IMG/VR virus record: IMGVR_UViG_3300033153_012010
Span: 4,088 to 68,087 of that record
Length of the DNA stretch: 64,000 bases
From: a virus
Reading direction: 5' to 3' (one strand)
In this document: positions 1-64,000 of the stretch, in pieces
How the letters are laid out: every line of letters starts with the position of its first letter
Numbering within the stretch: the stretch's first letter is position 1
Notes under the pieces: generated by a model
What the model was told of the DNA's origin: nothing
Seen by the model: only the letters and a program-made list of their open reading frames with translations
Databases searched by the model: none
Position numbers and translations under genes: made by a program

Positions 1-609
1 TAAGTAATAAACTTTCCCGCCATTGTTTATGATGTCAAATGACACTGGGTCAAAGAAATCCATTACTGGATGTCCAGCTGGGTTAAAATAACCAGCAACC
101 ATTCTGTGCATGGTATCAAAATCATAATCACCTATCTTTTCAAGATTAACTCCAAGAAAATATGTACTCACAACATCTTCAAGCTTTCTTATATCCTCTT
201 CATTCATGTGAGCTGGGATAGTCTTTATATTCTTATATGCTCTCCTTGGGCCTATAAGGTCATAGCCCTCTTCAAACTTTGTTGTAATATCAGAAAGAGA
301 TTCTTCTCTGAATACAACATCACTATCTATTTGAATTATCTTTGTGTAATCTCCATATTCTCCACTCATCACTTTAGTCCAAACATATGAAGTCCCAAGA
401 TGACCTTGCTTAAAATAATCTTCTATTAAATTGTCTGAAGACATTTCAATGTACTCATTGTTTTTGTGCTTGCCAGCTTCTTTAAAATCTTTGTGAGTTC
501 CGAATATGTGAATTTTAGCATCATGATGTTCATGAAAACTTTCTATACATTTTTTTAATACCTTTCCACAATTATAGGCAATTACAAATATGAAAACATC
601 ATCATTCAT
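1..609 (-). CDS. GT-A-type glycosyltransferase, partial (runs off the window start)
   Basis: Manual translation from ATG at 609 (overlaps the upstream stop) gives MNDDVFIFVIAYNCGKVLKKCIESF...IIQIDSDVVF, with a GT2-like N-terminus and a DxD motif. It is open to base 1 and is not in the ORF track. Confidence 0.75.
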   Translation of the reverse strand, partial: MNDDVFIFVIAYNCGKVLKKCIESFHEHHDAKIHIFGTHKDFKEAGKHKNNEYIEMSSDNLIEDYFKQGHLGTSYVWTKVMSGEYGDYTKIIQIDSDVVFREESLSDITTKFEEGYDLIGPRRAYKNIKTIPAHMNEEDIRKLEDVVSTYFLGVNLEKIGDYDFDTMHRMVAGYFNPAGHPVMDFFDPVSFDIINNGGKVYYL

Positions 610-1366
610 CGTATAACTTATTTAGTGTTTCGTAACTAGGAAGACCTCTAAGTAACCCTTCTATTCTATTGATTTCGCCCTGATTAACCTTCGTTTCATT
701 CATTGGGTTTTCTCTATTATAAACATAAAGAATATCTGGAATGTATCTACTCTTATCAACTCCACACATCTCCAGCATTGGAAATTGAAACGAAAGGTCT
801 GGTGCCATTGATACATAATTATCTGTGGTCGGGTCTTTCATATCTTCTGGATTAATCTTCAAGAATAATTCTCTTCTAAATGTTCTCAAGTGACTTGCAA
901 GCCATTTGTGGCTTCTAAATGTTTTATTCTCTCTAACATCAAGTGGATACTCATGATAATGCTCTGAGATGTCTCTATATGGAAACTCTTCATAAGTTCC
1001 ATAAGTCATCCAGCAATCATACTTATTGTATTCTTTATTTACTCTAGCGAGAACTCCATCATGTGGAAACCAATCATCTCCATCAAGGGTAATCACAATT
1101 GATTTCTCCTTAGACATTTCAGTTCCAATCCTTATATTCTCGCCCTGATATTTTCTTTGTTCATTCTGAAGAACTCTAAGGTTATCAAACTTATCTACAT
1201 ACTCCTTAGCTTTTTCATAAGTTCCATCATTAGATTTAGCATCTAAGAATATAATCTCATAGTCAGAGTAGTCTTGAGATATTGCACTATCAAGACATCT
1301 CTCAACGTATTGAATCGCATTCATCGTGCTAATTACGATTGATATGTGATTGATATGTTTCTTCAT
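602..1366 (-). CDS. Glycosyltransferase family 2
   Basis: ISIVISTMNAIQYVERCLDSAISQDY..EIIFLDAKSNDGT and LDGDD (DxD) are GT2 signatures; paralog of 2268..3038. Confidence 0.9.
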   Translation of the reverse strand: MKKHINHISIVISTMNAIQYVERCLDSAISQDYSDYEIIFLDAKSNDGTYEKAKEYVDKFDNLRVLQNEQRKYQGENIRIGTEMSKEKSIVITLDGDDWFPHDGVLARVNKEYNKYDCWMTYGTYEEFPYRDISEHYHEYPLDVRENKTFRSHKWLASHLRTFRRELFLKINPEDMKDPTTDNYVSMAPDLSFQFPMLEMCGVDKSRYIPDILYVYNRENPMNETKVNQGEINRIEGLLRGLPSYETLNKLYDE

Positions 1367-2268
1367 TATTTAAACTCTTTGATAATATCAACTTTTAAAT
1401 CAATTATCTCCTTCTTATCTTCAATTGATAATTTTTTAAAAATGTTATTAATTAACTGCATTTCATCAGTATAAGGATTGTTCATCCAGGTTGGTGGATG
1501 GTACATATGATATAGTTCAATATCTGGTTCATCTGAAATATGCATCTTGTCAACAACATCTACTTTGGCCCAAAAAAATGCATCCTCTGGAGAGTTGGCT
1601 AAAAACAATTCCGCATCATAACCACCTACTTCAAAAAACAAATCTCTCTCAACAAGTATTGAACCTCCTGGGGCTCCAATCATTATTTTTCCACCAAGCC
1701 TTGGGTAGTCTACTTCTGGCATATCTATATTAAGGTCATCAATTGAAAACTCTCCTGACATTACCTTTGGGGTAAACTCTTCATTAATATAAAGAACCCT
1801 TCTTCCAGTAAAGCATTGAATTGCTCTACATTGTTTGTGAGATATGTTGTCAAATAGATTTAAAAAGAAATCAGTTTGAACTAAGCAATCAATATCATGA
1901 AACAAACAGTATTTTGATTTATTACCAAAAAATACAGCCGCATTATATGAGAGGCATTTGTTAAATAGCTTTTCTTCCTCTGGCCTAATCCAAATATAAT
2001 TAAGCTTATTCTTTTTACAAAACTTCGAATGTTCTGGTAATTTTGAATGCTCAACTACTGTGTAAGTAATGTTGAGTGGAGATTTTTCTGCAGCTGCAAG
2101 GAAGCTTTTATACATTGGCTCAGCAAATTCAGCTCTACCTCTTGCTGTAATTATAAAATTTATATCATAAGATTCTTCAGGATTCTGAATAATTACAACA
2201 TTCTCTTCCTTTACTTTATTGTAATCAAACCTCTTAGCTTTTATATGTTTAATTAAATCTTCTTTCAT
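1366..2268 (-). CDS. Glycosyltransferase, GT2/GT7-C (galactosyltransferase-like)
   Basis: FNK..SYN, FHDID (DxD), GGSILV.RDLFFEVGGYD, ED and LYHMYH motifs. Confidence 0.8.
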   Translation of the reverse strand: MKEDLIKHIKAKRFDYNKVKEENVVIIQNPEESYDINFIITARGRAEFAEPMYKSFLAAAEKSPLNITYTVVEHSKLPEHSKFCKKNKLNYIWIRPEEEKLFNKCLSYNAAVFFGNKSKYCLFHDIDCLVQTDFFLNLFDNISHKQCRAIQCFTGRRVLYINEEFTPKVMSGEFSIDDLNIDMPEVDYPRLGGKIMIGAPGGSILVERDLFFEVGGYDAELFLANSPEDAFFWAKVDVVDKMHISDEPDIELYHMYHPPTWMNNPYTDEMQLINNIFKKLSIEDKKEIIDLKVDIIKEFK

Positions 2269-3038
2269 TATAGATTAAGTGTTTCAGCCCCTTTTTTATA
2301 AGACACGATTGTTTTTAAAGGAGTCTTTTGGCTTACTGCTTTGTGAACATCCCATTGAGCTTGTTGGTTTACTCTATCTTCTGAGATTGGATTATCTCTA
2401 TTGTAAATATAAAGAATGGTATCGTTAAACAATGTCTTGTCATGACCAGCCATTTCCATAATAGAAAACATCATTGCTGTATCATAAGACCAACGATAAA
2501 AGTTTCCATCATCATCTTTTAAGTGAGCAAAGTTTGGACTCTGGTCTTCAATTCTTTGATATAATCCAGCTCTAAATGTTCTCAGGTGAGATACTTTAAA
2601 AGGACCAGTTCTAACGTTATCAAATTCTTCTGGAGTATAAGAAGTTGCGAAGCCTCTTTGTCCATTTGTCCAACTTGCCTGTCCATACATAATCCAACAG
2701 TCATGTTCTTTATATTGCTCATCAACATATTTAAGAACTTTCTTGTTTGGAAACCAATCATCTCCATCAAGAAGAACAACGATGTCGTCTTCATCACAAT
2801 GATTCATAATAGCATCATGAATATTTTCAAGAGCTGTCTTACGAACTGTATTATTAATTATAGTAATTTTATAATCTTCTTCTGGAAGCTTCTCAAGAGA
2901 GTCATCTGTAGACATATCATTAATGAATATTACTTCATAATTATCATATCTTTGTGTTATAGCTGTAGCCACACACTTCTCTAAGAAATCTCCTGGATTG
3001 TAGAAAGGTATTATAACCTTCATTTTATTATTTTTCAT
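2268..3038 (-). CDS. Glycosyltransferase family 2
   Basis: VIIPFYN..FLEKCV..Q.YDNYEVIFINDMSTDDS and LDGDDW; paralog of 602..1366. Start placed at ATG 3038. Confidence 0.9.
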   Translation of the reverse strand: MKNNKMKVIIPFYNPGDFLEKCVATAITQRYDNYEVIFINDMSTDDSLEKLPEEDYKITIINNTVRKTALENIHDAIMNHCDEDDIVVLLDGDDWFPNKKVLKYVDEQYKEHDCWIMYGQASWTNGQRGFATSYTPEEFDNVRTGPFKVSHLRTFRAGLYQRIEDQSPNFAHLKDDDGNFYRWSYDTAMMFSIMEMAGHDKTLFNDTILYIYNRDNPISEDRVNQQAQWDVHKAVSQKTPLKTIVSYKKGAETLNL

Positions 3039-3642
3039 CGTCAATAAGTTTTTGTAAATAAGTGTTTAACTTATTAATTGTTTCTTCACTCGCTGCATTT
3101 GTCTTTGAAGGGTTAATACATTCGATTCTTGTGTCTCCTTCATGAATTGGAATGAAATATTTAACAAAGTTATCATTGCCATTAAGTTTTTTCTTAACAT
3201 CCTTTAGAAATGATTCAACATCACCATGACTCATGTTCCCAATGTTTATATAAAATACTAGAATCATTTCAGCAAGTTCTTCAACATCTTTTTCTTGAAG
3301 GATTAGGTGTCTAAGAATTCTTTTTTCTTTTTCAGATTCAACCTGAAGACTTTCATAATTTAATTTCAAATCTGCTCCAGGAATTGGTAGATTCCCTTCA
3401 AATTTTCCTCTAACTCTCGCAAGGGTTTCTTTACAAAGTGCATAGAAATATTTTCTAACCCAGAATCTTTCAATTTGCATGTGTTTATCTTTTGATAATT
3501 CTGCAATGGTTGCGTAAAGGTGGAATGATTCATAAGCATCATCTATTAAGTACGCCATTTGTTCATCTGTGAGCTCTACTATATGAACTGGTTCTCCAAG
3601 CATTATTCTTGCTCTCTCAATTGTTTGTTTTGTGTCTATCAT
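3028..3642 (-). CDS. Chimeric protein: neck (gp13-like) helical segments fused to a portal clip-like segment
   Basis: Residues 10-110 align by eye with the N- and C-terminal parts of 23913..25100; residues 128-178 align with the portal segment VFYIDVGN...YFIP..RIE. Confidence 0.75.
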   Translation of the reverse strand: MIDTKQTIERARIMLGEPVHIVELTDEQMAYLIDDAYESFHLYATIAELSKDKHMQIERFWVRKYFYALCKETLARVRGKFEGNLPIPGADLKLNYESLQVESEKEKRILRHLILQEKDVEELAEMILVFYINIGNMSHGDVESFLKDVKKKLNGNDNFVKYFIPIHEGDTRIECINPSKTNAASEETINKLNTYLQKLIDDEK

Positions 3643-4613
3643 TTTTCTTCTTTTTTATTTACCATTTGTTCAATTTTATCGAAAATTTTATCTATCTCAA
3701 ACTTCTCTTCTTCAGTTGTTTCATTCCATTTCTTTCCGAATTTTTTTATTGCAACTTTATCTAATGAAGAACTCTCTACTGTTAGGTCTCCAAGTTCAAG
3801 TTTTTGATGACACCCTTTTATGTTAGAGAAGTCTATAGATTCTAAATTTATAAATTTGTCATCAAGAAATTTCGTATTCATTATTCTTCTCCTAACTCCT
3901 GCTTCCATGTTTTTATATAACACTTCTTTCTCGTCTTCTATAGATTGCTGTACCCTTCCAGCTGGAACTCCAACAAGAGTGCTTTCTTTATAGGATACCA
4001 TCTTGTTTCTTGGAAACGTTTCTGTGTAGTCAAATAAAGATGCTTCCAACCCTTCTGCGTTTACAAACTTTGATTTCTTTGTAAGTTTATAAATATCCTT
4101 TCTCCTAAAGATATGACCCTCTGTTGAGAATGGGTATCCAAAATCAAGATAGTGAAGCGTCCAATCCCATTTCATAAAATCTCCACAATCTTCTATATCA
4201 TTTAATACATTCTCTGCACCAAGAGTATAACACTTTGTAGTATTCTCCCCAAGTCTAAGAGAAAAGCATACAACATCATCATCTGCTTCTATTTGACTAG
4301 TAATATCTTCTAGCTTGATTTCTTTATATATGATGTTATCATCAAGAAAAAAACAAGCGTAGTCATGTTTGCTATTAAGATTCTCTACAACTTGTTCTCT
4401 AAAGTCATCTGTTTCCCTCTCAAAGTTTACGTGACTAAACCTCTTATCATCTACAACACGACCATATGCCTCATCAAAATACTCTTCAGTACCTTTGATT
4501 ATAATATTCAAATCAAATACACCTGGGGCATTTTTGTTCACGCTCTCTAGGAAAATATTTAACTGAGCAGCATTGTCGTTGCTAAATACTATTGCATTAA
4601 TCTTTTGACTCAT
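3639..4613 (-). CDS. Putative glycosyltransferase (GT-A-like)
   Basis: AIVFS...AAQL..FLES N-terminus and FFLDDNI acidic motif; lies in the glycosyltransferase operon. Confidence 0.55.
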   Translation of the reverse strand: MSQKINAIVFSNDNAAQLNIFLESVNKNAPGVFDLNIIIKGTEEYFDEAYGRVVDDKRFSHVNFERETDDFREQVVENLNSKHDYACFFLDDNIIYKEIKLEDITSQIEADDDVVCFSLRLGENTTKCYTLGAENVLNDIEDCGDFMKWDWTLHYLDFGYPFSTEGHIFRRKDIYKLTKKSKFVNAEGLEASLFDYTETFPRNKMVSYKESTLVGVPAGRVQQSIEDEKEVLYKNMEAGVRRRIMNTKFLDDKFINLESIDFSNIKGCHQKLELGDLTVESSSLDKVAIKKFGKKWNETTEEEKFEIDKIFDKIEQMVNKKEEK

Positions 4614-4956
4614 CCTCTATTTCTTCTGTTTCTTCTTCTGGTAGCGCTTCGATAAAAGAGATAATATCTTCCTTACCCTTAGCTCCTATAAACTTATCTA
4701 ATTTTTTACCTTCTCTAAGTGCGAACACTACTGGTATACTTCTTACACCATATTCATTAGACAATTCTGGGTTATCATCTACATTAATTTTAAGTATTGT
4801 AACATCTTCTATTTCATCAGCAACTGACTGTAGTGTTGGGCCTAAAACCTTACAAGGACCACACCATGGTGCCCAGAAATCTGCAAGTATAATTCCTTTT
4901 TCTTCTAATAAAGTTTTATCAAATTCTTCTTTATTTACTTCTAATAATTTTCCCAT
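4597..4956 (-). CDS. trxA: Thioredoxin
   Basis: ADFWAPWCGPCK active site, KINVD and VRSIP motifs. Confidence 0.97.
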   Translation of the reverse strand: MGKLLEVNKEEFDKTLLEEKGIILADFWAPWCGPCKVLGPTLQSVADEIEDVTILKINVDDNPELSNEYGVRSIPVVFALREGKKLDKFIGAKGKEDIISFIEALPEEETEEIEDESKD

Positions 4957-5096
4957 TTTCTCTTTTTTTTAATTTTTATTGATTTATACATTTTCTTTCT
5001 ATTTATAATAAAGCAAATGCTTTTAAGGAAAAATAAATAATTGGATTGAGAAAATCAATTTTTTTGAATATTTATATTAGAAAAACAATTTAAAAG

Positions 5097-5462
5097 ATGA
5101 ATAAATCAAAAATTAGCCCAAACGCTATTAAAAAAGCAATCTTCAACGAAAGCCTTAGACTGAAAAGAAAGGAAGAAATTTATGAAGAAGTAAAAAGAAT
5201 CGAAACCGAACTTGGAACTATCAACGAAGATAGTCGAGGTATGGCTGGGTCTTTTGGATTTGTAGGAGATATGTCAGACAACCATAAACATGGTTTTGTT
5301 GATGACAGTTTTCAAAACATTTCTAACATCGCAAGGTTAGAAGCTGAATTCGCAGAAGCAGATGAAAAAGCTGCAATCAATGAGGAAATCATAGATGAGA
5401 ATTCAAAACTTAAGGCAGAAATAGAAAACCTTAAGAAACAATTAGAAGAAAATTCAAAATAA
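5097..5462 (+). CDS. Hypothetical coiled-coil protein, probable internal head protein
   Basis: Preceded by TATTTATA at 5069; acidic, with INE/IDE sites. Confidence 0.6.
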   Translation: MNKSKISPNAIKKAIFNESLRLKRKEEIYEEVKRIETELGTINEDSRGMAGSFGFVGDMSDNHKHGFVDDSFQNISNIARLEAEFAEADEKAAINEEIIDENSKLKAEIENLKKQLEENSK

Positions 5463-5489
5463 TACAAACACAAAAAATAAAAACTAGTC

Positions 5490-6569
5490 ATGAAGAAAGA
5501 CAACAAATTTCAAATCACAATGCCTGAGCTGCAAAAAATCATTAAAGAGGAATATGCGTCTATGGCTGAAGAAGTTAAAAACAAAGCTGAAAAAGCTAAA
5601 GGTATTCAAGCAAGACTTGATGCTATTAATGAAGAATTAGAAACATTACCAGAAACTTTATCAGAAGTTGAAGCTGGAGGATTAAAAGCAGTAAAGTCTA
5701 CTGGTTGGTCTGGAGCTGGAGAAACTGATAAGAAGTATGACGAGAAATTCGAAAAGATTGGAACTCACTTAAAAGAGGACGAAGAATTCGAAGGAGAAGT
5801 TGAAATAGGTGGTGAAGAAGAATCTATGGAAGGTCCTGCAGAACCAGAAATGGGACACTTCGAAATGAAGTTCGCAGAACTTGGTAGAGAACTTGATGCT
5901 AAAATCAACGGAGACGAAGGTGGAATGGAAGGTGAAATGGAAGGTGAAATGGAAGCTCCAGAAATGAACATGGAAATGGGAATGAACGAAATGGAAGAAA
6001 CAAAGCATGAGCCAATCGAAGGTACATCTCCTAACGGTGACGTAGTTGCTGAAGAAAAAGTTGAAGAAGGTGAAGTAGTAAACGAAGACAAGGTTGACGA
6101 AAATGCTGATGCAGTAAACGAAGACAAGGTTGATGAAAATGCTGATGCAGTAAACGAAGACAAGGTTGAAGAAGTTGATGCAGTGAATGAAGGAGCTGTA
6201 ATTGAAGAAGTTGATGCAGTAAACGAAGACAAGGTTGACGAAAATGCTGATGCAGTAAACGAAGACAAGGTTGATGAAAATGCTGATGCAGTGAATGAAG
6301 ACAAGGTTGATGAAAATGCTGATGCAGTGAATGAAGACAAGGTTGAAGAAGTTGATGCAGTAAACGAAGACCTTAACGAGCCAATCGAAGGTAAAACTCC
6401 AGCTCAAGATTCTAAAGCTAGATTTAATGATTACATGGAAAAAGATACTCACGTTAAAGAAGGTGTTTCTAAAGTAGGAACAACTCTTTTAAGCGAAGGT
6501 TTCACTCCAGAAAGAAAATCTAAAATGGATGCTGAACTTGCTAGAATGAAAAAATTAGCTAAGATATAA
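5490..6569 (+). CDS. Highly acidic scaffold-like/internal head protein with tandem repeats
   Basis: N-terminal ITMPELQKIIKEE; C-terminal ELARMKKLAKI resembles the scaffold C-terminus EIMRMKQLAGI; VNEDKVDENADA repeats. Confidence 0.65.
   Translation: MKKDNKFQITMPELQKIIKEEYASMAEEVKNKAEKAKGIQARLDAINEELETLPETLSEVEAGGLKAVKSTGWSGAGETDKKYDEKFEKIGTHLKEDEEFEGEVEIGGEEESMEGPAEPEMGHFEMKFAELGRELDAKINGDEGGMEGEMEGEMEAPEMNMEMGMNEMEETKHEPIEGTSPNGDVVAEEKVEEGEVVNEDKVDENADAVNEDKVDENADAVNEDKVEEVDAVNEGAVIEEVDAVNEDKVDENADAVNEDKVDENADAVNEDKVDENADAVNEDKVEEVDAVNEDLNEPIEGKTPAQDSKARFNDYMEKDTHVKEGVSKVGTTLLSEGFTPERKSKMDAELARMKKLAKI
6078..6371 (+). repeat. Coding tandem repeat, about 8 units of 33-36 bp (VNEDKVDENADA)
   Basis: Unit gtaaacgaagacaaggttga(c/t)gaaaatgctgatgca repeated head to tail with no spacers. 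Confidence 0.95.
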
Positions 6570-6600
6570 GCTAAACACATAACGCATAATAAGTCATTTA

Positions 6601-7260
6601 ATGAATGATAAGGAAAATATAATTAGAAAAATAGTTAGATTAGAAAGCCTGAGAATGATAAAAGAATCTCAGGCTTCTTTTTTGAACGAAGATATTGATA
6701 GTTTAGAAAGAACTATGGAAGATGTTGATGATTCTATTATTGAAGTTAATGAAAAGAAATTGGAGAAACTTAATAATGAAGAAGACTCAGCTAAAGATAG
6801 CGAAGACTTTTCTGAACTTAAGAGAATCAAAGAAGACCAGCTTGCTGTAATCGAAAGACTTGTTTTCGGATACACTAAAAAAGTAAAATTACTTCAACAA
6901 ACTCAAACCAACTTAGAAGAAGAATTGCTTAACATCCAATCAAATGGAGCAGGCGTATTTAAGAATCAAGAAATGAATGAGTTCAGCAGCGAAGCTTTCC
7001 AGAAGGGTTGGGGTCTTAAAATTGAAACTCATGGCTCATCGACTAACTTAGTTAAACAATCAGACGCTAATAACTATAAAGTAATGACGACTAACATACC
7101 AGGATTAGAACCTGAGATGTTACTTATGTTGCCAGATATGAAGTTAGGAGGAGAAGGGCACATTAAAGTATTTACAAAACGTGTAAATGGAACTGGTTAT
7201 GAAAACATAAAAAACTTTACTCTGAGAAACATAACTGCTCTGGTTAAAAATCCACAATAA
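6601..7260 (+). CDS. Hypothetical protein (coiled-coil N-terminus)
   Basis: 219-aa ORF in the same operon; IIRKIVR..IKES..LNE motif. Confidence 0.7.
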   Translation: MNDKENIIRKIVRLESLRMIKESQASFLNEDIDSLERTMEDVDDSIIEVNEKKLEKLNNEEDSAKDSEDFSELKRIKEDQLAVIERLVFGYTKKVKLLQQTQTNLEEELLNIQSNGAGVFKNQEMNEFSSEAFQKGWGLKIETHGSSTNLVKQSDANNYKVMTTNIPGLEPEMLLMLPDMKLGGEGHIKVFTKRVNGTGYENIKNFTLRNITALVKNPQ

Positions 7261-7277
7261 GAAATTAATACAAAAAG

Positions 7278-7315
7278 AAAAAGCTCACTAATTAAAAATT
7301 AAAGTGAGCTTTTTT
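7278..7315. terminator. Bidirectional intrinsic terminator
   Basis: aaaaagctcact...agtgagcttttt inverted repeat between convergent genes. Confidence 0.85.
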
Positions 7316-7334
7316 CGTTACACGTATGTGTTAA

Positions 7335-7538
7335 TTATTTTAGGAGTTGTCTTCCATCATCAGTGATGATGCTTTCTTCTCTTTCAACAATATCATTTTT
7401 ACCAACACTAATTTTCTTTGTAGATTTCTTCTTAGACTTATTAGCTTCTTCTGGGTCTATAAGACCTTTGGTAGATTTGTTTTCTTTATTTTCAGTAATC
7501 ATATCTTTAGTCGTTTTCGCTGAGGATTTCTCTCCCAT
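7335..7538 (-). CDS. Small hypothetical protein (TDDGRQLL C-terminus); true start may be 7502
   Basis: Shares its C-terminal motif with the adjacent 7507..7716. Confidence 0.6.
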   Translation of the reverse strand: MGEKSSAKTTKDMITENKENKSTKGLIDPEEANKSKKKSTKKISVGKNDIVEREESIITDDGRQLLK

Positions 7539-7716
7539 CGTCAGTTAATAATTTTCCTTCGTTTTTAGACATAAGTCCATTGTTTTTAGATTGCTCTATT
7601 TTTTGAGCTTTCTCTTTTGCGTTTTCCATAAGCTGTTCACGACTTAAAAGCCCTTTATCAGCTTTCTTTTTATTGTCGTCTCCTGACATCTCTGGTGAAA
7701 AGTATTGTATATTCAT
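7507..7716 (-). CDS. Small hypothetical protein (TDDGREIL C-terminus)
   Basis: TATTTATA on the minus strand at 7730-7737; paralogous C-terminus. Confidence 0.65.
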   Translation of the reverse strand: MNIQYFSPEMSGDDNKKKADKGLLSREQLMENAKEKAQKIEQSKNNGLMSKNEGKLLTDDGREILSEND

Positions 7717-7763
7717 ATCTCTATTTTCCTATAAATAGGAGAAAAAACTAAAATTTACCCCTG

Positions 7764-8555
7764 TTAAGTATTTCTTATTGTGGCAGGCATTTTTCCTTCT
7801 TTATCTTCGAATTGTTCAAATCTATCTATAATATCAATTAATATCTGCTCACGCACAATATCATTCCTCTCAAATTTGAATGTGGAACATCCTTTTATTG
7901 GTTTTATTATTTCATTAAATGTGTCTACAGCAACAAACTTTTTATTAATATCATTCTGTCTGGTATCTCCCATGAACACAATCTTACTATTTCTACCAAG
8001 ACGAGTAACTATACTCTTAAGTGCCTTAATATCAAAGTTTTGAAACTCATCAATTATGATGTAAGAATCTTTTAAAGAACGACCTCTCAAGAATTGAGCG
8101 GGTTTAAATTCTATCATTTTTTCATTCCAAAGGTGCTTGAAATCTTTCGTGTCTAAAAACTCTTCAAAAGAATCTGTAAAAGATTCTGCAAATACAGCCA
8201 TTTTTTCTTCTAATGAACCTGGAAGTGCTCCTGGGTCTTTTGTTCCAGATAAAATTTCTGTTGATTTTGATAGGATTATTTTTTTACACTTACCTGCAAG
8301 AAGCGCTTTTACAGCTGAGTAACAAGCAATAAATGTTTTTGATGTTCCAGGTGGGCCAGTTATGGTTATTATTTTGTTTTCGTCAAGAACATTCATTACT
8401 TCTCTTTGTTTTTTGGTAAGTCTAAAATCTAACTTCTGAATTTTTACAAATTGATTTGCTGTTTTAGTTGCATTGATATGTTCTGCAATCTCTTCTTGTG
8501 CGTGCTTTGGCAGCTTTTTACTTTCTCTTTTAGGTTTATTTCCGTTTCTTCCCAT
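7764..8555 (-). CDS. phoH: PhoH-family ATPase
   Basis: GPPGTSKT P-loop, G.LPG.LEEK, FLRGRSL, IIIDEFQN, TRLG, GD..Q.D and DIVR motifs. Start moved to ATG 8555, downstream of the motif at 8573-8580. Confidence 0.93.
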   Translation of the reverse strand: MGRNGNKPKRESKKLPKHAQEEIAEHINATKTANQFVKIQKLDFRLTKKQREVMNVLDENKIITITGPPGTSKTFIACYSAVKALLAGKCKKIILSKSTEILSGTKDPGALPGSLEEKMAVFAESFTDSFEEFLDTKDFKHLWNEKMIEFKPAQFLRGRSLKDSYIIIDEFQNFDIKALKSIVTRLGRNSKIVFMGDTRQNDINKKFVAVDTFNEIIKPIKGCSTFKFERNDIVREQILIDIIDRFEQFEDKEGKMPATIRNT

Positions 8556-8649
8556 ATAATAAGTTCTATACTTATAAATAAGCATTTTTTTGATGAATGC
8601 AAAGAGTTTTGGTTTAATAAAAAACTGGATATTTATATAGAAAGCTACT

Positions 8650-9786
8650 ATGTCAATGAAAACAGAAATGAAAATAGAAGAATTAAAGTCTTTAATAGCA
8701 AATTGTATCAGGAATGAGAATTTGCACGAATCACTTCCTGAAGGTGCTATAGAAAAGATTAAAGAAAGAATACTTGCAAGAAACAGTAATTCATCTGTTC
8801 AAGAAATTCCAGAAGTAGTTAATGAAAACTCTCCTAACATAAATACTGATGATAGAAAGTTTCCAGATGATAGAAACTTAGCAACTTCACCAAACAATCA
8901 ACAAGATTTAGGCGCTGATACAGCTCCAAAAGTTGATGTTCCTGCTGGAGCAGTACCTATAAACCCCCCTATGGAGCCTACTATGGGTTATCAACCAGAA
9001 CTTCCAGAGATGCTACAGAAAGCAGAGCCAGGAGAAATATTTGTATTTGATTATAATGAAGTTGGAGAAAGCGGAGAAAACCTTAGTCTTAAACCGATGA
9101 GGCTTATGGATGACCCAGATGTAAAGAAGTCAATGAATGACTTTTGGATTCAAGAAGGGAAAACTAAAGCAGTTGTATATGTTGCTAAGTTTGAAAAAAT
9201 GGGTGAGATTGAATTTAATTATGCAGACGGAACTAGTCAGTTCACTGAAACAGCTGCATTGCCAGACCACGCAGGTGGAGCAGAATATAAAGATAATCCT
9301 TATATGCCAGATGCAACTCCTCAAATAGATGGAGCTACACAAAATGACCTTGAAACTTATATTAAAACATCTATTGACCTTGACCAAGTTGTTCATGACA
9401 TCGTGATGAATATTGTTAAAGACTCATTGTTGACAAATACTGAGAAAGCTGTAAACGACCCAGTTGGGGAGATTGGAGACGAAGGAATACCTGGAATGAA
9501 TGAAGATATTGCAGCTAGAGAAGATAGACCAGGATTTGGTGCAGATGTAGCACAACTTGTTAAGCCAATGGAAGAAGAATTCACGCTTTCAATGGGAGAA
9601 ATTGCTGAAGGAGATAAATATCAAAAAGTAGATTTACCAGAAGAATTAAATGAAGCAATTAAATCTGGAGATAAAAAATTACTTATTGTAGAAAACGAAG
9701 ATATGCAGAAATGGGAATTCGGAGACACTACTTATTACACTCCAGTCAATAGACTTTCAAAAACAAAAGGATACATTAAATCTTAA
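8650..9786 (+). CDS. Hypothetical acidic protein, probable internal head protein
   Basis: TATTTATA at 8630; MKIEELKSLIANCI N-terminus; several [LIVM]xE sites. Confidence 0.65.
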   Translation: MSMKTEMKIEELKSLIANCIRNENLHESLPEGAIEKIKERILARNSNSSVQEIPEVVNENSPNINTDDRKFPDDRNLATSPNNQQDLGADTAPKVDVPAGAVPINPPMEPTMGYQPELPEMLQKAEPGEIFVFDYNEVGESGENLSLKPMRLMDDPDVKKSMNDFWIQEGKTKAVVYVAKFEKMGEIEFNYADGTSQFTETAALPDHAGGAEYKDNPYMPDATPQIDGATQNDLETYIKTSIDLDQVVHDIVMNIVKDSLLTNTEKAVNDPVGEIGDEGIPGMNEDIAAREDRPGFGADVAQLVKPMEEEFTLSMGEIAEGDKYQKVDLPEELNEAIKSGDKKLLIVENEDMQKWEFGDTTYYTPVNRLSKTKGYIKS

Positions 9787-9838
9787 AATTACTTTACTTT
9801 AAGATATTGAATCACTACTTTATTTAAAAACATTTATT

Positions 9839-10111
9839 ATGGATACTTGGAAAATTAAAAATATTACTGAAAACCCAGTTAAGCTGGCAATAGCTCTTGG
9901 AGCAAATAAAAATCCTGGAATTATTTTAAAACCTGGAGAGATGGTTTTATCTATAGCAAAACTTACAGCTCCACTTGATGCTCAAGAGAGAAGAGGAGTT
10001 GTTGAAGTAGATAGAGCATTTGATAACTCAAAATTAAACCTACCACTTGGAAAGGCGATGATTGATATTGAAGCTGCAATTAAAAATGTAGAAAATTATT
10101 CTGGAGAATAA
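9839..10111 (+). CDS. Hypothetical protein
   Basis: 90-aa ORF with an A-rich start context, followed by a terminator. Confidence 0.7.
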   Translation: MDTWKIKNITENPVKLAIALGANKNPGIILKPGEMVLSIAKLTAPLDAQERRGVVEVDRAFDNSKLNLPLGKAMIDIEAAIKNVENYSGE

Positions 10112-10141
10112 TCAAAATATAACGAACTAAAAATCAGTAAG

Positions 10142-10168
10142 AAGAGATAAGAAATTATCTCTTTTTTT
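10142..10168 (+). terminator. Intrinsic terminator
   Basis: aagagataa-gaaa-ttatctctt followed by a T run. Confidence 0.8.
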
Positions 10169-10231
10169 GTTTTTTCGCTATAAGTGTTGATTTTATCATT
10201 GTCAAATTTTATATTTTAAAAAACTTAAGTT

Positions 10232-10525
10232 ATGTTAGATACCGAAATAAACTCATTACATGGATTGTTAATTATTGCTGTTGTAGAATACTGGCACGGC
10301 AAAGTTCTTTTTGAACAGAATGATTCCATAATAAGAGATAGACTCAGTGAATATCTATTAGAGAAAATCAATGTAGAAATTTCTGGAATAGAATGGGACG
10401 AGGATGTTTTATTAATTGAAAAGGGTTGTGCTGGAGCAACAATCATTTTTGTTGATGAGAACGGAAAAGAAAAAAGAGTAGATTTTGAAACAGCGATTAC
10501 AAAAACATTAGTACATGAAAGATAA
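10232..10525 (+). CDS. Hypothetical protein
   Basis: 97-aa ORF overlapping the start of the downstream glycosyltransferase. Confidence 0.6.
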   Translation: MLDTEINSLHGLLIIAVVEYWHGKVLFEQNDSIIRDRLSEYLLEKINVEISGIEWDEDVLLIEKGCAGATIIFVDENGKEKRVDFETAITKTLVHER

Positions 10526-11867
10526 GATTAAGGTATTAGTTATACCATCAGACACAATGGGTGTAGGACACTTCCGTTCTATATGGCCAGCACAAGAAAT
10601 AGAAAAAAACTTTAGCGATGAAATAGAAGTTGAGATTAATCACAGACCTAATATTTCAAACATTGAATACTTTAAATCATTTGATATAATCCACTTCCAC
10701 AGACACATTGGACCTTATGAAGGTTCTGCTGAATTGTTTCCAAAGATACAAGCTTCAGGGACAAAGTTGATTATGGATATTGATGATTTCTGGGAGCCGC
10801 CAACAACTCATCCACTTTATGAAATTGCTAAGAAAGATAATTTATCAGGAAAGATTAGTGGAAACTTATCACTAGCTGACTGTATTACTACAACCACAGA
10901 TGTTTTTGCAAAAGAAATTAGAAAACATAATAAAGATGTTTATGTGATTCCTAATGCATTAAACATGGAACATAAAATGTGGAAGTCTGAAGTTTCTGAA
11001 AACAAAACTGACAGATGTAGAATCTCATGGATTGGTGGTTCATCTCACTTGCATGACCTTGAATTAATGAGACATGGGTTTACTCAGCTTTGGGGAAACA
11101 AAGAATTAGAAGACAAGTTTCAAATTATAATGTGTGGATTTGATACCAGAGGAAGCATTACTGAAATGAAACCAGACGGTTCACAAACAACAAGGCAGAT
11201 AAAACCTCACGAGACTGTATGGCTTAAGTTTGAAGATATTTTTACAAATGGACATAAAGGTCAAAAGAAAGACCCAGACTATTATAAGTGGTTAGATAAG
11301 ATAGCGAAGCCTAAATCAAGCGATTATAAAGACGACCAATATACAAAAGACTTTGTTAGAAGATGGACACTTCCTCTTACTCAATATGGAAAGCATTATG
11401 ATTACTGTGATGTTTGTTTAGCTCCATTAGTTGATGAATACGAAGAAAAAATAATTCATCAAAAGAAAACTGGAGGACAGGCGGTCCAAGTTAAAAAAAG
11501 AAGACATGTTTTTAATGAAGTTAAATCAGAACTTAAAATAATTGAAGCTGGTATGAAGAAGAAAGTTCTCATCGCTCAAGATTTTGGTATTTATAAAGAG
11601 CTTATTGAAGATGGTGTAACTGGACTTCTTGTTAAGAATGATAAGAAGGATTGGTACAAGCACATGAAGACAGTTATTAATGACCCAGCATACAGACAAG
11701 AGCTTGCTGATAATCTTCACGAATATGTTAAAGACAAATATAACATAACCAACGTTACTGCAGATAGAGTTAAGATGTATAAAGAAATTCTTAAAGAAAA
11801 AAAACCTTTTATTATGGAAGGTGTAATTCAAGAGACTAGTAAAGAAACAAAAAACAGACCTTATTAA
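10515..11867 (+). CDS. Glycosyltransferase, GT-B fold (GT4-like)
   Basis: GVGHFR, MDIDD, VIPNA, WIGGSSH..DL, D.CLAPL, FN..KS.LK..EAG and DGVTGLLV motifs. Confidence 0.88.
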   Translation: MKDKIKVLVIPSDTMGVGHFRSIWPAQEIEKNFSDEIEVEINHRPNISNIEYFKSFDIIHFHRHIGPYEGSAELFPKIQASGTKLIMDIDDFWEPPTTHPLYEIAKKDNLSGKISGNLSLADCITTTTDVFAKEIRKHNKDVYVIPNALNMEHKMWKSEVSENKTDRCRISWIGGSSHLHDLELMRHGFTQLWGNKELEDKFQIIMCGFDTRGSITEMKPDGSQTTRQIKPHETVWLKFEDIFTNGHKGQKKDPDYYKWLDKIAKPKSSDYKDDQYTKDFVRRWTLPLTQYGKHYDYCDVCLAPLVDEYEEKIIHQKKTGGQAVQVKKRRHVFNEVKSELKIIEAGMKKKVLIAQDFGIYKELIEDGVTGLLVKNDKKDWYKHMKTVINDPAYRQELADNLHEYVKDKYNITNVTADRVKMYKEILKEKKPFIMEGVIQETSKETKNRPY

Positions 11868-11869
11868 AT

Positions 11870-11908
11870 AAAAAAAACGAACCAAATGTGGTTCGCTTTT
11901 TTCTTTTT
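11870..11908. terminator. Bidirectional intrinsic terminator
   Basis: A run, cgaacca-aatg-tggttcg stem, then T run, between convergent genes. Confidence 0.8.
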
Positions 11909-11922
11909 CATCCTGGAGAGGA

Positions 11923-14247
11923 TTACAACTTAATAGTTGCCATTTTATCTATAACGCTACAATCAACGTCAGTACCATCAAATGGTAATGTCATTTCATT
12001 GTCTTCTCTGCTTTCAAATTCTGAGAACCAAGATTTTCCAACGATTGTTAAGAATTTAGCTCTTGAGATTTGCCCCATAAGCTTGGTTTTAGTTCCTCTG
12101 AAATCATCAGACTTAGCATAAATCCATTCTTCAATCATCTTCATTTTCTTTTCATCATTAAAGCTTCCAAGAGTGCTTTCGAATAATAAGAATTCTTTAA
12201 TTGCAGGAGCAGCTAATAATTCTTTACTAGACAAACTATCTTCGAGTTTTGCGATAATTTTAGTCTCAGCACTTTCGAACTCTTTCTTAGTAGGATTAGC
12301 TGTAAGACCTTTGATTTTAACAACAAGTGTGTTAACCTCAATTTCTTCTTGCATCTTCTCTACTTTACTCTTAGGTGAAAACCCATTAGCTGTAAGTCCG
12401 ATTTCTTTAAGCCAAGTTGTAGCCTCTTCACCATATAAGTCAAGGAAACCTTTACTCGCTCCATCAAAGAATCTCTTCTTATATTGTCCGAACACATAGT
12501 TAGAAGCTTTAAGCTTCGCAAGTTCGTGAGCTTGTTTAAATAAATCTTCCGCAGAAGAAGTCTTAACCATTTGTCTGTTGATAACAGGTAATTCAGAAAA
12601 GTTAAGAACATAAACCATTACAGAGTTATATGTTTCACCTTTTAACAATCCATTAGCTTGTAATGTATCGAAAGTTGCTTGATTTAAACTTACTGGTAAT
12701 TGGTAAGTATGAATTACACCATCTTGGATGATTGTATAATTTCTGAAAATTTGTGTATCAAACTTCTCTACAATTCCAAAATCATTAGAAGGAATATTTA
12801 CATAACCTTTGTAGTTAACAAGAACTGAAAGGTTTGCTCTCTTCTCGTTCCAAGTAAGGTTTGAGAATGGAGAAGATGGCATCTCATCATTGAATTCAAA
12901 CTTCAATGTTTCAGTTGTTCTATTTTCAACTTCTTTCATTTTAGCTGCAAGAGCTGCAATGTCACCAGACTCAGTTAAGAGTTTGATTTCATCTTTATCT
13001 TCATCAGTCATATTTGATTTCTCAGAAACTGCTTTACCTCCAGTTCTCTTGTAGGTAAAAGCATCGTGTCTAGGATACCATAAATTTTCATCACTAGACA
13101 TAAGAGTGTCAAGCATATCCATAACACAATAAGCATCTTCTGCAGGCTCAAGGTCTGGGTCGTACCCTTCAATGAATCTTTCTTTTGAATCTCTCATAGC
13201 ATTTAAGAACTTAGCTTCAAGTTCATTAATTTTTTGAGTTCCGAAAGTATTTGCTTTCTCAGTAATTAAATAAGCATCTCCTAAAAACTTAAGAATCTCA
13301 GAAACCATATTGTAATCACTTTTTCTTGAGTATGCGAATGCAGCTCCATAAAGTCCTGCGAACATATTTTTTATTGAAGTGTCACCATCCAATATAGAAT
13401 CAGATATATAATTTTCATCTCCAAGGTCTGTTCCAGTAGGAGTATCTTCAGTAAAGTAGAAAAATTCTACATCACCTTCAGTGCTCACAAAAATTTCGTT
13501 GTTTTCATTTGGAAGGTAAGTGATAATATCACCATCAACAATATTAAACACAACACCATCATGCGGTGTGTTCTCAAGAGAAACATATCTTCTCTTTGCT
13601 GATTGTCTATTGCTAAAAGCTTTCTCTACGTATGGCTCATACTCATCAAAGTTTTCACTAAATGTATGAACTCCACCTACTGTAGTAGCCATTTCATTAA
13701 GAAGTTGTTTGTTGCAGTACCAACCATATTCTACGATTGTTGCACTAGCAAGTTCTTCTTTTACATTTTCAATTGCTTCAAGAATTTCTCCTGTAGAAGA
13801 ACAGTTATCATACCCATCCGTTAAGAAGAATAGTGTGTGAAGCATTTCAGGATTTCTAACACCAACTCTTCTGATTACTTCTTTCAATTCAACAAGAGGT
13901 TCTCTAAATGCTGTTAGACCTTGAGGTGTTAAATATCTTTCGATACTTTCTTTCACTTGATTTAATTTGATTGCGCTATCTACGTGATAGTCTTCAAGAA
14001 GAACTCCAAATTGACCTCTACCAGAAAACCACATAATCGTTACCGAATCTTTTGGCTTTAACAAAGTTGAGATTTTATTATAAAGGTCTCTTCTGATTTC
14101 TGATAGTTCATAATACATAGACCCTGAACAGTCAATAATAAATGTGTGATGTGCCGATACATCGACAGACTTTTCTGCACTTTGCTCAGGGCTTACAACC
14201 TGATTAAAAAAGTAAAGTCTGTCCGTGGCTTTTAAAAACTTAGACAT
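11923..14247 (-). CDS. von Willebrand factor A (MIDAS) domain protein
   Basis: FIIDCSGSM (DxSxS), GLTAF and FFLTDGYDN motifs in the N-terminal ~200 aa. Confidence 0.88.
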   Translation of the reverse strand: MSKFLKATDRLYFFNQVVSPEQSAEKSVDVSAHHTFIIDCSGSMYYELSEIRRDLYNKISTLLKPKDSVTIMWFSGRGQFGVLLEDYHVDSAIKLNQVKESIERYLTPQGLTAFREPLVELKEVIRRVGVRNPEMLHTLFFLTDGYDNCSSTGEILEAIENVKEELASATIVEYGWYCNKQLLNEMATTVGGVHTFSENFDEYEPYVEKAFSNRQSAKRRYVSLENTPHDGVVFNIVDGDIITYLPNENNEIFVSTEGDVEFFYFTEDTPTGTDLGDENYISDSILDGDTSIKNMFAGLYGAAFAYSRKSDYNMVSEILKFLGDAYLITEKANTFGTQKINELEAKFLNAMRDSKERFIEGYDPDLEPAEDAYCVMDMLDTLMSSDENLWYPRHDAFTYKRTGGKAVSEKSNMTDEDKDEIKLLTESGDIAALAAKMKEVENRTTETLKFEFNDEMPSSPFSNLTWNEKRANLSVLVNYKGYVNIPSNDFGIVEKFDTQIFRNYTIIQDGVIHTYQLPVSLNQATFDTLQANGLLKGETYNSVMVYVLNFSELPVINRQMVKTSSAEDLFKQAHELAKLKASNYVFGQYKKRFFDGASKGFLDLYGEEATTWLKEIGLTANGFSPKSKVEKMQEEIEVNTLVVKIKGLTANPTKKEFESAETKIIAKLEDSLSSKELLAAPAIKEFLLFESTLGSFNDEKKMKMIEEWIYAKSDDFRGTKTKLMGQISRAKFLTIVGKSWFSEFESREDNEMTLPFDGTDVDCSVIDKMATIKL

Positions 14248-14285
14248 AATGTTTATTGTTTGTTAAAAAATTTTAATTGTCGAAG

Positions 14286-14317
14286 CGAAGATATGGAAAA
14301 ATAATTACTTAGTCAAA
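14286..14317 (-). promoter_or_regulatory. Bacteroidota-type housekeeping promoter (variant)
   Basis: Minus strand TTTG-N20-TATCTTCG upstream of the vWA gene; one mismatch to TAnnTTTG. Confidence 0.6.
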
Positions 14318-14381
14318 ATATTCTTGATTTATTGTCTTTTTTAGTGTATTTATTAGAAAGAGCATTTAATCAAAAAATACA

Positions 14382-15212
14382 ATGAAAGATATTAGTTATA
14401 ATTTTGGGGCCATAAGAGATAGTATTGCAAGACTTTCTTCTGCTGAGTTGATGAACACAAATAAAAGCACAACTCTTAATGAGTATGTTGCAAAAACTCA
14501 AGCAAGCCCAGACTTAAAAAAACAACAATTAATTTACAAGAACATCCAGGATTGTAAGCCATTCGAAAAAGAAAGGTTAGCTGAAAGATTTTTAAATCAA
14601 AACTTGAGTATGTTTAAAAATTCAGATTGGAATCAAATTATGTTTGAAAACAAACAATTGAGATATGATTTCCTTGGAGCTCCAGATGTAAGTCACGTTA
14701 CAGTAAACGGTGGAGATGGTAGATTATTTGAAGCTATCAATACAATGATAGAATCTATATGCAACAAAGGGTTTTCAAATTTTGAAGCTGAAGGTAAAGC
14801 ATATGAATTCATTCTTGAACACCTTACTAGAGAGGTAATAGAAGAAGAAATTTCTGCAGAATCAAATGATGCTCCTAATTTAAAAAACACTTGGGAGTTT
14901 ATAACAAAACTTGCTGTTAATAATTTCAATGAAAGATATGAACACTTGAATGATTCTGAGAAAGAAGTTCTTGGAGTTCTTATTTCTAACACCAGCAATA
15001 AAGAAGAATACCTTGAAGGTATTATAAAAGAAAATGTTGAATTGATTGAATCAATTCTTAAGAATTCTGATAATGGTCAGCACGATGTTTTAAAGGAATT
15101 CAAAACAAAGCTAGAGGGGATGAGTGAAGTTTCATCTGATGTAATTGATGAATCTATACTAGAATGCATTGACCTTAGACAAGAGCTTAACGATATAAAA
15201 ATAACCCTATAA
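14382..15212 (+). CDS. Hypothetical protein (late, head-module associated)
   Basis: 276-aa ORF; TATTTATT at 14347. Confidence 0.75.
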   Translation: MKDISYNFGAIRDSIARLSSAELMNTNKSTTLNEYVAKTQASPDLKKQQLIYKNIQDCKPFEKERLAERFLNQNLSMFKNSDWNQIMFENKQLRYDFLGAPDVSHVTVNGGDGRLFEAINTMIESICNKGFSNFEAEGKAYEFILEHLTREVIEEEISAESNDAPNLKNTWEFITKLAVNNFNERYEHLNDSEKEVLGVLISNTSNKEEYLEGIIKENVELIESILKNSDNGQHDVLKEFKTKLEGMSEVSSDVIDESILECIDLRQELNDIKITL

Positions 15213-15235
15213 CGATTATTTTAATACTGTGCAAG

Positions 15236-15263
15236 AAAAAGTGAGATTATTTCTCACTTTTTT
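15236..15263 (+). terminator. Intrinsic terminator
   Basis: aaaaagtgaga-ttatt-tctcactttttt. Confidence 0.85.
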
Positions 15264-15314
15264 TGGTTTACAGATATATCTTTCCTATATTTCTATATTA
15301 AGAATAAGATAAAT

Positions 15315-15833
15315 ATGGAAGAAGTTAAAGCGAAGAGAACAGCGAGGGAAATTAAAATTAGTGATGAACTGCTGGACAATAAGAACATCAATGTAAAGAT
15401 AGGGACTGTGGAGAATAGAGAAGCTCCAGAGACGGTTTATATATTTATTAGTTTTTGGGCAAAGCCAGTCGAAGGAATATCTGATGAATCTCAAGATTTT
15501 TTAAAAGAGATTCTAAATAGAGAGTTAGATAAAATTTATAAAAAGGATTTAAAAGATAATCTAAACGATAATCAGTATTTTACAAACGAGGAGAATAACA
15601 TATATCTAAAAAACATCCCAGAGAATATCAACTACAATAACAAGAGGAATTTTATATCACTAGAATTATACTTGCACACACTTAACATTCAAGGAACAAG
15701 AAGGCTTCCACTAAGCAACAAAAAGAATACAGAGCTATTTCAAGAAGCTCTGAACATTTCAAACATAATCGGAAACTCATCATTCCTATCTGATGAGAAA
15801 GAATTTAAGATTTTTAAAAAATCAATGGGTTAA
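15315..15833 (+). CDS. Hypothetical protein
   Basis: 172-aa ORF. Confidence 0.75.
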   Translation: MEEVKAKRTAREIKISDELLDNKNINVKIGTVENREAPETVYIFISFWAKPVEGISDESQDFLKEILNRELDKIYKKDLKDNLNDNQYFTNEENNIYLKNIPENINYNNKRNFISLELYLHTLNIQGTRRLPLSNKKNTELFQEALNISNIIGNSSFLSDEKEFKIFKKSMG

Positions 15834-16105
15834 TATGAGTGATATTTTTTATATGAAAGAGAACAACAGGTGGGTTGAATTAAAATTCAGAGGAGATTTA
15901 TCAGGTCTAAGTGATGTCTTTGAGTTTATGGAAGATAGTCCTGTTGAAGATAAGGGGGATTTTAGTAGATTAAGATACAGAGCAGGAACGACTCTAACTA
16001 TGGATTATGGTTGTATGAGTACACTAATGGAAAAGGGCGAATTAGTAACAGAAGATGAATATGATAAAAAAAGAATTCAAGATTTTTAAAAAGTCAATGG
16101 GCTAA
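15798..16105 (+). repeat. 36-bp direct repeat pair (15798-15833 and 16070-16105)
   Basis: aaagaatt(t/c)aagatttttaaaaa(a/g)tcaatggg(t/c)taa, three mismatches. Confidence 0.92.
15835..16089 (+). CDS. Small hypothetical protein, apparently inserted
   Basis: ATG two bases after the upstream stop; flanked by a 36-bp direct repeat. Confidence 0.65.
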   Translation: MSDIFYMKENNRWVELKFRGDLSGLSDVFEFMEDSPVEDKGDFSRLRYRAGTTLTMDYGCMSTLMEKGELVTEDEYDKKRIQDF

Positions 16106-16127
16106 TTTATTTTATCCATTGATTTAT

Positions 16128-16156
16128 AATCCTCCTTCCCCAAGGGGGATTTTTTT
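16128..16156 (+). terminator. Intrinsic terminator
   Basis: aatcctcctt-cccc-aagggggatt followed by a T run. Confidence 0.7.
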
Positions 16157-16186
16157 ATGCTATTTATTAGAAACAAACTAGCAGCT

Positions 16187-16906
16187 ATGAAAATTACCAA
16201 AGAACAACTAAAAAATTTCATCAATGAGAATTACGATGATGAATATGGAACTCCAGGTAAACCAGATTATTGGGGAGTAGAAGATGATATGTCTGACCTA
16301 GATAAATACAGAAGTGAAACAGATGACTATAGAGGATATGGTGATGAATCAGTTTCTCCTGGATACCTAGGTGAAGAAGGTGGAGATAGTGCAGTTGATT
16401 ATTCTGAAGAAATTTCAAACTGGGATAGTTTAAGTGACAGAGAAAGACAGGATATAATTGCCGCTCTGAAGACTGACTTTGAACGTTCTTTAAATGAGGG
16501 TAGAGAAGTTGAGATAACAGAGAAACAACTTAGCAAATTAGTTAATGAAGGGGTTGAAAGACTTCATAAGAGAACTCTTGCAGAAAATAGACTGGAAGAA
16601 ATTAATCAAGAACTTAATGCGCTTAATAATCCAGAAGCTTGGCAACAAGCTCGTGATAATGCACAAGCAGAACTTGAAAAGAAAAATATTAACTGGCAAA
16701 GTATAACTCAAAGAATTGGTGGATTAATTTCTGAAATGAGTTTCAGAGATGTTGAAATTCCAGTTGAAGCTCCAAAAGACACAGCTACTATTGAAGCGAA
16801 TACACAATGGAAGAAAGTTCAAAAAGAAAGTGTTGCTGAAATAATGGGACGTGCTTCAGATTTAATGGCAGAAGCTAAGAAGAAATATCAAGACATTTCA
16901 AAGTAA
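16187..16906 (+). CDS. Hypothetical acidic protein, probable internal head protein
   Basis: TATTTATT at 16161 puts the start at ATG 16187; duplicated motif KITKEQLKNFINE / EITEKQLSKLVNE. Confidence 0.7.
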   Translation: MKITKEQLKNFINENYDDEYGTPGKPDYWGVEDDMSDLDKYRSETDDYRGYGDESVSPGYLGEEGGDSAVDYSEEISNWDSLSDRERQDIIAALKTDFERSLNEGREVEITEKQLSKLVNEGVERLHKRTLAENRLEEINQELNALNNPEAWQQARDNAQAELEKKNINWQSITQRIGGLISEMSFRDVEIPVEAPKDTATIEANTQWKKVQKESVAEIMGRASDLMAEAKKKYQDISK

Positions 16907-16924
16907 TATACTTTATAAATTTAT

Positions 16925-16952
16925 AAAACCTCAATTTATTGGGGTTTTTTTT
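16925..16952 (+). terminator. Intrinsic terminator
   Basis: aaaacctcaat / attggggtttt hairpin followed by a T run. Confidence 0.7.
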
Positions 16953-17011
16953 ATTTACCACCTAGATTTTGAAAAAATCAGGTATTTATAAGAGAACACA
17001 CATTAACAATT

Positions 17012-17680
17012 ATGATTAAAACTAGTGAAAAATATATTATCTCAGAATTTTATGAATTTAAAGTTGATTCAAAATTAATTACTGAATCTGAGAAAGCAGG
17101 GAAACCATTAGTAATGACTGGTATCCTACAAAAGGCAGACACTCTAAATAGAAATGGTAGAGTTTATCCTTACGAAATATTAAAAAGAGAAGCAGACAAA
17201 TATATGGAGCTTGTAGAGAATCACACGGCAGGTGGAGAACTTGACCATCCAGATTCAGCGGTTGTATCTCTTGCAAATGTATCACACAGAATTTCTGAGA
17301 TGTGGTGGCAAGGAAAAGACCTTTATGGAAAGGTCATCATAGCCGAAGAAACTCCAGCTGGAAAAATTCTTAAGGGACTTCTTAAGTCAGGATTTATGTT
17401 AGGTATTTCTTCAAGAGGAGTTGGGTCTGTAAAATCAAAAGGAGACCAAGATGTAGTACAAGAAGATTTTGAACTTATTGCGTTTGATTTTGTATCATCT
17501 CCATCTACTCCAGGAGCATACTTATTTAAAGAAGGAAAAGGTCACAAACTTATAGGAGCAGGAATGATTCCATTGAGCAATGATTCTGGTGTTCTAACCA
17601 TAGAAGGTGTAAACGAAAAACTTAATCACTACAAGAAAATTCATGAATTATCTCAGAGTGATTTTTGGAAAAATATATAA
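17012..17680 (+). CDS. gp21: Prohead core protease (T4 gp21-like)
   Basis: NRNGRVYP, GELDHP, GISSRGVGS and DFVSSPSTPGA catalytic motifs. Confidence 0.96.
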   Translation: MIKTSEKYIISEFYEFKVDSKLITESEKAGKPLVMTGILQKADTLNRNGRVYPYEILKREADKYMELVENHTAGGELDHPDSAVVSLANVSHRISEMWWQGKDLYGKVIIAEETPAGKILKGLLKSGFMLGISSRGVGSVKSKGDQDVVQEDFELIAFDFVSSPSTPGAYLFKEGKGHKLIGAGMIPLSNDSGVLTIEGVNEKLNHYKKIHELSQSDFWKNI

Positions 17681-17756
17681 AAATATTAAACAGATTTAGG
17701 TTTTACAAAATTTATAAATATTTATTAGAAATCAACAGTCAATAAACAAAATAATT

Positions 17757-19070
17757 ATGAGCGACAAGATTAACAAATCATCACTAAAAGAGGCAATAGC
17801 AAATGTCGAAGAAATTCAAAAGTTTGCAATGGACGAGGCTACAAAAAATCTTCAAGAAGATGTTAGCAAAAAAGTGATTGAGATTATGAATAAATCTATA
17901 GAAGAAAATGTTGTTCAAGAAGAGGTTGTTATTCACGCTGATGATACTACAATAATAATTGACGACAATGGAAACGTTGATGTTGAAACTACAGATTCTA
18001 TAGAAGGTGGGGAAATGGAAATGGAACCAGTTGAAGAACCTATAGATATGGAATCAGGAATAGAAGTTTCTGATGACGAAGATGAAATAACAATTGATAA
18101 CTCAGAAATAGAAGAAATGAATTTAGACGAAACAAACTTCGAAGAGCAAGAAATGGAAGCTCCAGTAGCACCAGAGGCTGCAATTGCACCAGAAGCTCCA
18201 GTAGAAGAAATGCCAGCAGAAATGCCAGCAGAAATGCCAGAAGCAATGCCAGAAGGCGGAGTGCTAGAAACAATAGGCGAAAAGCTTGACACACTTATCA
18301 GTATGATGGGCGGAGAAGCAGGAGCTGGAGAAGTTGAAATCGTTGATGATGCAGGAATGGCACCAGCTATGGCAGAGCCAGAAGCTGCACCAGTTGCAGA
18401 AGAAATTACATTTGAAGTAGTAAACAGTGAAATGGAAATTCCAGAAATGGCAGAGGATGACATCCTTGAAGTTGTTGAGGAAGATACTGTAGACGAGAAT
18501 ACTATGTCTGGTGTAGGAAATGCTCCAAGAAGAGCAGCAGGTAACCAAGGTGAATCTCATGGGAGAACAAAACCAGAGTCAGCTGCAAAAAGAAAAAGAA
18601 TGAATGAAAGCGGAGACGCTGACAAAAATAAAGCTCAAGATGAGGCTAAATTAGCCGAGCTCATTAAGGAAAACGGAAGTTTAAAAGCGGAGAATGAAAA
18701 AATGGAAAAAGGACTTATTAAGTTCGAAAATGGATTCATCAAACTCCAAGAGAATTTTAAAGAAATGCAAGATTACAATGCTAAGTTAGTAATGGCTTAC
18801 AAAGTTGCAATGTCAGGTGGTCTTACAAGTGATGAAAAGATTCAAATATCTGAACAGTTCGACAAGTGCGAAACTGTGAAAGATGCAGAGAATCTTTACA
18901 AATCTATTGTAAATGAACACAAAATCAAGGTTAATAAAAACCCTGAGAAAGCATTAAAAAGCAGCACTGTAAAAACAGTACAAGCTAAGAGCACTTCTCA
19001 ACCTCTATACGAGAGTAAAGAGATTATGAGAATGAAGCAACTTGCTGGAATTAAAAACTTAAACGAATAA
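17757..19070 (+). CDS. Prohead scaffolding protein (gp22-like position)
   Basis: Acidic and coiled-coil; lies between the protease and major capsid genes; C-terminal RMKQLAGI. Confidence 0.8.
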   Translation: MSDKINKSSLKEAIANVEEIQKFAMDEATKNLQEDVSKKVIEIMNKSIEENVVQEEVVIHADDTTIIIDDNGNVDVETTDSIEGGEMEMEPVEEPIDMESGIEVSDDEDEITIDNSEIEEMNLDETNFEEQEMEAPVAPEAAIAPEAPVEEMPAEMPAEMPEAMPEGGVLETIGEKLDTLISMMGGEAGAGEVEIVDDAGMAPAMAEPEAAPVAEEITFEVVNSEMEIPEMAEDDILEVVEEDTVDENTMSGVGNAPRRAAGNQGESHGRTKPESAAKRKRMNESGDADKNKAQDEAKLAELIKENGSLKAENEKMEKGLIKFENGFIKLQENFKEMQDYNAKLVMAYKVAMSGGLTSDEKIQISEQFDKCETVKDAENLYKSIVNEHKIKVNKNPEKALKSSTVKTVQAKSTSQPLYESKEIMRMKQLAGIKNLNE

Positions 19071-19128
19071 AAAGAATATGTTTTTTCGCAAAAAGTGTAG
19101 AAAAAAATAAGAAACACTTTTTTAAACA

Positions 19129-19136
19129 TATTTATT
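19129..19136 (+). promoter_or_regulatory. Putative phage late promoter TATTTAT(A/T), representative copy before the capsid gene
   Basis: The same 8-mer lies on the coding strand, mostly 10-45 nt upstream, of about 20 structural or late genes on both strands. Confidence 0.7.
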
Positions 19137-19162
19137 GTTAAACAAATTAAAACTTTTAAAAA

Positions 19163-20839
19163 ATGAGCGAATTATTGAACAGTGGTAAAGTAGGACTTAC
19201 AGTCTTCAAAAACCTAGCTGAACAAAGACAAGCGATTGTAAATAGTTGGTCTGATTCAGGTCTTCTTGATGAAGGATACGATGCAAATGGTAACCCAATC
19301 AGAATGAAAGGAATCAAAGCGTCTAACGTGGCACAACTTTTAGAAAATCAAGCGGCAGCAATGTTGAACGAGGTAACTCTTGATTCATCTGCAGGTAGAT
19401 TTGATACAGTTGCGTTTCCAATAGTAAGAAGAGTATTCTCAAGATTACTAGCAAACGAAATAGTTTCTGTACAGCCTTTGGCATTACCATCAGGATTATT
19501 ATTTTACATGGACGCAAGAGTTTCTTACGCTGGTCAAGATACCAGATTTGAAGCAAATCCTCCAGGTATTACAAACGGAACAGGTACTAGAGACATTGTT
19601 CCACCATTAAACACAGCAAACGGCCAACCAGGTCCAGTATTTGCTGACACAACTGCATACGAAAGATTTTACAACAATCAAGGATTTGATATGTCATTTG
19701 GAACAGGATTCACAGCAATGGGAACTACTGCATCAAGTGCTGCAACTGCTTACGTTGGAGGTCTTAACGATATGGTATTTACTTTAGGTACAGGATTTGA
19801 TACTTCTAAGCAGCAGTCATCTGCAACTCTTAGATTTTCAGCTGTAACTGATATTTACCTTTCTGGTTCTGCAGGAAACACTTTACTTGTAGCGGCAGGT
19901 GGAAACATTCCATTCTATCACTCAATACAAACATGGGCACAAGACCAATTCCAAGGTGGAATAGCAAGAGTAATTCTTGACTTAAGACCAGCTGGAGTAT
20001 ATGGTGCAGATTTTGACGCAGCGTTGTTAAATGACGGTACTAACTTTGGTGCAGCCTTTACTGTTAGTGCAGTACCTACATATGAAGTATTCAATGACCT
20101 TGAAGCTAAGTCTGAAATGGCTGAATTAACAATCAGATTCTCATCTGTAACAGTTAACACTGTAACAAGAAAATTGAGAGCGCACTGGACTCCTGAGCTT
20201 GCTCAAGATTTAGAAGCGTATCACTCAATTGATGCTGAGGCTGAGTTAACAGCTTTACTTTCTGAGCACGTAGCTGCTGAGATTGACAGAGAAATCATCA
20301 TCGACCTTATTAATGGTGCGCCATTCAGAGCTAGATGGGATTACAATGGACTTTCATCTAATGCGAACTTCTTCGGAACTCAAAAAGATTGGAATCAAAC
20401 ATTGATAACTAGAATTAACGAGCTTTCAGCTCAAATTCATAAAGCAACACTTAGAGGTGGAGCAAACTGGATTGTATGTTCTGCAGAAGCAGGAGCAATC
20501 TTTGATGACTTGGAATACTTCCACGTTGATGGTAGCGCAGCTCCAGAAAGCGAAAAGTATAACTTGGGTGTTGAAAAAATTGGTAACTTAGGTTCAAGAT
20601 ACGTAGTGTACAAAGACCCTTACTTGCCAGCGAATATCGTTCTTCTTGGACATAAAGGTAACACTTTCCTTGAAGCTGGGTATATCTACGCACCGTACAT
20701 TCCTCTTCAGTTGACACAAACTATCACTGACCCTAACGACTTTACACCAAGAAAAGGTATAATGACACGTTACGCTAAGAAAATGGTTAACAACAGATTC
20801 TACGGAGTTGTATACATTGATAACATTAACACTTACTAA
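19163..20839 (+). CDS. gp23: Major capsid protein (T4 gp23-like)
   Basis: LLENQ, P.VRRVF..L.A..IVSVQP...PSGLLFY, RKLRA.WTPELAQDL.AYHSIDAEAEL, EIDREII, YAPYIPL and F.PRKGIMTRYA motifs. Confidence 0.98.
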   Translation: MSELLNSGKVGLTVFKNLAEQRQAIVNSWSDSGLLDEGYDANGNPIRMKGIKASNVAQLLENQAAAMLNEVTLDSSAGRFDTVAFPIVRRVFSRLLANEIVSVQPLALPSGLLFYMDARVSYAGQDTRFEANPPGITNGTGTRDIVPPLNTANGQPGPVFADTTAYERFYNNQGFDMSFGTGFTAMGTTASSAATAYVGGLNDMVFTLGTGFDTSKQQSSATLRFSAVTDIYLSGSAGNTLLVAAGGNIPFYHSIQTWAQDQFQGGIARVILDLRPAGVYGADFDAALLNDGTNFGAAFTVSAVPTYEVFNDLEAKSEMAELTIRFSSVTVNTVTRKLRAHWTPELAQDLEAYHSIDAEAELTALLSEHVAAEIDREIIIDLINGAPFRARWDYNGLSSNANFFGTQKDWNQTLITRINELSAQIHKATLRGGANWIVCSAEAGAIFDDLEYFHVDGSAAPESEKYNLGVEKIGNLGSRYVVYKDPYLPANIVLLGHKGNTFLEAGYIYAPYIPLQLTQTITDPNDFTPRKGIMTRYAKKMVNNRFYGVVYIDNINTY

Positions 20840-20876
20840 TCGAAAGATTAAGAAGTAGTTTATCATAAACTAAATT

Positions 20877-20908
20877 AAAAAAAGGAACTCACAGAGTTCC
20901 TTTTTTTT
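20877..20908. terminator. Bidirectional intrinsic terminator after the capsid gene
   Basis: aaaaaaggaactc-aca-gagttcctttttt. Confidence 0.9.
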
Positions 20909-20909
20909 G

Positions 20910-21119
20910 TTATAAACTTTTTTTATTCATAGGAAGGTGAATCCAGTTGTCTATACGACTTTTTAAATCACTTGTCACGCTTGACACGGTGTCAAAATTC
21001 GCAAATTCAGAACCAGATGTCATTATCTTTTTATCATGAGGTCTAGTTATAGACCATATTATCATTTCACCAGACTCTTCTTTGTAGACAACAACTTCAT
21101 ATCCTTTATAGTTTATCAC
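20910..21119 (-). CDS. Small hypothetical protein
   Basis: Last ORF of a tightly packed minus-strand cluster (GTG start). Confidence 0.55.
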   Translation of the reverse strand: MINYKGYEVVVYKEESGEMIIWSITRPHDKKIMTSGSEFANFDTVSSVTSDLKSRIDNWIHLPMNKKSL

Positions 21120-21127
21120 CCTTCTAT

Positions 21128-21478
21128 TCAGAATTTTTCTTTTATTATACGTCTTCTTTTGTTTATCCTTGCTAATTCATCTAAAGTTTCAGTAAGTTCA
21201 TCATTAACTTCTCCATTATCATCAACAACTTGGACTTCATTTTCTGCTATAAATGTGTCTGGGAAAAACGAAAGCTTACTAATCTGGACTATATCCTTTT
21301 TTGATATTCCTCTTCTTAACGTGACCTCTTTGTCAATAATTAAAAAATTTTCATCTTGATGTTTTTCTATAAACATATTAGCTGCAGCATTGTGAGCACA
21401 ATTTGCATTTAATATATTATTATTAAGTTGCCACTCCTGAAATTTAATTAGGAGAATCCTCATTTGTTTTTCATTCAT
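21128..21478 (-). CDS. Hypothetical protein
   Basis: Start overlaps the upstream stop. Confidence 0.65.
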   Translation of the reverse strand: MNEKQMRILLIKFQEWQLNNNILNANCAHNAAANMFIEKHQDENFLIIDKEVTLRRGISKKDIVQISKLSFFPDTFIAENEVQVVDDNGEVNDELTETLDELARINKRRRIIKEKF

Positions 21479-21732
21479 TAGTATTCTCCTTTTAGTTCAG
21501 ATAATTCACTGGGGAAACTCCCATATTGCATTAAGTATTTATCATCTTCTTGAGTAACAGAATCTACTTTTACGTCCTTAGAAGTAAAATTATACTCCTC
21601 AGACTTCTCCAGAAGATATGTTTCAGCGCCTCCTTCTCCTAGAGTGTGACCTTCATCTATAAGATTTCCATTAATAAATAGGCCCTCCCAGTCTCCATCA
21701 CATGATTTTAAAATAAGTACCTCGGTCTTCAT
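21478..21732 (-). CDS. Hypothetical protein
   Basis: 84-aa ORF in the cluster. Confidence 0.7.
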   Translation of the reverse strand: MKTEVLILKSCDGDWEGLFINGNLIDEGHTLGEGGAETYLLEKSEEYNFTSKDVKVDSVTQEDDKYLMQYGSFPSELSELKGEY

Positions 21733-21739
21733 GATATTT

Positions 21740-21949
21740 CTAATTTATTTTATAGGCATTTGGACCGAATTCACTCATGGCCCAGGCAAGTTCATCTTCA
21801 TCAATTGGCTCGCTCATAGATTGATTGTAGTCGTCTAAGCACTCCTGGCAATCTTTCTTTTCATGGTCATATGCTCTTTTTTCACAGTGATAAAATCCAC
21901 CACAACAATTAGAGCCTTCTCGATTTTGTACTAAGTTTTTTAGGTTCAT
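21740..21949 (-). CDS. Small Cys-rich hypothetical protein
   Basis: SNCCG..C..CQEC, possibly metal binding; ATGA overlap with the upstream gene. Confidence 0.6.
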   Translation of the reverse strand: MNLKNLVQNREGSNCCGGFYHCEKRAYDHEKKDCQECLDDYNQSMSEPIDEDELAWAMSEFGPNAYKIN

Positions 21950-22260
21950 TTCAATTGATTATAATCGGATTCTTCAAGTCTTCCTGAATAGAGTTCTTTA
22001 TCACCATCTATCAACTCTTTCTCATATCCTTCAAGTATTTTCATTCCATCATCTGTAATTTCAGATAAATAAAAAACACCAGTCTCTACTACAGTTCCAT
22101 GTGGAGATGAAAAATAAGGTATTGAAAACATTTTTTCACCATTAATTTCTCCCCAACTTCCCTCTTCACTTTCACCAATAATTCTACCAACAACTTCCCC
22201 TAACATACAAGGAAGTCCTTTTTCGTATTTTTTTATTGGATTTTTTGCTATTTCTGCCAT
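21946..22260 (-). CDS. Hypothetical protein
   Basis: 104-aa ORF in the cluster. Confidence 0.65.
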   Translation of the reverse strand: MAEIAKNPIKKYEKGLPCMLGEVVGRIIGESEEGSWGEINGEKMFSIPYFSSPHGTVVETGVFYLSEITDDGMKILEGYEKELIDGDKELYSGRLEESDYNQLK

Positions 22261-22262
22261 GA

Positions 22263-22871
22263 CTATTTTATTTGATTATACAATTCATAGAATCTATCCA
22301 AAAATAATTGTTCTGCTTCTTCTGGAGAAATTTTTTCGATAGGACAATTAGCGAGCTTTTCTTCACGCAAAATTTTTCTAGCCTCTCTAAATGAGATTTC
22401 ATTTTCGGCAGATTTTTTTTCTATATCATAACCATTTATGATTATTGAGTCAAGCTCCATCACAAGTACTTGATTATCAACTTCATGAACTCTATCTGAA
22501 AATGGATATTCTAATCCATATTTTTCAAAAACAAGTTTCTGAATTACATCTTCAGCTAATCTATAATGTTTAAATTCTGGTCTATGCTTAATTGGACGAA
22601 CCAGGTCATTCATTAAGAATTCTGAAGCATCGTGCATAAGAAACATAAGTTTTTGTAGAATGGTTCCAGATTCATAAGAACATAGAACGGAGTGTTGGGC
22701 AACGGAGTAATGAAATAAACAATGACCTCCATATCGACATAGATTTGACAAAGAATGTGCAATGTCTTCTATTTCAATATCGCTTGGTTTTAAGTTAAAA
22801 ATATCAACTTCTTTCCCAGAATATAAAGTCATAGTCATAGGGTTAATTATACTTTTCTTCTTTATTTCCAT
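22263..22871 (-). CDS. HD-superfamily phosphohydrolase (YfbR/YfdR-like 5'-deoxynucleotidase)
   Basis: IEDIAHSLSNLCRYGGH, YSVAQHSV, LMHDASE, D..RPIK and VD motifs. Start at ATG 22871, downstream of the promoter. Confidence 0.88.
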   Translation of the reverse strand: MEIKKKSIINPMTMTLYSGKEVDIFNLKPSDIEIEDIAHSLSNLCRYGGHCLFHYSVAQHSVLCSYESGTILQKLMFLMHDASEFLMNDLVRPIKHRPEFKHYRLAEDVIQKLVFEKYGLEYPFSDRVHEVDNQVLVMELDSIIINGYDIEKKSAENEISFREARKILREEKLANCPIEKISPEEAEQLFLDRFYELYNQIK

Positions 22872-22895
22872 AACTAAAAAGTTTTGGTTCAGGAA

Positions 22896-22926
22896 CAAAT
22901 GTATGTAAAAAAATGGTTACAACAAA
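22896..22926 (-). promoter_or_regulatory. Bacteroidota-type housekeeping promoter
   Basis: Minus strand TTTG-N19-TACATTTG heading the small-gene cluster. Confidence 0.75.
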
Positions 22927-23537
22927 ATTTTTGTTAACTCTTGCTTAATTATAGACCTGATTTCATTCATGGTCTGATGACTCTTATAGTACCTCAAAGC
23001 TTCAGGTGTGAAAGATGGAAATTCATCTGTATTTGGTGCTAGGCCTGTTCTTATGAGTGTATTAAGATATTGTTTTTGGTCGTGAGTATCTAGGTAAGAA
23101 AGTTCTTGAGCGGTGAAAGTTGTGTCTATCGCATATTTTATTTTCTCATGAGCATAATATTTTCTTAACTCATCATTTGCGAGCATATCAAATTCTCCTG
23201 GTGATAATTGGACACCAGAAGTAATTGTCTTGCTGATGTATTCTTTTTGTAATTTCTCTGGCAATCTTGCGAGGTCTGCCTTCTGAAGAAATCTCTTATT
23301 CCAGATATAAATTTCTTTCTCCTGGTCTGACATAGCATTAAATTCATAATCCTCCAACCAGTCTGATGTTCTAACACGATTGTAAAAATATGCTTCTCTA
23401 TTTTGAGGTACAAGATAGTGAATTTCTTTCTCAGTTAACTTGGTATTTTTAACCACAAGGTCATTGACAAAAGATATTTTTTCTTCAGTAGTAAGCCCAT
23501 CAAATCTATCTCTATCAAAATTTATCATAAAATACAA
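22917..23537 (-). CDS. Helical-repeat hypothetical protein
   Basis: About six imperfect ~24-aa repeats; TATTTATA on the minus strand at 23549-23556; start may be ATG 23528. Confidence 0.7.
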   Translation of the reverse strand: MYFMINFDRDRFDGLTTEEKISFVNDLVVKNTKLTEKEIHYLVPQNREAYFYNRVRTSDWLEDYEFNAMSDQEKEIYIWNKRFLQKADLARLPEKLQKEYISKTITSGVQLSPGEFDMLANDELRKYYAHEKIKYAIDTTFTAQELSYLDTHDQKQYLNTLIRTGLAPNTDEFPSFTPEALRYYKSHQTMNEIRSIIKQELTKILL

Positions 23538-23611
23538 AGTTTCTCTACTATAAATAGTCCAAACAAATACGAATCAAATTTTCTAAGACTATTTATAATA
23601 AAATTAAAATT

Positions 23612-23896
23612 ATGGCTTTTCACAACACAAATTGGCAGGCAATACCAATGGAATCTGGGACTTACACTCTTAATGAACTTGGTAATGGTTTAACTGCCTC
23701 AACAGTACACGAAATCTTTTGCACAGTAGGTGGTGCAATAACAATCACAGCAATTGGTGGAGGAGAAATCGCTTGGACTGCAACAGCTGGTCAAAGCATA
23801 AAAGTAGTCCCTGGCAAAGTAATAGTTGGTGGTGGTAACTTTGTAGGCTTTAGAACACACTTTCAACCAAATCTAAACCAGCAAACTGGTAGATAA
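23612..23896 (+). CDS. Small beta-rich virion protein
   Basis: TATTTATA at 23590; G/T-rich; directly upstream of the neck genes. Confidence 0.65.
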   Translation: MAFHNTNWQAIPMESGTYTLNELGNGLTASTVHEIFCTVGGAITITAIGGGEIAWTATAGQSIKVVPGKVIVGGGNFVGFRTHFQPNLNQQTGR

Positions 23897-23912
23897 AAAA
23901 ATTAATTAAACC

Positions 23913-25100
23913 ATGAGCGAATTTTGCGCAACAGGATGTCTTACAGGCATGACTACGACAGAGAAAACTAGAATCTTCAATAGAATTAGAAGAAAGATTG
24001 GTGCTCCTGTTATGGGTGTGGAGCTTCTTGACGAGCACTTAGAAGAGTGTGTCTGTGAAGCAATCGAAGAATACTCTGGTTACATAAATGATTGGGTTCT
24101 TAGAAATAGACTTGGTGAAATGCTAGGCCTTCCTTCCGAGATAGATTTTACATTAAAATATGTTTCCAATAGTTTATATTTTGAAAGGTCTTACGCAAAA
24201 GATATAGGTGAACAAATTGGGCTTGGTGCCAATGGTACTAGAGAAGTTAAAACAACTTCTATTGCTTTAACAGCTGGTACTCAAGATTACTCAGTCCCAG
24301 AAGGAAGAGAAGTCTTAGACATCTTATGGTTCACACCTTCGTTTATAAATTTATTTGGACTTGACCCATTTGCTAATTCAAATATTGCGTTCAGTGAATT
24401 CGGTGCATCCTTTGCGGGGCACACATTATTTCACGTAATGCCTGTGTTCGATACGATTATGACAGCTCAAGCTGCCGAGCTTAGAAATAGAGTTAGAGGT
24501 TCTGAATATCATTATATAATTAGACCTGGACCTAATGGTACAAAGACTCTTAAATTATTCCCAGTGCCAAGAAGTGGGACTGTTGCGGGTGGTAATAATA
24601 ATACAGGAATTGGTGGTGGAGCTGGTACTCCAGGTACAGTATTTTATACTTACAGAGATAGGGCTGGACATTTCGGAAATCCAGAATTCAGTGGTAACAC
24701 TGCTAACCCTGGATATTCTGCTAGTACTTCAATTGAACAAGGAAACGGATTAGTTTCTGGACCAGGTGATGCTCAGTTAAATTATATCAACTGGTATCAA
24801 TTAAATTCTGTGGCTCAAACATGGGTTAAGAGATATGCTCAAGCACTTGCAAAAGAGCTTCTAGGACTTGGTATCAGAGGGAAATTCAATGGACAACTTC
24901 CAATCCCAGGAGCTGAACTTACATTAAATAAAGATGACTTAATTACTAGAGGTGTTGCAGAACAAGAAAGGCTTATTGCAAAACTTGAGAAGGATTTAGA
25001 AGAATTGAGTTACGATAGAATTATGGAAAAGAGAGCGGCTGTTCAAGAAGCTGTGAACAGAAGTCTCGCTTACGTTCCAATGAAAATTTGGATATATTAA
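23913..25100 (+). CDS. Neck/head-completion adaptor (T4 gp13-like)
   Basis: IRRKIGAPV..VEL..E N-terminus and WVKRYA.ALAK....RGKF..LPIPG..TLN C-terminus, typical of gp13-like proteins. Confidence 0.85.
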   Translation: MSEFCATGCLTGMTTTEKTRIFNRIRRKIGAPVMGVELLDEHLEECVCEAIEEYSGYINDWVLRNRLGEMLGLPSEIDFTLKYVSNSLYFERSYAKDIGEQIGLGANGTREVKTTSIALTAGTQDYSVPEGREVLDILWFTPSFINLFGLDPFANSNIAFSEFGASFAGHTLFHVMPVFDTIMTAQAAELRNRVRGSEYHYIIRPGPNGTKTLKLFPVPRSGTVAGGNNNTGIGGGAGTPGTVFYTYRDRAGHFGNPEFSGNTANPGYSASTSIEQGNGLVSGPGDAQLNYINWYQLNSVAQTWVKRYAQALAKELLGLGIRGKFNGQLPIPGAELTLNKDDLITRGVAEQERLIAKLEKDLEELSYDRIMEKRAAVQEAVNRSLAYVPMKIWIY

Positions 25101-25103
25101 TAA

Positions 25104-25676
25104 ATGGCTGATTTAAACGAAATAGGAAAATTCCCAGATGGTCTCAACAATGATGAGTCTAACCCAGATGGTATTGATTTATTTTTCGGTGATAAAGAAA
25201 GAGCATTCTTTGCTAAGACTGGTAGAGAAATGACAGAAAAAATTCTTAAGGAGACAATGATGCTCTATAGAATTGACCTCCGTAGAACTCAAACTCACGG
25301 GTTATATGGCGAAGCTAAATCTTTCCAAAAAGTTTGGAAACCAGAAGTAAAAATTGGTGGAAGAATTAATGTTGAAGCTATTGATACTGAGTACGCTGCA
25401 GATGGTGGTATTGTTAAAAAAGGATTCGGTCAACTTACTGCTCACGTATACATGGACCACTTAGAAGAATTAGGATTGGTGATGGAGAAAGAAAATCAAA
25501 CTACTGTGTTCGACCTTAACGATGGTGACTTTATCGGATTCAAAGGCCAATTTTATAAAATCACAAATAACGGACACGCTCAAATTTCAAATGAACATTC
25601 TTGGGGTGGTGACAGAAGATTTTTTGTTACGATAACTGCCATTGAAGTTGATGAGGATGTGTTTAAGGCTCGTTAA
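25104..25676 (+). CDS. Neck/head-closure protein (gp14-like)
   Basis: Follows the gp13-like gene; LYGEA and GDFI.F.GQFYKIT motifs. Confidence 0.65.
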   Translation: MADLNEIGKFPDGLNNDESNPDGIDLFFGDKERAFFAKTGREMTEKILKETMMLYRIDLRRTQTHGLYGEAKSFQKVWKPEVKIGGRINVEAIDTEYAADGGIVKKGFGQLTAHVYMDHLEELGLVMEKENQTTVFDLNDGDFIGFKGQFYKITNNGHAQISNEHSWGGDRRFFVTITAIEVDEDVFKAR

Positions 25677-25689
25677 TTTGGATTTTCTT

Positions 25690-25915
25690 ATATCTATAAT
25701 ATAATTATTATATATAGTATATATAAGCACTACCAGATTAGGGAAAACTTCAAAAAGATAACGCCCCCCCTATAGTCCCCCCCGATAAATCAGATTGAAC
25801 AAATAGGTGAAGATTACTCTTGACAAACCCAGTAGAAGACTACCATGTTCAGTGCAAAATCTCTGTGATAGAAAGCAACGCCCCCAAAAATAAAACTCGT
25901 TCACAGAGCAAAAAC
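25690..25915 (-). other. Non-coding locus: structured RNA and/or replication origin candidate
   Basis: No ORF; C7-TATAGT-C7 on the + strand, an 8-bp inverted repeat, an AT-rich palindrome and an upstream host-type promoter. Confidence 0.55.
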
Positions 25916-25920
25916 CAAGG

Positions 25921-25952
25921 CAAATCTAATAAATAAAAACTCGTAATTCAAA
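25921..25952 (-). promoter_or_regulatory. Bacteroidota-type housekeeping promoter
   Basis: Minus strand TTTG-N20-TAGATTTG, an exact consensus match. Confidence 0.75.
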
Positions 25953-25986
25953 TTTTATTCTAACTATTTATAATAAACATTAGAAA

Positions 25987-26700
25987 ATGGCTATTAACGA
26001 CAACATAGGAAAGGAGTTAGATAAGGATTTTGAGAACTTCAATTACTTACCACAAAAACTATTCCTTGAAGACCTTGATTTAGGAATCAAAGGCTTTGTT
26101 GATGACTTAGATATAAGTATGGTTAATGAGAATAACATTTTAGCAAAAGTACCATTAATTTGGCTTGCTCAAGAACTTTGGGCAGAGAGAAAGTTAAATT
26201 GGAAAGAAATGAGAGGAGAGATAGGAGAAGAAATCACTAGACCATTCATGACGATTTATAGAAAGTCTGTTGGTCCAGGTACATCTCCACTGAAGAGAAC
26301 TGTTCCAAAGAAAATGAGATTTAGATATGTTAAGGTTCCAACGTTTGATGGAACGCTTAAGGGATATACTTTGTGGAAGATACCACAACCGACTTATGTT
26401 GATACAACATATACTTTGAGTTTATTTACTCACTATATGGTTGATGTAAATGAATTCTATGAAATGGTTCTTAGAGATGGTTGGTCAAGTGGACAAGGGT
26501 ATATGAAAATTAATGGTCATAATATATCATCAAAGTTAAGCGACCCAAGTGAAAACAACAAAAATGATATAAATCAGGAGAAGGTTTATAGGATTGATAT
26601 ACCGATTACTATGCATGGTAAATTAATTGACCCCACTAAATTTGAAAAAGTAAATACAATTACAAAGGTGTTAATTAAAATTACAGAGAAAAGGAGATAA
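25987..26700 (+). CDS. Tail completion/sheath-stabiliser protein (gp15-like)
   Basis: Position between neck and sheath genes; KVPL....E.W and P.PTYVD..Y motifs. Confidence 0.6.
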   Translation: MAINDNIGKELDKDFENFNYLPQKLFLEDLDLGIKGFVDDLDISMVNENNILAKVPLIWLAQELWAERKLNWKEMRGEIGEEITRPFMTIYRKSVGPGTSPLKRTVPKKMRFRYVKVPTFDGTLKGYTLWKIPQPTYVDTTYTLSLFTHYMVDVNEFYEMVLRDGWSSGQGYMKINGHNISSKLSDPSENNKNDINQEKVYRIDIPITMHGKLIDPTKFEKVNTITKVLIKITEKRR

Positions 26701-26750
26701 ATCAATAATGTTTTATGTTTTTTCTCCTATTTATAAGAAAGTTTAAATAA

Positions 26751-27056
26751 ATGAACATTAAGAACAAAAAGAATAAGGCAAACTATGTGAATTTTAAAGC
26801 TAGTGGAGTTCCTAAAAAGATTCTAATTCCAGCTGGAAAAACTGCCAATATTCCTTCTCTTTTAAATGAGTCACAGATTGTAAATACTGGTGATTTTTTG
26901 AGAGGATTTTTGATAGTAATTGAAGAAACTAAAGAAACTAAAGCAAAGGCTAAGCCTGTTTTATCTAAAGCTTCTAAGAAGAAAGAAGAGAAAGAAACAG
27001 AAACTGCATTCGATAAAATCGAAAAAGAGGTAAAGGCTTATACTGACAATAAATAA
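26751..27056 (+). CDS. Hypothetical protein
   Basis: TATTTATA at 26728; immediately upstream of the sheath gene. Confidence 0.7.
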   Translation: MNIKNKKNKANYVNFKASGVPKKILIPAGKTANIPSLLNESQIVNTGDFLRGFLIVIEETKETKAKAKPVLSKASKKKEEKETETAFDKIEKEVKAYTDNK

Positions 27057-27087
27057 TAAAATAAATAACTAATAAAATCAAAGCGAT

Positions 27088-29772
27088 ATGGCAACAATTT
27101 TTGTATCACCAGGAGTATTCACAAGAGAGCAAGATTTCACAATCTTTGCATCAAGGATAGGTATTACAAGATTAGGTGTTGTTGGTAAAACTCTTAAAGG
27201 GCCAGCCTTCGAACCAATCAAAATAAGAACTACAGATGACTTCCTACTTAGATTTGGGTCAACTGATGAAGATTTTCCACTACCTTATGTAGCAAACTCT
27301 TTTTTGGCACAATCTAACGAATTAACAGTTACTAGAATATTAGGTAGCAATGGTTTCACTAACTCTCCAGCATGGTTAGTTATAGCTGACATCTCTACTA
27401 CATATTCTGGAAGCACAACAGAAAGTGCAATGACATTCAGTCAATTTGGACAAGCAGCACCAATAACTTATACTTATGATATGTCTGCTAATACAGCGAT
27501 GTCTGATGGTACTGTATCTGCAGCAACTGTAGGTAACAATGTTTCACTTAACTTTTCAGGTTCTGTAACTTCAGATGATATAAACACAGCTCTTGCAGCT
27601 GACTCTACATATGTAGCTCTTGGAGTTACAACAACAGTAGATACTGCAGCGGCAGTAATGGGAGTTAGTTCATGGTCACTTGCTGTGACTAACGTTGAAT
27701 CAAACGGAGCCAAGTCTGGTTCTACACTTGCCGTTCTTAGAAGTAAGAGAAATCAAATTGATAACACATGGTATTTCAACGAAGAAAGCGATGTGACTAT
27801 TGGAGCAATCACAAGTACACTTGGAGCATTTTCTCTTAGTGCAACTACTGGGCCTCTTACAGGACAAACAAATAGTGGATATACAGTTTCTCTTGATGAA
27901 ACTAGAGAAGATTACATCGTTAAGATTCTTGGGAAGTCTCCAGAGATTATTGATGGAACTCCAAACCTTTACGTTGAAAGAATATATCCTCACTTCGTTA
28001 GAGAAGCTGATGCGGTAATAGATATTGATAATGTAAACTCAGACCTTGTTTATACAAATGAGACAGCATATACAGATTTTGCTAATAGCTATACAAATGC
28101 TACTACTCCATGGGTGGTATCAAGAGTAATCGGTGGAGATGTTAAGAACTTATTTAAAGTAGAGACTATCTCTGATGGTGATTCTGCAAACGTAGAAATT
28201 AAAATCTCAATATCAAACATTGACATTAATAACCACACATTCGATATAATCGTAAGAAGATTTGAAGATACAGATGCAAATGCATCATCTACAGCTCTTG
28301 AAAGATGGTCAAACCTTTCTCTTAGAGAAACTGACTCAAACTATATTGCAAAAGTAATCGGTACGACTGATGAGTCTTATCCAATAAAGTCTAGCTTTAT
28401 TACAATTACTCTAGCAGCATCTTTCCCAACAAATACTGTTCCTGCAGGATTTAGAGGATACGAATTAAGAGAAACTGGAATTTCAGGTTCTACTTCATCA
28501 GATGTTTATTACAAGACTGGATACTTGTCAGGAGATTCAACATTCAAAACATACCTTGGTATTTCTGAACTTGGATACACTAACTTTACAAGCGACCAGG
28601 TTTCAACTAAAACTTCAATCAAGTCAATCGAAAGAGATTTATTTGCATACGAAGGTGGTACTGGAACAGGTACTAGAACAGTTAAAGGATTCCACATGGA
28701 AAACACTGCTGACTCAACTGCGTTTATCAGTGGAGATGAAAATTCTCTTACAGGATATACAAACACAGCTGGAACACTTGTTGATAGAAACAAACTTAAA
28801 TTTACACTTGTACCTTCTGGCGGATTCGATGGATGGGATAAGTACAGAACTTTTGCAAACCTTTACGAAGAGTTTACAGATGTATATACAGCAAACATTA
28901 ATTCATTCAAGAGCGGTCTTGATGAAATGGCAAATGCAGAAGTGGTAGACATTAATGTTCTTGCTACTCCAGGTGTAGACTACAGTAATAACCAAACAGT
29001 TGTTAAGTACGCACTTGACATTGTGGAAGATAGAACAGATTCAATCTATGTGATTGATGCACCTAGATTAACTGCAGGTTCTGTGAAAGGAACTCCAGAA
29101 GAAGTGGTTTCAAGTCTTGAATCAACTGGTATCGACAGCAACTATGCTGCAACATACTGGCCTTGGATTCAAATTGAAGACCCTAACTCTGGTAAATATA
29201 CTTACCAATCACCGACTATGATGGCGGTTCAAACTTTTGCGCTTACAGATAATATCGCTGCGCCATGGTTCGCTCCTGCTGGATTGAATAGAGGTCTTGC
29301 TGGTCCACAAGTGATTAGAGCTGACGTTAGATTAACTAACAACCAAAGAGATACACTTTACCAAGGTAGAGTTAACCCAATTGCAACATTTGTACAACAA
29401 GGAGTTGTTATCTGGGGACAAAAAACTCTTCAGGTTAGACAATCTGCTCTTGATAGAATTAACATCAGAAGATTGTTACTTCAAGTTAGAAGATTGGTTG
29501 CAGCTGCATCTCTTACATTATTGTTCGAGCAAAACGACCAAACTCTTAGAGACCAATTCTTAGCGAAGGTTGAGCCTATCTTACTTCAAATTCAAAACCA
29601 AAGAGGTTTAAGCGCCTTCAAGGTAGTGATGGATGATAGTAACAACACTCCAGATACAATTGATAGAAATACATTAGTTGGTAAGATTCAACTTCAGCCT
29701 ACAAGAACAGCTGAATTCATTGACCTTACTTTCCAAGTATTGCCTACTGGAGCACGTTTCGAAGATTTCTAA
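27088..29772 (+). CDS. gp18: Contractile tail sheath protein (T4 gp18-like)
   Basis: FVSPGVFTREQD, KGPAFEP, YAATYWPW, PWFAPAG.NRG, RDTLY..RVNPI, WGQKTLQ, LDRINIRRL and PTRTAEFI motifs. Confidence 0.97.
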   Translation: MATIFVSPGVFTREQDFTIFASRIGITRLGVVGKTLKGPAFEPIKIRTTDDFLLRFGSTDEDFPLPYVANSFLAQSNELTVTRILGSNGFTNSPAWLVIADISTTYSGSTTESAMTFSQFGQAAPITYTYDMSANTAMSDGTVSAATVGNNVSLNFSGSVTSDDINTALAADSTYVALGVTTTVDTAAAVMGVSSWSLAVTNVESNGAKSGSTLAVLRSKRNQIDNTWYFNEESDVTIGAITSTLGAFSLSATTGPLTGQTNSGYTVSLDETREDYIVKILGKSPEIIDGTPNLYVERIYPHFVREADAVIDIDNVNSDLVYTNETAYTDFANSYTNATTPWVVSRVIGGDVKNLFKVETISDGDSANVEIKISISNIDINNHTFDIIVRRFEDTDANASSTALERWSNLSLRETDSNYIAKVIGTTDESYPIKSSFITITLAASFPTNTVPAGFRGYELRETGISGSTSSDVYYKTGYLSGDSTFKTYLGISELGYTNFTSDQVSTKTSIKSIERDLFAYEGGTGTGTRTVKGFHMENTADSTAFISGDENSLTGYTNTAGTLVDRNKLKFTLVPSGGFDGWDKYRTFANLYEEFTDVYTANINSFKSGLDEMANAEVVDINVLATPGVDYSNNQTVVKYALDIVEDRTDSIYVIDAPRLTAGSVKGTPEEVVSSLESTGIDSNYAATYWPWIQIEDPNSGKYTYQSPTMMAVQTFALTDNIAAPWFAPAGLNRGLAGPQVIRADVRLTNNQRDTLYQGRVNPIATFVQQGVVIWGQKTLQVRQSALDRINIRRLLLQVRRLVAAASLTLLFEQNDQTLRDQFLAKVEPILLQIQNQRGLSAFKVVMDDSNNTPDTIDRNTLVGKIQLQPTRTAEFIDLTFQVLPTGARFEDF

Positions 29773-29794
29773 AAACAGAAACATAAATAAAATT

Positions 29795-29828
29795 AAAAGA
29801 GGATTTGGAAACATCTCCTCTTTTTTTT
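29795..29828 (+). terminator. Intrinsic terminator after the sheath gene (overlaps a promoter)
   Basis: aaaagagga...tcctctttt followed by a T run. Confidence 0.75.
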
Positions 29829-29835
29829 ATATTTG
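29804..29835 (+). promoter_or_regulatory. Bacteroidota-type housekeeping promoter
   Basis: TTTG (29804-29807)-N20-TATATTTG (29828-29835), an exact consensus match. Confidence 0.8.
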
Positions 29836-29840
29836 CGCTA

Positions 29841-30165
29841 GATTAGAAGTTCAAAGTTTCGTTACTTCTGTTTGGCTTTTAGAAAGTTTTGAAGTCAAGA
29901 ATTAAAAAACGATTTTAAAGAAACGTCTGTTAATGTAGTGCAGTGATGAGTAACCCTCGGCAATGACCCACCACCGTCAACCGAGTAGGAGTTTGAGAGA
30001 TTGACTTTCCTATAGTCACCCGAATTGTAAAGGGATTCGGCTTGCAACACGATTAGCGCAACCGCTTGGTAACTTTCCAAGTCTGGCGGTTTCCCCTAAG
30101 TATAGAGTATATTCAAAGACTCTCAAAGGGTAGGGTGGAATGTATCTATATTTCATGCTTCTAAA
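29841..30165 (+). ncRNA. Putative large structured ncRNA of unknown class (~320 nt)
   Basis: GC-elevated intergenic segment with its own promoter, a 5'/3' closing helix, at least six hairpins and several loop-involving long-range pairings. Confidence 0.72.
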
Positions 30166-30204
30166 ATGATTTTGGCCACTATTTATAAATAAACAAACTA
30201 CTAG

Positions 30205-33200
30205 GTGGCAATTGATTTCATATATCCAGAGGTAAGAATAAACCCAGAGTATAAGTTTAACGAGATAATGTCTGGTTATAACTATAACTTTACATTGTTA
30301 GAAAATTTTAATGAGCTAACAGGAATAACTGTTGTTGGTAATTTAACAGTTACTGGAGATACTTTTCTTAACACTTTAATAGCAAATTCTATAAGTGCAT
30401 TAACGTTCTCTGCTGATACTATCTACTCTGGTAGTACAGATTTATCATATGTGTTTTTTGTTGGGCCTACAGCGTCTACAAATAACGCTATAGTCAAGTT
30501 TGGAGATACTACTGGAAGGCTTGGAGAGAATACTGGAATTATAATTACTGATACAAATTCTATTACTGGGATTACTGGTATGAATATGGACCTTGCTTCT
30601 GGTGATAATTTTACAATAGATGGAGAAACAAACTTAAGAGGTGTAACAGTTGGTGCAGTTAGACAACTTCACATGCCATCAATACCAGGAACAAGAGCAT
30701 ATAACTTTCAAGTTAATACTAATGGGTTTGCAGATACTAAAGCTATTGAAGTAAATTATACATCTCCTTCATTTGCTAATAACGACCAAGCATCCGTATT
30801 CAATATAAATGTTGATACTGATGATGCTACTGGTGGACAAATAGATGCACTTAGAGTTTCTACATTAGGAGCAACTGCAACAACGGTTCATGGATTGCAT
30901 GCAGAAATACAAGTACACCCAATTCATCAACACTCTGGTGAATTATCAGATATGGATTATGCTTTCAGTTCTGATTCTACTTTTACAACATTTGAGAATG
31001 TAACAAACTCCTTCAATAATGCATCTGCAGATACTACAATGTTTAGTAGTTATCAAGATTATATAGTAATTGGAAACGCTAATCAGTTTGTAGAAATGTC
31101 ATTTAACCTTGACACTCCTACAACAAACCCTGGAGTTATTCCAAGTTTCGAATATTCAACAGGAGGAACAGGATGGGCTACTCTTGCTCCAATTGATAAT
31201 ACAAATGGGTTTAGACAAAATGGTGGTATTAGTTTTTCTATACCAACAGATTGGTCTGCTGATACAGTTAATGGTGTTTCTGGACAATATTGGATTAGAA
31301 TAAGAAGAGAGAAAACAGGAAATCTATCAACAATTCCAATAGAGAATCAAGTTCAAATAGCTGTTGTAAATGAGTACTATTGGGATAAATATGGGAATGT
31401 TTCAATAAATGATTTAGATGTAGCAGGAGTGATGTCTTCAGGTGGGACAGACCTTTATGATATATTTTTAACAAGCGTTTCAGATGGAGATATTACAAGA
31501 GTTCAACCAGGAACGAATATTTCAACTGGTGGAACAGGGAATCTTCCAACTATAAATCTTCTTGATGACATTTTATTAAATTCTATTTCAGCAACAACAA
31601 TTTCTGGAGGAACATTTTATTCTGGTGGAACAGACCTTTACAATATATTCTCAACTTCAGCTGGAGTAACTGGCTCAGGAACAAATAATACGATTCCACT
31701 TTGGAATGGAACAACTGCGCTTGATGATTCTATAATCACACAAAATGGAACAACAGCTCTTACAATTTCTGGTGATATAATTATTGGAGGAAACGTTGAA
31801 GTACTAGGAACAGCAACAACAATTAATACGCAAGATTTATTTGTTATAGATAATACAATAACACTTAATTCAGGTGGAACGCATATTTCAGCTATTGGAG
31901 GTGGTCTGTTCGTTCAAAATGGTGTATCAACTGGAAATGATTCTTCTTGGTTAATTGATTCTAATGGAAATTGGATAACACCTCAAGGAATCTATTCAAA
32001 CTTTATGTCTGCAAACACAATGAGTGCTGAGACAATAAATGGAGGTGTATTACTTTCTGGTGGAACTGACCTTTACAATATATTTTTAACAAGCGCAGAC
32101 GGAAATGATATAACAAGAGTTCAAGATGGAGTTAATATTTCAACTGGTGGTACAGCAAATGAGCCAACCATAAACCTTGATGATAACATTGTTCTCGGCT
32201 CTGTTTCAGCAACTACTGTAAGTGCTTCTACTTTTTATAGTGGAAGCACAGATTTAATGGATATATTTCTTACTGCTGCAGATGTATCAGGTTCAACAGT
32301 AAGTCCAGGAGCAAATATTTCTGTTGTAAATTCTGCACTTGATTATGAAGTGTCTGTAGTTGATTCGCCTTCTTTCAATAATGTATTGTTTTCAGGAACT
32401 GCAACTGGTGGAGATATTATTGCAACAACACTAAGTGGTGGAACACTTTATTCTGGAGCAACTGAACTATCTACTTTATTTGCACCAGCAGGTTCAAATA
32501 CAGATGACATTACAAGAGTTCAAGATGGAACCAATATTTCAACTGGTGGTACAGCAAATAACCCAACTATTAATTTGGATGACGATATTGTTCTTGGTTC
32601 GATTAATGCAACAACATTAAGCGGAGGAACTCTCTATTCAGGAACAACTGAATTATCAACAATATTTGCTCTTGCTGGAACTGACACAAATTCATATGTA
32701 ACAGGATTCACATATGATAATGCGAATGCATTAACTATAGCTGTTAATAATGGAAACAATTATACAGCTGTTATTGATGAGATGACTGGATTAACTGTTA
32801 GTGGAAATCTTTCAGCAACAACTTTTTACTCAGGTTCAACAGAGCTTGGTTCTTTATTTGCACTTGCAGGCTCAAATACAGATGACATCACAAGAGTACA
32901 AGGTGGAACAAATGTGTCAACTGGTGGAACAGCTAATGCTCCAATAGTTAATTTGGATGATGATATAGTTTTAACTTCTGTTAATGCAATTTCTATCTCT
33001 GGAGGAACAATATTTTCTGGGACAACAGACTTGAGCGATTTATTTATTCAGAGAGTTCTTCAAGTTGATTTTAACTCACACACAGGAAATACAAACAATC
33101 CACATTCAGTAACTGCATCTCAATTAGGAGTTTATACAACATCTCAGACAGATAATTTATTAAATACAAAAGCTGACTTAAGTGGTGCAACATTTACAGG

Positions 33201-36200
33201 AACTATATTTACCCCTTCACTAAGTGCAACAACATTAAGTGGAGGAACATTATATTCTGGAGCAACTGAATTATCTACTTTGTTTGCACCAGCAGGTTCA
33301 AATACAGATGATATTACGAGAGTTCAGCCTGGAACAAATATATCAACTGGTGGAACAGGTAACTTCCCAATTGTAAGTATTATTGACGACATTGTTCTTA
33401 ATTCTGTGAGTGCGACAACAATGTCTGCAGCAACAATAGATGGTGGTGTATTGCTTTCTGGTGGAACAAATCTTTATAATATATTTGCAACTGCTGGTGG
33501 TGGTGGTATTTACGATGGAAGTGGAACTTCTCCTTCTGGAACAACAGTTGCTATTGGAGATAAAATAAACTTCGATTCAAATACTTTTGTAATTGATGCA
33601 ACTCAAAGTAGTGTTGGAATTGGAACAAACTCTCCACAATCTGGATTTATATTTGATGTAAATGGAAATAGTATTTTTAGAAATTCTATATATATTAATG
33701 GAAAAGATTTAATAAATTCAACCACTCTTTCTTATAGGCTTTCAGCTACTGGTGGTGCTTCTTTTGTTAATGATAATGGTGGTAATTTTGGAATAGGAAC
33801 ATCTATTCCAAATTATAAACTTGAAGTAAGTGGTACATCAAATACAACAGGGATTATGTATTCAGCTGGAACGCCACTTGATACTATCTTTGCATTCGCA
33901 GGAACTAATACAGATGACATCACAAGAGTTCAGGGTGGGACAAATATAAGCACTGGTGGAACAGCAAATGCTCCAGTTATAAATCTTGACGATAACATAA
34001 CTCTTGGTTCGGTTAATGCAACAACATTAAGCGGAGGAACTCTTTATTCTGGGGCAACAGAACTATCAACAATATTTGCACTTGCGGGAACTGACACAAA
34101 CTCATATGTAACTGGATTCACATATGACAACGCCAATGCATTTACTGTGGCTGTTAGTAATGGAAATGACTATACAGCAGTTATTGATACAGTAACTGGA
34201 TTAACTATAAACGGTGGCGTAGGTTCATTAACTAATGGGTTAAAATTTGGTGATGGAGATACAGGTATATTTGAAAAAACAGATGATAATTTATATTTTA
34301 CTTTCGCAGGGACAGAAAGTTTTTATGCTAACACTCTAAATATTGCAGGTACAAATAATAACGCTTTTGCTGTTTTAAATGAACAAGCAACATCAACAAA
34401 TCCTACATTAGTTCCTAGTAGAGGAGATTATGACACAGGTATAGGATATGGAGGAGTGGATATTCTTAGTCTAATAGCTGGTGGGATTGAGGCAGCAAGG
34501 TTTACTGTAACTGGAGAAACGATTAATAAAAATTTAGAATTAAAACACACATCTGCATCAACTATAGGCGTAATATACAAAGATTCAGATAGATTTATAC
34601 ATAATTATGCACATCATTCAGGTGCAACTGCAGTTCCGCTAGGTAATAATACATTTGTAGGGATAGGTGCTGGTAACTTTACAATGGGAGAAACAGCATC
34701 AGGGTCATGGCAAGGTTCTGCTAATGTAGGAGTTGGATGGAAAACTTTAGAAGCAACAACAACTGGTTATAAGAATACAGCTTTAGGTTCTGAGGCACTT
34801 GTTTCAGTAACAGACGGTCATTCTAATATGGCAATTGGTAACCAAGCTGGGAGAAGAATAACTACGGGTGATTTTAATGCTATTATTGGAGAAGCTGCTT
34901 TAACATATAATGTGACTGGTAATAGAAATTTAGCTATAGGACAGAGTGCTGGAGCAGGTTCTTCAAATCTTTCTGATTTCAATAACACCGTATTACTTGG
35001 TTATCAAGCAGGGTTTGAATTATTAACTCTGGGTTCAAATAATATATTAATAGGATACAGAGCGGGTGATACTTTAGAGGCAGGAGATACAAACATATTA
35101 ATCGGTTATGATATTGACGCACCTTTACCTAGTAGTTCAAATGTTTTAAATATTGGGAATTTAATATTTGGTACAGGAATAGATGGTATTGGCACAGCTA
35201 TTTCATCTGGAAATATAGGAATAGGAACAACAGCTCCAGCTTATAAACTTGAAGTAAGTGGTACATCAAATACAACAGGGATTATGTATTCAGCTGGAAC
35301 TCCACTCGATACTATCTTTGCTTTTGCAGGAACAAATACAGATGACGTAACCAGAGTTCAGGGTGGAACGAATGTATCAACAGGAGGAACAGCGAATGCT
35401 CCGACAATAAATTTAGATGATGACATAACTCTTGGTTCAGTGAGTGCAACAACAATTTCTGGAGGAACTCTTTATTCAGGAGCAACAGAACTATCAACAA
35501 TATTTGCACTTGCTGGAACTGATACAAACTCATATGTAACAGGATTTACTTATGATGATTCTAACGCATTTACTGTAGCTGTTAATAATGGAAATGACTA
35601 TACAGCTGTCATTGATACAGTAACTGGATTAACTATAAATGGTGGCGTAGGCTCATTAACTAATGGGTTAAAGTTTGGTGATGGAGACACAGGAATATAT
35701 GAAAGTAGTGATGATAATTTAGTTATAAAATCTGCAGGAATTTCAAGCGATGTTATTTCGTTTCACATAAACACTGAAAGGTTTAGAATGGAAGCAGACA
35801 CTTTCTATACAGCAGTTGCAGGAGAATTTGCTATAGTAGGAGAGACACCATCATCAACTAACCCTGTATATACCTTTAACGGAGATTTCGATACAGGAAT
35901 CGGTAGAAATGCAATTAATGAACTTTCTTTAATAGCTGGTGGAATTGAGGCGGCAAGGTTTACAACAGGAGTAACGTTTGTTACTGGAGATTTAGGAGTA
36001 GGAACATCAAGTCCACAACATGAACTTGATGTTAATGGAACAATTCAATCTAGTGGGCCTAATTTTACTGGTTCAGAAGGGGGGATGTTAATAAGAAATC
36101 AATATTCTGGAGGTTCAAGAACAGGTGGATTAAGAATAGGTGGAACAACAACAGAGCAAAAATACGCTGATTTTTATTGGGAAGACGGAACAACATTTAC

Positions 36201-38772
36201 TTGGAATGTAGCATCAGGAGGAGTTCGTGGTCTTAAATTCCAAAATGCAAATAATGGGCTTGACATGACATTTGGAAGCGCTACTTATGCGGGTCTTAAT
36301 ACAGCAATATTTAATGCAGATGTAGGAATTGGAACGGCTACTCCTGGATATGGACTTGAAGTAACAGGAACAACAAATATTGGTGGAATTATTTATTCAG
36401 CTGGGACTCCACTTGATACTATCTTTGCATTTGCAGGCTCAAATACAGATGACATCACAAGAGTTCAGGGTGGAACAAATATAAGCACTGGTGGAACAGT
36501 TAATTTCCCAATTGTAAATTTAGATGACAATATAACTCTTAGTTCTGTTTCAGCAACAACATTAAGTGCAGCAACTTATTATTCTGGTTCAACAGAACTT
36601 AGTTCTTTATTCGCACTTGCAGGCTCAAATACAGACGACATCACAAGAGTTCAAGGCGGAACCAATGTGTCAACTGGTGGAACAGCTAATGCTCCAGTTA
36701 TTAATTTAGATGATGATATACTTCTCAGTACAATAACTGCGACAACAATTTCTGCAACAACAATTAGCGCTGATACAGTTTCTATTGGTGGAAATGGTAT
36801 GTCTGGGGTATTTGAAGTAAAGGCTAATTCAGATAGTGAATGGTTTAAAGTTGAAAGTGGTGATGTATCATTTAATTCACAAGGTGGAAAAACATTTGCT
36901 GGTGCTGGAGACCTTGGTGCTAGATTTAATATTTCACCAGTAAATGATACACTCCCTACACTATCAGTTAAGGGATATGCTTCTGGCGGTGTTCAAGATA
37001 TTTTTAGAGTTTCTTCTTCTGGAGCAACTGACGGAGACTTCTTTAATGTTAAGGCAGATGGAAAAGTAGGAATAGGAACATCGAATCCTAGCCAAATATT
37101 CCATATTGACAATGCTTCTGGTGATGATTTATTCATAGTAAGAGATATAGGTACAGAAGTTAGAATAGGTATTGGTGGTGCAGGCAACCCGTCTGTCGCT
37201 CTTCAATTTGGTGATTATTGTAATAAAACAATTAGAGGACATCAAACATTAGATTTTGATAGTAGCTCTCAAGTAAAAATAACAGGTAAAGATAATGGTA
37301 GATTTGCTGCTCAAGCTTCAAAAGGTTTTTATTTTTATCCAACTGGCTCAACTACTAGTGGTGATATATATGGTGTAGGAATAAGACATTTAAGACCTAG
37401 TTCAGCAAATACGGTTGATAATATACTCTTAGTAGAAGATTCTGATGAGATTAATGTGTTTAATGTTAAGGGAGATGGAAAAGTAGGGATAGGAACAGCT
37501 ACGCCAGCTTATCATCTTGAGGTAACTGGGACAACAAATATTGGTGGAATTATTTATTCTGCTGGAACAGCACTTGATACAATATTCGCTTTTGCAGGAA
37601 CTAATACAGATGACATTACAAGAGTTCAAGGTGGAACGAATATCTCAACAGGCGGAACAGATAATGCTCCAATTGTAAATCTTGATGCAGATATAGTTCT
37701 TAATTCTGTACACGCAGTAGAAATGTCTGCAACAACATTATCTGCACAAACAATTAATCTTGATACGCTAAGAGGTTTTTATAACCCATCAATAGGTGGT
37801 TACGATTCAATAACAGTTTCAGATGGAATTTACATGGGTGCATGGGCAAACTTTTCTGCAGGAACAGGTGGTGGAGTAATCTATTCTGGTGGAACAGACC
37901 TTTATAATATATTTGCAACAGCAGGTTCAAACACAGATGACATCACAAGAGTACAAGGGGGAACAAATATTTCTACTGGTGGGACAGATAATGCTCCAGT
38001 TATTAATTTGGATGACAACATCTCTCTTGGTTCGGTTAATGCAACAACTTTAAGTGGTGGAACATTATATTCTGGGGCAACTGAATTGTCAACCATTTTT
38101 GCTCTTGCAGGAACTGATACAAATTCATATACAACAGGATTCACATATGATAATTCTAATGCATTCACTATAGCTGTTAGTAATGGAAGTAATTATACAG
38201 CTGTTATTGATGAGATGTCTGGTCTTACAATTGGTGGAGACCTTACAGTTAATGGTCAATCTATATTCTCAGGAGAAACTGATGTAGTTACAATATATGG
38301 AAGTGGAACAACCTCTCCAATATTTTCTATAAATGGTTCTTCTGGTCAATTATTTTCTGTTAATGATTCTCTTATAGGAGATATATTCTCTGTTAATGAT
38401 ATTTCTGGATTTCCTATTTTAACTGTTAATTCAGAAGAAGTTGTAACGGTTGATGGAGCTCTTGTAATGAATACAGAGACAACATCAGGATTAACAGTAG
38501 GTTCAACAACATGTGCAACAATTGATGCAACTCTTGGTCGTGGAGCTTACTTTGATTATTACATTATGAGTGGAGAAACAATGAGAACTGGAACTGTTAT
38601 GACTGTGTGGAATAGTTCAAGCGTAGAGTATACAGATACATCAACCAAAGACCTTGGTGGAGACACAAGTGGTGTAGCATTTAGTGCAACAACTTCTGGA
38701 GGATTTACAAACCTTATAGCCATTGTTGATTCTGGAACTTGGGTTGTTAAGACAGGGACAAGAATTATATAA
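30205..38772 (+). CDS. Giant repeat-built tail fibre/appendage protein (2855 aa)
   Basis: GTG start after TATTTATA at 30180; S/T/G-rich; 11 DITRVQGGTN modules; GNVGIGT..P..KLEV fibre motifs. Confidence 0.85.
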   Translation: MAIDFIYPEVRINPEYKFNEIMSGYNYNFTLLENFNELTGITVVGNLTVTGDTFLNTLIANSISALTFSADTIYSGSTDLSYVFFVGPTASTNNAIVKFGDTTGRLGENTGIIITDTNSITGITGMNMDLASGDNFTIDGETNLRGVTVGAVRQLHMPSIPGTRAYNFQVNTNGFADTKAIEVNYTSPSFANNDQASVFNINVDTDDATGGQIDALRVSTLGATATTVHGLHAEIQVHPIHQHSGELSDMDYAFSSDSTFTTFENVTNSFNNASADTTMFSSYQDYIVIGNANQFVEMSFNLDTPTTNPGVIPSFEYSTGGTGWATLAPIDNTNGFRQNGGISFSIPTDWSADTVNGVSGQYWIRIRREKTGNLSTIPIENQVQIAVVNEYYWDKYGNVSINDLDVAGVMSSGGTDLYDIFLTSVSDGDITRVQPGTNISTGGTGNLPTINLLDDILLNSISATTISGGTFYSGGTDLYNIFSTSAGVTGSGTNNTIPLWNGTTALDDSIITQNGTTALTISGDIIIGGNVEVLGTATTINTQDLFVIDNTITLNSGGTHISAIGGGLFVQNGVSTGNDSSWLIDSNGNWITPQGIYSNFMSANTMSAETINGGVLLSGGTDLYNIFLTSADGNDITRVQDGVNISTGGTANEPTINLDDNIVLGSVSATTVSASTFYSGSTDLMDIFLTAADVSGSTVSPGANISVVNSALDYEVSVVDSPSFNNVLFSGTATGGDIIATTLSGGTLYSGATELSTLFAPAGSNTDDITRVQDGTNISTGGTANNPTINLDDDIVLGSINATTLSGGTLYSGTTELSTIFALAGTDTNSYVTGFTYDNANALTIAVNNGNNYTAVIDEMTGLTVSGNLSATTFYSGSTELGSLFALAGSNTDDITRVQGGTNVSTGGTANAPIVNLDDDIVLTSVNAISISGGTIFSGTTDLSDLFIQRVLQVDFNSHTGNTNNPHSVTASQLGVYTTSQTDNLLNTKADLSGATFTGTIFTPSLSATTLSGGTLYSGATELSTLFAPAGSNTDDITRVQPGTNISTGGTGNFPIVSIIDDIVLNSVSATTMSAATIDGGVLLSGGTNLYNIFATAGGGGIYDGSGTSPSGTTVAIGDKINFDSNTFVIDATQSSVGIGTNSPQSGFIFDVNGNSIFRNSIYINGKDLINSTTLSYRLSATGGASFVNDNGGNFGIGTSIPNYKLEVSGTSNTTGIMYSAGTPLDTIFAFAGTNTDDITRVQGGTNISTGGTANAPVINLDDNITLGSVNATTLSGGTLYSGATELSTIFALAGTDTNSYVTGFTYDNANAFTVAVSNGNDYTAVIDTVTGLTINGGVGSLTNGLKFGDGDTGIFEKTDDNLYFTFAGTESFYANTLNIAGTNNNAFAVLNEQATSTNPTLVPSRGDYDTGIGYGGVDILSLIAGGIEAARFTVTGETINKNLELKHTSASTIGVIYKDSDRFIHNYAHHSGATAVPLGNNTFVGIGAGNFTMGETASGSWQGSANVGVGWKTLEATTTGYKNTALGSEALVSVTDGHSNMAIGNQAGRRITTGDFNAIIGEAALTYNVTGNRNLAIGQSAGAGSSNLSDFNNTVLLGYQAGFELLTLGSNNILIGYRAGDTLEAGDTNILIGYDIDAPLPSSSNVLNIGNLIFGTGIDGIGTAISSGNIGIGTTAPAYKLEVSGTSNTTGIMYSAGTPLDTIFAFAGTNTDDVTRVQGGTNVSTGGTANAPTINLDDDITLGSVSATTISGGTLYSGATELSTIFALAGTDTNSYVTGFTYDDSNAFTVAVNNGNDYTAVIDTVTGLTINGGVGSLTNGLKFGDGDTGIYESSDDNLVIKSAGISSDVISFHINTERFRMEADTFYTAVAGEFAIVGETPSSTNPVYTFNGDFDTGIGRNAINELSLIAGGIEAARFTTGVTFVTGDLGVGTSSPQHELDVNGTIQSSGPNFTGSEGGMLIRNQYSGGSRTGGLRIGGTTTEQKYADFYWEDGTTFTWNVASGGVRGLKFQNANNGLDMTFGSATYAGLNTAIFNADVGIGTATPGYGLEVTGTTNIGGIIYSAGTPLDTIFAFAGSNTDDITRVQGGTNISTGGTVNFPIVNLDDNITLSSVSATTLSAATYYSGSTELSSLFALAGSNTDDITRVQGGTNVSTGGTANAPVINLDDDILLSTITATTISATTISADTVSIGGNGMSGVFEVKANSDSEWFKVESGDVSFNSQGGKTFAGAGDLGARFNISPVNDTLPTLSVKGYASGGVQDIFRVSSSGATDGDFFNVKADGKVGIGTSNPSQIFHIDNASGDDLFIVRDIGTEVRIGIGGAGNPSVALQFGDYCNKTIRGHQTLDFDSSSQVKITGKDNGRFAAQASKGFYFYPTGSTTSGDIYGVGIRHLRPSSANTVDNILLVEDSDEINVFNVKGDGKVGIGTATPAYHLEVTGTTNIGGIIYSAGTALDTIFAFAGTNTDDITRVQGGTNISTGGTDNAPIVNLDADIVLNSVHAVEMSATTLSAQTINLDTLRGFYNPSIGGYDSITVSDGIYMGAWANFSAGTGGGVIYSGGTDLYNIFATAGSNTDDITRVQGGTNISTGGTDNAPVINLDDNISLGSVNATTLSGGTLYSGATELSTIFALAGTDTNSYTTGFTYDNSNAFTIAVSNGSNYTAVIDEMSGLTIGGDLTVNGQSIFSGETDVVTIYGSGTTSPIFSINGSSGQLFSVNDSLIGDIFSVNDISGFPILTVNSEEVVTVDGALVMNTETTSGLTVGSTTCATIDATLGRGAYFDYYIMSGETMRTGTVMTVWNSSSVEYTDTSTKDLGGDTSGVAFSATTSGGFTNLIAIVDSGTWVVKTGTRII

Positions 38773-39485
38773 TGAGTACTATAGGAGGCCCAAATATTAA
38801 AAGTAATGGATTGATTTTGCATCTTGATGCAGCGAATCCTAAGTGCTTTAATAGTACAGTAAACCAAGGTGTTTGGACAGACCTTGAAACAAATGTAGAA
38901 AGCACTATAGAAAACTACAGTGCTCTTACTACTTGGTCAGAAGTTGCTGGTGGAGTTTTTGATTTAGATGGTAGTTCTCGAACAGGTCAAACATGGATAG
39001 ATGTATCACCCTCTATTGAGTTTGCAGATACAGATGTTAGAACAATAGAATTTGCTTGTAAAATAGAAGATAATGGAGATAATGTTCTAAAGGCTATGTG
39101 TGGAAAAGGAAATACTCACCCAGTAATTTGGTATCAAAGACAAAGTGATTCTTCATTTTATTTTAGTTATAGAGATAGTGACGCAAATTATAATTATTTT
39201 GATACTATTAATGAAGATTATAGAGTTTGGTTTATAGTATCCTTTGTTTTTAAGGCAGATAGAAGTATTGATTTTTATTACAATGGTATTTATAATTCAA
39301 CAGTAACACCAACATCATCATCAACAGAACAAATTATTTCAAGAATTGCTGGTGGATATGTTGCTGGCGAAAATTATTATCCTTGGAATGGTTATTTTGC
39401 AACTTGCAAAATATACAATACAGAATTAACAGCTGCAGAGGTGTTTGAAAATTTTAATTCAATAAGAACCAGATTTGGTTTATAA
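38772..39485 (+). CDS. LamG/concanavalin-A-like domain virion protein
   Basis: GPNI..NGLILHLDAANPK N-terminus and KIYN.ELT..EV.ENFN..R.RFGL C-terminus. Confidence 0.8.
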   Translation: MSTIGGPNIKSNGLILHLDAANPKCFNSTVNQGVWTDLETNVESTIENYSALTTWSEVAGGVFDLDGSSRTGQTWIDVSPSIEFADTDVRTIEFACKIEDNGDNVLKAMCGKGNTHPVIWYQRQSDSSFYFSYRDSDANYNYFDTINEDYRVWFIVSFVFKADRSIDFYYNGIYNSTVTPTSSSTEQIISRIAGGYVAGENYYPWNGYFATCKIYNTELTAAEVFENFNSIRTRFGL

Positions 39486-39496
39486 ATTTAGAAATT

Positions 39497-40738
39497 ATGG
39501 GATTTCATAGAGGACCGAAAATAGTAAGAGATGGACTTGTGTTGCATTATGATATGGCTAATCCAAAATGTTTTAGAGGCGTTGTTACAACTAATTTGCT
39601 GAACTACTCTACAATGGAGCCTACCAATCCTAATTCTGTTTATGTTTCTCCTAGTGGAAATACAGCTAATGTTGCTGGTAGTAATTGGCACTGGAGCGTA
39701 TATCAAGTATCTGAAATTTCTCCTGAAGGTGGAATGGAGTGGTTACCAAATGAAGTGGACCCTCTTGGCAAAAGGGGTGTTTGGAAAATGAAAAAAAGAA
39801 CTGGCGGAAATAGTGAGAGTAATTTTTATCAAAATTTGTCTGAAAATATAGATTCTGGATTAACATATCAATTAAGTGTTTACTGTAAAACAGATACAGC
39901 GTCAACAGCTAGAATTCATACATATGTTACAGAAAATGGAATTAGTAATTGGAATAATGGAAGCTCGTATCATACTGGAGGAGGAGAATGGGAGAGACTT
40001 GTTGTCGAACTTCCAGCAAACAATGGTTTTACAGATATAGGTGCAATAAGGTGTCAATCTAAAGGTACAACAGTTGATGCTAATATTTATTGGAAAAATT
40101 TTCAAATTGAACAAAAGAATTATGTTACAAAATTCACAGAAACTTCTAGGGGAAACTCAGTTGATACTGGTGGAGGATTATTTGATATTAGTAAAAATAA
40201 AAACCATGGAGCTATAAGTGATGAACCAAGATTTTATGAAGATAATAGAGGTATTCTTTATTTTAGTGGAGCCACAGAAGTAGTAATTCCAAATCCATTA
40301 AATCAATCTGCAACAGGTCAAACATGGACTGTTTCTGCTTGGATTAATATTACTGATAAAGTGTCTCAACAACTTGTTAATGGTTTAAATAGAAATCTTT
40401 ATGTATGTTATTCTCAAGGAAATAATAGTTTATTGTATTTGAATAGTGGTGTTGATGATTATTATACATACGGTGGAGACTTAGGTGGTATTGGTTGGGT
40501 AATGGCTACTTTTAGATTTCGTAATTCTGATGGTTATCGAACTATCTATAAAAATAAAACAGATATTACTACATCAGGGCCAAATAATACTAGTACACCA
40601 ATAGGCCAAGATGCTTCATTTGAACTATTTCCAGGACTCGAAGGATATGTGTCTCAAATTTGCATGTATAATACATTATTGACTGATGCACAAATTTCAC
40701 AAAACTTTGATGCACAAAAAACAAGATATGGATTATGA
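39497..40738 (+). CDS. LamG-like virion protein with an inserted carbohydrate-binding-like domain
   Basis: Same termini as its neighbours plus a ~200-aa insert (TYQLSVYCKT...WERL...FQIEQK..VTKF). Confidence 0.78.
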   Translation: MGFHRGPKIVRDGLVLHYDMANPKCFRGVVTTNLLNYSTMEPTNPNSVYVSPSGNTANVAGSNWHWSVYQVSEISPEGGMEWLPNEVDPLGKRGVWKMKKRTGGNSESNFYQNLSENIDSGLTYQLSVYCKTDTASTARIHTYVTENGISNWNNGSSYHTGGGEWERLVVELPANNGFTDIGAIRCQSKGTTVDANIYWKNFQIEQKNYVTKFTETSRGNSVDTGGGLFDISKNKNHGAISDEPRFYEDNRGILYFSGATEVVIPNPLNQSATGQTWTVSAWINITDKVSQQLVNGLNRNLYVCYSQGNNSLLYLNSGVDDYYTYGGDLGGIGWVMATFRFRNSDGYRTIYKNKTDITTSGPNNTSTPIGQDASFELFPGLEGYVSQICMYNTLLTDAQISQNFDAQKTRYGL

Positions 40739-41424
40739 TTACAGGACCTAATATAAATAGAAATGGATTAATTATGTACCTAGATGCAGCCAACCCTAAA
40801 TCATATATTAGTGGTGGTACTGAATGGAATGATTTGAGTATTTATAAAAATAATGGAACTCTAACAAGTGGTACTACTTTTAGTTCTGATAATAAAGGGG
40901 TTATTGGTTTTGATGGTATTGGTGATTATTGTTCTCTAGGAGCAGCGGCTTCTTCTCTAGTTCAAGGGAAAAGCGATATGTCTATGGGAATTTTATTCAA
41001 ATTAGATGCTTTAGATACTCTAAGAGGATTAATTGGTACTTTAAATTATAGTTGTGGTTCTAATTTAGGATTAGTGGCTAATGGTACTAGTTTGCGATTT
41101 TATAATGATTATGATACCATCTGTTATAATATTGGACTTAGTAGTTATCTTGAAGTAGATAAATGGATATATGCTGTAGGTACATATGATGGAATAACGA
41201 CACGTATGTATGGAATTAAAGATGATGTTCTAAGTCAAAATAGTGGAACTATTAAGAGTGGATATACTAACAATTTTGTTTCAGATTTTAGAGTAATGGG
41301 TAATGAATATGCTTTAAATTTTACAACTGGACAAACAGCTATGTCATTTGTATATAATAAAGCACTCACAGAAGAGGAAATACTTGAAAATTATAATGCA
41401 ATAAAATTGCGATTCGGATTATAA
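40735..41424 (+). CDS. LamG/concanavalin-A-like domain virion protein
   Basis: GPNI..NGLIMYLDAANPKSY, W.DLS, FDG..DY, W..AVGTYDG and YNKALT.EEI..NYNA.K.RFGL motifs. Confidence 0.85.
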   Translation: MITGPNINRNGLIMYLDAANPKSYISGGTEWNDLSIYKNNGTLTSGTTFSSDNKGVIGFDGIGDYCSLGAAASSLVQGKSDMSMGILFKLDALDTLRGLIGTLNYSCGSNLGLVANGTSLRFYNDYDTICYNIGLSSYLEVDKWIYAVGTYDGITTRMYGIKDDVLSQNSGTIKSGYTNNFVSDFRVMGNEYALNFTTGQTAMSFVYNKALTEEEILENYNAIKLRFGL

Positions 41425-41568
41425 AAATCTTATTTATTTCTATTTATAATATGAAAGGCTTTGGACAGTGAAGGAGCATTCAATCTTATATTGAAAATTA
41501 TTTTTTCTACCAATTTCTGGTAGACCTATCCATTTTGTCCTTTTTTAAATTAAACAACATTAAAAATA

Positions 41569-44500
41569 ATGGGTTCAGAATTCGTTGCACGTAAAGGCTT
41601 AATCATACAGAACACTTCAAGTGGTACAACTGAGACTGATGTTTTAGTTAAAGATGCTAATGGTCTTATAAAATATATAAGTGCATCTGCTCTTACTACT
41701 TCTGATTCTTCTGATAATTTTATAACTGGATTTACATATGATGATTCTAATAAATTCACTGTATCTGTTAATGATGGAAATGACTACACAGCGGTAATTG
41801 ATGAGATGACTGGATTGACAGTTAATGGAAGTTCTATATTTGGAACATCAGCATCAGATACGATAATTTTAGCTAACACTGCGTTTAAATTCACAAATTC
41901 TATATTTCAATCAAATTCAAATACAACTGGATTTCAACTTAAAGCAGCAACAGCAACAGCAACATCACCAATTTTTTTACCAAACAGAGGAGCAACTACA
42001 ACAGGAATAGGTGGTGATATAAATACAATAGCTTTAATAAACAGCGGGGTTACAAATTTATTGGCAACTTCATCTGGAGTATTTATTAATACTCCTCTTA
42101 CAGCTCCTTCTGTGAGTGGAACAACAGTGAGTGCATCGACATTTTATTCTGGCTCAACAGAGCTTGGTTCTTTATTCGCACTTGCAGGCTCAAATACAGA
42201 TGACATTACGAGAGTTCAAGGTGGTACAAATGTATCAACTGGTGGAACAGGAAATATTCCAACAATAAATTTAGATGATGATATTGTTCTCGGCTCTGTT
42301 TCAGCAACAACATTAAGTGGAGGAACTCTCTATTCAGGAGCAACCGAATTATCAACCATATTTGCACTTGCGGGAACTGATACAAATAATTATGTAACTG
42401 GATTCACATATGATAATGCAAATACTTTTACTGTATCTGTTAATGACGGAAACGACTACACAGCTATTATAGAAACAATAACTGGATTAACTATAAATGG
42501 TGGCACAGGCTCATTAACTAATGGGTTAAAATTTGGAGATGGAGATACAGGAATATTTGAAAGTAGCGATGATACTTTAGTTGTGCAAACAGGAGGTTTT
42601 AATGGTGCATTCTCAAGTGGTGGTCTTGTTTTTAGTACTGCTGGTAGTGGTAGAATTCAAAATGTGGATGCAACTTCAACAGTGCCAACGTTTTCTTTTA
42701 ATGGAGATTCAAATACTGGAATCGGGTCATCTGCACTAGACGAACTTTCTTTAATAGCTGGAGGAGTTGAGGCAGCAAGATTTACAACAGGAGTAACATT
42801 TATTACTGGAAACTTAGGAGTTGGAATTGATACTCCTAGTAGAAATCTTTCTGTTGCTGGAATTTTTGGTGTTGAGAATTCAGGTGGTGATGAATATCTT
42901 TATGCTAATGCAACTTCTAATGGTATTGATTATGCAATTAAAGATTCAGGTGGAACAATATCTTTTAGAATTGATGATAGAGGTGGTGCAGAAAAAATGT
43001 ATTATAATGGAGTTGGAAATGTAGGAATAGGGACAATAAGCCCAGCATATAAAATGCATGTAATAGGAGATGCATATATAGATACTTGGTTGTATTGTAA
43101 TAACTTTTATCCTAAATCTTCCACTCAAAATATGTTGTTCAATACTGGGACTGGCAAGAAAATTACATTCAACCCTGCTTCAGGTACAACAATATTTTCT
43201 ACTGGGAATGTAGGAATAGGAACAGAAGCTCCAGTTTATAAACTCGAAATAAGCGGAACATCAAATACAACAGGAATTATTTATTCAGCTGGGACTCCAC
43301 TTGAAACAATTATTAGCACCCTTTCTGTTGGAAGCGAAGATACCACAAGAGTTCAAGGTGGAACAAATATATCAACTGGAGGGACAGCAAATAACCCAAC
43401 AATAAATTTAGATGATGATATAATTCTTGGTTCTATTTCAGCGACAACGATTAGTGCAACAACTAAAATGTTTTTACCAGGTGGTGGTATATTAACAGCA
43501 TTTATTGGTGACGAAGATACTGGTATAGCATCATCTGGTACTAATGCGCTTGCTTTTAAAGCTGGCGGTGCCACTATGTTATATATTAATTCCACTGGGT
43601 TTAGATTCCCTTCTGGGAAGAAGTTTGCTAACAGTGGCACTGGTAATCCTTGGTTTAACTTTCTTGGTGGTAATCCAGTTGGTAATTCAGCAACTAATTA
43701 TTTTGAAATAGAAAATGCCCCATCTGGTGGTACACCAACATTTAGAACAGCTGGTAATGCTGAAGACGATGTTAATTTTAATTTAGGTACAAAAGGAAGT
43801 GGTATTATTAATTTATTAAGCCCATTATCGGCTTCAACAATAAATGCTAGTGGACTTACTATAAATCAAGCAGTAGATAATAGTGCAATAACAGTATACG
43901 GTTTTGATGATAAATCTGGTTCTACTGGAACATTTAGTGTTGGTAGTGATGGAAATGTTATATTTGGTGCTACAGGGCATGTTAAGTTTAATCCAACTAA
44001 TGAAACACAATTTACTGGTGGATTAATAAATGTAAATAATGGCGGCAGTGGACTTAGGCTTAATGATGGAAATCTTTTAAAATTAGGAACTGGTTCAGAT
44101 TATAGTATCGGATACTCTGCAGCGGATGATTCACTTCAAATTATTGACGGAAGTGTTCTTGATACTAATGTTAGAATTGCAATTGATAATACAGGACAAG
44201 TAGGTATTGGAACAGTTACTCCAGCTTATAAACTTGAAGTTTCTGGAGATACAAATTCAACTGGAGTTATTTATTCTGGTGGAACAGACCTTTATAATAT
44301 ATTCTCAACAACTGGTGGAAACCTTTGGAGTGCATCAACAGGAACAAACTCTATAATTGCAAACAATGGTTCTGGTAACATTGCTGGTGGAACAAATTCA
44401 TTTGCGCAAGGTAGTAATAATTTAGCTTCTGGAAATAACTCAGCCACTATTGGTGGAGCTTTTAATTCTGGGGTGACTAGTGATTACATGTTTATTGGAG

Positions 44501-45327
44501 GTGGTTATGGAAATATAACCTCAGCGAGAAGAGCATCAATTGTTGGTGGTTATAAAAACACAGTTAATGCTGGTTATTCATCTTCAATTATTGGTGGTCA
44601 ATACAACACAGTATCAAGTTATTACTCAGGAATTATAGGTGGAACTTTGCAAAAAACAACAGGTAATAATTCAGGAATATTAGCTGGCTCTGGAAATAGA
44701 GCATATGGCTCAGCTTCAGTAGTTATTGGTGGTAATACTAATACAGCAACAACAACTTATTCTACAGTCATAGGTGGTAAACAAAACCATTCTAACGGTA
44801 TTTCATCTGCTGTAATTACTTCTTCTGGCTCTACAGTTACAGGAGCTCGTTCCGCAGTTATTGGTGGTCAAAGTCTTATAAATTCATTCGATGATACATT
44901 AATGACTCCTAATCTAATTGTAGATAGTAGCTATGGTTTTTCAGCTAGTTCTTTCACATATACTGATGGAAATGAAACTAATACTTATGTATTAACTTCT
45001 GATGCTCTAGGTAATGCAACGTGGCAAGAACCATCTGGTGGAGCTGTTGATGTTGTTGTAGATACTGGTTCAGTTATTAAATTTAGTGGGAAAACAATAT
45101 ATGATTCTCCAGCTTCTCCTAGTACAGGAAATTATACAGATGACTTAACTGGCGCTGAAATTGGAATAGTTCAAAAATCTTATCACAATAGTGGTTCAGC
45201 TCCAACAGTACCTGCAGGATGGGTATTACTAGGAGATGGAATTTATTTTACAAGTCAATTAAACATCATTTATGCCGAATGGGTAAGTGGAACAAGAGTA
45301 GAGTACTGGATAATACAGGAGCAATAA
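41569..45327 (+). CDS. Tail fibre/appendage protein (1252 aa)
   Basis: Shares long modules with 30205..38772; GNVGIGT motifs; C-terminal IIGG..N beta-solenoid-like repeats. Confidence 0.82.
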   Translation: MGSEFVARKGLIIQNTSSGTTETDVLVKDANGLIKYISASALTTSDSSDNFITGFTYDDSNKFTVSVNDGNDYTAVIDEMTGLTVNGSSIFGTSASDTIILANTAFKFTNSIFQSNSNTTGFQLKAATATATSPIFLPNRGATTTGIGGDINTIALINSGVTNLLATSSGVFINTPLTAPSVSGTTVSASTFYSGSTELGSLFALAGSNTDDITRVQGGTNVSTGGTGNIPTINLDDDIVLGSVSATTLSGGTLYSGATELSTIFALAGTDTNNYVTGFTYDNANTFTVSVNDGNDYTAIIETITGLTINGGTGSLTNGLKFGDGDTGIFESSDDTLVVQTGGFNGAFSSGGLVFSTAGSGRIQNVDATSTVPTFSFNGDSNTGIGSSALDELSLIAGGVEAARFTTGVTFITGNLGVGIDTPSRNLSVAGIFGVENSGGDEYLYANATSNGIDYAIKDSGGTISFRIDDRGGAEKMYYNGVGNVGIGTISPAYKMHVIGDAYIDTWLYCNNFYPKSSTQNMLFNTGTGKKITFNPASGTTIFSTGNVGIGTEAPVYKLEISGTSNTTGIIYSAGTPLETIISTLSVGSEDTTRVQGGTNISTGGTANNPTINLDDDIILGSISATTISATTKMFLPGGGILTAFIGDEDTGIASSGTNALAFKAGGATMLYINSTGFRFPSGKKFANSGTGNPWFNFLGGNPVGNSATNYFEIENAPSGGTPTFRTAGNAEDDVNFNLGTKGSGIINLLSPLSASTINASGLTINQAVDNSAITVYGFDDKSGSTGTFSVGSDGNVIFGATGHVKFNPTNETQFTGGLINVNNGGSGLRLNDGNLLKLGTGSDYSIGYSAADDSLQIIDGSVLDTNVRIAIDNTGQVGIGTVTPAYKLEVSGDTNSTGVIYSGGTDLYNIFSTTGGNLWSASTGTNSIIANNGSGNIAGGTNSFAQGSNNLASGNNSATIGGAFNSGVTSDYMFIGGGYGNITSARRASIVGGYKNTVNAGYSSSIIGGQYNTVSSYYSGIIGGTLQKTTGNNSGILAGSGNRAYGSASVVIGGNTNTATTTYSTVIGGKQNHSNGISSAVITSSGSTVTGARSAVIGGQSLINSFDDTLMTPNLIVDSSYGFSASSFTYTDGNETNTYVLTSDALGNATWQEPSGGAVDVVVDTGSVIKFSGKTIYDSPASPSTGNYTDDLTGAEIGIVQKSYHNSGSAPTVPAGWVLLGDGIYFTSQLNIIYAEWVSGTRVEYWIIQEQ

Positions 45328-45330
45328 CCC

Positions 45331-47307
45331 ATGGGATATTATAACAGAAATATAAATAAATGGACTCCATTTAAAATGACTGTTGATACCACAAATGATG
45401 GCAGTCCTTCTACAGACTTCGTATTGCCATTTACCAATACAAATCATGTTGGAATTGATGGAACTTTTACACCAAAATATAGATGTCGTGTTGATTGGGG
45501 AGATGGAAGTGAAGATAATATAACAACTTGGAATCAATCTGAAACAACTCACAATTATTCTTCTGGAGGAACATATCAAATAAGTATTTATGGAAGATGT
45601 GATATGTTTAAATTTGACAATGGCACTGGGCAAGGTGGTGATGAAAAAAAAATAATTAGCATAGACCAGTGGGGAGGTATTGTTTGGAAATCATTTAATG
45701 ACGCATTTTATGGATGTTCAAATATGGTAGGCAATTATACAGATGTTCCAGTGTTAGAAAGAGTTGTTGAAACAATCCAAATGTTTGGCGGTTGTTCTTT
45801 ATTTGATGGGACTGTTGGTGATTGGGATATGTCAAAAGTTACCAAGCCAAATCATATGTTTAATGCTTGTACTGTATTTAGTGGTGACCCTGCTATGAGT
45901 GGATGGTCTACATCTAATTTCATATCAACAGCAAATATGTTTTCTGCAAGTGACTTCAATCAACCAATTGGAGATTGGGATACAAGTAGTTTAACAACAT
46001 GTGGATATATGTTTTCTAATGCAGATTCATTTGACCAAAATATTGGTGATTGGGATATGACAAGTGTAGTAAATCCAGCATTAATGTTTTTTGCAGCTGA
46101 TGTATTTAATAATAGTGGGTCATCAAGTATAAGTGGTTGGACATTTTCGCCATCTTGCATAAACTTTCAATATATGTTTGCTGGAACACCATTTAATCAA
46201 GATATTAGTTCTTGGGATGTTTCAAACATACAACTTTTTACTTATATGTTTCTTAATAATACAACATTTGAACATGACCTTGGTGCTTGGGATGTTGGTA
46301 AAGGAACTTCTATGTTACAAATGTTCCAAGGTGCTGCCTCATTTAGTGGTGGGTCTGGAATGAGTAATTGGGTAACATCAGCTTGTACAAATATGCAAGG
46401 GATGTTCCGTGGTTCAGAATTTAATGAGGATATTGGTTCTTGGGATACAAGTAAAGTTACTTCAATGTTACAAATGTTTTATGCCGCACCATTTAACAAT
46501 GGTGGAAGTCCAAGTATAAGTGGTTGGACCACATCTAAGGTAGGAAATTTTCAACAAATGTTTGCTGGAAACACTCCATTTAATCAACCAATTGATAATT
46601 GGGTAACATCAGCTGTAACTACAATGTATGGAATGTTTCAATCTAATTCTGATTTTAATCAACCAATTGGTTCGTGGGATACAAGTAAAGTTACAGACAT
46701 GCGATATATGTTTAATGTGTGTAGTTCATTTAACCAAGATATTGGAAACTGGGAAGTTAGTGGTGTAACAAGCACATATAATATGTTTTTTAATTCTGCA
46801 TTTAACAATGGTGGTTCACCAAGTATAAGCGGTTGGACTACATCTAATTTAGAAATTATGTATGGAATGTTTCAAACTACACCATTTAATCAACCAATTG
46901 GTCAATGGGATACAAGCAAAGTTTTAACTATGCAAAATACTTTTTATCTTTCAGATTATAATCAAGACCTTGATGGTTGGGATATGAGTAAAGTAACTAC
47001 GACAAACTCTATGCTTAGGAATGCTTCCAATTTTAACCAAGATATTGGCATGTGGAATATGACAGCAGTAACTAATATGAGTTCTATGTTATCTTCAAGT
47101 GGAATAGATGTAGATAATTACAATAACTTATTGACTGGCTGGACTGGATGGGATGCTGTTGGTGTTTCTGCAAGTACTGTATTGAAAAGTAATGTATCAC
47201 TTGGAGCAGTTGGTTTAAATTATTCATCAAATACACCAGCAGCACAAGCACACGGATATTTAGATACAGGATTAACGTGGACTATAACAGATTCAGGAGG
47301 AGTATAA
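45331..47307 (+). CDS. DUF285/BspA-type surface-repeat protein
   Basis: VDWGDG PKD-like N-terminal domain, I.QWG, and many FNQ.IG.WDTSKVT.M..MF repeats. Confidence 0.92.
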   Translation: MGYYNRNINKWTPFKMTVDTTNDGSPSTDFVLPFTNTNHVGIDGTFTPKYRCRVDWGDGSEDNITTWNQSETTHNYSSGGTYQISIYGRCDMFKFDNGTGQGGDEKKIISIDQWGGIVWKSFNDAFYGCSNMVGNYTDVPVLERVVETIQMFGGCSLFDGTVGDWDMSKVTKPNHMFNACTVFSGDPAMSGWSTSNFISTANMFSASDFNQPIGDWDTSSLTTCGYMFSNADSFDQNIGDWDMTSVVNPALMFFAADVFNNSGSSSISGWTFSPSCINFQYMFAGTPFNQDISSWDVSNIQLFTYMFLNNTTFEHDLGAWDVGKGTSMLQMFQGAASFSGGSGMSNWVTSACTNMQGMFRGSEFNEDIGSWDTSKVTSMLQMFYAAPFNNGGSPSISGWTTSKVGNFQQMFAGNTPFNQPIDNWVTSAVTTMYGMFQSNSDFNQPIGSWDTSKVTDMRYMFNVCSSFNQDIGNWEVSGVTSTYNMFFNSAFNNGGSPSISGWTTSNLEIMYGMFQTTPFNQPIGQWDTSKVLTMQNTFYLSDYNQDLDGWDMSKVTTTNSMLRNASNFNQDIGMWNMTAVTNMSSMLSSSGIDVDNYNNLLTGWTGWDAVGVSASTVLKSNVSLGAVGLNYSSNTPAAQAHGYLDTGLTWTITDSGGV

Positions 47308-47351
47308 AATTAAATTTAATGCATTCTTAAACCAAGTTTGCAATAAATTTT

Positions 47352-47383
47352 GAGGGTCGCATAAACAGTGTGACTCTTTTTTT
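47352..47383 (+). terminator. Intrinsic terminator
   Basis: gagggtcgc...gtgactctt (with G-U pairs) followed by a T run. Confidence 0.65.
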
Positions 47384-47398
47384 ATTTATATTTGCAAT

Positions 47399-47776
47399 AT
47401 GATAAAAGTAATACACAAGAAAGATAAAGATAAATACGACAATGTAGTTTATGTTGGACGTGGTTCTGCATTAGGAAATCCTTATACAAGCATTCAGGGT
47501 CGTGATACATTGGCCGAACAAGTTGTAGATTCAAGAAAAGAAAGTATTGAGCGTTTTAGAAAGCATCTTCTCAGGAAGATAGAAGAAAAAAACGAAAAGA
47601 TATGTAGCATGATGAATAATATATACACTCTAGCGATGGAAGGAGATGTTTATCTTTCTTGTTATTGTAAGCCAAAATCTTGTCACGGAGACATTATTAA
47701 AGAGATAGTGGAATCAAAATTTGAAGTTGAAAAAGAAGTTGATGATAATCAACTAGATTTGTTTAGTAAGGATTAA
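47399..47776 (+). CDS. DUF4326-family protein
   Basis: VYVGRGS.LGNPY and L.CYCKPKSCHGDII motifs; TATATTTG at 47387-47394. Confidence 0.85.
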   Translation: MIKVIHKKDKDKYDNVVYVGRGSALGNPYTSIQGRDTLAEQVVDSRKESIERFRKHLLRKIEEKNEKICSMMNNIYTLAMEGDVYLSCYCKPKSCHGDIIKEIVESKFEVEKEVDDNQLDLFSKD

Positions 47777-48116
47777 TGTCTTTTGGAATATTTATGCTTA
47801 TGTGTCCATTTTGAGGAACAGACATTTTGTTCCCATCTAAGTATAATAGTTGAAACTCTCCATTAAATACTCCAGCTTCATTTGTATCAACAGCTTCCCA
47901 ATTATATTGAATAGTTCCAGCTGAAGCAGAAATTGTTTGAGCTGATTTACCAAATATTTTATATTCTCCACAATCATTGGTCATTGTAAAAGTTATTCCT
48001 GTAACGTTAGTTAAGTCATAAGCTTCTTTTCCTCCAAGACAACCTCTATCTATCAAGCATATTTGAAGCGCTGGAAGAGTGTCATTTCTTTTTATTGTGA
48101 ACATACTATTTGCCAT
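47763..48116 (-). CDS. BppU N-terminal-like (Ig-fold) virion protein
   Basis: F.IKRNDTLP.L, G.IQY.W..DT..AG.F.GEF and VP..G.I.I motifs. Confidence 0.7.
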   Translation of the reverse strand: MANSMFTIKRNDTLPALQICLIDRGCLGGKEAYDLTNVTGITFTMTNDCGEYKIFGKSAQTISASAGTIQYNWEAVDTNEAGVFNGEFQLLYLDGNKMSVPQNGHISINIPKDINPY

Positions 48117-48136
48117 TTTCCCTTTATTATAATTAG

Positions 48137-48649
48137 TTAATTAATTTCTATATCTACACTGCCATTGTCATTATTATTGCTATTATTGATATATTGTTCT
48201 ACTTCTTTTGAAGAAATATCTAGGTCAATTCCATTACCCTGAACTTGAACTTCAATAACATTGTCATTATTATCAAGTATTTCTACGACTACACTTGTTA
48301 TGTCTCCTAATTCATAGTCAATAACTCCAGCAATATTATAAGCTTTAACTCTAAATCTTACTGATAATTTTTTGTTTAGCGGAGCTTCTGGTGTATATTG
48401 AACAAAGAATACAAGGTCATAAGTAACATCAGAAGCATATAATGTAGCATCTAAGTTGGCATAAAAAATACCAGTCTCCTCTTCAACAACGATAACGTTA
48501 TTTTGAATTACTGTAGATGATTCTGTTCCTCCTGTGCCAGCAATATAAGCAGATGCGGTTACTGATGTGGGTGTAATAAGAGTATAGGTATCTGATGTAC
48601 CAGCAGTTGATACACAATAAAACTTTTTATAGAACCTTAAGAAACCCAT
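48137..48649 (-). CDS. Hypothetical virion protein (beta-rich)
   Basis: 170-aa ORF downstream of the tail tube gene. Confidence 0.65.
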   Translation of the reverse strand: MGFLRFYKKFYCVSTAGTSDTYTLITPTSVTASAYIAGTGGTESSTVIQNNVIVVEEETGIFYANLDATLYASDVTYDLVFFVQYTPEAPLNKKLSVRFRVKAYNIAGVIDYELGDITSVVVEILDNNDNVIEVQVQGNGIDLDISSKEVEQYINNSNNNDNGSVDIEIN

Positions 48650-48664
48650 ATTTTATAAACAACA

Positions 48665-48700
48665 AAACCTTGAACGCTAAACAATAGCACTCAAGGTTTG
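48665..48700 (-). terminator. Probable terminator after the tail tube gene
   Basis: aaaccttga...tcaaggttt inverted repeat. Confidence 0.55.
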
Positions 48701-48722
48701 CGTTAGTATTTTTAAATAAATA

Positions 48723-49211
48723 TTAAGCAGCAAGTAGACATCTGTCTGGTTGAATAGTAATATTCACCATTGCGATGTCATCAGCACTGTAATCGTAGTC
48801 ATCAAAAGATGCATTTGTGATTTGGCACCCGATAAGTGTCCATTTTTCTACTTCAACTCCTACAGGGTCAAGAGCTTTAAGTACAAGATGTTTCTTGTAT
48901 CCTATTGCATATCCCATTCTACCAGTTGCAGATTCGAAATGAAGTCTTACCCATTCCATAATCTTTTGAGTTGTAGATGGTCCAATCACATCAATAAATG
49001 TGATGTCCATAGTTTGCCATATAGAACGACCAGCAACCCAAGTTGAGGAGTTCATGTATGGAATCTCTGTTGAACCGATTTCAAGTGATGGTTTTCCTGA
49101 AGTTTGAACCAAGAATGATTCAATACCTAATTCAGTTGGAAACTCCAGCACGAATCTATTTTTTCTTTTTGGTTCCTGCTCGATAGGAACAGGTCTAAAC
49201 ATATCAGCCAT
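48723..49211 (-). CDS. gp19: Tail tube protein (T4 gp19-like)
   Basis: EPKRKNRF, IPYMN....AGR..W..M.ITF.D, EWVR, L..LDP.G..VEKW.L.G and I.I.PDRC motifs. Confidence 0.88.
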   Translation of the reverse strand: MADMFRPVPIEQEPKRKNRFVLEFPTELGIESFLVQTSGKPSLEIGSTEIPYMNSSTWVAGRSIWQTMDITFIDVIGPSTTQKIMEWVRLHFESATGRMGYAIGYKKHLVLKALDPVGVEVEKWTLIGCQITNASFDDYDYSADDIAMVNITIQPDRCLLAA

Positions 49212-49360
49212 AATTTTATTTTTATTAGTTGTTTTCTTTGTATTAATAAATAACTAGAAAAAAAAATTATTAATGCGATTATAATTTAAAAAAAATAAAA
49301 CTGATGTTATTTATAATAAAAGGGTTTATAAGCTCTTTTATATTGTTGTAAAGAGCTACT

Positions 49361-52300
49361 ATGTCTGGATTTTATTTTAAACCTATAGAAAGAATATTTT
49401 TGAACCTGTCAGGGGGGACTGTGACGGGAGATACTATATTCACAGAAGGCTTGTATGCAGCAAGATTATCTGGAGATACAATATACTCAGGAGATACAGA
49501 CCTTGATATAATCATTAGAAATATATCTTCAGGATTAGATGACCTAACAAGAGTACAGCCAGGAACAAATATATCAACTGGTGGAACTGGAAATTTCCCA
49601 ATCGTAAACCTTATTGATGACATTGTTCTTAATTCAGTTTATGCAATAAGCTTGTCTGGTGATACACTATATTCAGGAAATACAGACCTAGATACAATTA
49701 TTAGAACTATTGCTGGAGACAGTGAAGATACAACCAGAATTCAAGGTGGAACTAATATAAATACTGGAGGTACTGCAAATGTTCCAATTGTAAACCTTGA
49801 TGATGATATTTCTCTTAGCTCAATATTTGCTACAAACTTATCTGGTAATACTTTATTTTCTGGTAATACAGATGTAGATACAATAATTAGAAACATCGCT
49901 TCTGGTCTTGATGACGTAACCAGAGTTCAAGGAGGAACGAACACGAATACAGGAGGGACAGCGAATGCTCCAATAGTAAATTTAGATGACAATATTGTAT
50001 TAGGCTCAGTAAGTGCAGATACAATGAGTGCTCAAACCATGAATGCAGGAGTTTTATTATCTGGTGGAACAGACCTATATAATATATTCTTAACTGCAGT
50101 TGATGGAAACGACATCACAAGAGTTCAGCCAGGAACTAATATAAATACTGGAGGTACAGCGAACAATCCGATTGTAAATCTTGATGACGATATTGTCCTC
50201 AATTCTATAAACGCTTCAACTGTTTCTGGAGATACATTCTATTCTGCAGGAACAAGTCTTGAGACAGTGATTAGAAATATTGCAGGAGTTGCTGGTGATA
50301 TTACAAGAGTTCAGCCAGGAACTAATACATCTACTGGTGGAACAGATAACTTTCCATCTGTAAATCTTCTTGATGACATTGCACTTAATTCTATTAATGC
50401 ATCAATTGTTTCTGGAGATACATTCTATTCTGCAGGAACAAGCATGGACACAATCATTAGAAACATTTCCTCTAGCCTTGATGACGTAACCAGAGTTCAG
50501 GGTGGAACGAATATAAATACAGGAGGAACAGCAAATACTCCAATTATAAATTTAGAAAATAATATTTTATTAAATTCTGTTTCAGCAGTAACAATGTCTG
50601 CCTCTACTTATTATGGTAGTGGTTTTAATCTTACTGATATTGCACACAGTGGATTAACAGGAGTTGGAAATAGAACACATCAAGAGTTGGATGAATTTTG
50701 GAAATTTTCTATTGGCTCTATTCTTGAGACAACATCTGTTTCTGTTATTTCTTCTGGTGGTACAGTTAATTTATTTTTAGAAAAAAATGGAGGCGGTGAT
50801 TTAACTCTTAATTTATCTGGTGGAACATTTGTTTTAGATACAACCCCAACTTTATCTATAGAACTTAGTGCTGGAACAAATATATCTCCGCAAGTTAATT
50901 ATGTTTATATAGATGGTGGTAGCATGACGCTAACATCTTCTACAATTTCTTTCCCATCAATTGAGCATGTTCCTGTTGCTACAACCGTTGTACAAAGTGA
51001 GTCAGGAGTAACTAGTGATGGGGTTTATAAATTGCATGTATGGACTGACCATTTATTTTTAGAAGGAGATAATGGACACCTTAGTCACTTAAATGCGTGG
51101 ATTAGGTCTCACCATGCTACATGGATTAGTGGAGTTGATTTAACGTCAACAATTACAACAAATGGCGGCTCCCTTGATAATTTTAATGTAGCTACAACTG
51201 TTGGTGTTGTTCGTCAACTTCATGAACATCCATATCCAGTAAGAAATACAACAGATACTGGTTCTACAGGTCATGTGCTAGTAATTAATGACCCCACTAC
51301 TCCATACGTTAAATACAGTGACTTGAATTTAATAATACAAGACGCAGAAGGAACTTCTCTTAGAAATACTAATGATAGATATAATTTAGTGATTTGGGGA
51401 ATTGCTAATGAGGATGATAATAATTCTCATATTATTGTTAATTTGCCAACTGGAAAATACACTGGTGGTGGTATTATAAAAGATAGCGCATCTATATTTG
51501 ATGATGACAAGACAGCAAACTATTTAATACCAGCTGAATATGTTGGTGTTGGATTTCTTATTGCAAGATTGACAGTAAAATATACTTTTGCTGGTGGAGG
51601 AACCCTTCAAATATTACAAAATGAAGACCTTAGAGGTCAATCCCCAACTGTTGTTGCTGGTGGGACCATTCATGGTATAACAGAATTTGCTGATAATGTT
51701 TTTAAAATATTTGACCAAGATGACTCTTCTAAAGAGATGGTCTTTCAAGTTTCTGGATTAACAACAGGAAATGTTAGAACATATACAGCTCCAGATAATG
51801 ATGGTATATTAGCAACAAGCGGGAATTTATCAGGAATCAATATGGATATTTCTGTCATTAATGATACAATAATATTTAGTGCTGGAACAAGTGTAGGAGT
51901 AGATAATTTTACAACGGCTGTTACATTATTTGATAACATAGCTTATTTTGATAGGACAGACCAAGCTAGTGCATATACTCTTGACCTTAGTTCTTTAGCC
52001 CCAACTGGTGGAACAGATTTTTATACAACAGCAGCAACACTTAATGGAAATGTTTTATACTTTGATAGAATAGATGGGGCAAGCGCTTATTCTGTAGACC
52101 TGTCTTCAATAGTAACAAGTGGTGGAACAGGAGGAAGTGGTGGAACTATTTATTCTGCTACAGAACCATCACCAGCTACGTTCTCAGCGAATACATGGGC
52201 TAGAACAACTGATTATAACCTTTTTGCTTATGATGATAATTTAAGCAAATGGGTTGGAGTAAACTCTGATAGAATTGGAGGAGCAAGAAATAAGGCTAAT

Positions 52301-52609
52301 CAAAATAATATTTTTTTAAGATATGAAGATGATACACCATATAATATTAATCCAGTTAGAATGCATGGAGATTATGTAATAACAAATGTTGTTGCAAGTG
52401 GTAGAGACCTAGATTCTTGGAATGCTCATATATTAACTGGAACAAGCGTGACAACAGATTCAATTTATAATCTTAGATTAAATACCGCAAGAGTTGGAAT
52501 AGATAATGATGTTAATGTTGAAGTTGCTTCTGGAACTTCTATCTATTTATATATGTCAGGAAGTAGTGTTGCATATCCTAAGATAGATGTTTACATAAGA
52601 AATAGATAA
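49361..52609 (+). CDS. Repeat-containing virion fibre/appendage protein (1082 aa)
   Basis: Six TRVQ.GTN modules in the N-terminal 400 aa; TATTTATA at 49308. Confidence 0.8.
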   Translation: MSGFYFKPIERIFLNLSGGTVTGDTIFTEGLYAARLSGDTIYSGDTDLDIIIRNISSGLDDLTRVQPGTNISTGGTGNFPIVNLIDDIVLNSVYAISLSGDTLYSGNTDLDTIIRTIAGDSEDTTRIQGGTNINTGGTANVPIVNLDDDISLSSIFATNLSGNTLFSGNTDVDTIIRNIASGLDDVTRVQGGTNTNTGGTANAPIVNLDDNIVLGSVSADTMSAQTMNAGVLLSGGTDLYNIFLTAVDGNDITRVQPGTNINTGGTANNPIVNLDDDIVLNSINASTVSGDTFYSAGTSLETVIRNIAGVAGDITRVQPGTNTSTGGTDNFPSVNLLDDIALNSINASIVSGDTFYSAGTSMDTIIRNISSSLDDVTRVQGGTNINTGGTANTPIINLENNILLNSVSAVTMSASTYYGSGFNLTDIAHSGLTGVGNRTHQELDEFWKFSIGSILETTSVSVISSGGTVNLFLEKNGGGDLTLNLSGGTFVLDTTPTLSIELSAGTNISPQVNYVYIDGGSMTLTSSTISFPSIEHVPVATTVVQSESGVTSDGVYKLHVWTDHLFLEGDNGHLSHLNAWIRSHHATWISGVDLTSTITTNGGSLDNFNVATTVGVVRQLHEHPYPVRNTTDTGSTGHVLVINDPTTPYVKYSDLNLIIQDAEGTSLRNTNDRYNLVIWGIANEDDNNSHIIVNLPTGKYTGGGIIKDSASIFDDDKTANYLIPAEYVGVGFLIARLTVKYTFAGGGTLQILQNEDLRGQSPTVVAGGTIHGITEFADNVFKIFDQDDSSKEMVFQVSGLTTGNVRTYTAPDNDGILATSGNLSGINMDISVINDTIIFSAGTSVGVDNFTTAVTLFDNIAYFDRTDQASAYTLDLSSLAPTGGTDFYTTAATLNGNVLYFDRIDGASAYSVDLSSIVTSGGTGGSGGTIYSATEPSPATFSANTWARTTDYNLFAYDDNLSKWVGVNSDRIGGARNKANQNNIFLRYEDDTPYNINPVRMHGDYVITNVVASGRDLDSWNAHILTGTSVTTDSIYNLRLNTARVGIDNDVNVEVASGTSIYLYMSGSSVAYPKIDVYIRNR

Positions 52610-52610
52610 T

Positions 52611-53024
52611 ATGGCAGATTTTATAATTACAACAACAGGAACTGTAACTCCAGTTAAGCTGGAGGAATTGGGCGCATATTTTGACCACCCTACATGTGCG
52701 TATACATTATCTGATTCATTTACTATAGAAGAAATAGCTAACACTCCAACGCTTCAGGCTGCTATGGATAATGGAGAAGTTACAGCTGTAGATGAAAATG
52801 GAAATGTGATTACAAGTTTAGCTTACCTAACAAACCCAGTTCCAGTTTTTGAGATTGATAATGTAGATTATAATAAGAGTTACGTAGGATTTGGAACATC
52901 AGGAGCATGTAAAATTTTAGAAGTTATAACTGCAGTGGACGGTTCTAATACTAGCTTGTGGTCAAGTGGTAATGAAAGTTTCAATAAAATTTGGACTGCA
53001 AGGACTTCTTACAGCTATTTTTAA
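52611..53024 (+). CDS. Hypothetical virion-associated protein
   Basis: Start one base after the upstream stop; C-terminal IWTARTSYSY. Confidence 0.7.
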   Translation: MADFIITTTGTVTPVKLEELGAYFDHPTCAYTLSDSFTIEEIANTPTLQAAMDNGEVTAVDENGNVITSLAYLTNPVPVFEIDNVDYNKSYVGFGTSGACKILEVITAVDGSNTSLWSSGNESFNKIWTARTSYSYF

Positions 53025-53087
53025 AAATAAATTCCTATTTATTAAAAGAAAGAAACTAATTATAACAATCAATAAAATAAGCAAAAA

Positions 53088-54518
53088 ATGGCAAAAACTA
53101 TAGACCCAGATGATTTATCACAAGGAACCGAGATAATCTTCGTTCCATCAGCAAGAACAATAGAAGTTGTTGGATTTACAGATGATTCAGGTTCATCAAT
53201 TCAAGATAGTGGTACGTCCGCTGTGAATGGAGTAACGATGCAGTGTGTATACTCATTCTGTAAGGAAGAGTGGAGAACTGACAGTGCTCTAATTAAATAT
53301 CCATTTCCTCTAGTATCAATTACCGAGGAATCTTTTGAATTCGTAAACGAATGGAATTGGAAAACTGGTACAACAATAAACTTAGTAAGAGATGGTGGTT
53401 GGTCGCTTAAAGATACTGGTGGTACATCAGTAGAAGAATATATGAATGTAACATCACTTGGAGCATTTGATTCATCAGTAAACGATTTAGCTTACTACCT
53501 TCAGGTGTCTGGTACATCTACACTTCCAACAAATATTGTGTTCTCTGGAGAGGTAAATCAAGCTGTAAGGATTTATGGTGATGCTTCTCATGGAAACATC
53601 GACTACAGAGATACATTCAAGTTATATGTTAGAGAACAAGGTAAGACCTATGGTTTCTATGACCTTCTTACAGAACAGAATTTATCAACAATAACATTTA
53701 AGAAATATGCCCTTCCTCTTAGTAATGGTACTGACCTTAAAATTACAACTGCCGATATTGGAATTGATTCTGATTCTAACGGACTTGCAGATGTAGACCC
53801 ATACTCTGGAATGAGTATTACTTATTCTGGTACACCATTCTCAAGAGATATTGGGGGTTCTAGTTATGATTTCTCAATTCTTATTGATGGAAATAACGCT
53901 GTTAAAGAAAAAATTTATGAATTCGTTCAATTCTCTCTTAGACAAACTCTTGATATTGACAGTGGACCTGGAGATGTTAAAGGTAAGGTTGCTGAGGAAT
54001 TATTAGAATTTGTTGGGGACACACTTAAAACCAAATTGACAGATGATGGTGGGGTTTATATTGATAACTTTGCTGTGGCCGATACCAACAGTATAACGTT
54101 TGTTGATGATACTGGAACTGAAAGAAACTTCCCATTCGTTGCGACAGGTACTCTGGTGTTTAATGATAACCTCCAAAATGATGTATATTCAATTTATCGT
54201 GCATTCTTTACTAATGATGACGCTGGAGATAACTTCGGTAGAGACTTTGGTACAGCGAGCGCAACAACCATTAATGACAACAGTTCTTCTGGTATTACAG
54301 GGAACGTTTCTGGTAACACATCAATCGCATTCGATTATGATTATGATAATAATGACCAAAGGGGAATTGGAGCTCTTGCATCAGATGCACCATTTACTGC
54401 GGTAGCTCTTGGACTTGGAACAGCACAGTATGTTGTAACAACAGGAACGATTGTAAGGAGTACATCGAACTCGATTAGTTTCGTGGCCGCCCTAGAAAGA
54501 AATTACCTGAATCCATAA
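53088..54518 (+). CDS. Virion structural protein
   Basis: TATTTATT at 53036; GVTMQCVYSFCKEEW motif related to 56864..57964; C-terminal ERNYLNP. Confidence 0.75.
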   Translation: MAKTIDPDDLSQGTEIIFVPSARTIEVVGFTDDSGSSIQDSGTSAVNGVTMQCVYSFCKEEWRTDSALIKYPFPLVSITEESFEFVNEWNWKTGTTINLVRDGGWSLKDTGGTSVEEYMNVTSLGAFDSSVNDLAYYLQVSGTSTLPTNIVFSGEVNQAVRIYGDASHGNIDYRDTFKLYVREQGKTYGFYDLLTEQNLSTITFKKYALPLSNGTDLKITTADIGIDSDSNGLADVDPYSGMSITYSGTPFSRDIGGSSYDFSILIDGNNAVKEKIYEFVQFSLRQTLDIDSGPGDVKGKVAEELLEFVGDTLKTKLTDDGGVYIDNFAVADTNSITFVDDTGTERNFPFVATGTLVFNDNLQNDVYSIYRAFFTNDDAGDNFGRDFGTASATTINDNSSSGITGNVSGNTSIAFDYDYDNNDQRGIGALASDAPFTAVALGLGTAQYVVTTGTIVRSTSNSISFVAALERNYLNP

Positions 54519-54539
54519 TGGTAATTAATATTAAAAAAT

Positions 54540-54573
54540 TAAGACCACTAATTTATTTTAGGGGTTTTTTTTT
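54540..54573 (+). terminator. Probable intrinsic terminator
   Basis: Imperfect stem aagaccactaa / ttaggggtttt followed by a long T run. Confidence 0.55.
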
Positions 54574-54601
54574 GTAATATTTATAATAAAAAGAATTAGT
54601 T

Positions 54602-55033
54602 ATGGCTGGTATAGTATTTTATTTTGAAGATAACGATAAAGACGTTTGGTCTGGTAGAAGAATAGACTTAGATGCTTGGAATTACAATTGTAAAATTGGA
54701 GGCATAGATAAAGCTATTGTAGTAAACTTAACCCAACAAGATTTAATTACATTTGATGGAAATATGGATATTACTTTCGTAGACGAAATGCCATCATTGA
54801 GCGGGAATGTTACACAACTTGTAACGCCAACTGAAGTTTCAGGCACTACATCATTATGGGATTTTAATCATGAAACAGATTGGTATGTATTTGGACCAGG
54901 GTATGGTTGGAAAGGTAATTATTTTGGTGATACATTTCTTACTTTGCCACAATGCTCTCCAGTTTATCATCATTCTGTTTTCGTAGGTTCAACAGTGATG
55001 TATCATAGAGATAATATTTTAAATCAACAATAA
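54602..55033 (+). CDS. Divergent SPOUT (TrmL/TrmH-like) methyltransferase-fold protein
   Basis: C-terminal SLWDFNH...YVFGP..G...LTLP...HS...STVMYHR resembles the SPOUT knot pattern. Confidence 0.5.
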   Translation: MAGIVFYFEDNDKDVWSGRRIDLDAWNYNCKIGGIDKAIVVNLTQQDLITFDGNMDITFVDEMPSLSGNVTQLVTPTEVSGTTSLWDFNHETDWYVFGPGYGWKGNYFGDTFLTLPQCSPVYHHSVFVGSTVMYHRDNILNQQ

Positions 55034-56593
55034 ATGGCAGTATCATTAGTAGGTGAAATAGTAAACAGTTGTGATGCAGAAGTTTTTAATGTTGGAAACA
55101 TTTCTGGTGATGATGATTTCGTTGAGGGAACTGGGGCTATTGGCCTTAAGATAGCAGCTAGTTATGCAGAAATTTATACAACTACACTTGGTGCCACGGC
55201 ACCATATGATTTTTCTAGTGGTGGTGCTGAATTCGGATGGCATTATATCTTGTGGTTTAATACTAAGTTAGCAATACCAACTATTGGTGGATTAAGATGT
55301 ATTTTTGGAAATGGTACTGATAGAGCAGAATGGAATGTTGACCCTGTAGGTTTCTATAAGGGTGGTTTTTTAACTAAAGTAATTAGCCCAGAGAGAGATT
55401 TTGATACAATTAATGCTGGTACTTGGACTACAGGTGGAAATCCAGCACAACTAAGTAATATTACTACAATGGGAGGAGGTATAGAGACAGTACCATCTAT
55501 AATGGGTAACTTTAACTCTGGGCAACTTGACCAAATGACGATTGGACTTGGATTAAGAGTTGATGCTGGTACTGTTGGTACACCTAATACATTTGAGGTA
55601 GTTAGAGCTGCTGATGAGGATACTACTTTTTATGGGTGGTGGTCATCATCTAATGGTGCTGTTGTTGGTAAAGGAAAATTATTTATTGGACCATCGGCAG
55701 GTTCAACTACTTCGGTGTTTGATGATACTGCATTCGTGGTAATCTTTGCAGATGAATTGGTATCAGAAGATTTTTATGAAATTAACACAAGAGGAGCTGG
55801 TACTGACATAACATGGGATTTAGCATCAATTTCAACAGCGAATTCTGATAATGTAAGGTGGGGACTTACTGTAGATTCTTCAACTAATTTATTCTCTGAT
55901 AAGAATGGTGTATGGACTGGTGGTGGAGATTTTATTTTAGATTCAAGCGTTGGACTTACAGGTACGACAATTGTTGATTCTAACAAATTATACCAGAGTG
56001 GAGCAACATTGAATGGAATAAGTGTTCTTGCTGCAAATACAAGTGCTTATACAGCTTTTATAGAATCAGGAAATCCAGAGAAGATAGAAAATTCTACATT
56101 TACATTTAGCACAGGACATTCAATAGAAATAACATCTCAAACAGTAACAGCATTTACATTTAGTAATAATACATTTATTGATTATGGGTCTGATGAAACA
56201 GATTCTTCTGCAATTTTTAATAATAGTGGAGGAGCAATAATAATAAACGTTACAAATAATGGTACATCCCCAACTATTAGAAATGGAGATGGAGCATCTA
56301 CTACAGTTAATAATACCAAGACATTAACCTTGACAGACCTTGTTGATGATACAGAGGTTAGGATATATTCTGCTGGAACAGGGGTTGAACTTGCTGGGCA
56401 AGAAAGTGTTACTGGTGGGACATTTGTATATGCATATAGTTATGCTGCAGATACACTAATAGATATTGTAGTTTTTAAAGAAGAATATACTTTTAATGAG
56501 CCAGATGGTAGAATTAAAAATTTTGAGTTACCAAATGGTAACTCTTCAATTCCAATTAATCAAAACTTTGATAGGAATTATTATAATCCATAA
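55034..56593 (+). CDS. Virion structural protein (beta-rich)
   Basis: G/T/S-rich; C-terminal DRNYYNP matches ERNYLNP of 53088..54518. Confidence 0.75.
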   Translation: MAVSLVGEIVNSCDAEVFNVGNISGDDDFVEGTGAIGLKIAASYAEIYTTTLGATAPYDFSSGGAEFGWHYILWFNTKLAIPTIGGLRCIFGNGTDRAEWNVDPVGFYKGGFLTKVISPERDFDTINAGTWTTGGNPAQLSNITTMGGGIETVPSIMGNFNSGQLDQMTIGLGLRVDAGTVGTPNTFEVVRAADEDTTFYGWWSSSNGAVVGKGKLFIGPSAGSTTSVFDDTAFVVIFADELVSEDFYEINTRGAGTDITWDLASISTANSDNVRWGLTVDSSTNLFSDKNGVWTGGGDFILDSSVGLTGTTIVDSNKLYQSGATLNGISVLAANTSAYTAFIESGNPEKIENSTFTFSTGHSIEITSQTVTAFTFSNNTFIDYGSDETDSSAIFNNSGGAIIINVTNNGTSPTIRNGDGASTTVNNTKTLTLTDLVDDTEVRIYSAGTGVELAGQESVTGGTFVYAYSYAADTLIDIVVFKEEYTFNEPDGRIKNFELPNGNSSIPINQNFDRNYYNP

Positions 56594-56651
56594 TATTTAT
56601 TATAGTAACAATAATTTATATATTAATAAACAACTTAAAAAATAAGAAAAA

Positions 56652-56855
56652 ATGAACAACGTAGACATCGCAATTCAAAAAGTTAGACAATTACAACAAA
56701 TGCTTTTTGATTCCAAACAAAGTCCAGATGACCTTTTTAAATTCACACATGTAGTGATAGAATATATGGAGAAGGCTAGTACAGAAATCAAAACCAATTA
56801 CGAAGAAATCAGTAAAAAATTAACTGATGAAATGAATACTGGTAAAAAACAATAA
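56652..56855 (+). CDS. Small hypothetical protein
   Basis: 67-aa helical ORF with an A-rich start context. Confidence 0.6.
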   Translation: MNNVDIAIQKVRQLQQMLFDSKQSPDDLFKFTHVVIEYMEKASTEIKTNYEEISKKLTDEMNTGKKQ

Positions 56856-56863
56856 GACAATAA

Positions 56864-57964
56864 ATGCCTGTAGAAGATTTTACATTTAATGGAGTTAGTA
56901 AATTTATTTCTATTTCCAGTGGAGTTACCATAGTTGATGTACAGGATATGTACTCAAGATGGAAGGAGTGGACCCAATTGTCAGATAATTCTAAATATCT
57001 TCAAGCACTGAGAACATTTGGGGGTGACCCCACTATTGCAGGACAGTTCGCACCAAGATATTATTTCCTTCAAAATGGTTGGAGAGTTTTTGTTGATACT
57101 GGGGAATTACTTTCTGTAGGAACTAATCTATATACCGAAGAGCTTGTAAGTCCATATATTATTGGGTCTGGTTCTTCTGTGTCTGATAGTAACTCTGATG
57201 CTGTTGTTGTTGATAATGGAATTGCTGAGTCTCTTGATTATAATGGGATTGTTCATGTTAACCCAACTATAGGGATTCCTGGAACAGAATTCCCAGCTGG
57301 AACAATTGCTCAACCTGTTACAACATTAGCTGATGCTGTAACGATTGCAAATGATAGAGGTATTTTAGAAATTGGAATTCATGGAACTAATTATGTTAGC
57401 ACAGATGTTAGTGGATTTGTGATAAAAGGAGGTAGAGTAACTGATGTATTAGTATTCATTACAGGAAATTACATTAACAATTCAACACTTAAAGAACTTG
57501 TTATTGCTGGTTCATATTCTGGTTTTGTAGTATCTGAAACTTGCCAATTAGCAAATGGACTAACTGGCGATGGTGGTGTTTTTAAAGATTGTGGACTTCA
57601 AGGGTCTTATAATATTAATGAAAATTCAAATCTTTCAATATTAAATTGCTCATCAATGGTTCCAGGTGATAATTCGCCCTCAATTCATTTAAGTAGTGGT
57701 TCAACAGTTAATTTAAGGAAGTATAGTGGTGGAATGATGTGGTATGATATAGAAGTTGGAACAGACATAAGCGCTGAGTTCCTTGCTGGTAGTTGTCAAA
57801 TATTAACTGGATGTACTGGAGGTGAAATGCATATTAGAGGGATAGCATCTCTTGATGACCAATCAAGTGGAACAACAGTTGATATAGGGGGATTGATAAT
57901 ACCTTCAAGACTTGCACAACAACAAACATTAAATGTAAATACAGAGATTACAAAAAATAAATAA
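56864..57964 (+). CDS. Virion structural protein
   Basis: DVQDMYSRWKEW...KY..A.R..GGDP N-terminus; G...PAGT...PV..LADA motif. Confidence 0.75.
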   Translation: MPVEDFTFNGVSKFISISSGVTIVDVQDMYSRWKEWTQLSDNSKYLQALRTFGGDPTIAGQFAPRYYFLQNGWRVFVDTGELLSVGTNLYTEELVSPYIIGSGSSVSDSNSDAVVVDNGIAESLDYNGIVHVNPTIGIPGTEFPAGTIAQPVTTLADAVTIANDRGILEIGIHGTNYVSTDVSGFVIKGGRVTDVLVFITGNYINNSTLKELVIAGSYSGFVVSETCQLANGLTGDGGVFKDCGLQGSYNINENSNLSILNCSSMVPGDNSPSIHLSSGSTVNLRKYSGGMMWYDIEVGTDISAEFLAGSCQILTGCTGGEMHIRGIASLDDQSSGTTVDIGGLIIPSRLAQQQTLNVNTEITKNK

Positions 57965-57985
57965 AATCATAATTTGATTTTATGA

Positions 57986-58020
57986 AAAAAAGGAGTTATA
58001 TTTATTGTAACCCCTTTTTT
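57986..58020 (+). terminator. Intrinsic terminator with TATTTATT in its loop
   Basis: aaaaaggagttata-tttat-tgtaacccctttttt. Confidence 0.65.
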
Positions 58021-58060
58021 ATGTCAGAAGAAATTTGTTATATCTGGTGGGGGAACAAAA
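58021..58060 (+). pseudogene. Degenerate remnant of a patatin 5' end
   Basis: 58028-58060 translates KKFVISGGGTK, against KRALCISGGGSK in the intact patatin; out of frame with ATG 58021. Confidence 0.6.
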
Positions 58061-58079
58061 TTTTTGAATATTTATAGAT

Positions 58080-58820
58080 ATGGAAGCTATAAATATATAC
58101 ATACTGATTGACCCAGTAACTAAAGAGGTTAGATATGTTGGTAAGACAACAAATATAAAAAAAAGATTTAACAAACATCTGAATGAAAGTAGAAAATCTA
58201 CTACATCGCATAAAAAAGCTTGGATTAAAAGTTTGTTGAAAAAAAATCTGAAACCAGAAATGGAAATAATTGATGTAGTTAATAATGATGAGTGGAAATT
58301 TTGGGAAAGATATTGGATTGAGCAGATGATAGCATGGGGTTTTAAATTGACAAATGAAACTATTGGAGGAGACGGAGTAAATAAAGGAACAGTTCCATGG
58401 AACAAAGGGGTTTTTGGTGTTATGAAACCAAATAAAACAACTTTTAAAAAAGGGAATGAGATAGGAAAAGAAACAAGAATAAAAAAAGGTCAAAGATTTG
58501 GTAAAAAAACAGAGTTTAAAAAAGGAGAAAAACCTCATAATAAAACAAAGTTGTTACAATTTGATTTGGATGGTAAATTTTTAAGAGAGTTTGAAAGTTT
58601 TAAAGAAGCTGCTGAGTACATTGGTGTAGGACAACCAGCTCTTAGTCAATGTTTTATAAGAAAAACCTACAAATGCAAAGGTTATAAATGGAAAAAATTA
58701 GAAAAAAAAAAAAAAAACGAGCCCTGTGTATTTCGGGTGGTGGTAGTAAAGGGGCTTGGGCTGGCGGAGCAATACAATATCTTCTTGAAGATGGAGATAA
58801 GGATTATGACCTTTATGTAG
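58080..58820 (+). CDS. Free-standing GIY-YIG homing endonuclease with NUMOD-type DNA-binding modules
   Basis: NIYIL..RYVGKT...KRF..H, WERYWI, LTN...GGDG, VPWNKG, FKKG repeats and a C-terminal QFDLDG...F.S..EAA...GYKWK module. Confidence 0.9.
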   Translation: MEAINIYILIDPVTKEVRYVGKTTNIKKRFNKHLNESRKSTTSHKKAWIKSLLKKNLKPEMEIIDVVNNDEWKFWERYWIEQMIAWGFKLTNETIGGDGVNKGTVPWNKGVFGVMKPNKTTFKKGNEIGKETRIKKGQRFGKKTEFKKGEKPHNKTKLLQFDLDGKFLREFESFKEAAEYIGVGQPALSQCFIRKTYKCKGYKWKKLEKKKKNEPCVFRVVVVKGLGLAEQYNIFLKMEIRIMTFM

Positions 58821-59623
58821 GGACATCTACAGGGAGTTTAATTGCACCACTTACATCAATAAGAGAAATTAGCATCTTAAAAGAGGGTTACACAAATATT
58901 ACTTCAGAAGATATATTCTCAGTTAATCCTTTTGATAAGAATGGGGAAATAAAACTTTGGAATGCATTTTGGAGAGTTATTAGTCTTAAAAAAACCCTAG
59001 GAGAAACTGAAACACTGAGAGATTTAATTAAGAAACATTTTCAAGAAAAACATTTTGATAGGTTATATAAATCTGAAAAAGAAGTAATTGCTGTTGTTAC
59101 AAATCTAACCGACAAGAAACCAGAATTCAAATCATCAAACAACAATAAGTATGAAGACTTCATTGATTGGCTTTGGGCATCATGCAATGCGCCAATGTTC
59201 ACATCAATATTAGAAAAGGATGATAATCAATATGCAGATGGAGCTATCTTCCAACATATACCAATTCAAGTGGCCATAGAAAATGGGGCAACAGAAATTG
59301 ATGTTATTGTTCTTAGTCCAGAGGGATTTGGTGTTGTTAAGAGAAATAAAGTTAATAACATATTTCAAAACTTCTTTAGGTTAATGGAAATTATGCAAAG
59401 AAAAATTGCTAAAGACAACATTGACCTTAACAAGCTTAACTCTCATGGAAAAGAAGTTTCCATCAATGTTTACTACACGCCATATAGGCTTACAGAAAAT
59501 TCTCTAGTATTCGACAAAGAAGAAATGCTGAAGTGGTGGGATGAAGGATACATTAATGCAAAATCTGGAAATGTAAAGAAATACAAAATCACTAGGTCCA
59601 ACGTATTCAAAGAGGTTGAATAA
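58688..59623 (+). CDS. Patatin-like phospholipase
   Basis: ISGGGSKG oxyanion loop, GTSTG nucleophile elbow, ASC.AP.F and YADGA catalytic Asp. Confidence 0.95.
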   Translation: MEKIRKKKKKRALCISGGGSKGAWAGGAIQYLLEDGDKDYDLYVGTSTGSLIAPLTSIREISILKEGYTNITSEDIFSVNPFDKNGEIKLWNAFWRVISLKKTLGETETLRDLIKKHFQEKHFDRLYKSEKEVIAVVTNLTDKKPEFKSSNNNKYEDFIDWLWASCNAPMFTSILEKDDNQYADGAIFQHIPIQVAIENGATEIDVIVLSPEGFGVVKRNKVNNIFQNFFRLMEIMQRKIAKDNIDLNKLNSHGKEVSINVYYTPYRLTENSLVFDKEEMLKWWDEGYINAKSGNVKKYKITRSNVFKEVE

Positions 59624-59659
59624 TAATCTTTTTGATTCTATTTATATAAAAAGCGTAAT

Positions 59660-59968
59660 ATGGACATTGGAACTGGACAAACTGTATATGAACAAATAAT
59701 TTCTGTGAATGCAGATAATGCCCCTGTTGTTGGAACTACATTCGATACAACGATGTATAGAGATGGTTCTGAATACTCTGGAATTACAGTAGGAGTATCA
59801 TTAACAGATTCATCAAGAGGAGTTTATACAGCAACCTGGTCAGCAACAACGACTGGAGATTATCAATTATACGCAAAAAACAATATAACTTCTGTTATTT
59901 TTATATCAGATAATGTTATTGTCAAACCAGACAACGAACTAAGCACAATTATTTATATCGGAACGTAA
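59660..59968 (+). CDS. Small Ig-like virion protein
   Basis: TATTTATA at 59639; GVYTATW....GDYQL beta-strand pattern. Confidence 0.65.
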   Translation: MDIGTGQTVYEQIISVNADNAPVVGTTFDTTMYRDGSEYSGITVGVSLTDSSRGVYTATWSATTTGDYQLYAKNNITSVIFISDNVIVKPDNELSTIIYIGT

Positions 59969-60014
59969 TTTCTGAAATGCATTTTTTTACCCCTATTTAT
60001 TAGAAATAATAAAT

Positions 60015-61757
60015 ATGATTGATAATAAAATGTTGGAATATGCCAGATGCGTAAAAGACCCTGTGTATTTTATGAATACCTATGGTTATGTGTTTGATGC
60101 AAGGAAGAAGATGGTTGCTCCTATGACTTGTTTTGAATATCAAAATGATTGTCTTAGAAAGTTTCATGAAAATAGAGAAAACATAATTCTTAAATCTAGG
60201 CAAACAGGCCTTTCTGTAATTACAGCTGGATATGTTGCTTGGAGGCTTTTATTTAGGTATGATGAGAAAATACTTATCATTGCTAATGATGGAGCTGGAG
60301 CTGTTCGTTTCCTTGAAACGGTTAAGCAATTTATTGAATACACTCCGATGTGGCTTAAGCCTGATGAAATCATATCAGATAATCAAAGAAAAATTTCATT
60401 CTCAAATAATTCTTATGCAGAAGCGAAAGCTTCAAGTCCGAATGCTGGTCGTGGAGATTCTCTTACAATGTTGATTCTTGATGAAACAGCCTTTATCAAA
60501 GATGATGAGGCTATTTGGATGGGTGCTGGTATGGCACTTGCTATGACTGGAGGTAAATGTATTATGATTTCTACTCCTAATGGAACAAGTGGATTGTATT
60601 ATAAAACATGGCGTAATGCTATTAATAATGATAATGAATTTGTTGGAACTACTGTTCACTGGACAGAGAATCCAAACAGTTCTGAGGGTCTTGAGTGGAA
60701 AACAGATGCCCAAGGAGAGAAGACACCTTGGAGCCCTTGGTATGAAGCACAATGTAAAAGACTTGACTGGGACTCAGTGCAAATTGCTCAAGAGCTTGAC
60801 CTTTCATTTGAAGGTTCTAAGAGACTTGCTATTGACCCGACTCTTGTGATTAAATATAAGAAGAGAGTTGAGGATGACCATAAACCAGAAGGATATATAT
60901 TATATAATTTTCTTGAGAAAGATAATCCAGATGTATCAATATTTGCTAAATATACTATGGAAGAAACAAATCTTCAGATATTTAGGAGACCAGAAGAAGG
61001 ACAACAATACATACTTGGTGTCGATGTTGCAAGGGGAGATGGAAAAGATTTCTCTACAATTCAAGTTCTTAATGTAGATACTCTTGAACAAGTTGCTGAG
61101 TATAGAGAAAAGATTGGTCCAGATTTATTTCCTTTTATTATTAATAATGTAGCAAAGATGTATAACATGGCTTATGTTGTTATAGAGGCTAATTCATTTG
61201 GTCTTGGTGTTTGTTTTGATATAAGAGACAAATTCAAATATCCTAGAAACAGATTATATTTTTCTAAAAATGTAAAAGACATTCACGTAAGACATTATAA
61301 CTATAAAGTTAATGAAGGAACAGAGATTCCAGGATTCCAGACTTCAAGAAAGAACAGAGTTCTGCTTGTTAAGGCTATCATTGAACATATGAGAGAGAAT
61401 TCATTAATTCTTCACTCGAAGAAGTTGATGGCAGAATTTGAAACATTTGTAATGAATGGAGATAAACCAGAGCATGAGAAAGGTTCTCATGATGATTTAA
61501 TTATGGCTCTTGGGATTGCTCTTTACATTAGAGATACAGAATTTGAAAATGTTACAAACAGTACTGAAATGACTAAGAGCATGCTTCAAGCAATGATGCT
61601 TAATGCAAACCCAGCTACTGGAATGATTAAGAAAGAAGGTGATAAAAAAATTGATATACCTAACGGTGGTGGAGGTCTCTATATATTTAATGGAGATGGA
61701 AGCATTGGAGGGCAAGAAAATACAGATATAGATGATACGAGTTGGTTAATGGGATAA
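60015..61757 (+). CDS. terL: Terminase large subunit (T4 gp17-like)
   Basis: KSRQTGLS Walker A, LILDETAF Walker B, ISTPNG, GVDVARGDGKDFS and HDDLIMA nuclease motifs. Confidence 0.97.
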   Translation: MIDNKMLEYARCVKDPVYFMNTYGYVFDARKKMVAPMTCFEYQNDCLRKFHENRENIILKSRQTGLSVITAGYVAWRLLFRYDEKILIIANDGAGAVRFLETVKQFIEYTPMWLKPDEIISDNQRKISFSNNSYAEAKASSPNAGRGDSLTMLILDETAFIKDDEAIWMGAGMALAMTGGKCIMISTPNGTSGLYYKTWRNAINNDNEFVGTTVHWTENPNSSEGLEWKTDAQGEKTPWSPWYEAQCKRLDWDSVQIAQELDLSFEGSKRLAIDPTLVIKYKKRVEDDHKPEGYILYNFLEKDNPDVSIFAKYTMEETNLQIFRRPEEGQQYILGVDVARGDGKDFSTIQVLNVDTLEQVAEYREKIGPDLFPFIINNVAKMYNMAYVVIEANSFGLGVCFDIRDKFKYPRNRLYFSKNVKDIHVRHYNYKVNEGTEIPGFQTSRKNRVLLVKAIIEHMRENSLILHSKKLMAEFETFVMNGDKPEHEKGSHDDLIMALGIALYIRDTEFENVTNSTEMTKSMLQAMMLNANPATGMIKKEGDKKIDIPNGGGGLYIFNGDGSIGGQENTDIDDTSWLMG

Positions 61758-61807
61758 CTATTTATTTTAAAAGCTCAATTATTTATATTTTATAAAAATG
61801 CATACAA

Positions 61808-63853
61808 ATGGCAGACGATAAACAAAATTTAAGCATATTCGGTAACGTTAATAATGCTATTAACAAGAATAAACGTAGAACCCCTAGAGTAGAAAACCCA
61901 GGTGTAATACAAAATACTGGAGGTGGAGGTGGACTTTCAGCCCCAAAAGAGGGAAACAATATTGAACACGTTCAACAGCAGTTCTTAGATTGGCAAGTAA
62001 ATAAAATTGCTCATGACCTCTACACAAGAACTATCTATTATGATACCGATAGGATTAATGCCTACCAGGATTTCAGAGCAATGGATATGTCTCCTGAGAT
62101 TGCAGCAGCTCTTAACATTATTAGAGATGAGTGTATCACTAGAGGAGAGAAGGGAAAAATTCTTGATATATTTTCAGAAAATGAAAGAGTTAAATTAGTT
62201 CTTGAAGATTTATTCTTCAATAGAATTGATATTGACTTCGCACTTAAACTTTGGATTAGAGATTTACTTAAGTATGGAGATTTCTTTCTTCACCTGCACG
62301 TTGATAAAGACGAGGGTATTTATGATGTAATGGCTCTTCCTTCTGAAGAAATTCATAGAGAAGAAGGGTTTGAAGGAAGAACTGATAACGTAAGATTCAG
62401 ATGGGAAACGACTGGAGATTATTTTGAAGACTGGCAAGTAGCTCACTTTAGATTACTTGAGGATACAAGAAAACTTCCTTACGGACGTTCAATGCTTGAC
62501 CCAGCTAGAAAGCTTTGGAAGCAATTACAACTTGCAGAAGATTCTATGCTTGTATACAGAATTACAAGAGCTCCAGAGAGGAGAGTATTCTATATTGATG
62601 TAGGTAACTTAGAGCATGCAGATGTTGCACAATTCGTACAACAATTCCAGATACAATTAAAGAAACAACCGATTGTTGACCAGAAGAGTGGTAACATGAA
62701 TTTGAAATACAATCCAATGAATGTAACAGAGGATTATTTCATTCCAATGAGAGCTGACAGGTCATCAAGAATTGAAACACTTCCAGGTGCATCTAACCTT
62801 GGAGATATTCAAGATATTGAATACTTACAAAATAAATTATTTGCATCACTTCAAGTTCCTAAAAACTACTTGAACTATGGTGAGAGTCTTCCAGGAGGTT
62901 CAACATTGTCTCAGCAAGACCTTAGATTTGCTAGAACAATTAACACTATTCAACAAGCTGTACTTGCTGAACTTAAAAGAATTGCAAACATTCACCTTTA
63001 TTTCAATGGATTTAAAGATGATATAGATAACTTTACACTTACGCTTACAAATCCATCTACACAACAAGAGTTGTTGAAATTGGAAACAATGAAGGCAAGA
63101 TTAGAAGTGTTTAAGGAAATGTTCTCTGCAGAGGCAACATCTCCAGTTTCTTATGTGTGGGCTATGGAAAATATTCTTGGTTTCTCTAAATCAGAAATTA
63201 AACTTATTCTTAAGCAGAAAAAAGTTGAGAAGAAAATATTTGCAGAAATTGATAGTGCTGTTGAAATGTATAAGAAGATTGGATTATTTAAAGACCTTGA
63301 TGAGAAGTTTGAAATTGAAGGTGCTGAAGAAATTATGGCAGCTCAAAATGCTGAAGGAGAAGAAGGAGAAGACCTCGGTGGAGGTGGAGGCGGAGGTGAC
63401 TTCGGTGGAGGAATGGGTGGAGCCGATGAGCTTGACCTTGGAGACGAAGGTGGAGTAGAAGGAGAAGAAGAAGGTGCGGATGTACCACCACCAATGGCTG
63501 AAAATAAATTTAGAAAAGCTCAAAGGATTTCTGATAAATATGTTGGAGGCATGTTGAATGAACTTCTTGGTCCAGATGAGGAGCTAGAAAAGAAGCCTAA
63601 GATTGAGGACAATGCTTTGATTAAGAGAAGTAAAAATATGAATCTTGAATCTCAAAGATTAATAGATAGCATGAATACTAGCATGGAAAGTAAAAGCCCT
63701 GGAAAAGCAATTATAGCAGAATCAACTAAGATAATAATGCCATTGATTCCAGCAAACCCATTGATTGATGGTTCTGAAAAGCTAGTAGATGATAATGAAG
63801 CTCTCATGAATGATATTGAGAATCATTTAAGAAATAGAAAAAATAATGATTAA
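61808..63853 (+). CDS. gp20: Portal vertex protein (T4 gp20-like)
   Basis: PEI.AAL.II.DEC, YGRS.L..ARK.WKQL.L.EDSMLVYRITRAPERRVFYIDVGN, EDYFIP, IETLPG..NL..I.DIEY and L.VPK motifs. Confidence 0.97.
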   Translation: MADDKQNLSIFGNVNNAINKNKRRTPRVENPGVIQNTGGGGGLSAPKEGNNIEHVQQQFLDWQVNKIAHDLYTRTIYYDTDRINAYQDFRAMDMSPEIAAALNIIRDECITRGEKGKILDIFSENERVKLVLEDLFFNRIDIDFALKLWIRDLLKYGDFFLHLHVDKDEGIYDVMALPSEEIHREEGFEGRTDNVRFRWETTGDYFEDWQVAHFRLLEDTRKLPYGRSMLDPARKLWKQLQLAEDSMLVYRITRAPERRVFYIDVGNLEHADVAQFVQQFQIQLKKQPIVDQKSGNMNLKYNPMNVTEDYFIPMRADRSSRIETLPGASNLGDIQDIEYLQNKLFASLQVPKNYLNYGESLPGGSTLSQQDLRFARTINTIQQAVLAELKRIANIHLYFNGFKDDIDNFTLTLTNPSTQQELLKLETMKARLEVFKEMFSAEATSPVSYVWAMENILGFSKSEIKLILKQKKVEKKIFAEIDSAVEMYKKIGLFKDLDEKFEIEGAEEIMAAQNAEGEEGEDLGGGGGGGDFGGGMGGADELDLGDEGGVEGEEEGADVPPPMAENKFRKAQRISDKYVGGMLNELLGPDEELEKKPKIEDNALIKRSKNMNLESQRLIDSMNTSMESKSPGKAIIAESTKIIMPLIPANPLIDGSEKLVDDNEALMNDIENHLRNRKNND

Positions 63854-64000
63854 TAAAGATTATTATGAAGGTCATAATATGAATGACGAATACGGAGCAA
63901 GGAAAGATGTTTTAAATCTTCTCAATGAGTTTGAGGAGAACTTTCATAAGAGAATAAAAAAGTTTTTAGGACCAACGAACGTACAACAAGCTGGTGTAGA
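63846..64000 (+). CDS. Hypothetical protein, partial
   Basis: ATG overlapping the portal end; frame open to the window end (MINKDYYEGHNMNDEYGARK...). Confidence 0.55.
   Translation, partial: MINKDYYEGHNMNDEYGARKDVLNLLNEFEENFHKRIKKFLGPTNVQQAGV

What the first reader, a model, noticed from the sequence alone, without database searches (positions are those of the whole stretch)
1..59968. Candidate virion glycosylation system: an [S/T]-[G/A]-x-T motif marks exterior virion proteins next to six glycosyltransferases
Seen: the tetrapeptide [S/T][G/A]xT occurs across structurally unrelated proteins. It is very frequent in the three fibres (SGGT, SATT, TGFT, SADT, TGLT). There are about 12 copies in the variable N-terminal/central part of the sheath (SGST, SAMT, SANT, SAAT, TGQT, SGYT, TAYT) and none in its conserved C-terminal domain. 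The capsid has 3, all in its insertion region (TGFT, SAAT, SAVT), and the neck protein has 4. It also occurs in the LamG proteins, the BppU-like and Ig-like proteins and the 53-58 kb proteins. In the DUF285 protein, canonical ..WD repeat positions are replaced by SGWT three times. By eye I found none in the terminase, portal, protease, scaffold or tail tube, and one in the 774-aa vWA protein. The window also encodes five GT-A-like and one GT-B glycosyltransferases. Established: some actinobacteriophages glycosylate capsid and tail proteins with their own glycosyltransferases, and the Bacteroidota O-glycosylation sequon D-[S/T]-[A/I/L/V/M/T] is a different motif. Inference: this is an acceptor sequon for a phage-encoded glycan coat or another post-translational modification.
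Basis: partly seen in the sequence, partly recalled or inferred. Interest (0 to 1): 0.88.

Follow-up and report, generated by a model that had tools for sequence, protein, structure and literature searches.

The report
Clade-specific S-G/A-x-T motif on virion proteins
A four-residue motif, Ser/Thr-Gly/Ala-x-Thr, is about five times too frequent on the tail fibres, sheath, neck and other late virion-module proteins of one lineage of very large T4-like phages, which looks like a tag for a chemical modification such as sugar attachment, although no modification has been shown.

Summary
[ST][GA]xT occurs 241 times in the window's ORFs against 54 in shuffles. Of these, 237 lie in 22 late ORFs (48.8 expected), while 39 early or virion-interior ORFs have 4 against 4.9. 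The signal is order-specific, survives 12-residue local shuffles and masking of all repeats, is not a DNA-level effect, and tops an unbiased pattern scan. It is specific to one lineage: 24 related loci show 4.2-fold and 56 more distant T4-like loci 1.26-fold. A complete 389-kb relative confines it to 23 of 486 ORFs. Outgroup sheaths lack the motif at aligned strands. In the sheath model it sits in strands, turns, helices and loops. A core of four glycosyltransferase genes lies next to the head genes in three relatives. No data link these enzymes to the motif. My best reading is a recognition site for phage-directed O-glycosylation, with confidence about 0.35. A fold or assembly role without modification is nearly as likely.

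The parts
1..609 (-). GT2-type glycosyltransferase, cut by the window start (294 aa in the full contig)
   Evidence: Pfam PF00535 at 26 bits against a 23.3 cut-off; full ORF at L082:3812-4696
602..1366 (-). GT2 glycosyltransferase, 254 aa
   Evidence: PF00535 E 3.6e-24; best PDB sequence matches are generic GT2 domains, with chondroitin and heparosan synthases at E 1e-7 to 3e-6
1366..2268 (-). GT-A-like glycosyltransferase, 300 aa, part of the clade-conserved core
   Evidence: PF10111 at its cut-off; orthologues in G001, G003 and G025 at 32-61% identity; no match in cultured phages
2268..3044 (-). GT2 glycosyltransferase, 258 aa, part of the clade-conserved core
   Evidence: PF00535 E 2e-18; orthologues at 59-79% identity in G001, G003 and G025; 13 related loci in viral contigs
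3639..4613 (-). 324-aa ORF, possible further glycosyltransferase
   Evidence: No Pfam or NCBIfam match; language-model look-alike, score 0.99, of a viral cluster automatically named glycosyltransferase; a lead only
10515..11867 (+). GT-B (GT4-like) glycosyltransferase, 450 aa, part of the clade-conserved core
   Evidence: PF00534 at 25.3 bits against a 26.4 cut-off; weak NCBIfam and PDB GT4 matches; orthologues at 53-73% identity in G001, G003 and G025; 24-31% identical homologues in phi92-like and other phages, annotated glycosyltransferase in the phi92 and PHB05 RefSeq records
19163..20839 (+). Major capsid protein (gp23 type), 3 motifs at residues 181, 192 and 226
   Evidence: PF07068 E 1e-72; counts
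23913..25100 (+). Neck or head-tail adaptor protein, 4 motifs against 0.64 expected
   Evidence: phrog_211
27088..29772 (+). Tail sheath, 12 motifs against 3.2 expected, all in residues 107-563
   Evidence: PF04984, PF17482 and phrog_23; orthologue alignments; model with pLDDT 80.6
30205..38772 (+). 2855-aa fibre-like protein, 96 motifs against 19.4 expected, with 11 copies of the roughly 62-aa repeat
   Evidence: no Pfam, PHROG or PDB match
38772..41424 (+). Three LamG-type (Laminin_G_3) proteins with 2, 5 and 4 motifs
   Evidence: PF13385
41569..45327 (+). 1252-aa fibre-like protein, 34 motifs against 8.9 expected
45331..47307 (+). DUF285-repeat protein, 11 motifs against 2.0 expected, including SGWT three times
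   Evidence: PF03382 E 3e-110
47763..48649 (-). Two small late proteins (117 and 170 aa) with 3 and 2 motifs
   Evidence: orthologues in relatives also carry the motif
49361..52609 (+). 1082-aa fibre-like protein, 39 motifs against 4.6 expected, with six tandem 62-aa repeats at residues 63-438
   Evidence: 217 homologues in metagenomes
53088..57964 (+). Late proteins of 476, 143, 519 and 366 aa with 6, 1, 6 and 4 motifs
   Evidence: no family match
59660..59968 (+). 102-aa late protein with 3 motifs against 0.54 expected
   Evidence: weak sub-threshold Invasin_D3 match; orthologues with 3-4 motifs in G003, G012, G013, G015 and G025

Best explanation
S/T-G/A-x-T is a short linear motif kept by selection at the protein level on late virion-module proteins of one lineage of very large T4-like phages. 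These have about 32-36% G+C, and complete relatives measure 389 and 519 kb. The host is probably a member of Bacteroidota, which is an inference from the nearest cultured relatives. The proteins that carry it include the fibres, the sheath's inserted domains, part of the capsid protein, the neck, and the LamG, DUF285 and small late proteins.

The most likely mechanism, which is inferred and not shown, is a recognition site (sequon) read in the cytoplasm by a phage-encoded glycosyltransferase. That enzyme would put the first sugar on the Ser at position 1 or the Thr at position 4. The other glycosyltransferases of the conserved cluster beside the head genes would then extend it into an oligosaccharide coat on the virion.

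Shown here: the motif, its specificity, its restriction to late virion-module proteins and to one clade, that homologous sheaths outside the clade align at the same strands without it, and the conserved glycosyltransferase core.

Inferred: that the motif is modified at all, that the modification is a glycan, and that these enzymes make it.
For: 1. The same tetrapeptide is over-represented in more than 15 late proteins, including several with different family assignments. Twenty-two late ORFs hold 237 against 48.8 expected, and 39 early or interior ORFs hold 4 against 4.9.

2. Specificity is asymmetric. The reversed motif is 0.97-fold, Ser at the last position 0.94-fold, Asp at the first position 0.57-fold, and non-Gly/Ala residues at position 2 are 0.5-0.65-fold. 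SA.T, SG.T and TG.T are the three top patterns of their template in an unbiased scan of repeat-masked proteins, with z of 10.5, 10.0 and 5.3. The next best pattern in any template reaches 6.6. The same three lead in 19 ORFs of relative G001, a set chosen from two regions rich in motif-bearing ORFs, of which the 9 shown have no BLAST homologue in this contig.

3. In the complete relative G025, 23 of 486 ORFs hold 312 against 57.9 expected. All but one lie in two gene blocks (58-101 and 135-160 kb), and the first block holds the sheath, neck and capsid orthologues. The other 463 ORFs hold 56 against 70.0.

4. The motif is clade-specific. Twenty-six full-length clade sheaths have 6-13 motifs (median ratio 4.0). 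Fifty-one outgroup sheaths have 1-7 (median 1.18), Mann-Whitney p 6e-13. Flavobacterium phage immuto shows 1.3-1.4-fold, and the complete outgroup G030 1.11-fold.

5. Outgroup sheaths align at the same strands without the motif. At the aligned strand start SGSTLAV, 18 of 22 clade sheaths and 0 of 16 outgroup sheaths have it. At NSGYTVS the figures are 11 of 22 and 0 of 16.

6. In the sheath model the 12 sites lie in strands, turn-to-strand and strand-to-loop junctions, helices and loops.

7. At conserved sheath sites the S, G/A and T residues are kept while x varies, for example SGST, SGAT, SGTT and SGMT.

8. A glycosyltransferase core (GT10-like, GT2, GT-A-like, GT-B) is conserved and syntenic beside the head genes in G001, G003 and G025. 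By BLAST at E 1e-5, G030 has no hit to the GT-A-like or GT-B member; it has a 33-35% identical GT2 and a short 45-residue match to the GT10-like ORF.

9. Of 9 contigs that hold both a relative of the GT2 and a sheath, 8 are clade members.
Against: There is no direct evidence of any modification.

The motif and the glycosyltransferase core are inherited together in one lineage, so their co-occurrence is a single event and not a correlation.

GT2 genes also occur in 3 of 5 distant contigs and in G030, none of which has the motif.

Three divergent clade contigs of 31-36 kb carry the motif but show no GT2. Their gene order differs and only 9-12% of each genome is present, so this says little either way.

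The glycosyltransferases match only generic GT2 and GT4 models, far below any equivalog cut-off. They could serve DNA hypermodification, which phage glycosyltransferases are known to do (abstract of bioRxiv 10.1101/2023.12.21.572611), or modification of host glycans. A thymidylate-synthase-family gene is present in G001.

In the fibre repeat family the motif residues are among the best-conserved positions across 22 aligned homologues, as would also be expected of fold-determining residues.

The residue after the Thr tends to be Ile or Val (45 hydrophobic against 30.5 expected), which fits a strand.

Solvent exposure could not be measured because the tools return no coordinates.
Confidence: 0.35

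Rival explanations
1. The motif is structural or serves assembly, with no modification. S-G/A-x-T would be a favoured building block of this lineage's beta-rich fibre and decoration domains, such as a loop-to-strand or helix-capping element. It would have been inherited with the 62-aa fibre repeat and become fixed by convergence in other late proteins.
For: The motif residues are among the most conserved positions of the fibre repeat, both in 19 copies in the window and across 22 aligned homologues. About 8 of the sheath's sites are conserved across the clade. A hydrophobic residue is favoured at +4. Three of 12 sheath sites sit at turn-to-strand junctions. The low-confidence fibre model places SG.T just before a helix and TGGT in a hairpin.
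Against: Homologous strands in 16 outgroup sheaths lack the motif. The 12 sheath sites fall in five different secondary-structure contexts. Asp and Asn, which I recall as the usual turn formers, are not favoured at position 1 (0.57- and 1.26-fold), and Ser is not accepted at position 4. The motif appears in proteins assigned to different families (sheath, gp23 capsid, LamG, DUF285 repeats). There is no comparable enrichment in 56 other T4-like loci, in immuto or in G030.
Confidence: 0.3
2. The motif is a sequon for a different modification, or for enzymes other than the neighbouring glycosyltransferases. Examples are phosphorylation or acylation, or a transferase encoded elsewhere in the roughly 300-500 kb genome. 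The local glycosyltransferase cluster would then act on DNA or on host envelope glycans.
For: All the motif statistics fit any Ser/Thr-directed enzyme. Only about 21% of this genome is in hand. Phage glycosyltransferases are known to modify DNA (abstract).
Against: No kinase or other protein-modifying enzyme was found among the window and upstream ORFs scanned in the family-library calls (5, 10, 11, 16-18, 38, 62, 71), though 12 small ORFs were not scanned. The glycosyltransferase core is the conserved enzyme set seen beside the head genes. No Tet/JBP dioxygenase was found in 5 clade contigs, but that search rang in no control genome and so is uninformative.
Confidence: 0.12
3. The motif is a repeated weak binding site, for a host surface polymer, a metal ion or a common virion partner. 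It would give the particle surface many low-affinity contacts.
For: It is restricted to late virion-module proteins and has many copies per protein. It co-occurs with lectin-like LamG and DUF285 domains.
Against: I recall no known ligand-binding motif of this form. The three fixed residues carry no charge or aromatic ring, and their secondary-structure contexts vary. Literature searches for the motif found nothing.
Confidence: 0.08
4. The enrichment is an artefact of composition, low complexity or repeats.
For: The late proteins are rich in Ser, Thr and Gly, and the fibres are repetitive.
Against: The signal persists with 12-residue local shuffles, after masking of all repeated fragments, against the reversed and permuted motifs, and in a set of G001 ORFs from regions without listed homologues here.
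Confidence: 0.01

Closest known systems
Virion glycosylation of actinobacteriophages (Freeman et al. 2023, Cell Host Microbe). The paper is not held. I know it only from passages that cite it in PMC12619734 and PMC13313380.
   Same: Phage-encoded glycosyltransferases are thought to coat virion proteins with glycans.
   Different: According to the citing passage, the glycans there sit at the C-termini of the capsid and tail-tube subunits. Here the tail tube has no motif. The sites are internal and spread over fibres, sheath, neck and other late proteins, and they follow a defined tetrapeptide. The phage is a very large T4-like myophage. Nothing has been shown experimentally.
Virus-encoded glycosylation in chloroviruses and other giant viruses with non-canonical sequons. 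The reviews PMC9614988 and PMC5408694 were seen only in a search listing; the details are recalled.
   Same: A virus brings its own cytoplasmic glycosylation machinery and uses acceptor sites that differ from the host's.
   Different: Those viruses infect eukaryotes, and the chlorovirus capsid carries N-linked glycans as I recall. Here the motif would be an O-linked Ser/Thr site in a tailed phage.
Cytoplasmic glycosylation of repetitive adhesins: HMW1C/NGT at N-x-S/T, and the autotransporter heptosyltransferases TibC and AAH. This is recalled and comes from no call.
   Same: It would work in the same way. A soluble transferase modifies many sites on a large, repetitive, beta-rich surface protein before export or assembly.
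   Different: N-x-[ST] is not enriched here (0.94-fold). No homologue of those enzymes was identified, because the glycosyltransferases match only generic GT2 and GT4 models.
General O-glycosylation sequon of Bacteroidota, D-(S/T)-(A/I/L/V/M/T).
   Same: It is a three-residue Ser/Thr sequon used in the probable host phylum.
   Different: That pattern is not enriched in the late proteins (60 against 62.7). As I recall, the host system acts in the periplasm, where phage proteins assembled in the cytoplasm would not be found.
Phage glycosyltransferases that hypermodify DNA (Pyle et al., bioRxiv 10.1101/2023.12.21.572611; abstract read)
   Same: Clusters of phage GT-A and GT-B enzymes related to LPS or teichoic-acid enzymes, sometimes next to structural genes.
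   Different: Those clusters depend on a cytosine methyltransferase and a 5-methylpyrimidine dioxygenase. Neither was seen in the parts of the clade genomes examined, but the dioxygenase search was uninformative. DNA modification would not explain a protein motif.

Membership tests
T4-like myophage | gp23-type major capsid protein and S77 prohead protease | tested here: met
   PF07068 E 1e-72 and PF03420 E 3.4e-31
T4-like myophage | Contractile sheath, tail tube, gp20-type portal and large terminase | tested here: met
   phrog_23, PF04984 and PF17482; phrog_4542, phrog_213 and phrog_2
GT2 glycosyltransferases (GT-A fold) | Pfam GT2-type match at or above the gathering score | tested here: met
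   Four ORFs (1-609, 602-1366, 1366-2268, 2268-3044) score 26, 86, 27.3 and 67.3 bits against cut-offs of 23.3 or 27.3
GT4/GT-B glycosyltransferases | Pfam Glycos_transf_1 match above the gathering score | tested here: inconclusive
   25.3 bits against a 26.4 cut-off, covering the C-terminal part only; weak GT4 matches in NCBIfam and the PDB; homologues annotated glycosyltransferase in the phi92 and PHB05 RefSeq records
Phage virion O-glycosylation (actinobacteriophage type) | Phage-encoded glycosyltransferases | tested here: met
Phage virion O-glycosylation (actinobacteriophage type) | Glycans on C-terminal extensions of the capsid and tail-tube subunits | tested here: not met
   The tail tube has 0 motifs, and the capsid's 3 are internal at residues 181-229 of 558. 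This tests the candidate sites, not glycans.
Phage virion O-glycosylation (actinobacteriophage type) | Glycan adducts shown on virion proteins | not testable with these tools
   Needs mass spectrometry or glycan staining of particles
Bacteroidota general O-glycosylation sequon | Enrichment or use of D-[ST]-[AILVMT] | tested here: not met
   60 against 62.7 expected in the 22 late ORFs
N-x-S/T sequon (NGT or oligosaccharyltransferase type) | Enrichment of N-x-[ST], x not Pro | tested here: not met
   169 against 180.7 expected in the 22 late ORFs
Ordinary beta-turn or strand cap | One recurring secondary-structure context, and tolerance of the usual turn formers Asp and Asn | tested here: not met
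   Five kinds of context among 12 sites of the sheath model; D[GA].T 0.57-fold and N[GA].T 1.26-fold; absent at aligned strands of 16 outgroup sheaths

The most novel reading that the evidence does not exclude
A lineage of 300-500 kb T4-like phages, probably infecting Bacteroidota, builds its own glycan coat. A cytoplasmic phage glycosyltransferase reads the sequon S-[G/A]-x-T on folded late virion-module proteins, and three or more further transferases extend the sugar. In this genome a carbohydrate-type sulfotransferase and sugar dehydrogenases or isomerases encoded just upstream may decorate it further. With Ser-Gly acceptor sites, GT2 enzymes whose nearest solved relatives include chondroitin and heparosan synthases, and a sulfotransferase, the product could even be a proteoglycan-like sulfated coat. 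It would be the first defined O-glycosylation sequon for a tailed phage.
Probability: 0.3. Interest if true: 0.9.

Novelty: new variant of a known kind. Interest (0 to 1): 0.78.

Why it matters
Glycosylated virions are established for a few actinobacteriophages and for giant viruses, but I know of no acceptor motif for a tailed phage. My searches for this motif in print and for phage virion glycosylation found no report of one.

A sequence signature that predicts which proteins and residues are modified would let virion modification be read from metagenomes. It would name a whole uncultured lineage of very large aquatic phages as candidates. It would also give a simple test: express four enzymes together with a 102-residue acceptor protein.

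A glycan coat would bear on host recognition, particle stability and resistance to proteases or grazers, and on how exposed phage surfaces evolve.

Even if no modification exists, a tetrapeptide imposed on many late proteins in one clade needs an explanation.

Tried and rejected
**DNA-level cause.** Rejected, because codon usage at the motif equals the background and the 241 sites have 187 distinct 12-mers.

**Composition or low complexity.** Rejected by local shuffles and by permuted motifs.

**Repeats alone.** Rejected by fragment masking. An earlier whole-protein masking masked internal repeats poorly and was replaced.

**Known sequons.** D-[ST]-[AILVMT] and N-x-[ST] are not enriched.

**Fold of the fibre repeat.**
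- The monomer model of fibre residues 1-440 had pLDDT 38 and was not used for fold search.
- No PDB relative was found with either fibre sequence or with a profile of 19 repeat copies.
- There was no tblastn match in cultured phages.

**Co-occurrence test with fibre-bearing contigs.** Five contigs showed no GT2. Two are clade members whose expected glycosyltransferase region lies off the contig. For the other three, 34 of 71, 48 of 124 and 22 of 37 ORFs have a BLAST hit in G025 or G000, at about 40% median identity. The test is therefore uninformative.

**Other searches that led nowhere.**
- Megablast of the window against cultured phages found no match.
- The single-sequence search for relatives of the GT2 found nothing and was repeated with an alignment.
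- The Tet/JBP search rang in no control genome and is uninformative.
- timed out and was rerun with fewer shuffles.

**Tools and papers not available.** Freeman et al. 2023 is not held. Supplementary files were not consulted.

**Jobs not run.** Complex prediction was not used, because the report claims no protein-protein binding.

Full report
**What the window is.** The window is bases 4088-68087 of a 68,087-bp viral contig that CheckV rates 21% complete. It encodes a T4-like myophage:
- a gp23-type capsid protein and an S77 prohead protease;
- a sheath;
- a tail tube, large terminase and portal;
- a neck adaptor.

G+C is 32-36%. The nearest cultured relatives by capsid protein are Microcystis phage Mel-JY01 and Flavobacterium phage immuto, at about 40-42% identity. 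Relatives found later include complete records of 388,594 bp and 518,809 bp, the latter with terminal repeats. This is therefore a lineage of very large phages.

- I called 61 ORFs (corrected) and counted [ST][GA].T against 2000 shuffles per ORF. The total is 241 observed and 54.2 expected (sd 7.1), and no shuffle reached it.
- Split by class, 22 late ORFs (11,225 aa) hold 237 against 48.8. The 39 early, head-interior, tube, terminase, portal and miscellaneous ORFs (9,025 aa) hold 4 against 4.9.
- In the 11 largest late proteins the count of 221 compares with 44.8, 46.3 and 49.4 under global, 30-residue and 12-residue shuffles. Local composition therefore does not explain it.
- The pattern is directional and specific. 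The reversed motif is 0.97-fold, Ser at the last position 0.94-fold, a two-residue gap 0.76-fold, S[GA].T 7.6-fold, T[GA].T 2.8-fold, D[GA].T 0.57-fold and N[GA].T 1.26-fold. Ser/Thr, acidic/amide or aliphatic residues at position 2 are 0.5-0.65-fold.
- Codons at the motif follow the background. AGY and TCN serine codons are both used, and there are 187 distinct 12-mers, so selection acts on the protein.

**How much is due to repeats?** Much of the raw count is.
- Spacings of 30, 21/26, 5 and 6 residues recur.
- The fibres carry 19 copies of a unit of about 62 residues. Its consensus is TRVQxGTNxSTGGTxNxPxxNLDDDIxLxSVxATTxSGGTxYSGxTxLxxIF, with up to four motifs per copy.
- I masked every 50-residue fragment that resembles an earlier fragment anywhere in the late proteins. 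What remains is 41 against 9.6 in the three fibres. In the other late proteins it is 52 against 14.5, and the highest of 1000 shuffles was 28.
- On this masked set I scanned all three-residue patterns in six templates without prior choice. SA.T (26 against 4.3), SG.T (32 against 6.5) and TG.T (23 against 8.0) are the top three of their template, with z of 10.5, 10.0 and 5.3. The best pattern in any other template has z 6.6 on 6 occurrences.
- Flanking preferences are weak. A hydrophobic residue, mostly Ile or Val, follows the Thr (45 against 30.5), and charged residues are scarce at -3, +2 and +4.

**Where else does it occur?**
- A search with the sheath gave 80 loci. The 24 loci with the closest sheaths (best-segment identity 51-81%) pool to 1321 against 311.6, or 4.24-fold, with a range of 2.3-5.35. 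The other 56 loci (30-39%) pool to 559 against 443.6, or 1.26-fold, with a range of 0.29-2.53.
- For the sheath alone, 26 full-length clade proteins carry 6-13 motifs (median ratio 4.0). Fifty-one outgroup proteins carry 1-7 (median 1.18), Mann-Whitney p 6e-13. Fourteen of the 91 sheath hits were shorter than 750 aa and were left out.
- Flavobacterium phage immuto shows 1.3-1.4-fold, with equal counts of the reversed motif. Only 100 kb of its 160 kb were examined.
- In the complete relative G025 (486 ORFs), 23 ORFs hold 312 against 57.9 expected. All but one lie in two gene blocks at 58-101 and 135-160 kb, and the first block holds the sheath, neck and capsid orthologues. The other 463 ORFs hold 56 against 70.0.
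- In the 153-kb relative G001, 19 ORFs taken from two regions rich in motif-bearing ORFs again give SA.T, SG.T and TG.T as the top three patterns. The 9 of them shown have no BLAST homologue in this contig. A set of 122 ORFs from the rest of that contig shows no enrichment.
- A complete outgroup, G030 (184 kb, sheath 38% identical), has 68 against 61.4.

**Is it a fold requirement?**
- In an alignment of 23 clade sheaths, about eight columns carry the motif in half or more of the sequences. S, G/A and T are kept while x varies, for example SGST, SGAT, SGTT and SGMT. Many further sites are sporadic.
- Where outgroup sheaths align well, they lack the motif. At SGSTLAV, the start of a strand conserved in all sequences, 18 of 22 clade and 0 of 16 outgroup sequences have it. 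At NSGYTVS the figures are 11 of 22 and 0 of 16, and at TGYT 14 of 22 and 0 of 16.
- The AlphaFold model of the sheath (38-sequence alignment, mean pLDDT 80.6) places the 12 sites in pLDDT blocks of 73-92. Two lie within strands, three at turn-to-strand junctions, two at strand-to-loop junctions, three in helices and two in loops.
- Together with the failure of Asp and Asn to substitute for Ser, this argues against a single ordinary structural element.
- I could not compute solvent exposure, because the tools return no coordinates.
- The fibre repeat itself could not be modelled as a monomer (pLDDT 38). It has no solved relative by sequence or profile.
- The repeat is widespread in metagenomes, with 217 proteins at E of 0.001 or better. 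Its motif residues are among its best-conserved positions. This is the strongest point for the structural rival.

**The glycosyltransferases.**
- The window starts inside a minus-strand cluster. It holds four ORFs with GT2-type Pfam matches, two ORFs without family matches, and a thioredoxin. One of the two unmatched ORFs looks like a viral glycosyltransferase cluster to a language model.
- A GT-B-like gene lies at 10515-11867.
- Upstream in the contig lie a GT10-like ORF, a carbohydrate-type sulfotransferase, a 2-hydroxyacid dehydrogenase, a GFO/IDH/MocA oxidoreductase and a SIS-domain protein.
- In G001 and G003 the cluster is conserved in order beside the head genes. In the complete G025 four members remain: the GT10-like ORF, the GT2 at 2268-3044, the GT-A-like at 1366-2268 and the GT-B.
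- The sulfotransferase and the sugar-modifying enzymes have no BLAST hit at E 1e-5 in those three relatives.
- PF00535 hits occur in 5 of 7 clade contigs where the expected region could be on the contig.
- An alignment of the GT2 found 13 loci. Of 9 whose contig also holds a sheath, 8 are clade members at 52-82% identity.
- GT2 genes also occur in 3 of 5 distant contigs. By BLAST at E 1e-5, G030 has a 33-35% identical GT2 and a short 45-residue match to the GT10-like ORF, but no hit to the GT-A-like or GT-B members.
- The GT-B has 24-31% identical homologues in phi92-like, rV5-like and other cultured phages. The GT-A-like ORF has none.

**Weighing.** The features point to a short linear recognition motif rather than a fold element:
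- it is a tetrapeptide with three fixed positions;
- it is imposed on many late proteins, several with different family assignments;
- it is confined to late virion-module proteins;
- it is absent from homologues outside one clade;
- it sits in varied local structures.

A modification sequon is the commonest reason for such a pattern. The conserved enzyme set seen beside the head genes is a set of glycosyltransferases. I therefore rank phage-directed O-glycosylation first, at about 0.35.

The link between motif and enzymes rests only on shared inheritance in one lineage. The enzymes are generic, and they could serve DNA hypermodification (abstract; a thymidylate-synthase-family gene is in G001) or host glycan modification. 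No modification has been observed.

The structural or assembly reading is close behind at 0.30, chiefly because of the fibre repeat. A different modification or enzyme (0.12) and a binding role (0.08) remain possible. An artefact is excluded.

**Comparison with known systems.**
- Virion glycosylation is known for actinobacteriophages. According to a citing passage, the glycans there sit at the C-termini of capsid and tail-tube subunits. The original paper is not held. Here the tube has no motif and the sites are internal.
- The Bacteroidota sequon D-[ST]-[AILVMT] and N-x-[ST] are not enriched.
- In mechanism, the closest analogues are cytoplasmic transferases that modify many sites on repetitive adhesins (HMW1C/NGT, TibC/AAH). 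This comparison is recalled and was not tested.
- Searches for the motif in print found nothing. Searches on phage virion glycosylation found no sequon for a tailed phage. Papers outside the held library and supplementary files were not seen.

**Verdict.** It extends to a clade-wide signature confined to late virion-module proteins.

Noticed in passing
Contig bases 1-4087 upstream of the window (L082:2-3811): Just outside the window, on the same strand as the glycosyltransferases, lie a SIS-domain protein, a GFO/IDH/MocA oxidoreductase, a 2-hydroxyacid dehydrogenase, a carbohydrate-type sulfotransferase (PF03567) and a GT10-like ORF. Apart from the GT10-like ORF, these have no BLAST hit in relatives G001, G003 or G025, so this end of the cluster is variable.
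   Followed up: partly
L021/G018:8238-10877 and 10931-13291; also L014, L015, L016, L022, L024, L025: A divergent subclade carries two sheath genes in tandem, of 879 and 786 aa, each about 51% identical to the window's sheath. Both are enriched in the motif, with 11 and 9 copies.
   Followed up: no
window 3028-3642 (-): A 204-aa ORF inside the glycosyltransferase cluster has no family match. It shares a 55-residue stretch (47% identity) with the neck-protein ORF of outgroup G030, and it has weak language-model and structure leads to T4 gp13, with scores below 0.9.
   Followed up: partly
window 58688-59623 (+): A patatin-like phospholipase (PF01734, E 4.7e-29) sits between late structural genes and the terminase. 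It has no motif, and G025 has an orthologue.
   Followed up: no
G025:52456-56097: The portal orthologue in the complete relative G025 is a 1213-aa ORF, against 681 aa here. The aligned part covers 425 residues at 67% identity, which suggests a large insertion or fusion.
   Followed up: no
window 11923-14247 (-): A 774-aa protein with an N-terminal von Willebrand A domain lies just upstream of the head genes. It is conserved in G001 (51% identity), but no hit was found in G003 or G025.
   Followed up: no
Proteins P0002, P0004, P0016: Some metagenomic homologues of the fibre combine the 62-aa repeat with YadA-head-like (PF05658) stretches or pentapeptide repeats. One homologue is labelled as coming from a Nitrosopumilaceae genome bin.
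   Followed up: no
window ORFs of set A (early and interior proteins): D-[ST]-[AILVMT] is 1.75-fold over shuffles in the 39 early or interior ORFs (40 against 22.9, 0 of 500 shuffles) but not in the late proteins. I have no explanation.
   Followed up: no

Follow-up and report, generated by a model that had tools for sequence, protein, structure and literature searches.

The locus studied here raises the question of how a phage patatin gene can start inside the 3′ end of a homing endonuclease gene (HEG) while a second copy of its glycine-rich loop (Gly-loop) lies upstream of that HEG. The window is a 64 kb stretch of viral DNA; positions refer to it, other loci carry labels of the form Lnnn and every sequence compared is a metagenomic assembly. 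Three strategies usually allow homing endonucleases to spare their host gene: residence in introns or inteins, a position between genes, or division of the gene into two halves that both work. Our reading, to which we assign a probability of roughly 80%, is that the patatin gene has been invaded at its 5′ end by a free-standing GIY-YIG cassette (leader, HEG and substitute 5′ end), and that the dead patatin remnant upstream (ψ) is a stub produced by a cut at the Gly-loop and subsequent repair. The features involved are listed in Table 1.

Table 1. Features of the patatin locus, in window coordinates.
Feature	Position	Strand	Basis or context
Hairpin with T-run, terminator-like, conserved	57986..58020	+	Directly 5′ of the original patatin start
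ψ-patatin, dead 5′-end remnant	58021..58060	+	Alignment to HEG-free starts, then to their Gly-loop codons
HEG leader, 19 nt, with TATTTATA at 58069-58076	58061..58079	+	Motif near the HEG ATG across lineages
Free-standing GIY-YIG + NUMOD1 homing endonuclease ORF, 246 aa	58080..58820	+	Pfam, alignments
Complete patatin-like phospholipase gene, 311 aa	58688..59623	+	Pfam PF01734
Substitute 5′ end, proposed to be cassette-borne, mosaic patch	58688..58768	+	Identity profile, codon usage
16-A run (Lys codons of the new leader)	58702..58717	+	Read directly; site of HEG stop loss

The patatin product covers positions 1-191 of the 191 in its Pfam profile (E = 4.7e-29), and its translation contains the motifs GGGSKG (Gly-loop), GTSTG (the GxSxG serine) and DGA (the aspartate). 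The HEG product combines a GIY-YIG domain (PF01541, residues 5-81, E = 4.7e-9, 36.9 bits with a cut-off of 22.6) with NUMOD1 (PF07453, residues 160-190, E = 5.5e-6, 26.9 bits with a cut-off of 22.8), a separate DNA-binding module. Tyr7, Tyr19, Gly21, Arg29, His33, His44, Glu76 and Asn92 are invariant across four HEG lineages. The Tyr of GIY, the Tyr-x-Gly pair, the Arg, the His, the Glu and the Asn are presumably catalytic by analogy to I-TevI. Enzymes of the I-TevI type consist of a GIY-YIG domain, a linker and a helix-turn-helix, and cut away from their binding site. The window HEG resembles them in its two-part build as assigned by Pfam and in the conservation of the expected catalytic residues, but it has no intron and its similarity to solved structures is negligible, the sole match among these being a marginal one to T4 endonuclease II (E = 0.0032).

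As the first-pass annotation of this DNA had stated, the intact patatin start lies inside the 3′ end of the HEG, and the two ORFs overlap by 133 nt. The conserved part of the HEG stops at Trp204 (58689-58691), and the patatin ATG is composed of the last base of the Lys203 codon and the TG of this last conserved Trp. The final ∼42 HEG codons are read-through into patatin. In relatives the HEG stop is found 3-30 nt past the patatin ATG or ahead of it, and in L013 a TAA occupies the position equivalent to the 16-A run. Most of the overlap is therefore due to the loss, in the window, of a stop codon that the relatives keep, and the window HEG may be impaired.

The two Gly-loop copies encode nearly the same peptide with different codons, in agreement with the first-pass annotation: direct reading gives gtt ata tct ggt ggg gga aca aaa (VISGGGTK) at 58037-58060 and tgt att tcg ggt ggt ggt agt aaa (CISGGGSK) at 58727-58750. 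Scanning all six frames of the window with the Gly-loop peptide pattern returns exactly two matches, at 58034 and 58724, while 40 Markov simulations give a mean of 0.025 chance matches per 64 kb. ψ is made up of ATG TCA GAA GAA (MSEE, 58021-58032), a frameshift or deletion of the Lys-rich leader and F-VISGGGTK (58034-58060), and its Gly-loop copy is out of frame with the ATG at 58021 (frame 2 versus frame 1), as had also been claimed. The hairpin, the ATG and the first codons are common to ψ and the HEG-free alleles; ψ then aligns with the Gly-loop codons of these alleles, where the alignment ends. The hairpin has a predicted RNA folding energy of −12.4 kcal/mol (z = −5.7), with none of 200 shuffled sequences as stable; it is ∼90% identical and homologous in the HEG-free L152 and can also be aligned in L001 and L002. 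A simple terminator scan did not pick it up despite the good fold.

Both TATTTATA, a putative late-type motif, and the HEG ATG at 58080 are present as annotated. The motif lies at most 20 nt from the HEG ATG in seven of the eight HEG lineages. It is enriched in the window (33 matches versus 8.7 expected), and 11 of the 20 plus-strand copies precede an ORF start by 40 nt or less. We also considered that translation of the HEG might be coupled to that of a short ORF beginning at the old patatin ATG. In the window and in the L013 group, the frame of this ATG stays open as far as a TAG that lies 2 nt ahead of the HEG ATG; elsewhere, the ATG is lacking (L117), is replaced by TTG and followed by an earlier stop (L119) or opens a frame that reads past the HEG ATG (L044). 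This idea was dropped because just two of the five lineages fit.

The locus is polymorphic for the presence of the HEG. L152 (patatin protein 92% identical to that of the window, TerL 84%), L001 and L002 have no HEG at this position and nevertheless keep the downstream synteny with the window. In all three, the patatin gene starts at the homologue of 58021, as had been predicted, with ATG TCA GAA GA in L152 and L002 and ATG GCA GAA GA in L001, and each start lies behind the homologue of the hairpin and T-run. The upstream copy is therefore best described as the severed original 5′ end, and the proposal that the element provides the working patatin 5′ end, start codon included, is supported as well. 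The further prediction that these relatives use the upstream codons holds for the start codons, exactly so in L152; the Gly-loop codons of ψ agree with those of the relatives at 14 of 21 positions, no better than with the intact copies of HEG-bearing loci (13-15 of 21). Against L152, the ψ Gly-loop (14/21) and the inserted patch (34/51) are stretches too short to be told apart.

At a threshold of at least 50% identity there are eight distinct HEG lineages (the window, L117, the L013 group, L119, the L044 group, L091/L121, L120 and L122), and all eight HEGs lie directly upstream of a patatin gene. Patatin matches are confined to L087-L092 (of 30 loci) and L117-L124 (of 34), and loci with more distant HEGs gave none. 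The patatins of these lineages are just 38-47% identical between groups, and the divergence of the two genes is uncoupled (Spearman ρ = 0.28, p = 0.15, 28 pairs): HEG and patatin identities are 60% versus 40% for the window and L091, and 64% versus 81% for the window and L013. A ψ ending at the Gly-loop is found in five of the eight lineages (the window, L117, L119, the L013 group and L044), and among the first 87 sources a second Gly-loop copy occurs only in the six that have a full HEG. A search of GenBank phage DNA with 56800-60400 gave no match, the protein search returned just two uncultured phages with at most 31% identity and for the terminase no cultured relative above 32% identity was found.

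The substitute 5′ end has a different history from the remainder of the patatin gene. Over the 51 nt of 58718-58768 the identity is 61% to L117 and 67% to L152, compared with 83% over the following 300 nt (Fisher p = 0.0006 and 0.012, respectively), while the same 51 nt are 80-82% identical to the short-N-terminus alleles of L013, L010 and L007. The rare codons reported for the intact copy are real: in a reference of 35 ORFs and 17,348 codons, CGA makes up 1% of Arg, GCC 4% of Ala, CTG 2% of Leu and TCG 2% of Ser codons, and the 21 codons at 58715-58777 fall at the 0.24th percentile of 1,680 such stretches. L117, the closest HEG-bearing relative, has ordinary codons in its 5′ end. A general recoding of substitute 5′ ends is unsupported because the codon scores of the short type (−0.27 to +0.39) and the long type (−0.06 to +0.40) overlap; atypical codon usage is strong in the window and is no general trait of HEG-bearing alleles. 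The substitute 5′ end is not an ad hoc recoding but a natural short N-terminus type (M-E/G-K..K-R-A-L..) that accompanies the HEG.

Decayed copies of the element are also present, at the same position. In L019, ψ and only the last ∼40 HEG codons remain (E = 1e-14), in L010 the patatin start is fused to a C-terminal HEG remnant (E = 0.64, clear by eye) and in L007, L039 and L043 only the last ∼8-10 codons are left. The decayed HEGs of L019, L010 and L007 leave the short substitute N-terminus behind as a scar. On a tree of 52 patatin bodies, of which 20 belong to the long and 32 to the short type, the N-terminus type needs 14 changes, at least nine of which are forced by well-supported branches; the types are assigned by a pattern on gene-caller starts, with DNA context for some of the rows. 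The body of P0024 (short type, in L010) is identical to that of P0031 (long type). In L012 the N-terminus is short and no trace of a HEG is visible.

In the proposed mechanism, the enzyme would cut a HEG-free patatin allele during mixed infection, in or beside the Gly-loop codons (GGGxKG), and the break would be repaired by copying the cassette from the donor phage. The 5′ end of the recipient gene up to the break would be left upstream as a non-functional stub, subject to later deletions and frameshifts, and the patatin protein would then be translated from the start codon of the cassette. The new copy may be immune to the enzyme, as the first-pass annotation had proposed. At a later stage the HEG may decay, in which case the short substitute N-terminus would stay as a scar. 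The sole basis for placing the cut at the Gly-loop is that ψ ends there.

An ordinary intergenic free-standing endonuclease, with ψ as the product of one old illegitimate recombination or partial duplication carried along and with the cut possibly elsewhere, is an unlikely explanation, yet some of the data agree with it and count against our own reading. Three of the eight lineages (L091/L121, L120 and L122) have the HEG upstream of patatin and lack ψ, which is therefore not obligatory, and GGT GGG GG is common to all five ψ and occurs in none of 55 intact alleles, which suggests common descent of the ψ end. The ψ agree with each other at 14-20 of 21 nt and with HEG-free alleles at 14 of 21. 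By this comparison, a ψ end carried along with the cassette would fit no worse than one newly derived from the recipient each time, and ψ may have arisen in a single illegitimate event or a few such events instead of anew at each homing. However, the upstream parts of ψ match the start type of their own lineage (MSEE, MAEE..NIPGKLKK or MKAL), and the boundary of the mosaic patch lies ∼18 nt beyond the ψ end point. Moreover, the same layout is found with related but more distant HEGs beside a Glu/Gln-tRNA synthetase gene (L131), a dNMP kinase gene (L128) and a gene in L125 that matched no Pfam family. At all three ψ stops inside a conserved N-terminal motif, and the HEG-free relative L159 runs on seamlessly where the ψ of L131 breaks off. 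The presence of ψ at these three other genes therefore favours a repeated process over a single event.

GIY-YIG endonucleases are often intron-encoded, and in the L013 group ψ is in frame with its ATG, as might be expected of an exon 1 that is spliced to the downstream gene once a self-splicing intron containing the HEG has been removed. This is nevertheless extremely improbable. In the window the reading frame of ψ is broken, in L117 its ATG is gone and in L119 it begins with TTG, and the sequence downstream contains a complete alternative start and a whole Gly-loop, which an intron would not carry. No intron RNA family matched 57800-59000 at E values up to 1, and a group I intron-encoded endonuclease was rejected on this result. 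The −1 frame of patatin relative to the HEG and the 16-A run just upstream of the would-be junction could point to a HEG-patatin fusion protein made by ribosomal or transcriptional slippage, with a programmed overlap. The long overlap is, however, peculiar to the window copy because the relatives keep the HEG stop, and we regard slippage as very unlikely. A coincidental resemblance or a chimera assembled from two strains would have the metagenomic source and the shortness of the duplicated stretch (24-27 nt) in its favour; its probability is negligible given the expectation from the simulations and the recurrence of the layout in independent assemblies, namely the L013 type (100% identical over 1,700 nt in five records), L117, L119, L044 and L124.

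SegF and SegG are free-standing Seg-type endonucleases of T4-like phages, and the cassette proposed here can be compared with this type. Similarities to the Seg type and to intronless homing (review, PMC2988022; SegB, PMC2330249) are a GIY-YIG domain with a C-terminal DNA-binding module, a position between or beside phage genes, presence or absence among close relatives, co-conversion of flanks and decayed copies. Known Seg-type cases are intergenic or divide a gene into two functional halves, whereas here the native 5′ end is abandoned and a substitute with its own start codon is brought in, and the target is a phospholipase gene instead of a DNA-metabolism gene. The gene-splitting insertions covered by the same text (mobE in nrdA of phage Aeh1, mobA between T4 genes 39 and 60, and seg43 in gene 43; PMC2988022) likewise place a HEG in a critical conserved part of a phage gene with function kept. 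There both halves are translated and reassemble; in the window the upstream piece is a pseudogene, which leaves the full-length downstream copy as the only workable one. The main text of PMC2988022 never uses the word ‘duplication’.

A closer parallel is provided by the ‘gene hybrids’ of fungal mitochondria, described in the main text of PMC3630166 for Glomus atp6, atp9, cox2 and nad3, Allomyces macrogynus atp6, Rhizopus atp9 and Mortierella cox2. In these, an endonuclease ORF moves together with a part-copy of the host gene, which takes the place of the native sequence; the latter persists as a diverging and mostly unexpressed duplicate, as ψ does here, and inserted and native parts differ far more in DNA than in protein, as they do in the window (PMC3630166). 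The window contains both elements of such a hybrid, a displaced native part (58021-58060) and a substitute end (58688-58768), in mirror image: the fungal cases replace the 3′ end, and thus the C-terminus, with the native copy downstream (PMC3630166), whereas the replacement here affects the 5′ end and has the native copy on its upstream side. The window differs further in that the patatin start codon lies inside the last conserved codon of the HEG, and in that the host is a bacteriophage rather than a mitochondrion. Titles and opening parts of abstracts yielded nothing on patatin-linked phage homing endonucleases, and the main texts of papers yielded nothing relevant on partial or N-terminal duplication associated with phage homing endonucleases.

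The cassette is a new form of intronless homing that mirrors the fungal ‘gene hybrids’ and links phage biology to them. It represents a fourth route beside introns or inteins, intergenic positions and split genes: the native gene start is discarded and a replacement is brought whose start codon is shared with the last conserved codon of the HEG. This explains why closely related phage patatins, including one pair that is otherwise identical, have two unrelated N-termini. The ends of the stubs offer a guess at cleavage sites from sequence data only, and the signature beside three other genes suggests a class of elements that can be screened for and that could yield site-specific nucleases for very conserved motifs. 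In a more general reading, for and against which we see the odds as evenly balanced, the window would be one case of an undescribed route, free of introns and inteins, by which phage homing endonucleases enter essential coding sequence. A clade of GIY-YIG enzymes would cut at glycine-rich N-terminal catalytic motifs (the oxyanion loop of patatin, the P-loop of dNMP kinase and a site just before the HIGH motif of Glu/Gln-tRNA synthetase), abandon the native 5′ end as a stub and restore the gene with a cassette-borne 5′ end, the ATG of which derives from the terminal Trp codon. If so, stub ends would report cleavage sites directly, and such phage genes would owe much of their N-terminal diversity to the scars of past invasions. 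The leader of the window HEG is similar to that of the dNMP-kinase-linked HEG in L128.

The locus lies in a 68 kb virus record (completeness estimated at 21%), in a window with a GC content of 34%, with tail-fibre-like genes upstream and a 102-aa ORF, a large terminase gene and a portal-like gene downstream. Its central ORF is, judged by its domain and conserved residues, a member of the GIY-YIG homing endonuclease family and overlaps a gene for a patatin-like phospholipase. The Trp204 codon of the endonuclease (58689-58691) overlaps the patatin ATG (58688-58690), and, as the anatomy reads, patatin takes its start codon from the last conserved codons of the endonuclease. A six-frame search of the 64-kb window for the peptide pattern of the Gly-loop, the catalytic GGGxKG motif of patatins, gives only two matches, at 58034 and 58724. 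With a mean of 0.025 chance matches per window (40 Markov simulations), the duplication reported in the first-pass annotation is real and the upstream copy lies beyond chance.

Features of the window locus and of three non-patatin loci with the same layout
Feature	Position	Basis
Hairpin and T-run	57986-58020	RNA fold -12.4 kcal/mol, z = -5.7
ATG TCA GAA GAA, old patatin start	58021-58032	direct reading
TTT GTT ATA TCT GGT GGG GGA ACA AAA (F-VISGGGTK), after a one-base frame change	58034-58060	direct reading
19-nt leader containing TATTTATA	58061-58079	direct reading
Endonuclease ORF, 246 aa	58080-58820	GIY-YIG and NUMOD1 domains (Pfam)
Patatin-like phospholipase, 311 aa	58688-59623	complete Pfam domain; GGGSKG, GTSTG and DGA motifs in translation
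Remnant and intact start, Glu/Gln-tRNA synthetase domain downstream	L131:1251-1322 and 2205-2276	score 118 (shuffle maximum 40)
Remnant and intact start, P-loop-like protein without Pfam family downstream	L125:1540-1599 and 2215 onward	score 61 (shuffle maximum 36)
Remnant and intact start, dNMP kinase downstream	L128:1947-1979 and 2729 onward	score 36 (shuffle maximum 40; 95th percentile 28)

The leader motif TATTTATA has 33 matches in the window against 8.7 expected, an approximately four-fold excess reached by none of 100 shuffles; sites include 54578, 58069, 59639 and 61780. Of the 20 plus-strand matches, 11 precede the first ATG of an ORF (80 aa or longer) by 3-21 nt (chance coverage 2.9%), and the motif is likely to be a promoter or start-region element of this phage.

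A protein search returned 4,413 patatin relatives at E values up to 1e-20, the closest of which split into a long N-terminus type (M-S/A/P-E-E/D...K-K-P-F-K-G-K-K-A-L-V-I-S-G-G-G) and a short one (for example M-E-K-G-K-R-K-K-G-K-R-A-L..), to which the MEKIRKKKKKRAL.. of the window belongs. Three endonuclease-free loci of the same phage group, L152 (patatin 92% identical), L001 and L002, share the downstream 102-aa ORF and terminase with the window and are all of the long type. Their patatin ATG directly follows the same hairpin and T-run, and their codons match 58021-58031 exactly or nearly, so that 58021 is the original patatin start, as had been anticipated for endonuclease-free relatives. 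In the window the remnant has lost the Lys-rich leader between this start and the Gly-loop, and its frame is broken; the old 5' end remains upstream of the endonuclease as a decaying stub. L152, the closest endonuclease-free relative of the phage region, comes from a contig of 8.3 kb whose bin is a bacterial metagenome-assembled genome; because terminase and phage synteny are present, it is more likely a mis-binned phage contig than a bacterial locus. Directly upstream of the hairpin, where the window has a 366-aa tail-fibre-like ORF without a Pfam match, several relatives have another patatin paralogue, which is divergent (31-39% identical; L013:1194-2120, L019:1838-2713, L152:25-702 and L117:2-199).

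Endonuclease searches gave eight distinct lineages, the window included, that are at least 50% identical to one another. Identity to the window endonuclease is 81-83% for L117, 64% for the L013 group (five records, 100% identical over 1,700 nt), 61-65% for L119, 52-56% for the L044 group, 60% for both L091/L121 and L120, and 58% for L122. A patatin gene lies immediately downstream in all eight; beside more distant endonucleases no patatin match was found (matches in L087-L092 only among 30 loci and in L117-L124 only among 34). Between lineages patatin identity drops as low as 38-47%, whereas endonuclease identity holds at 54-66%, and the two are barely correlated (rho 0.28, p 0.15, 28 pairs); the endonuclease has thus moved between distant patatin alleles. 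Otherwise related endonucleases carry one of two C-terminal DNA-binding tails, ..SQVARGERKKAGGYKW and ..QCFIRKTYKCKGYKW, with L119, L044, L010, L039 and L043 on one side of the split and the window, L117, L013, L091, L120 and L122 on the other. The L119 endonuclease joins an L117-like N-terminal half to the other tail, which suggests domain shuffling.

In five of the eight lineages an upstream remnant reaches the Gly-loop codons and then gives way to the endonuclease leader; in L091/L121, L120 and L122 the endonuclease follows the stop of an unrelated gene, without a remnant. The upstream part of each remnant matches the start type of its own lineage (MSEE in the window, MAEE..NIPGKLKK in L013, MKAL in L044). 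The start is mutated to TTG in L119, the ATG is lost in L117, and the deletions differ from remnant to remnant, as is expected of a decaying pseudogene. Of the 87 sources examined first, only the six with a full endonuclease gene have a second Gly-loop copy. In the remnant-free L091:1330-1380 (identical in L121), the 13 nt that begin with the patatin ATG are repeated at a distance of 35 nt, one copy lying at the endonuclease ORF end and the other at the patatin start, so that the endonuclease 3' end seems to hold a copy of the patatin start even here; L120:2590-2640 has a similar, imperfect repeat.

The Gly-loop end of the remnants is less simply explained. It reads GGT GGG GG in five of five remnants, a sequence absent from 55 distinct intact alleles. 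Over 21 nt, remnants share 14-20 positions with one another, and the window remnant shares 13-15 with intact copies of endonuclease-bearing alleles. Endonuclease-free relatives carry the upstream codons at 58021-58031, as expected; at the Gly-loop they agree with the window remnant at 14 of 21 nt, no better than those intact copies do. This uniformity counts against the simplest picture of insertion. On one reading each homing event co-converts the remnant end together with the cassette, as would be expected if repair begins in the remnant; on the other, susceptibility would have been limited to alleles with this sequence.

The substitute 5' end is a mosaic patch. Window and L117 DNA are ~85% identical across the endonuclease gene and patatin, but over 58680-58770 identity falls to 53-60%, with 75-81% to L013 instead. 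In codon-anchored counts for 58718-58768, 31 of 51 positions agree with L117 and 34 with L152; over the next 300 nt the figure is 249 for both (Fisher p 0.0006 and 0.012, respectively). For L013, L010 and L007 the patch is identical at 41-42 of 51 positions, the bodies at only 70-72% (p 0.09-0.3). The first-pass annotation had the endonuclease displace the host 5' end and rebuild it in a recoded, cleavage-resistant form. Codon usage bears out the rare codons that it noticed, and the displacement and the supply of a working start stand. Recoding into a cleavage-resistant form is conjectural. The rare codons are partly common to L010 and L119 (CGA GCC) and to L013 (CGA GCT), L117, the closest endonuclease-bearing relative, uses ordinary ones, and the two N-terminus classes overlap in their range of codon scores. 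The patch thus looks inherited from a donor and not specially recoded.

The endonuclease degenerates later. In L019 the remnant persists, but of the endonuclease only the final ~40 codons survive (hmmsearch E 1e-14), and L010 has MAED-RALIV fused to a C-terminal endonuclease remnant (E 0.64; plain by eye). In L007, L039 and L043, judged by eye only, what is left is the last 8-10 codons, which cross the patatin ATG in the +1 frame. All five are of the short type, as is L012, in which no endonuclease trace is visible. A maximum-likelihood tree of the patatin body, without N-terminus and Gly-loop, comprised 52 proteins (P0001-P0053 minus the partial P0041), 20 long and 32 short as assigned by pattern on gene-caller starts, with DNA context for part of them. 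N-terminus type needs 14 changes on this tree, at least nine forced by well-supported branches, and its clustering barely exceeds that of shuffled labels (an equally low count in 65-67 of 500). P0024 (short type, from L010) and P0031 (long type) have identical bodies.

In the mechanism that we propose, the enzyme would cut alleles that lack the endonuclease, close to the AAA|GGN junction that follows the Gly-loop (the counterpart of 58750/58751), repair from the donor would bring in the leader, the endonuclease and the substitute 5' end, and the right-hand exchange would fall within about 20 nt of the cut, at the mosaic boundary (about 58768). A self-splicing intron was considered and rejected, as no intron family matches the region, and an assembly error is unlikely to have produced a layout that independent records carry. 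Slippage could in principle fuse the two proteins: a run of 16 A at 58702-58717 is shared by the endonuclease ORF and the patatin leader, and one added A or a -1 slip there would join the frames. Relatives give this fusion no support. The endonuclease stop codon of relatives (TAA in L013) is absent from this run in the window, and its loss extends the ORF 133 nt into patatin.

Homing of this kind fits the intronless homing already known from free-standing phage endonucleases, as far as the account consulted describes it (PMC2988022). The phage elements described there sit between genes or divide a gene into two functional parts, whereas the window element does neither. The closest analogues in the material consulted are endonuclease ORFs of fungal mitochondria that supply a new C-terminal portion for atp6, atp9, cox2 or nad3, while the native portion stays behind on the downstream side (PMC3630166); the window case is their mirror image, at a 5' end and in a phage. 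The open literature searched yielded nothing linking homing endonucleases with phage patatin genes and no description of 5'-end replacement.

The window locus probably belongs to a wider class. At 18 distinct non-patatin loci, the N-terminal 45 residues encoded by the downstream gene were compared with the 400 nt preceding the endonuclease (100 shuffles); many other loci had no same-strand downstream ORF within reach. Three loci with more distant GIY-YIG endonucleases were flagged (L131, L125 and L128); a fourth candidate, L102, looked like chance (score 37, shuffle maximum 36). Each of the three flagged loci has a 5' stub, the endonuclease and a full gene starting at the endonuclease stop, and in all of them the stub breaks off within a conserved N-terminal motif: ..GHGRHG in L125 (intact copy ..GNGQHGKDT) and MIISLSGYMRSG in L128 (intact copy ..SGYAGSGKDT). 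In L128 the kinase ATG lies on the I-W codons of the endonuclease, and the leader resembles that of the window. The L131 remnant spans 24 codons, agrees with the intact start at 68 of 72 nt and stops at ..PPEPN, where the intact copy goes on GFLHLGH. L159, an endonuclease-free relative of the L131 gene (88% identical), runs unbroken through this end point, and its Ile7 is that of the remnant, unlike the intact copy of L131.
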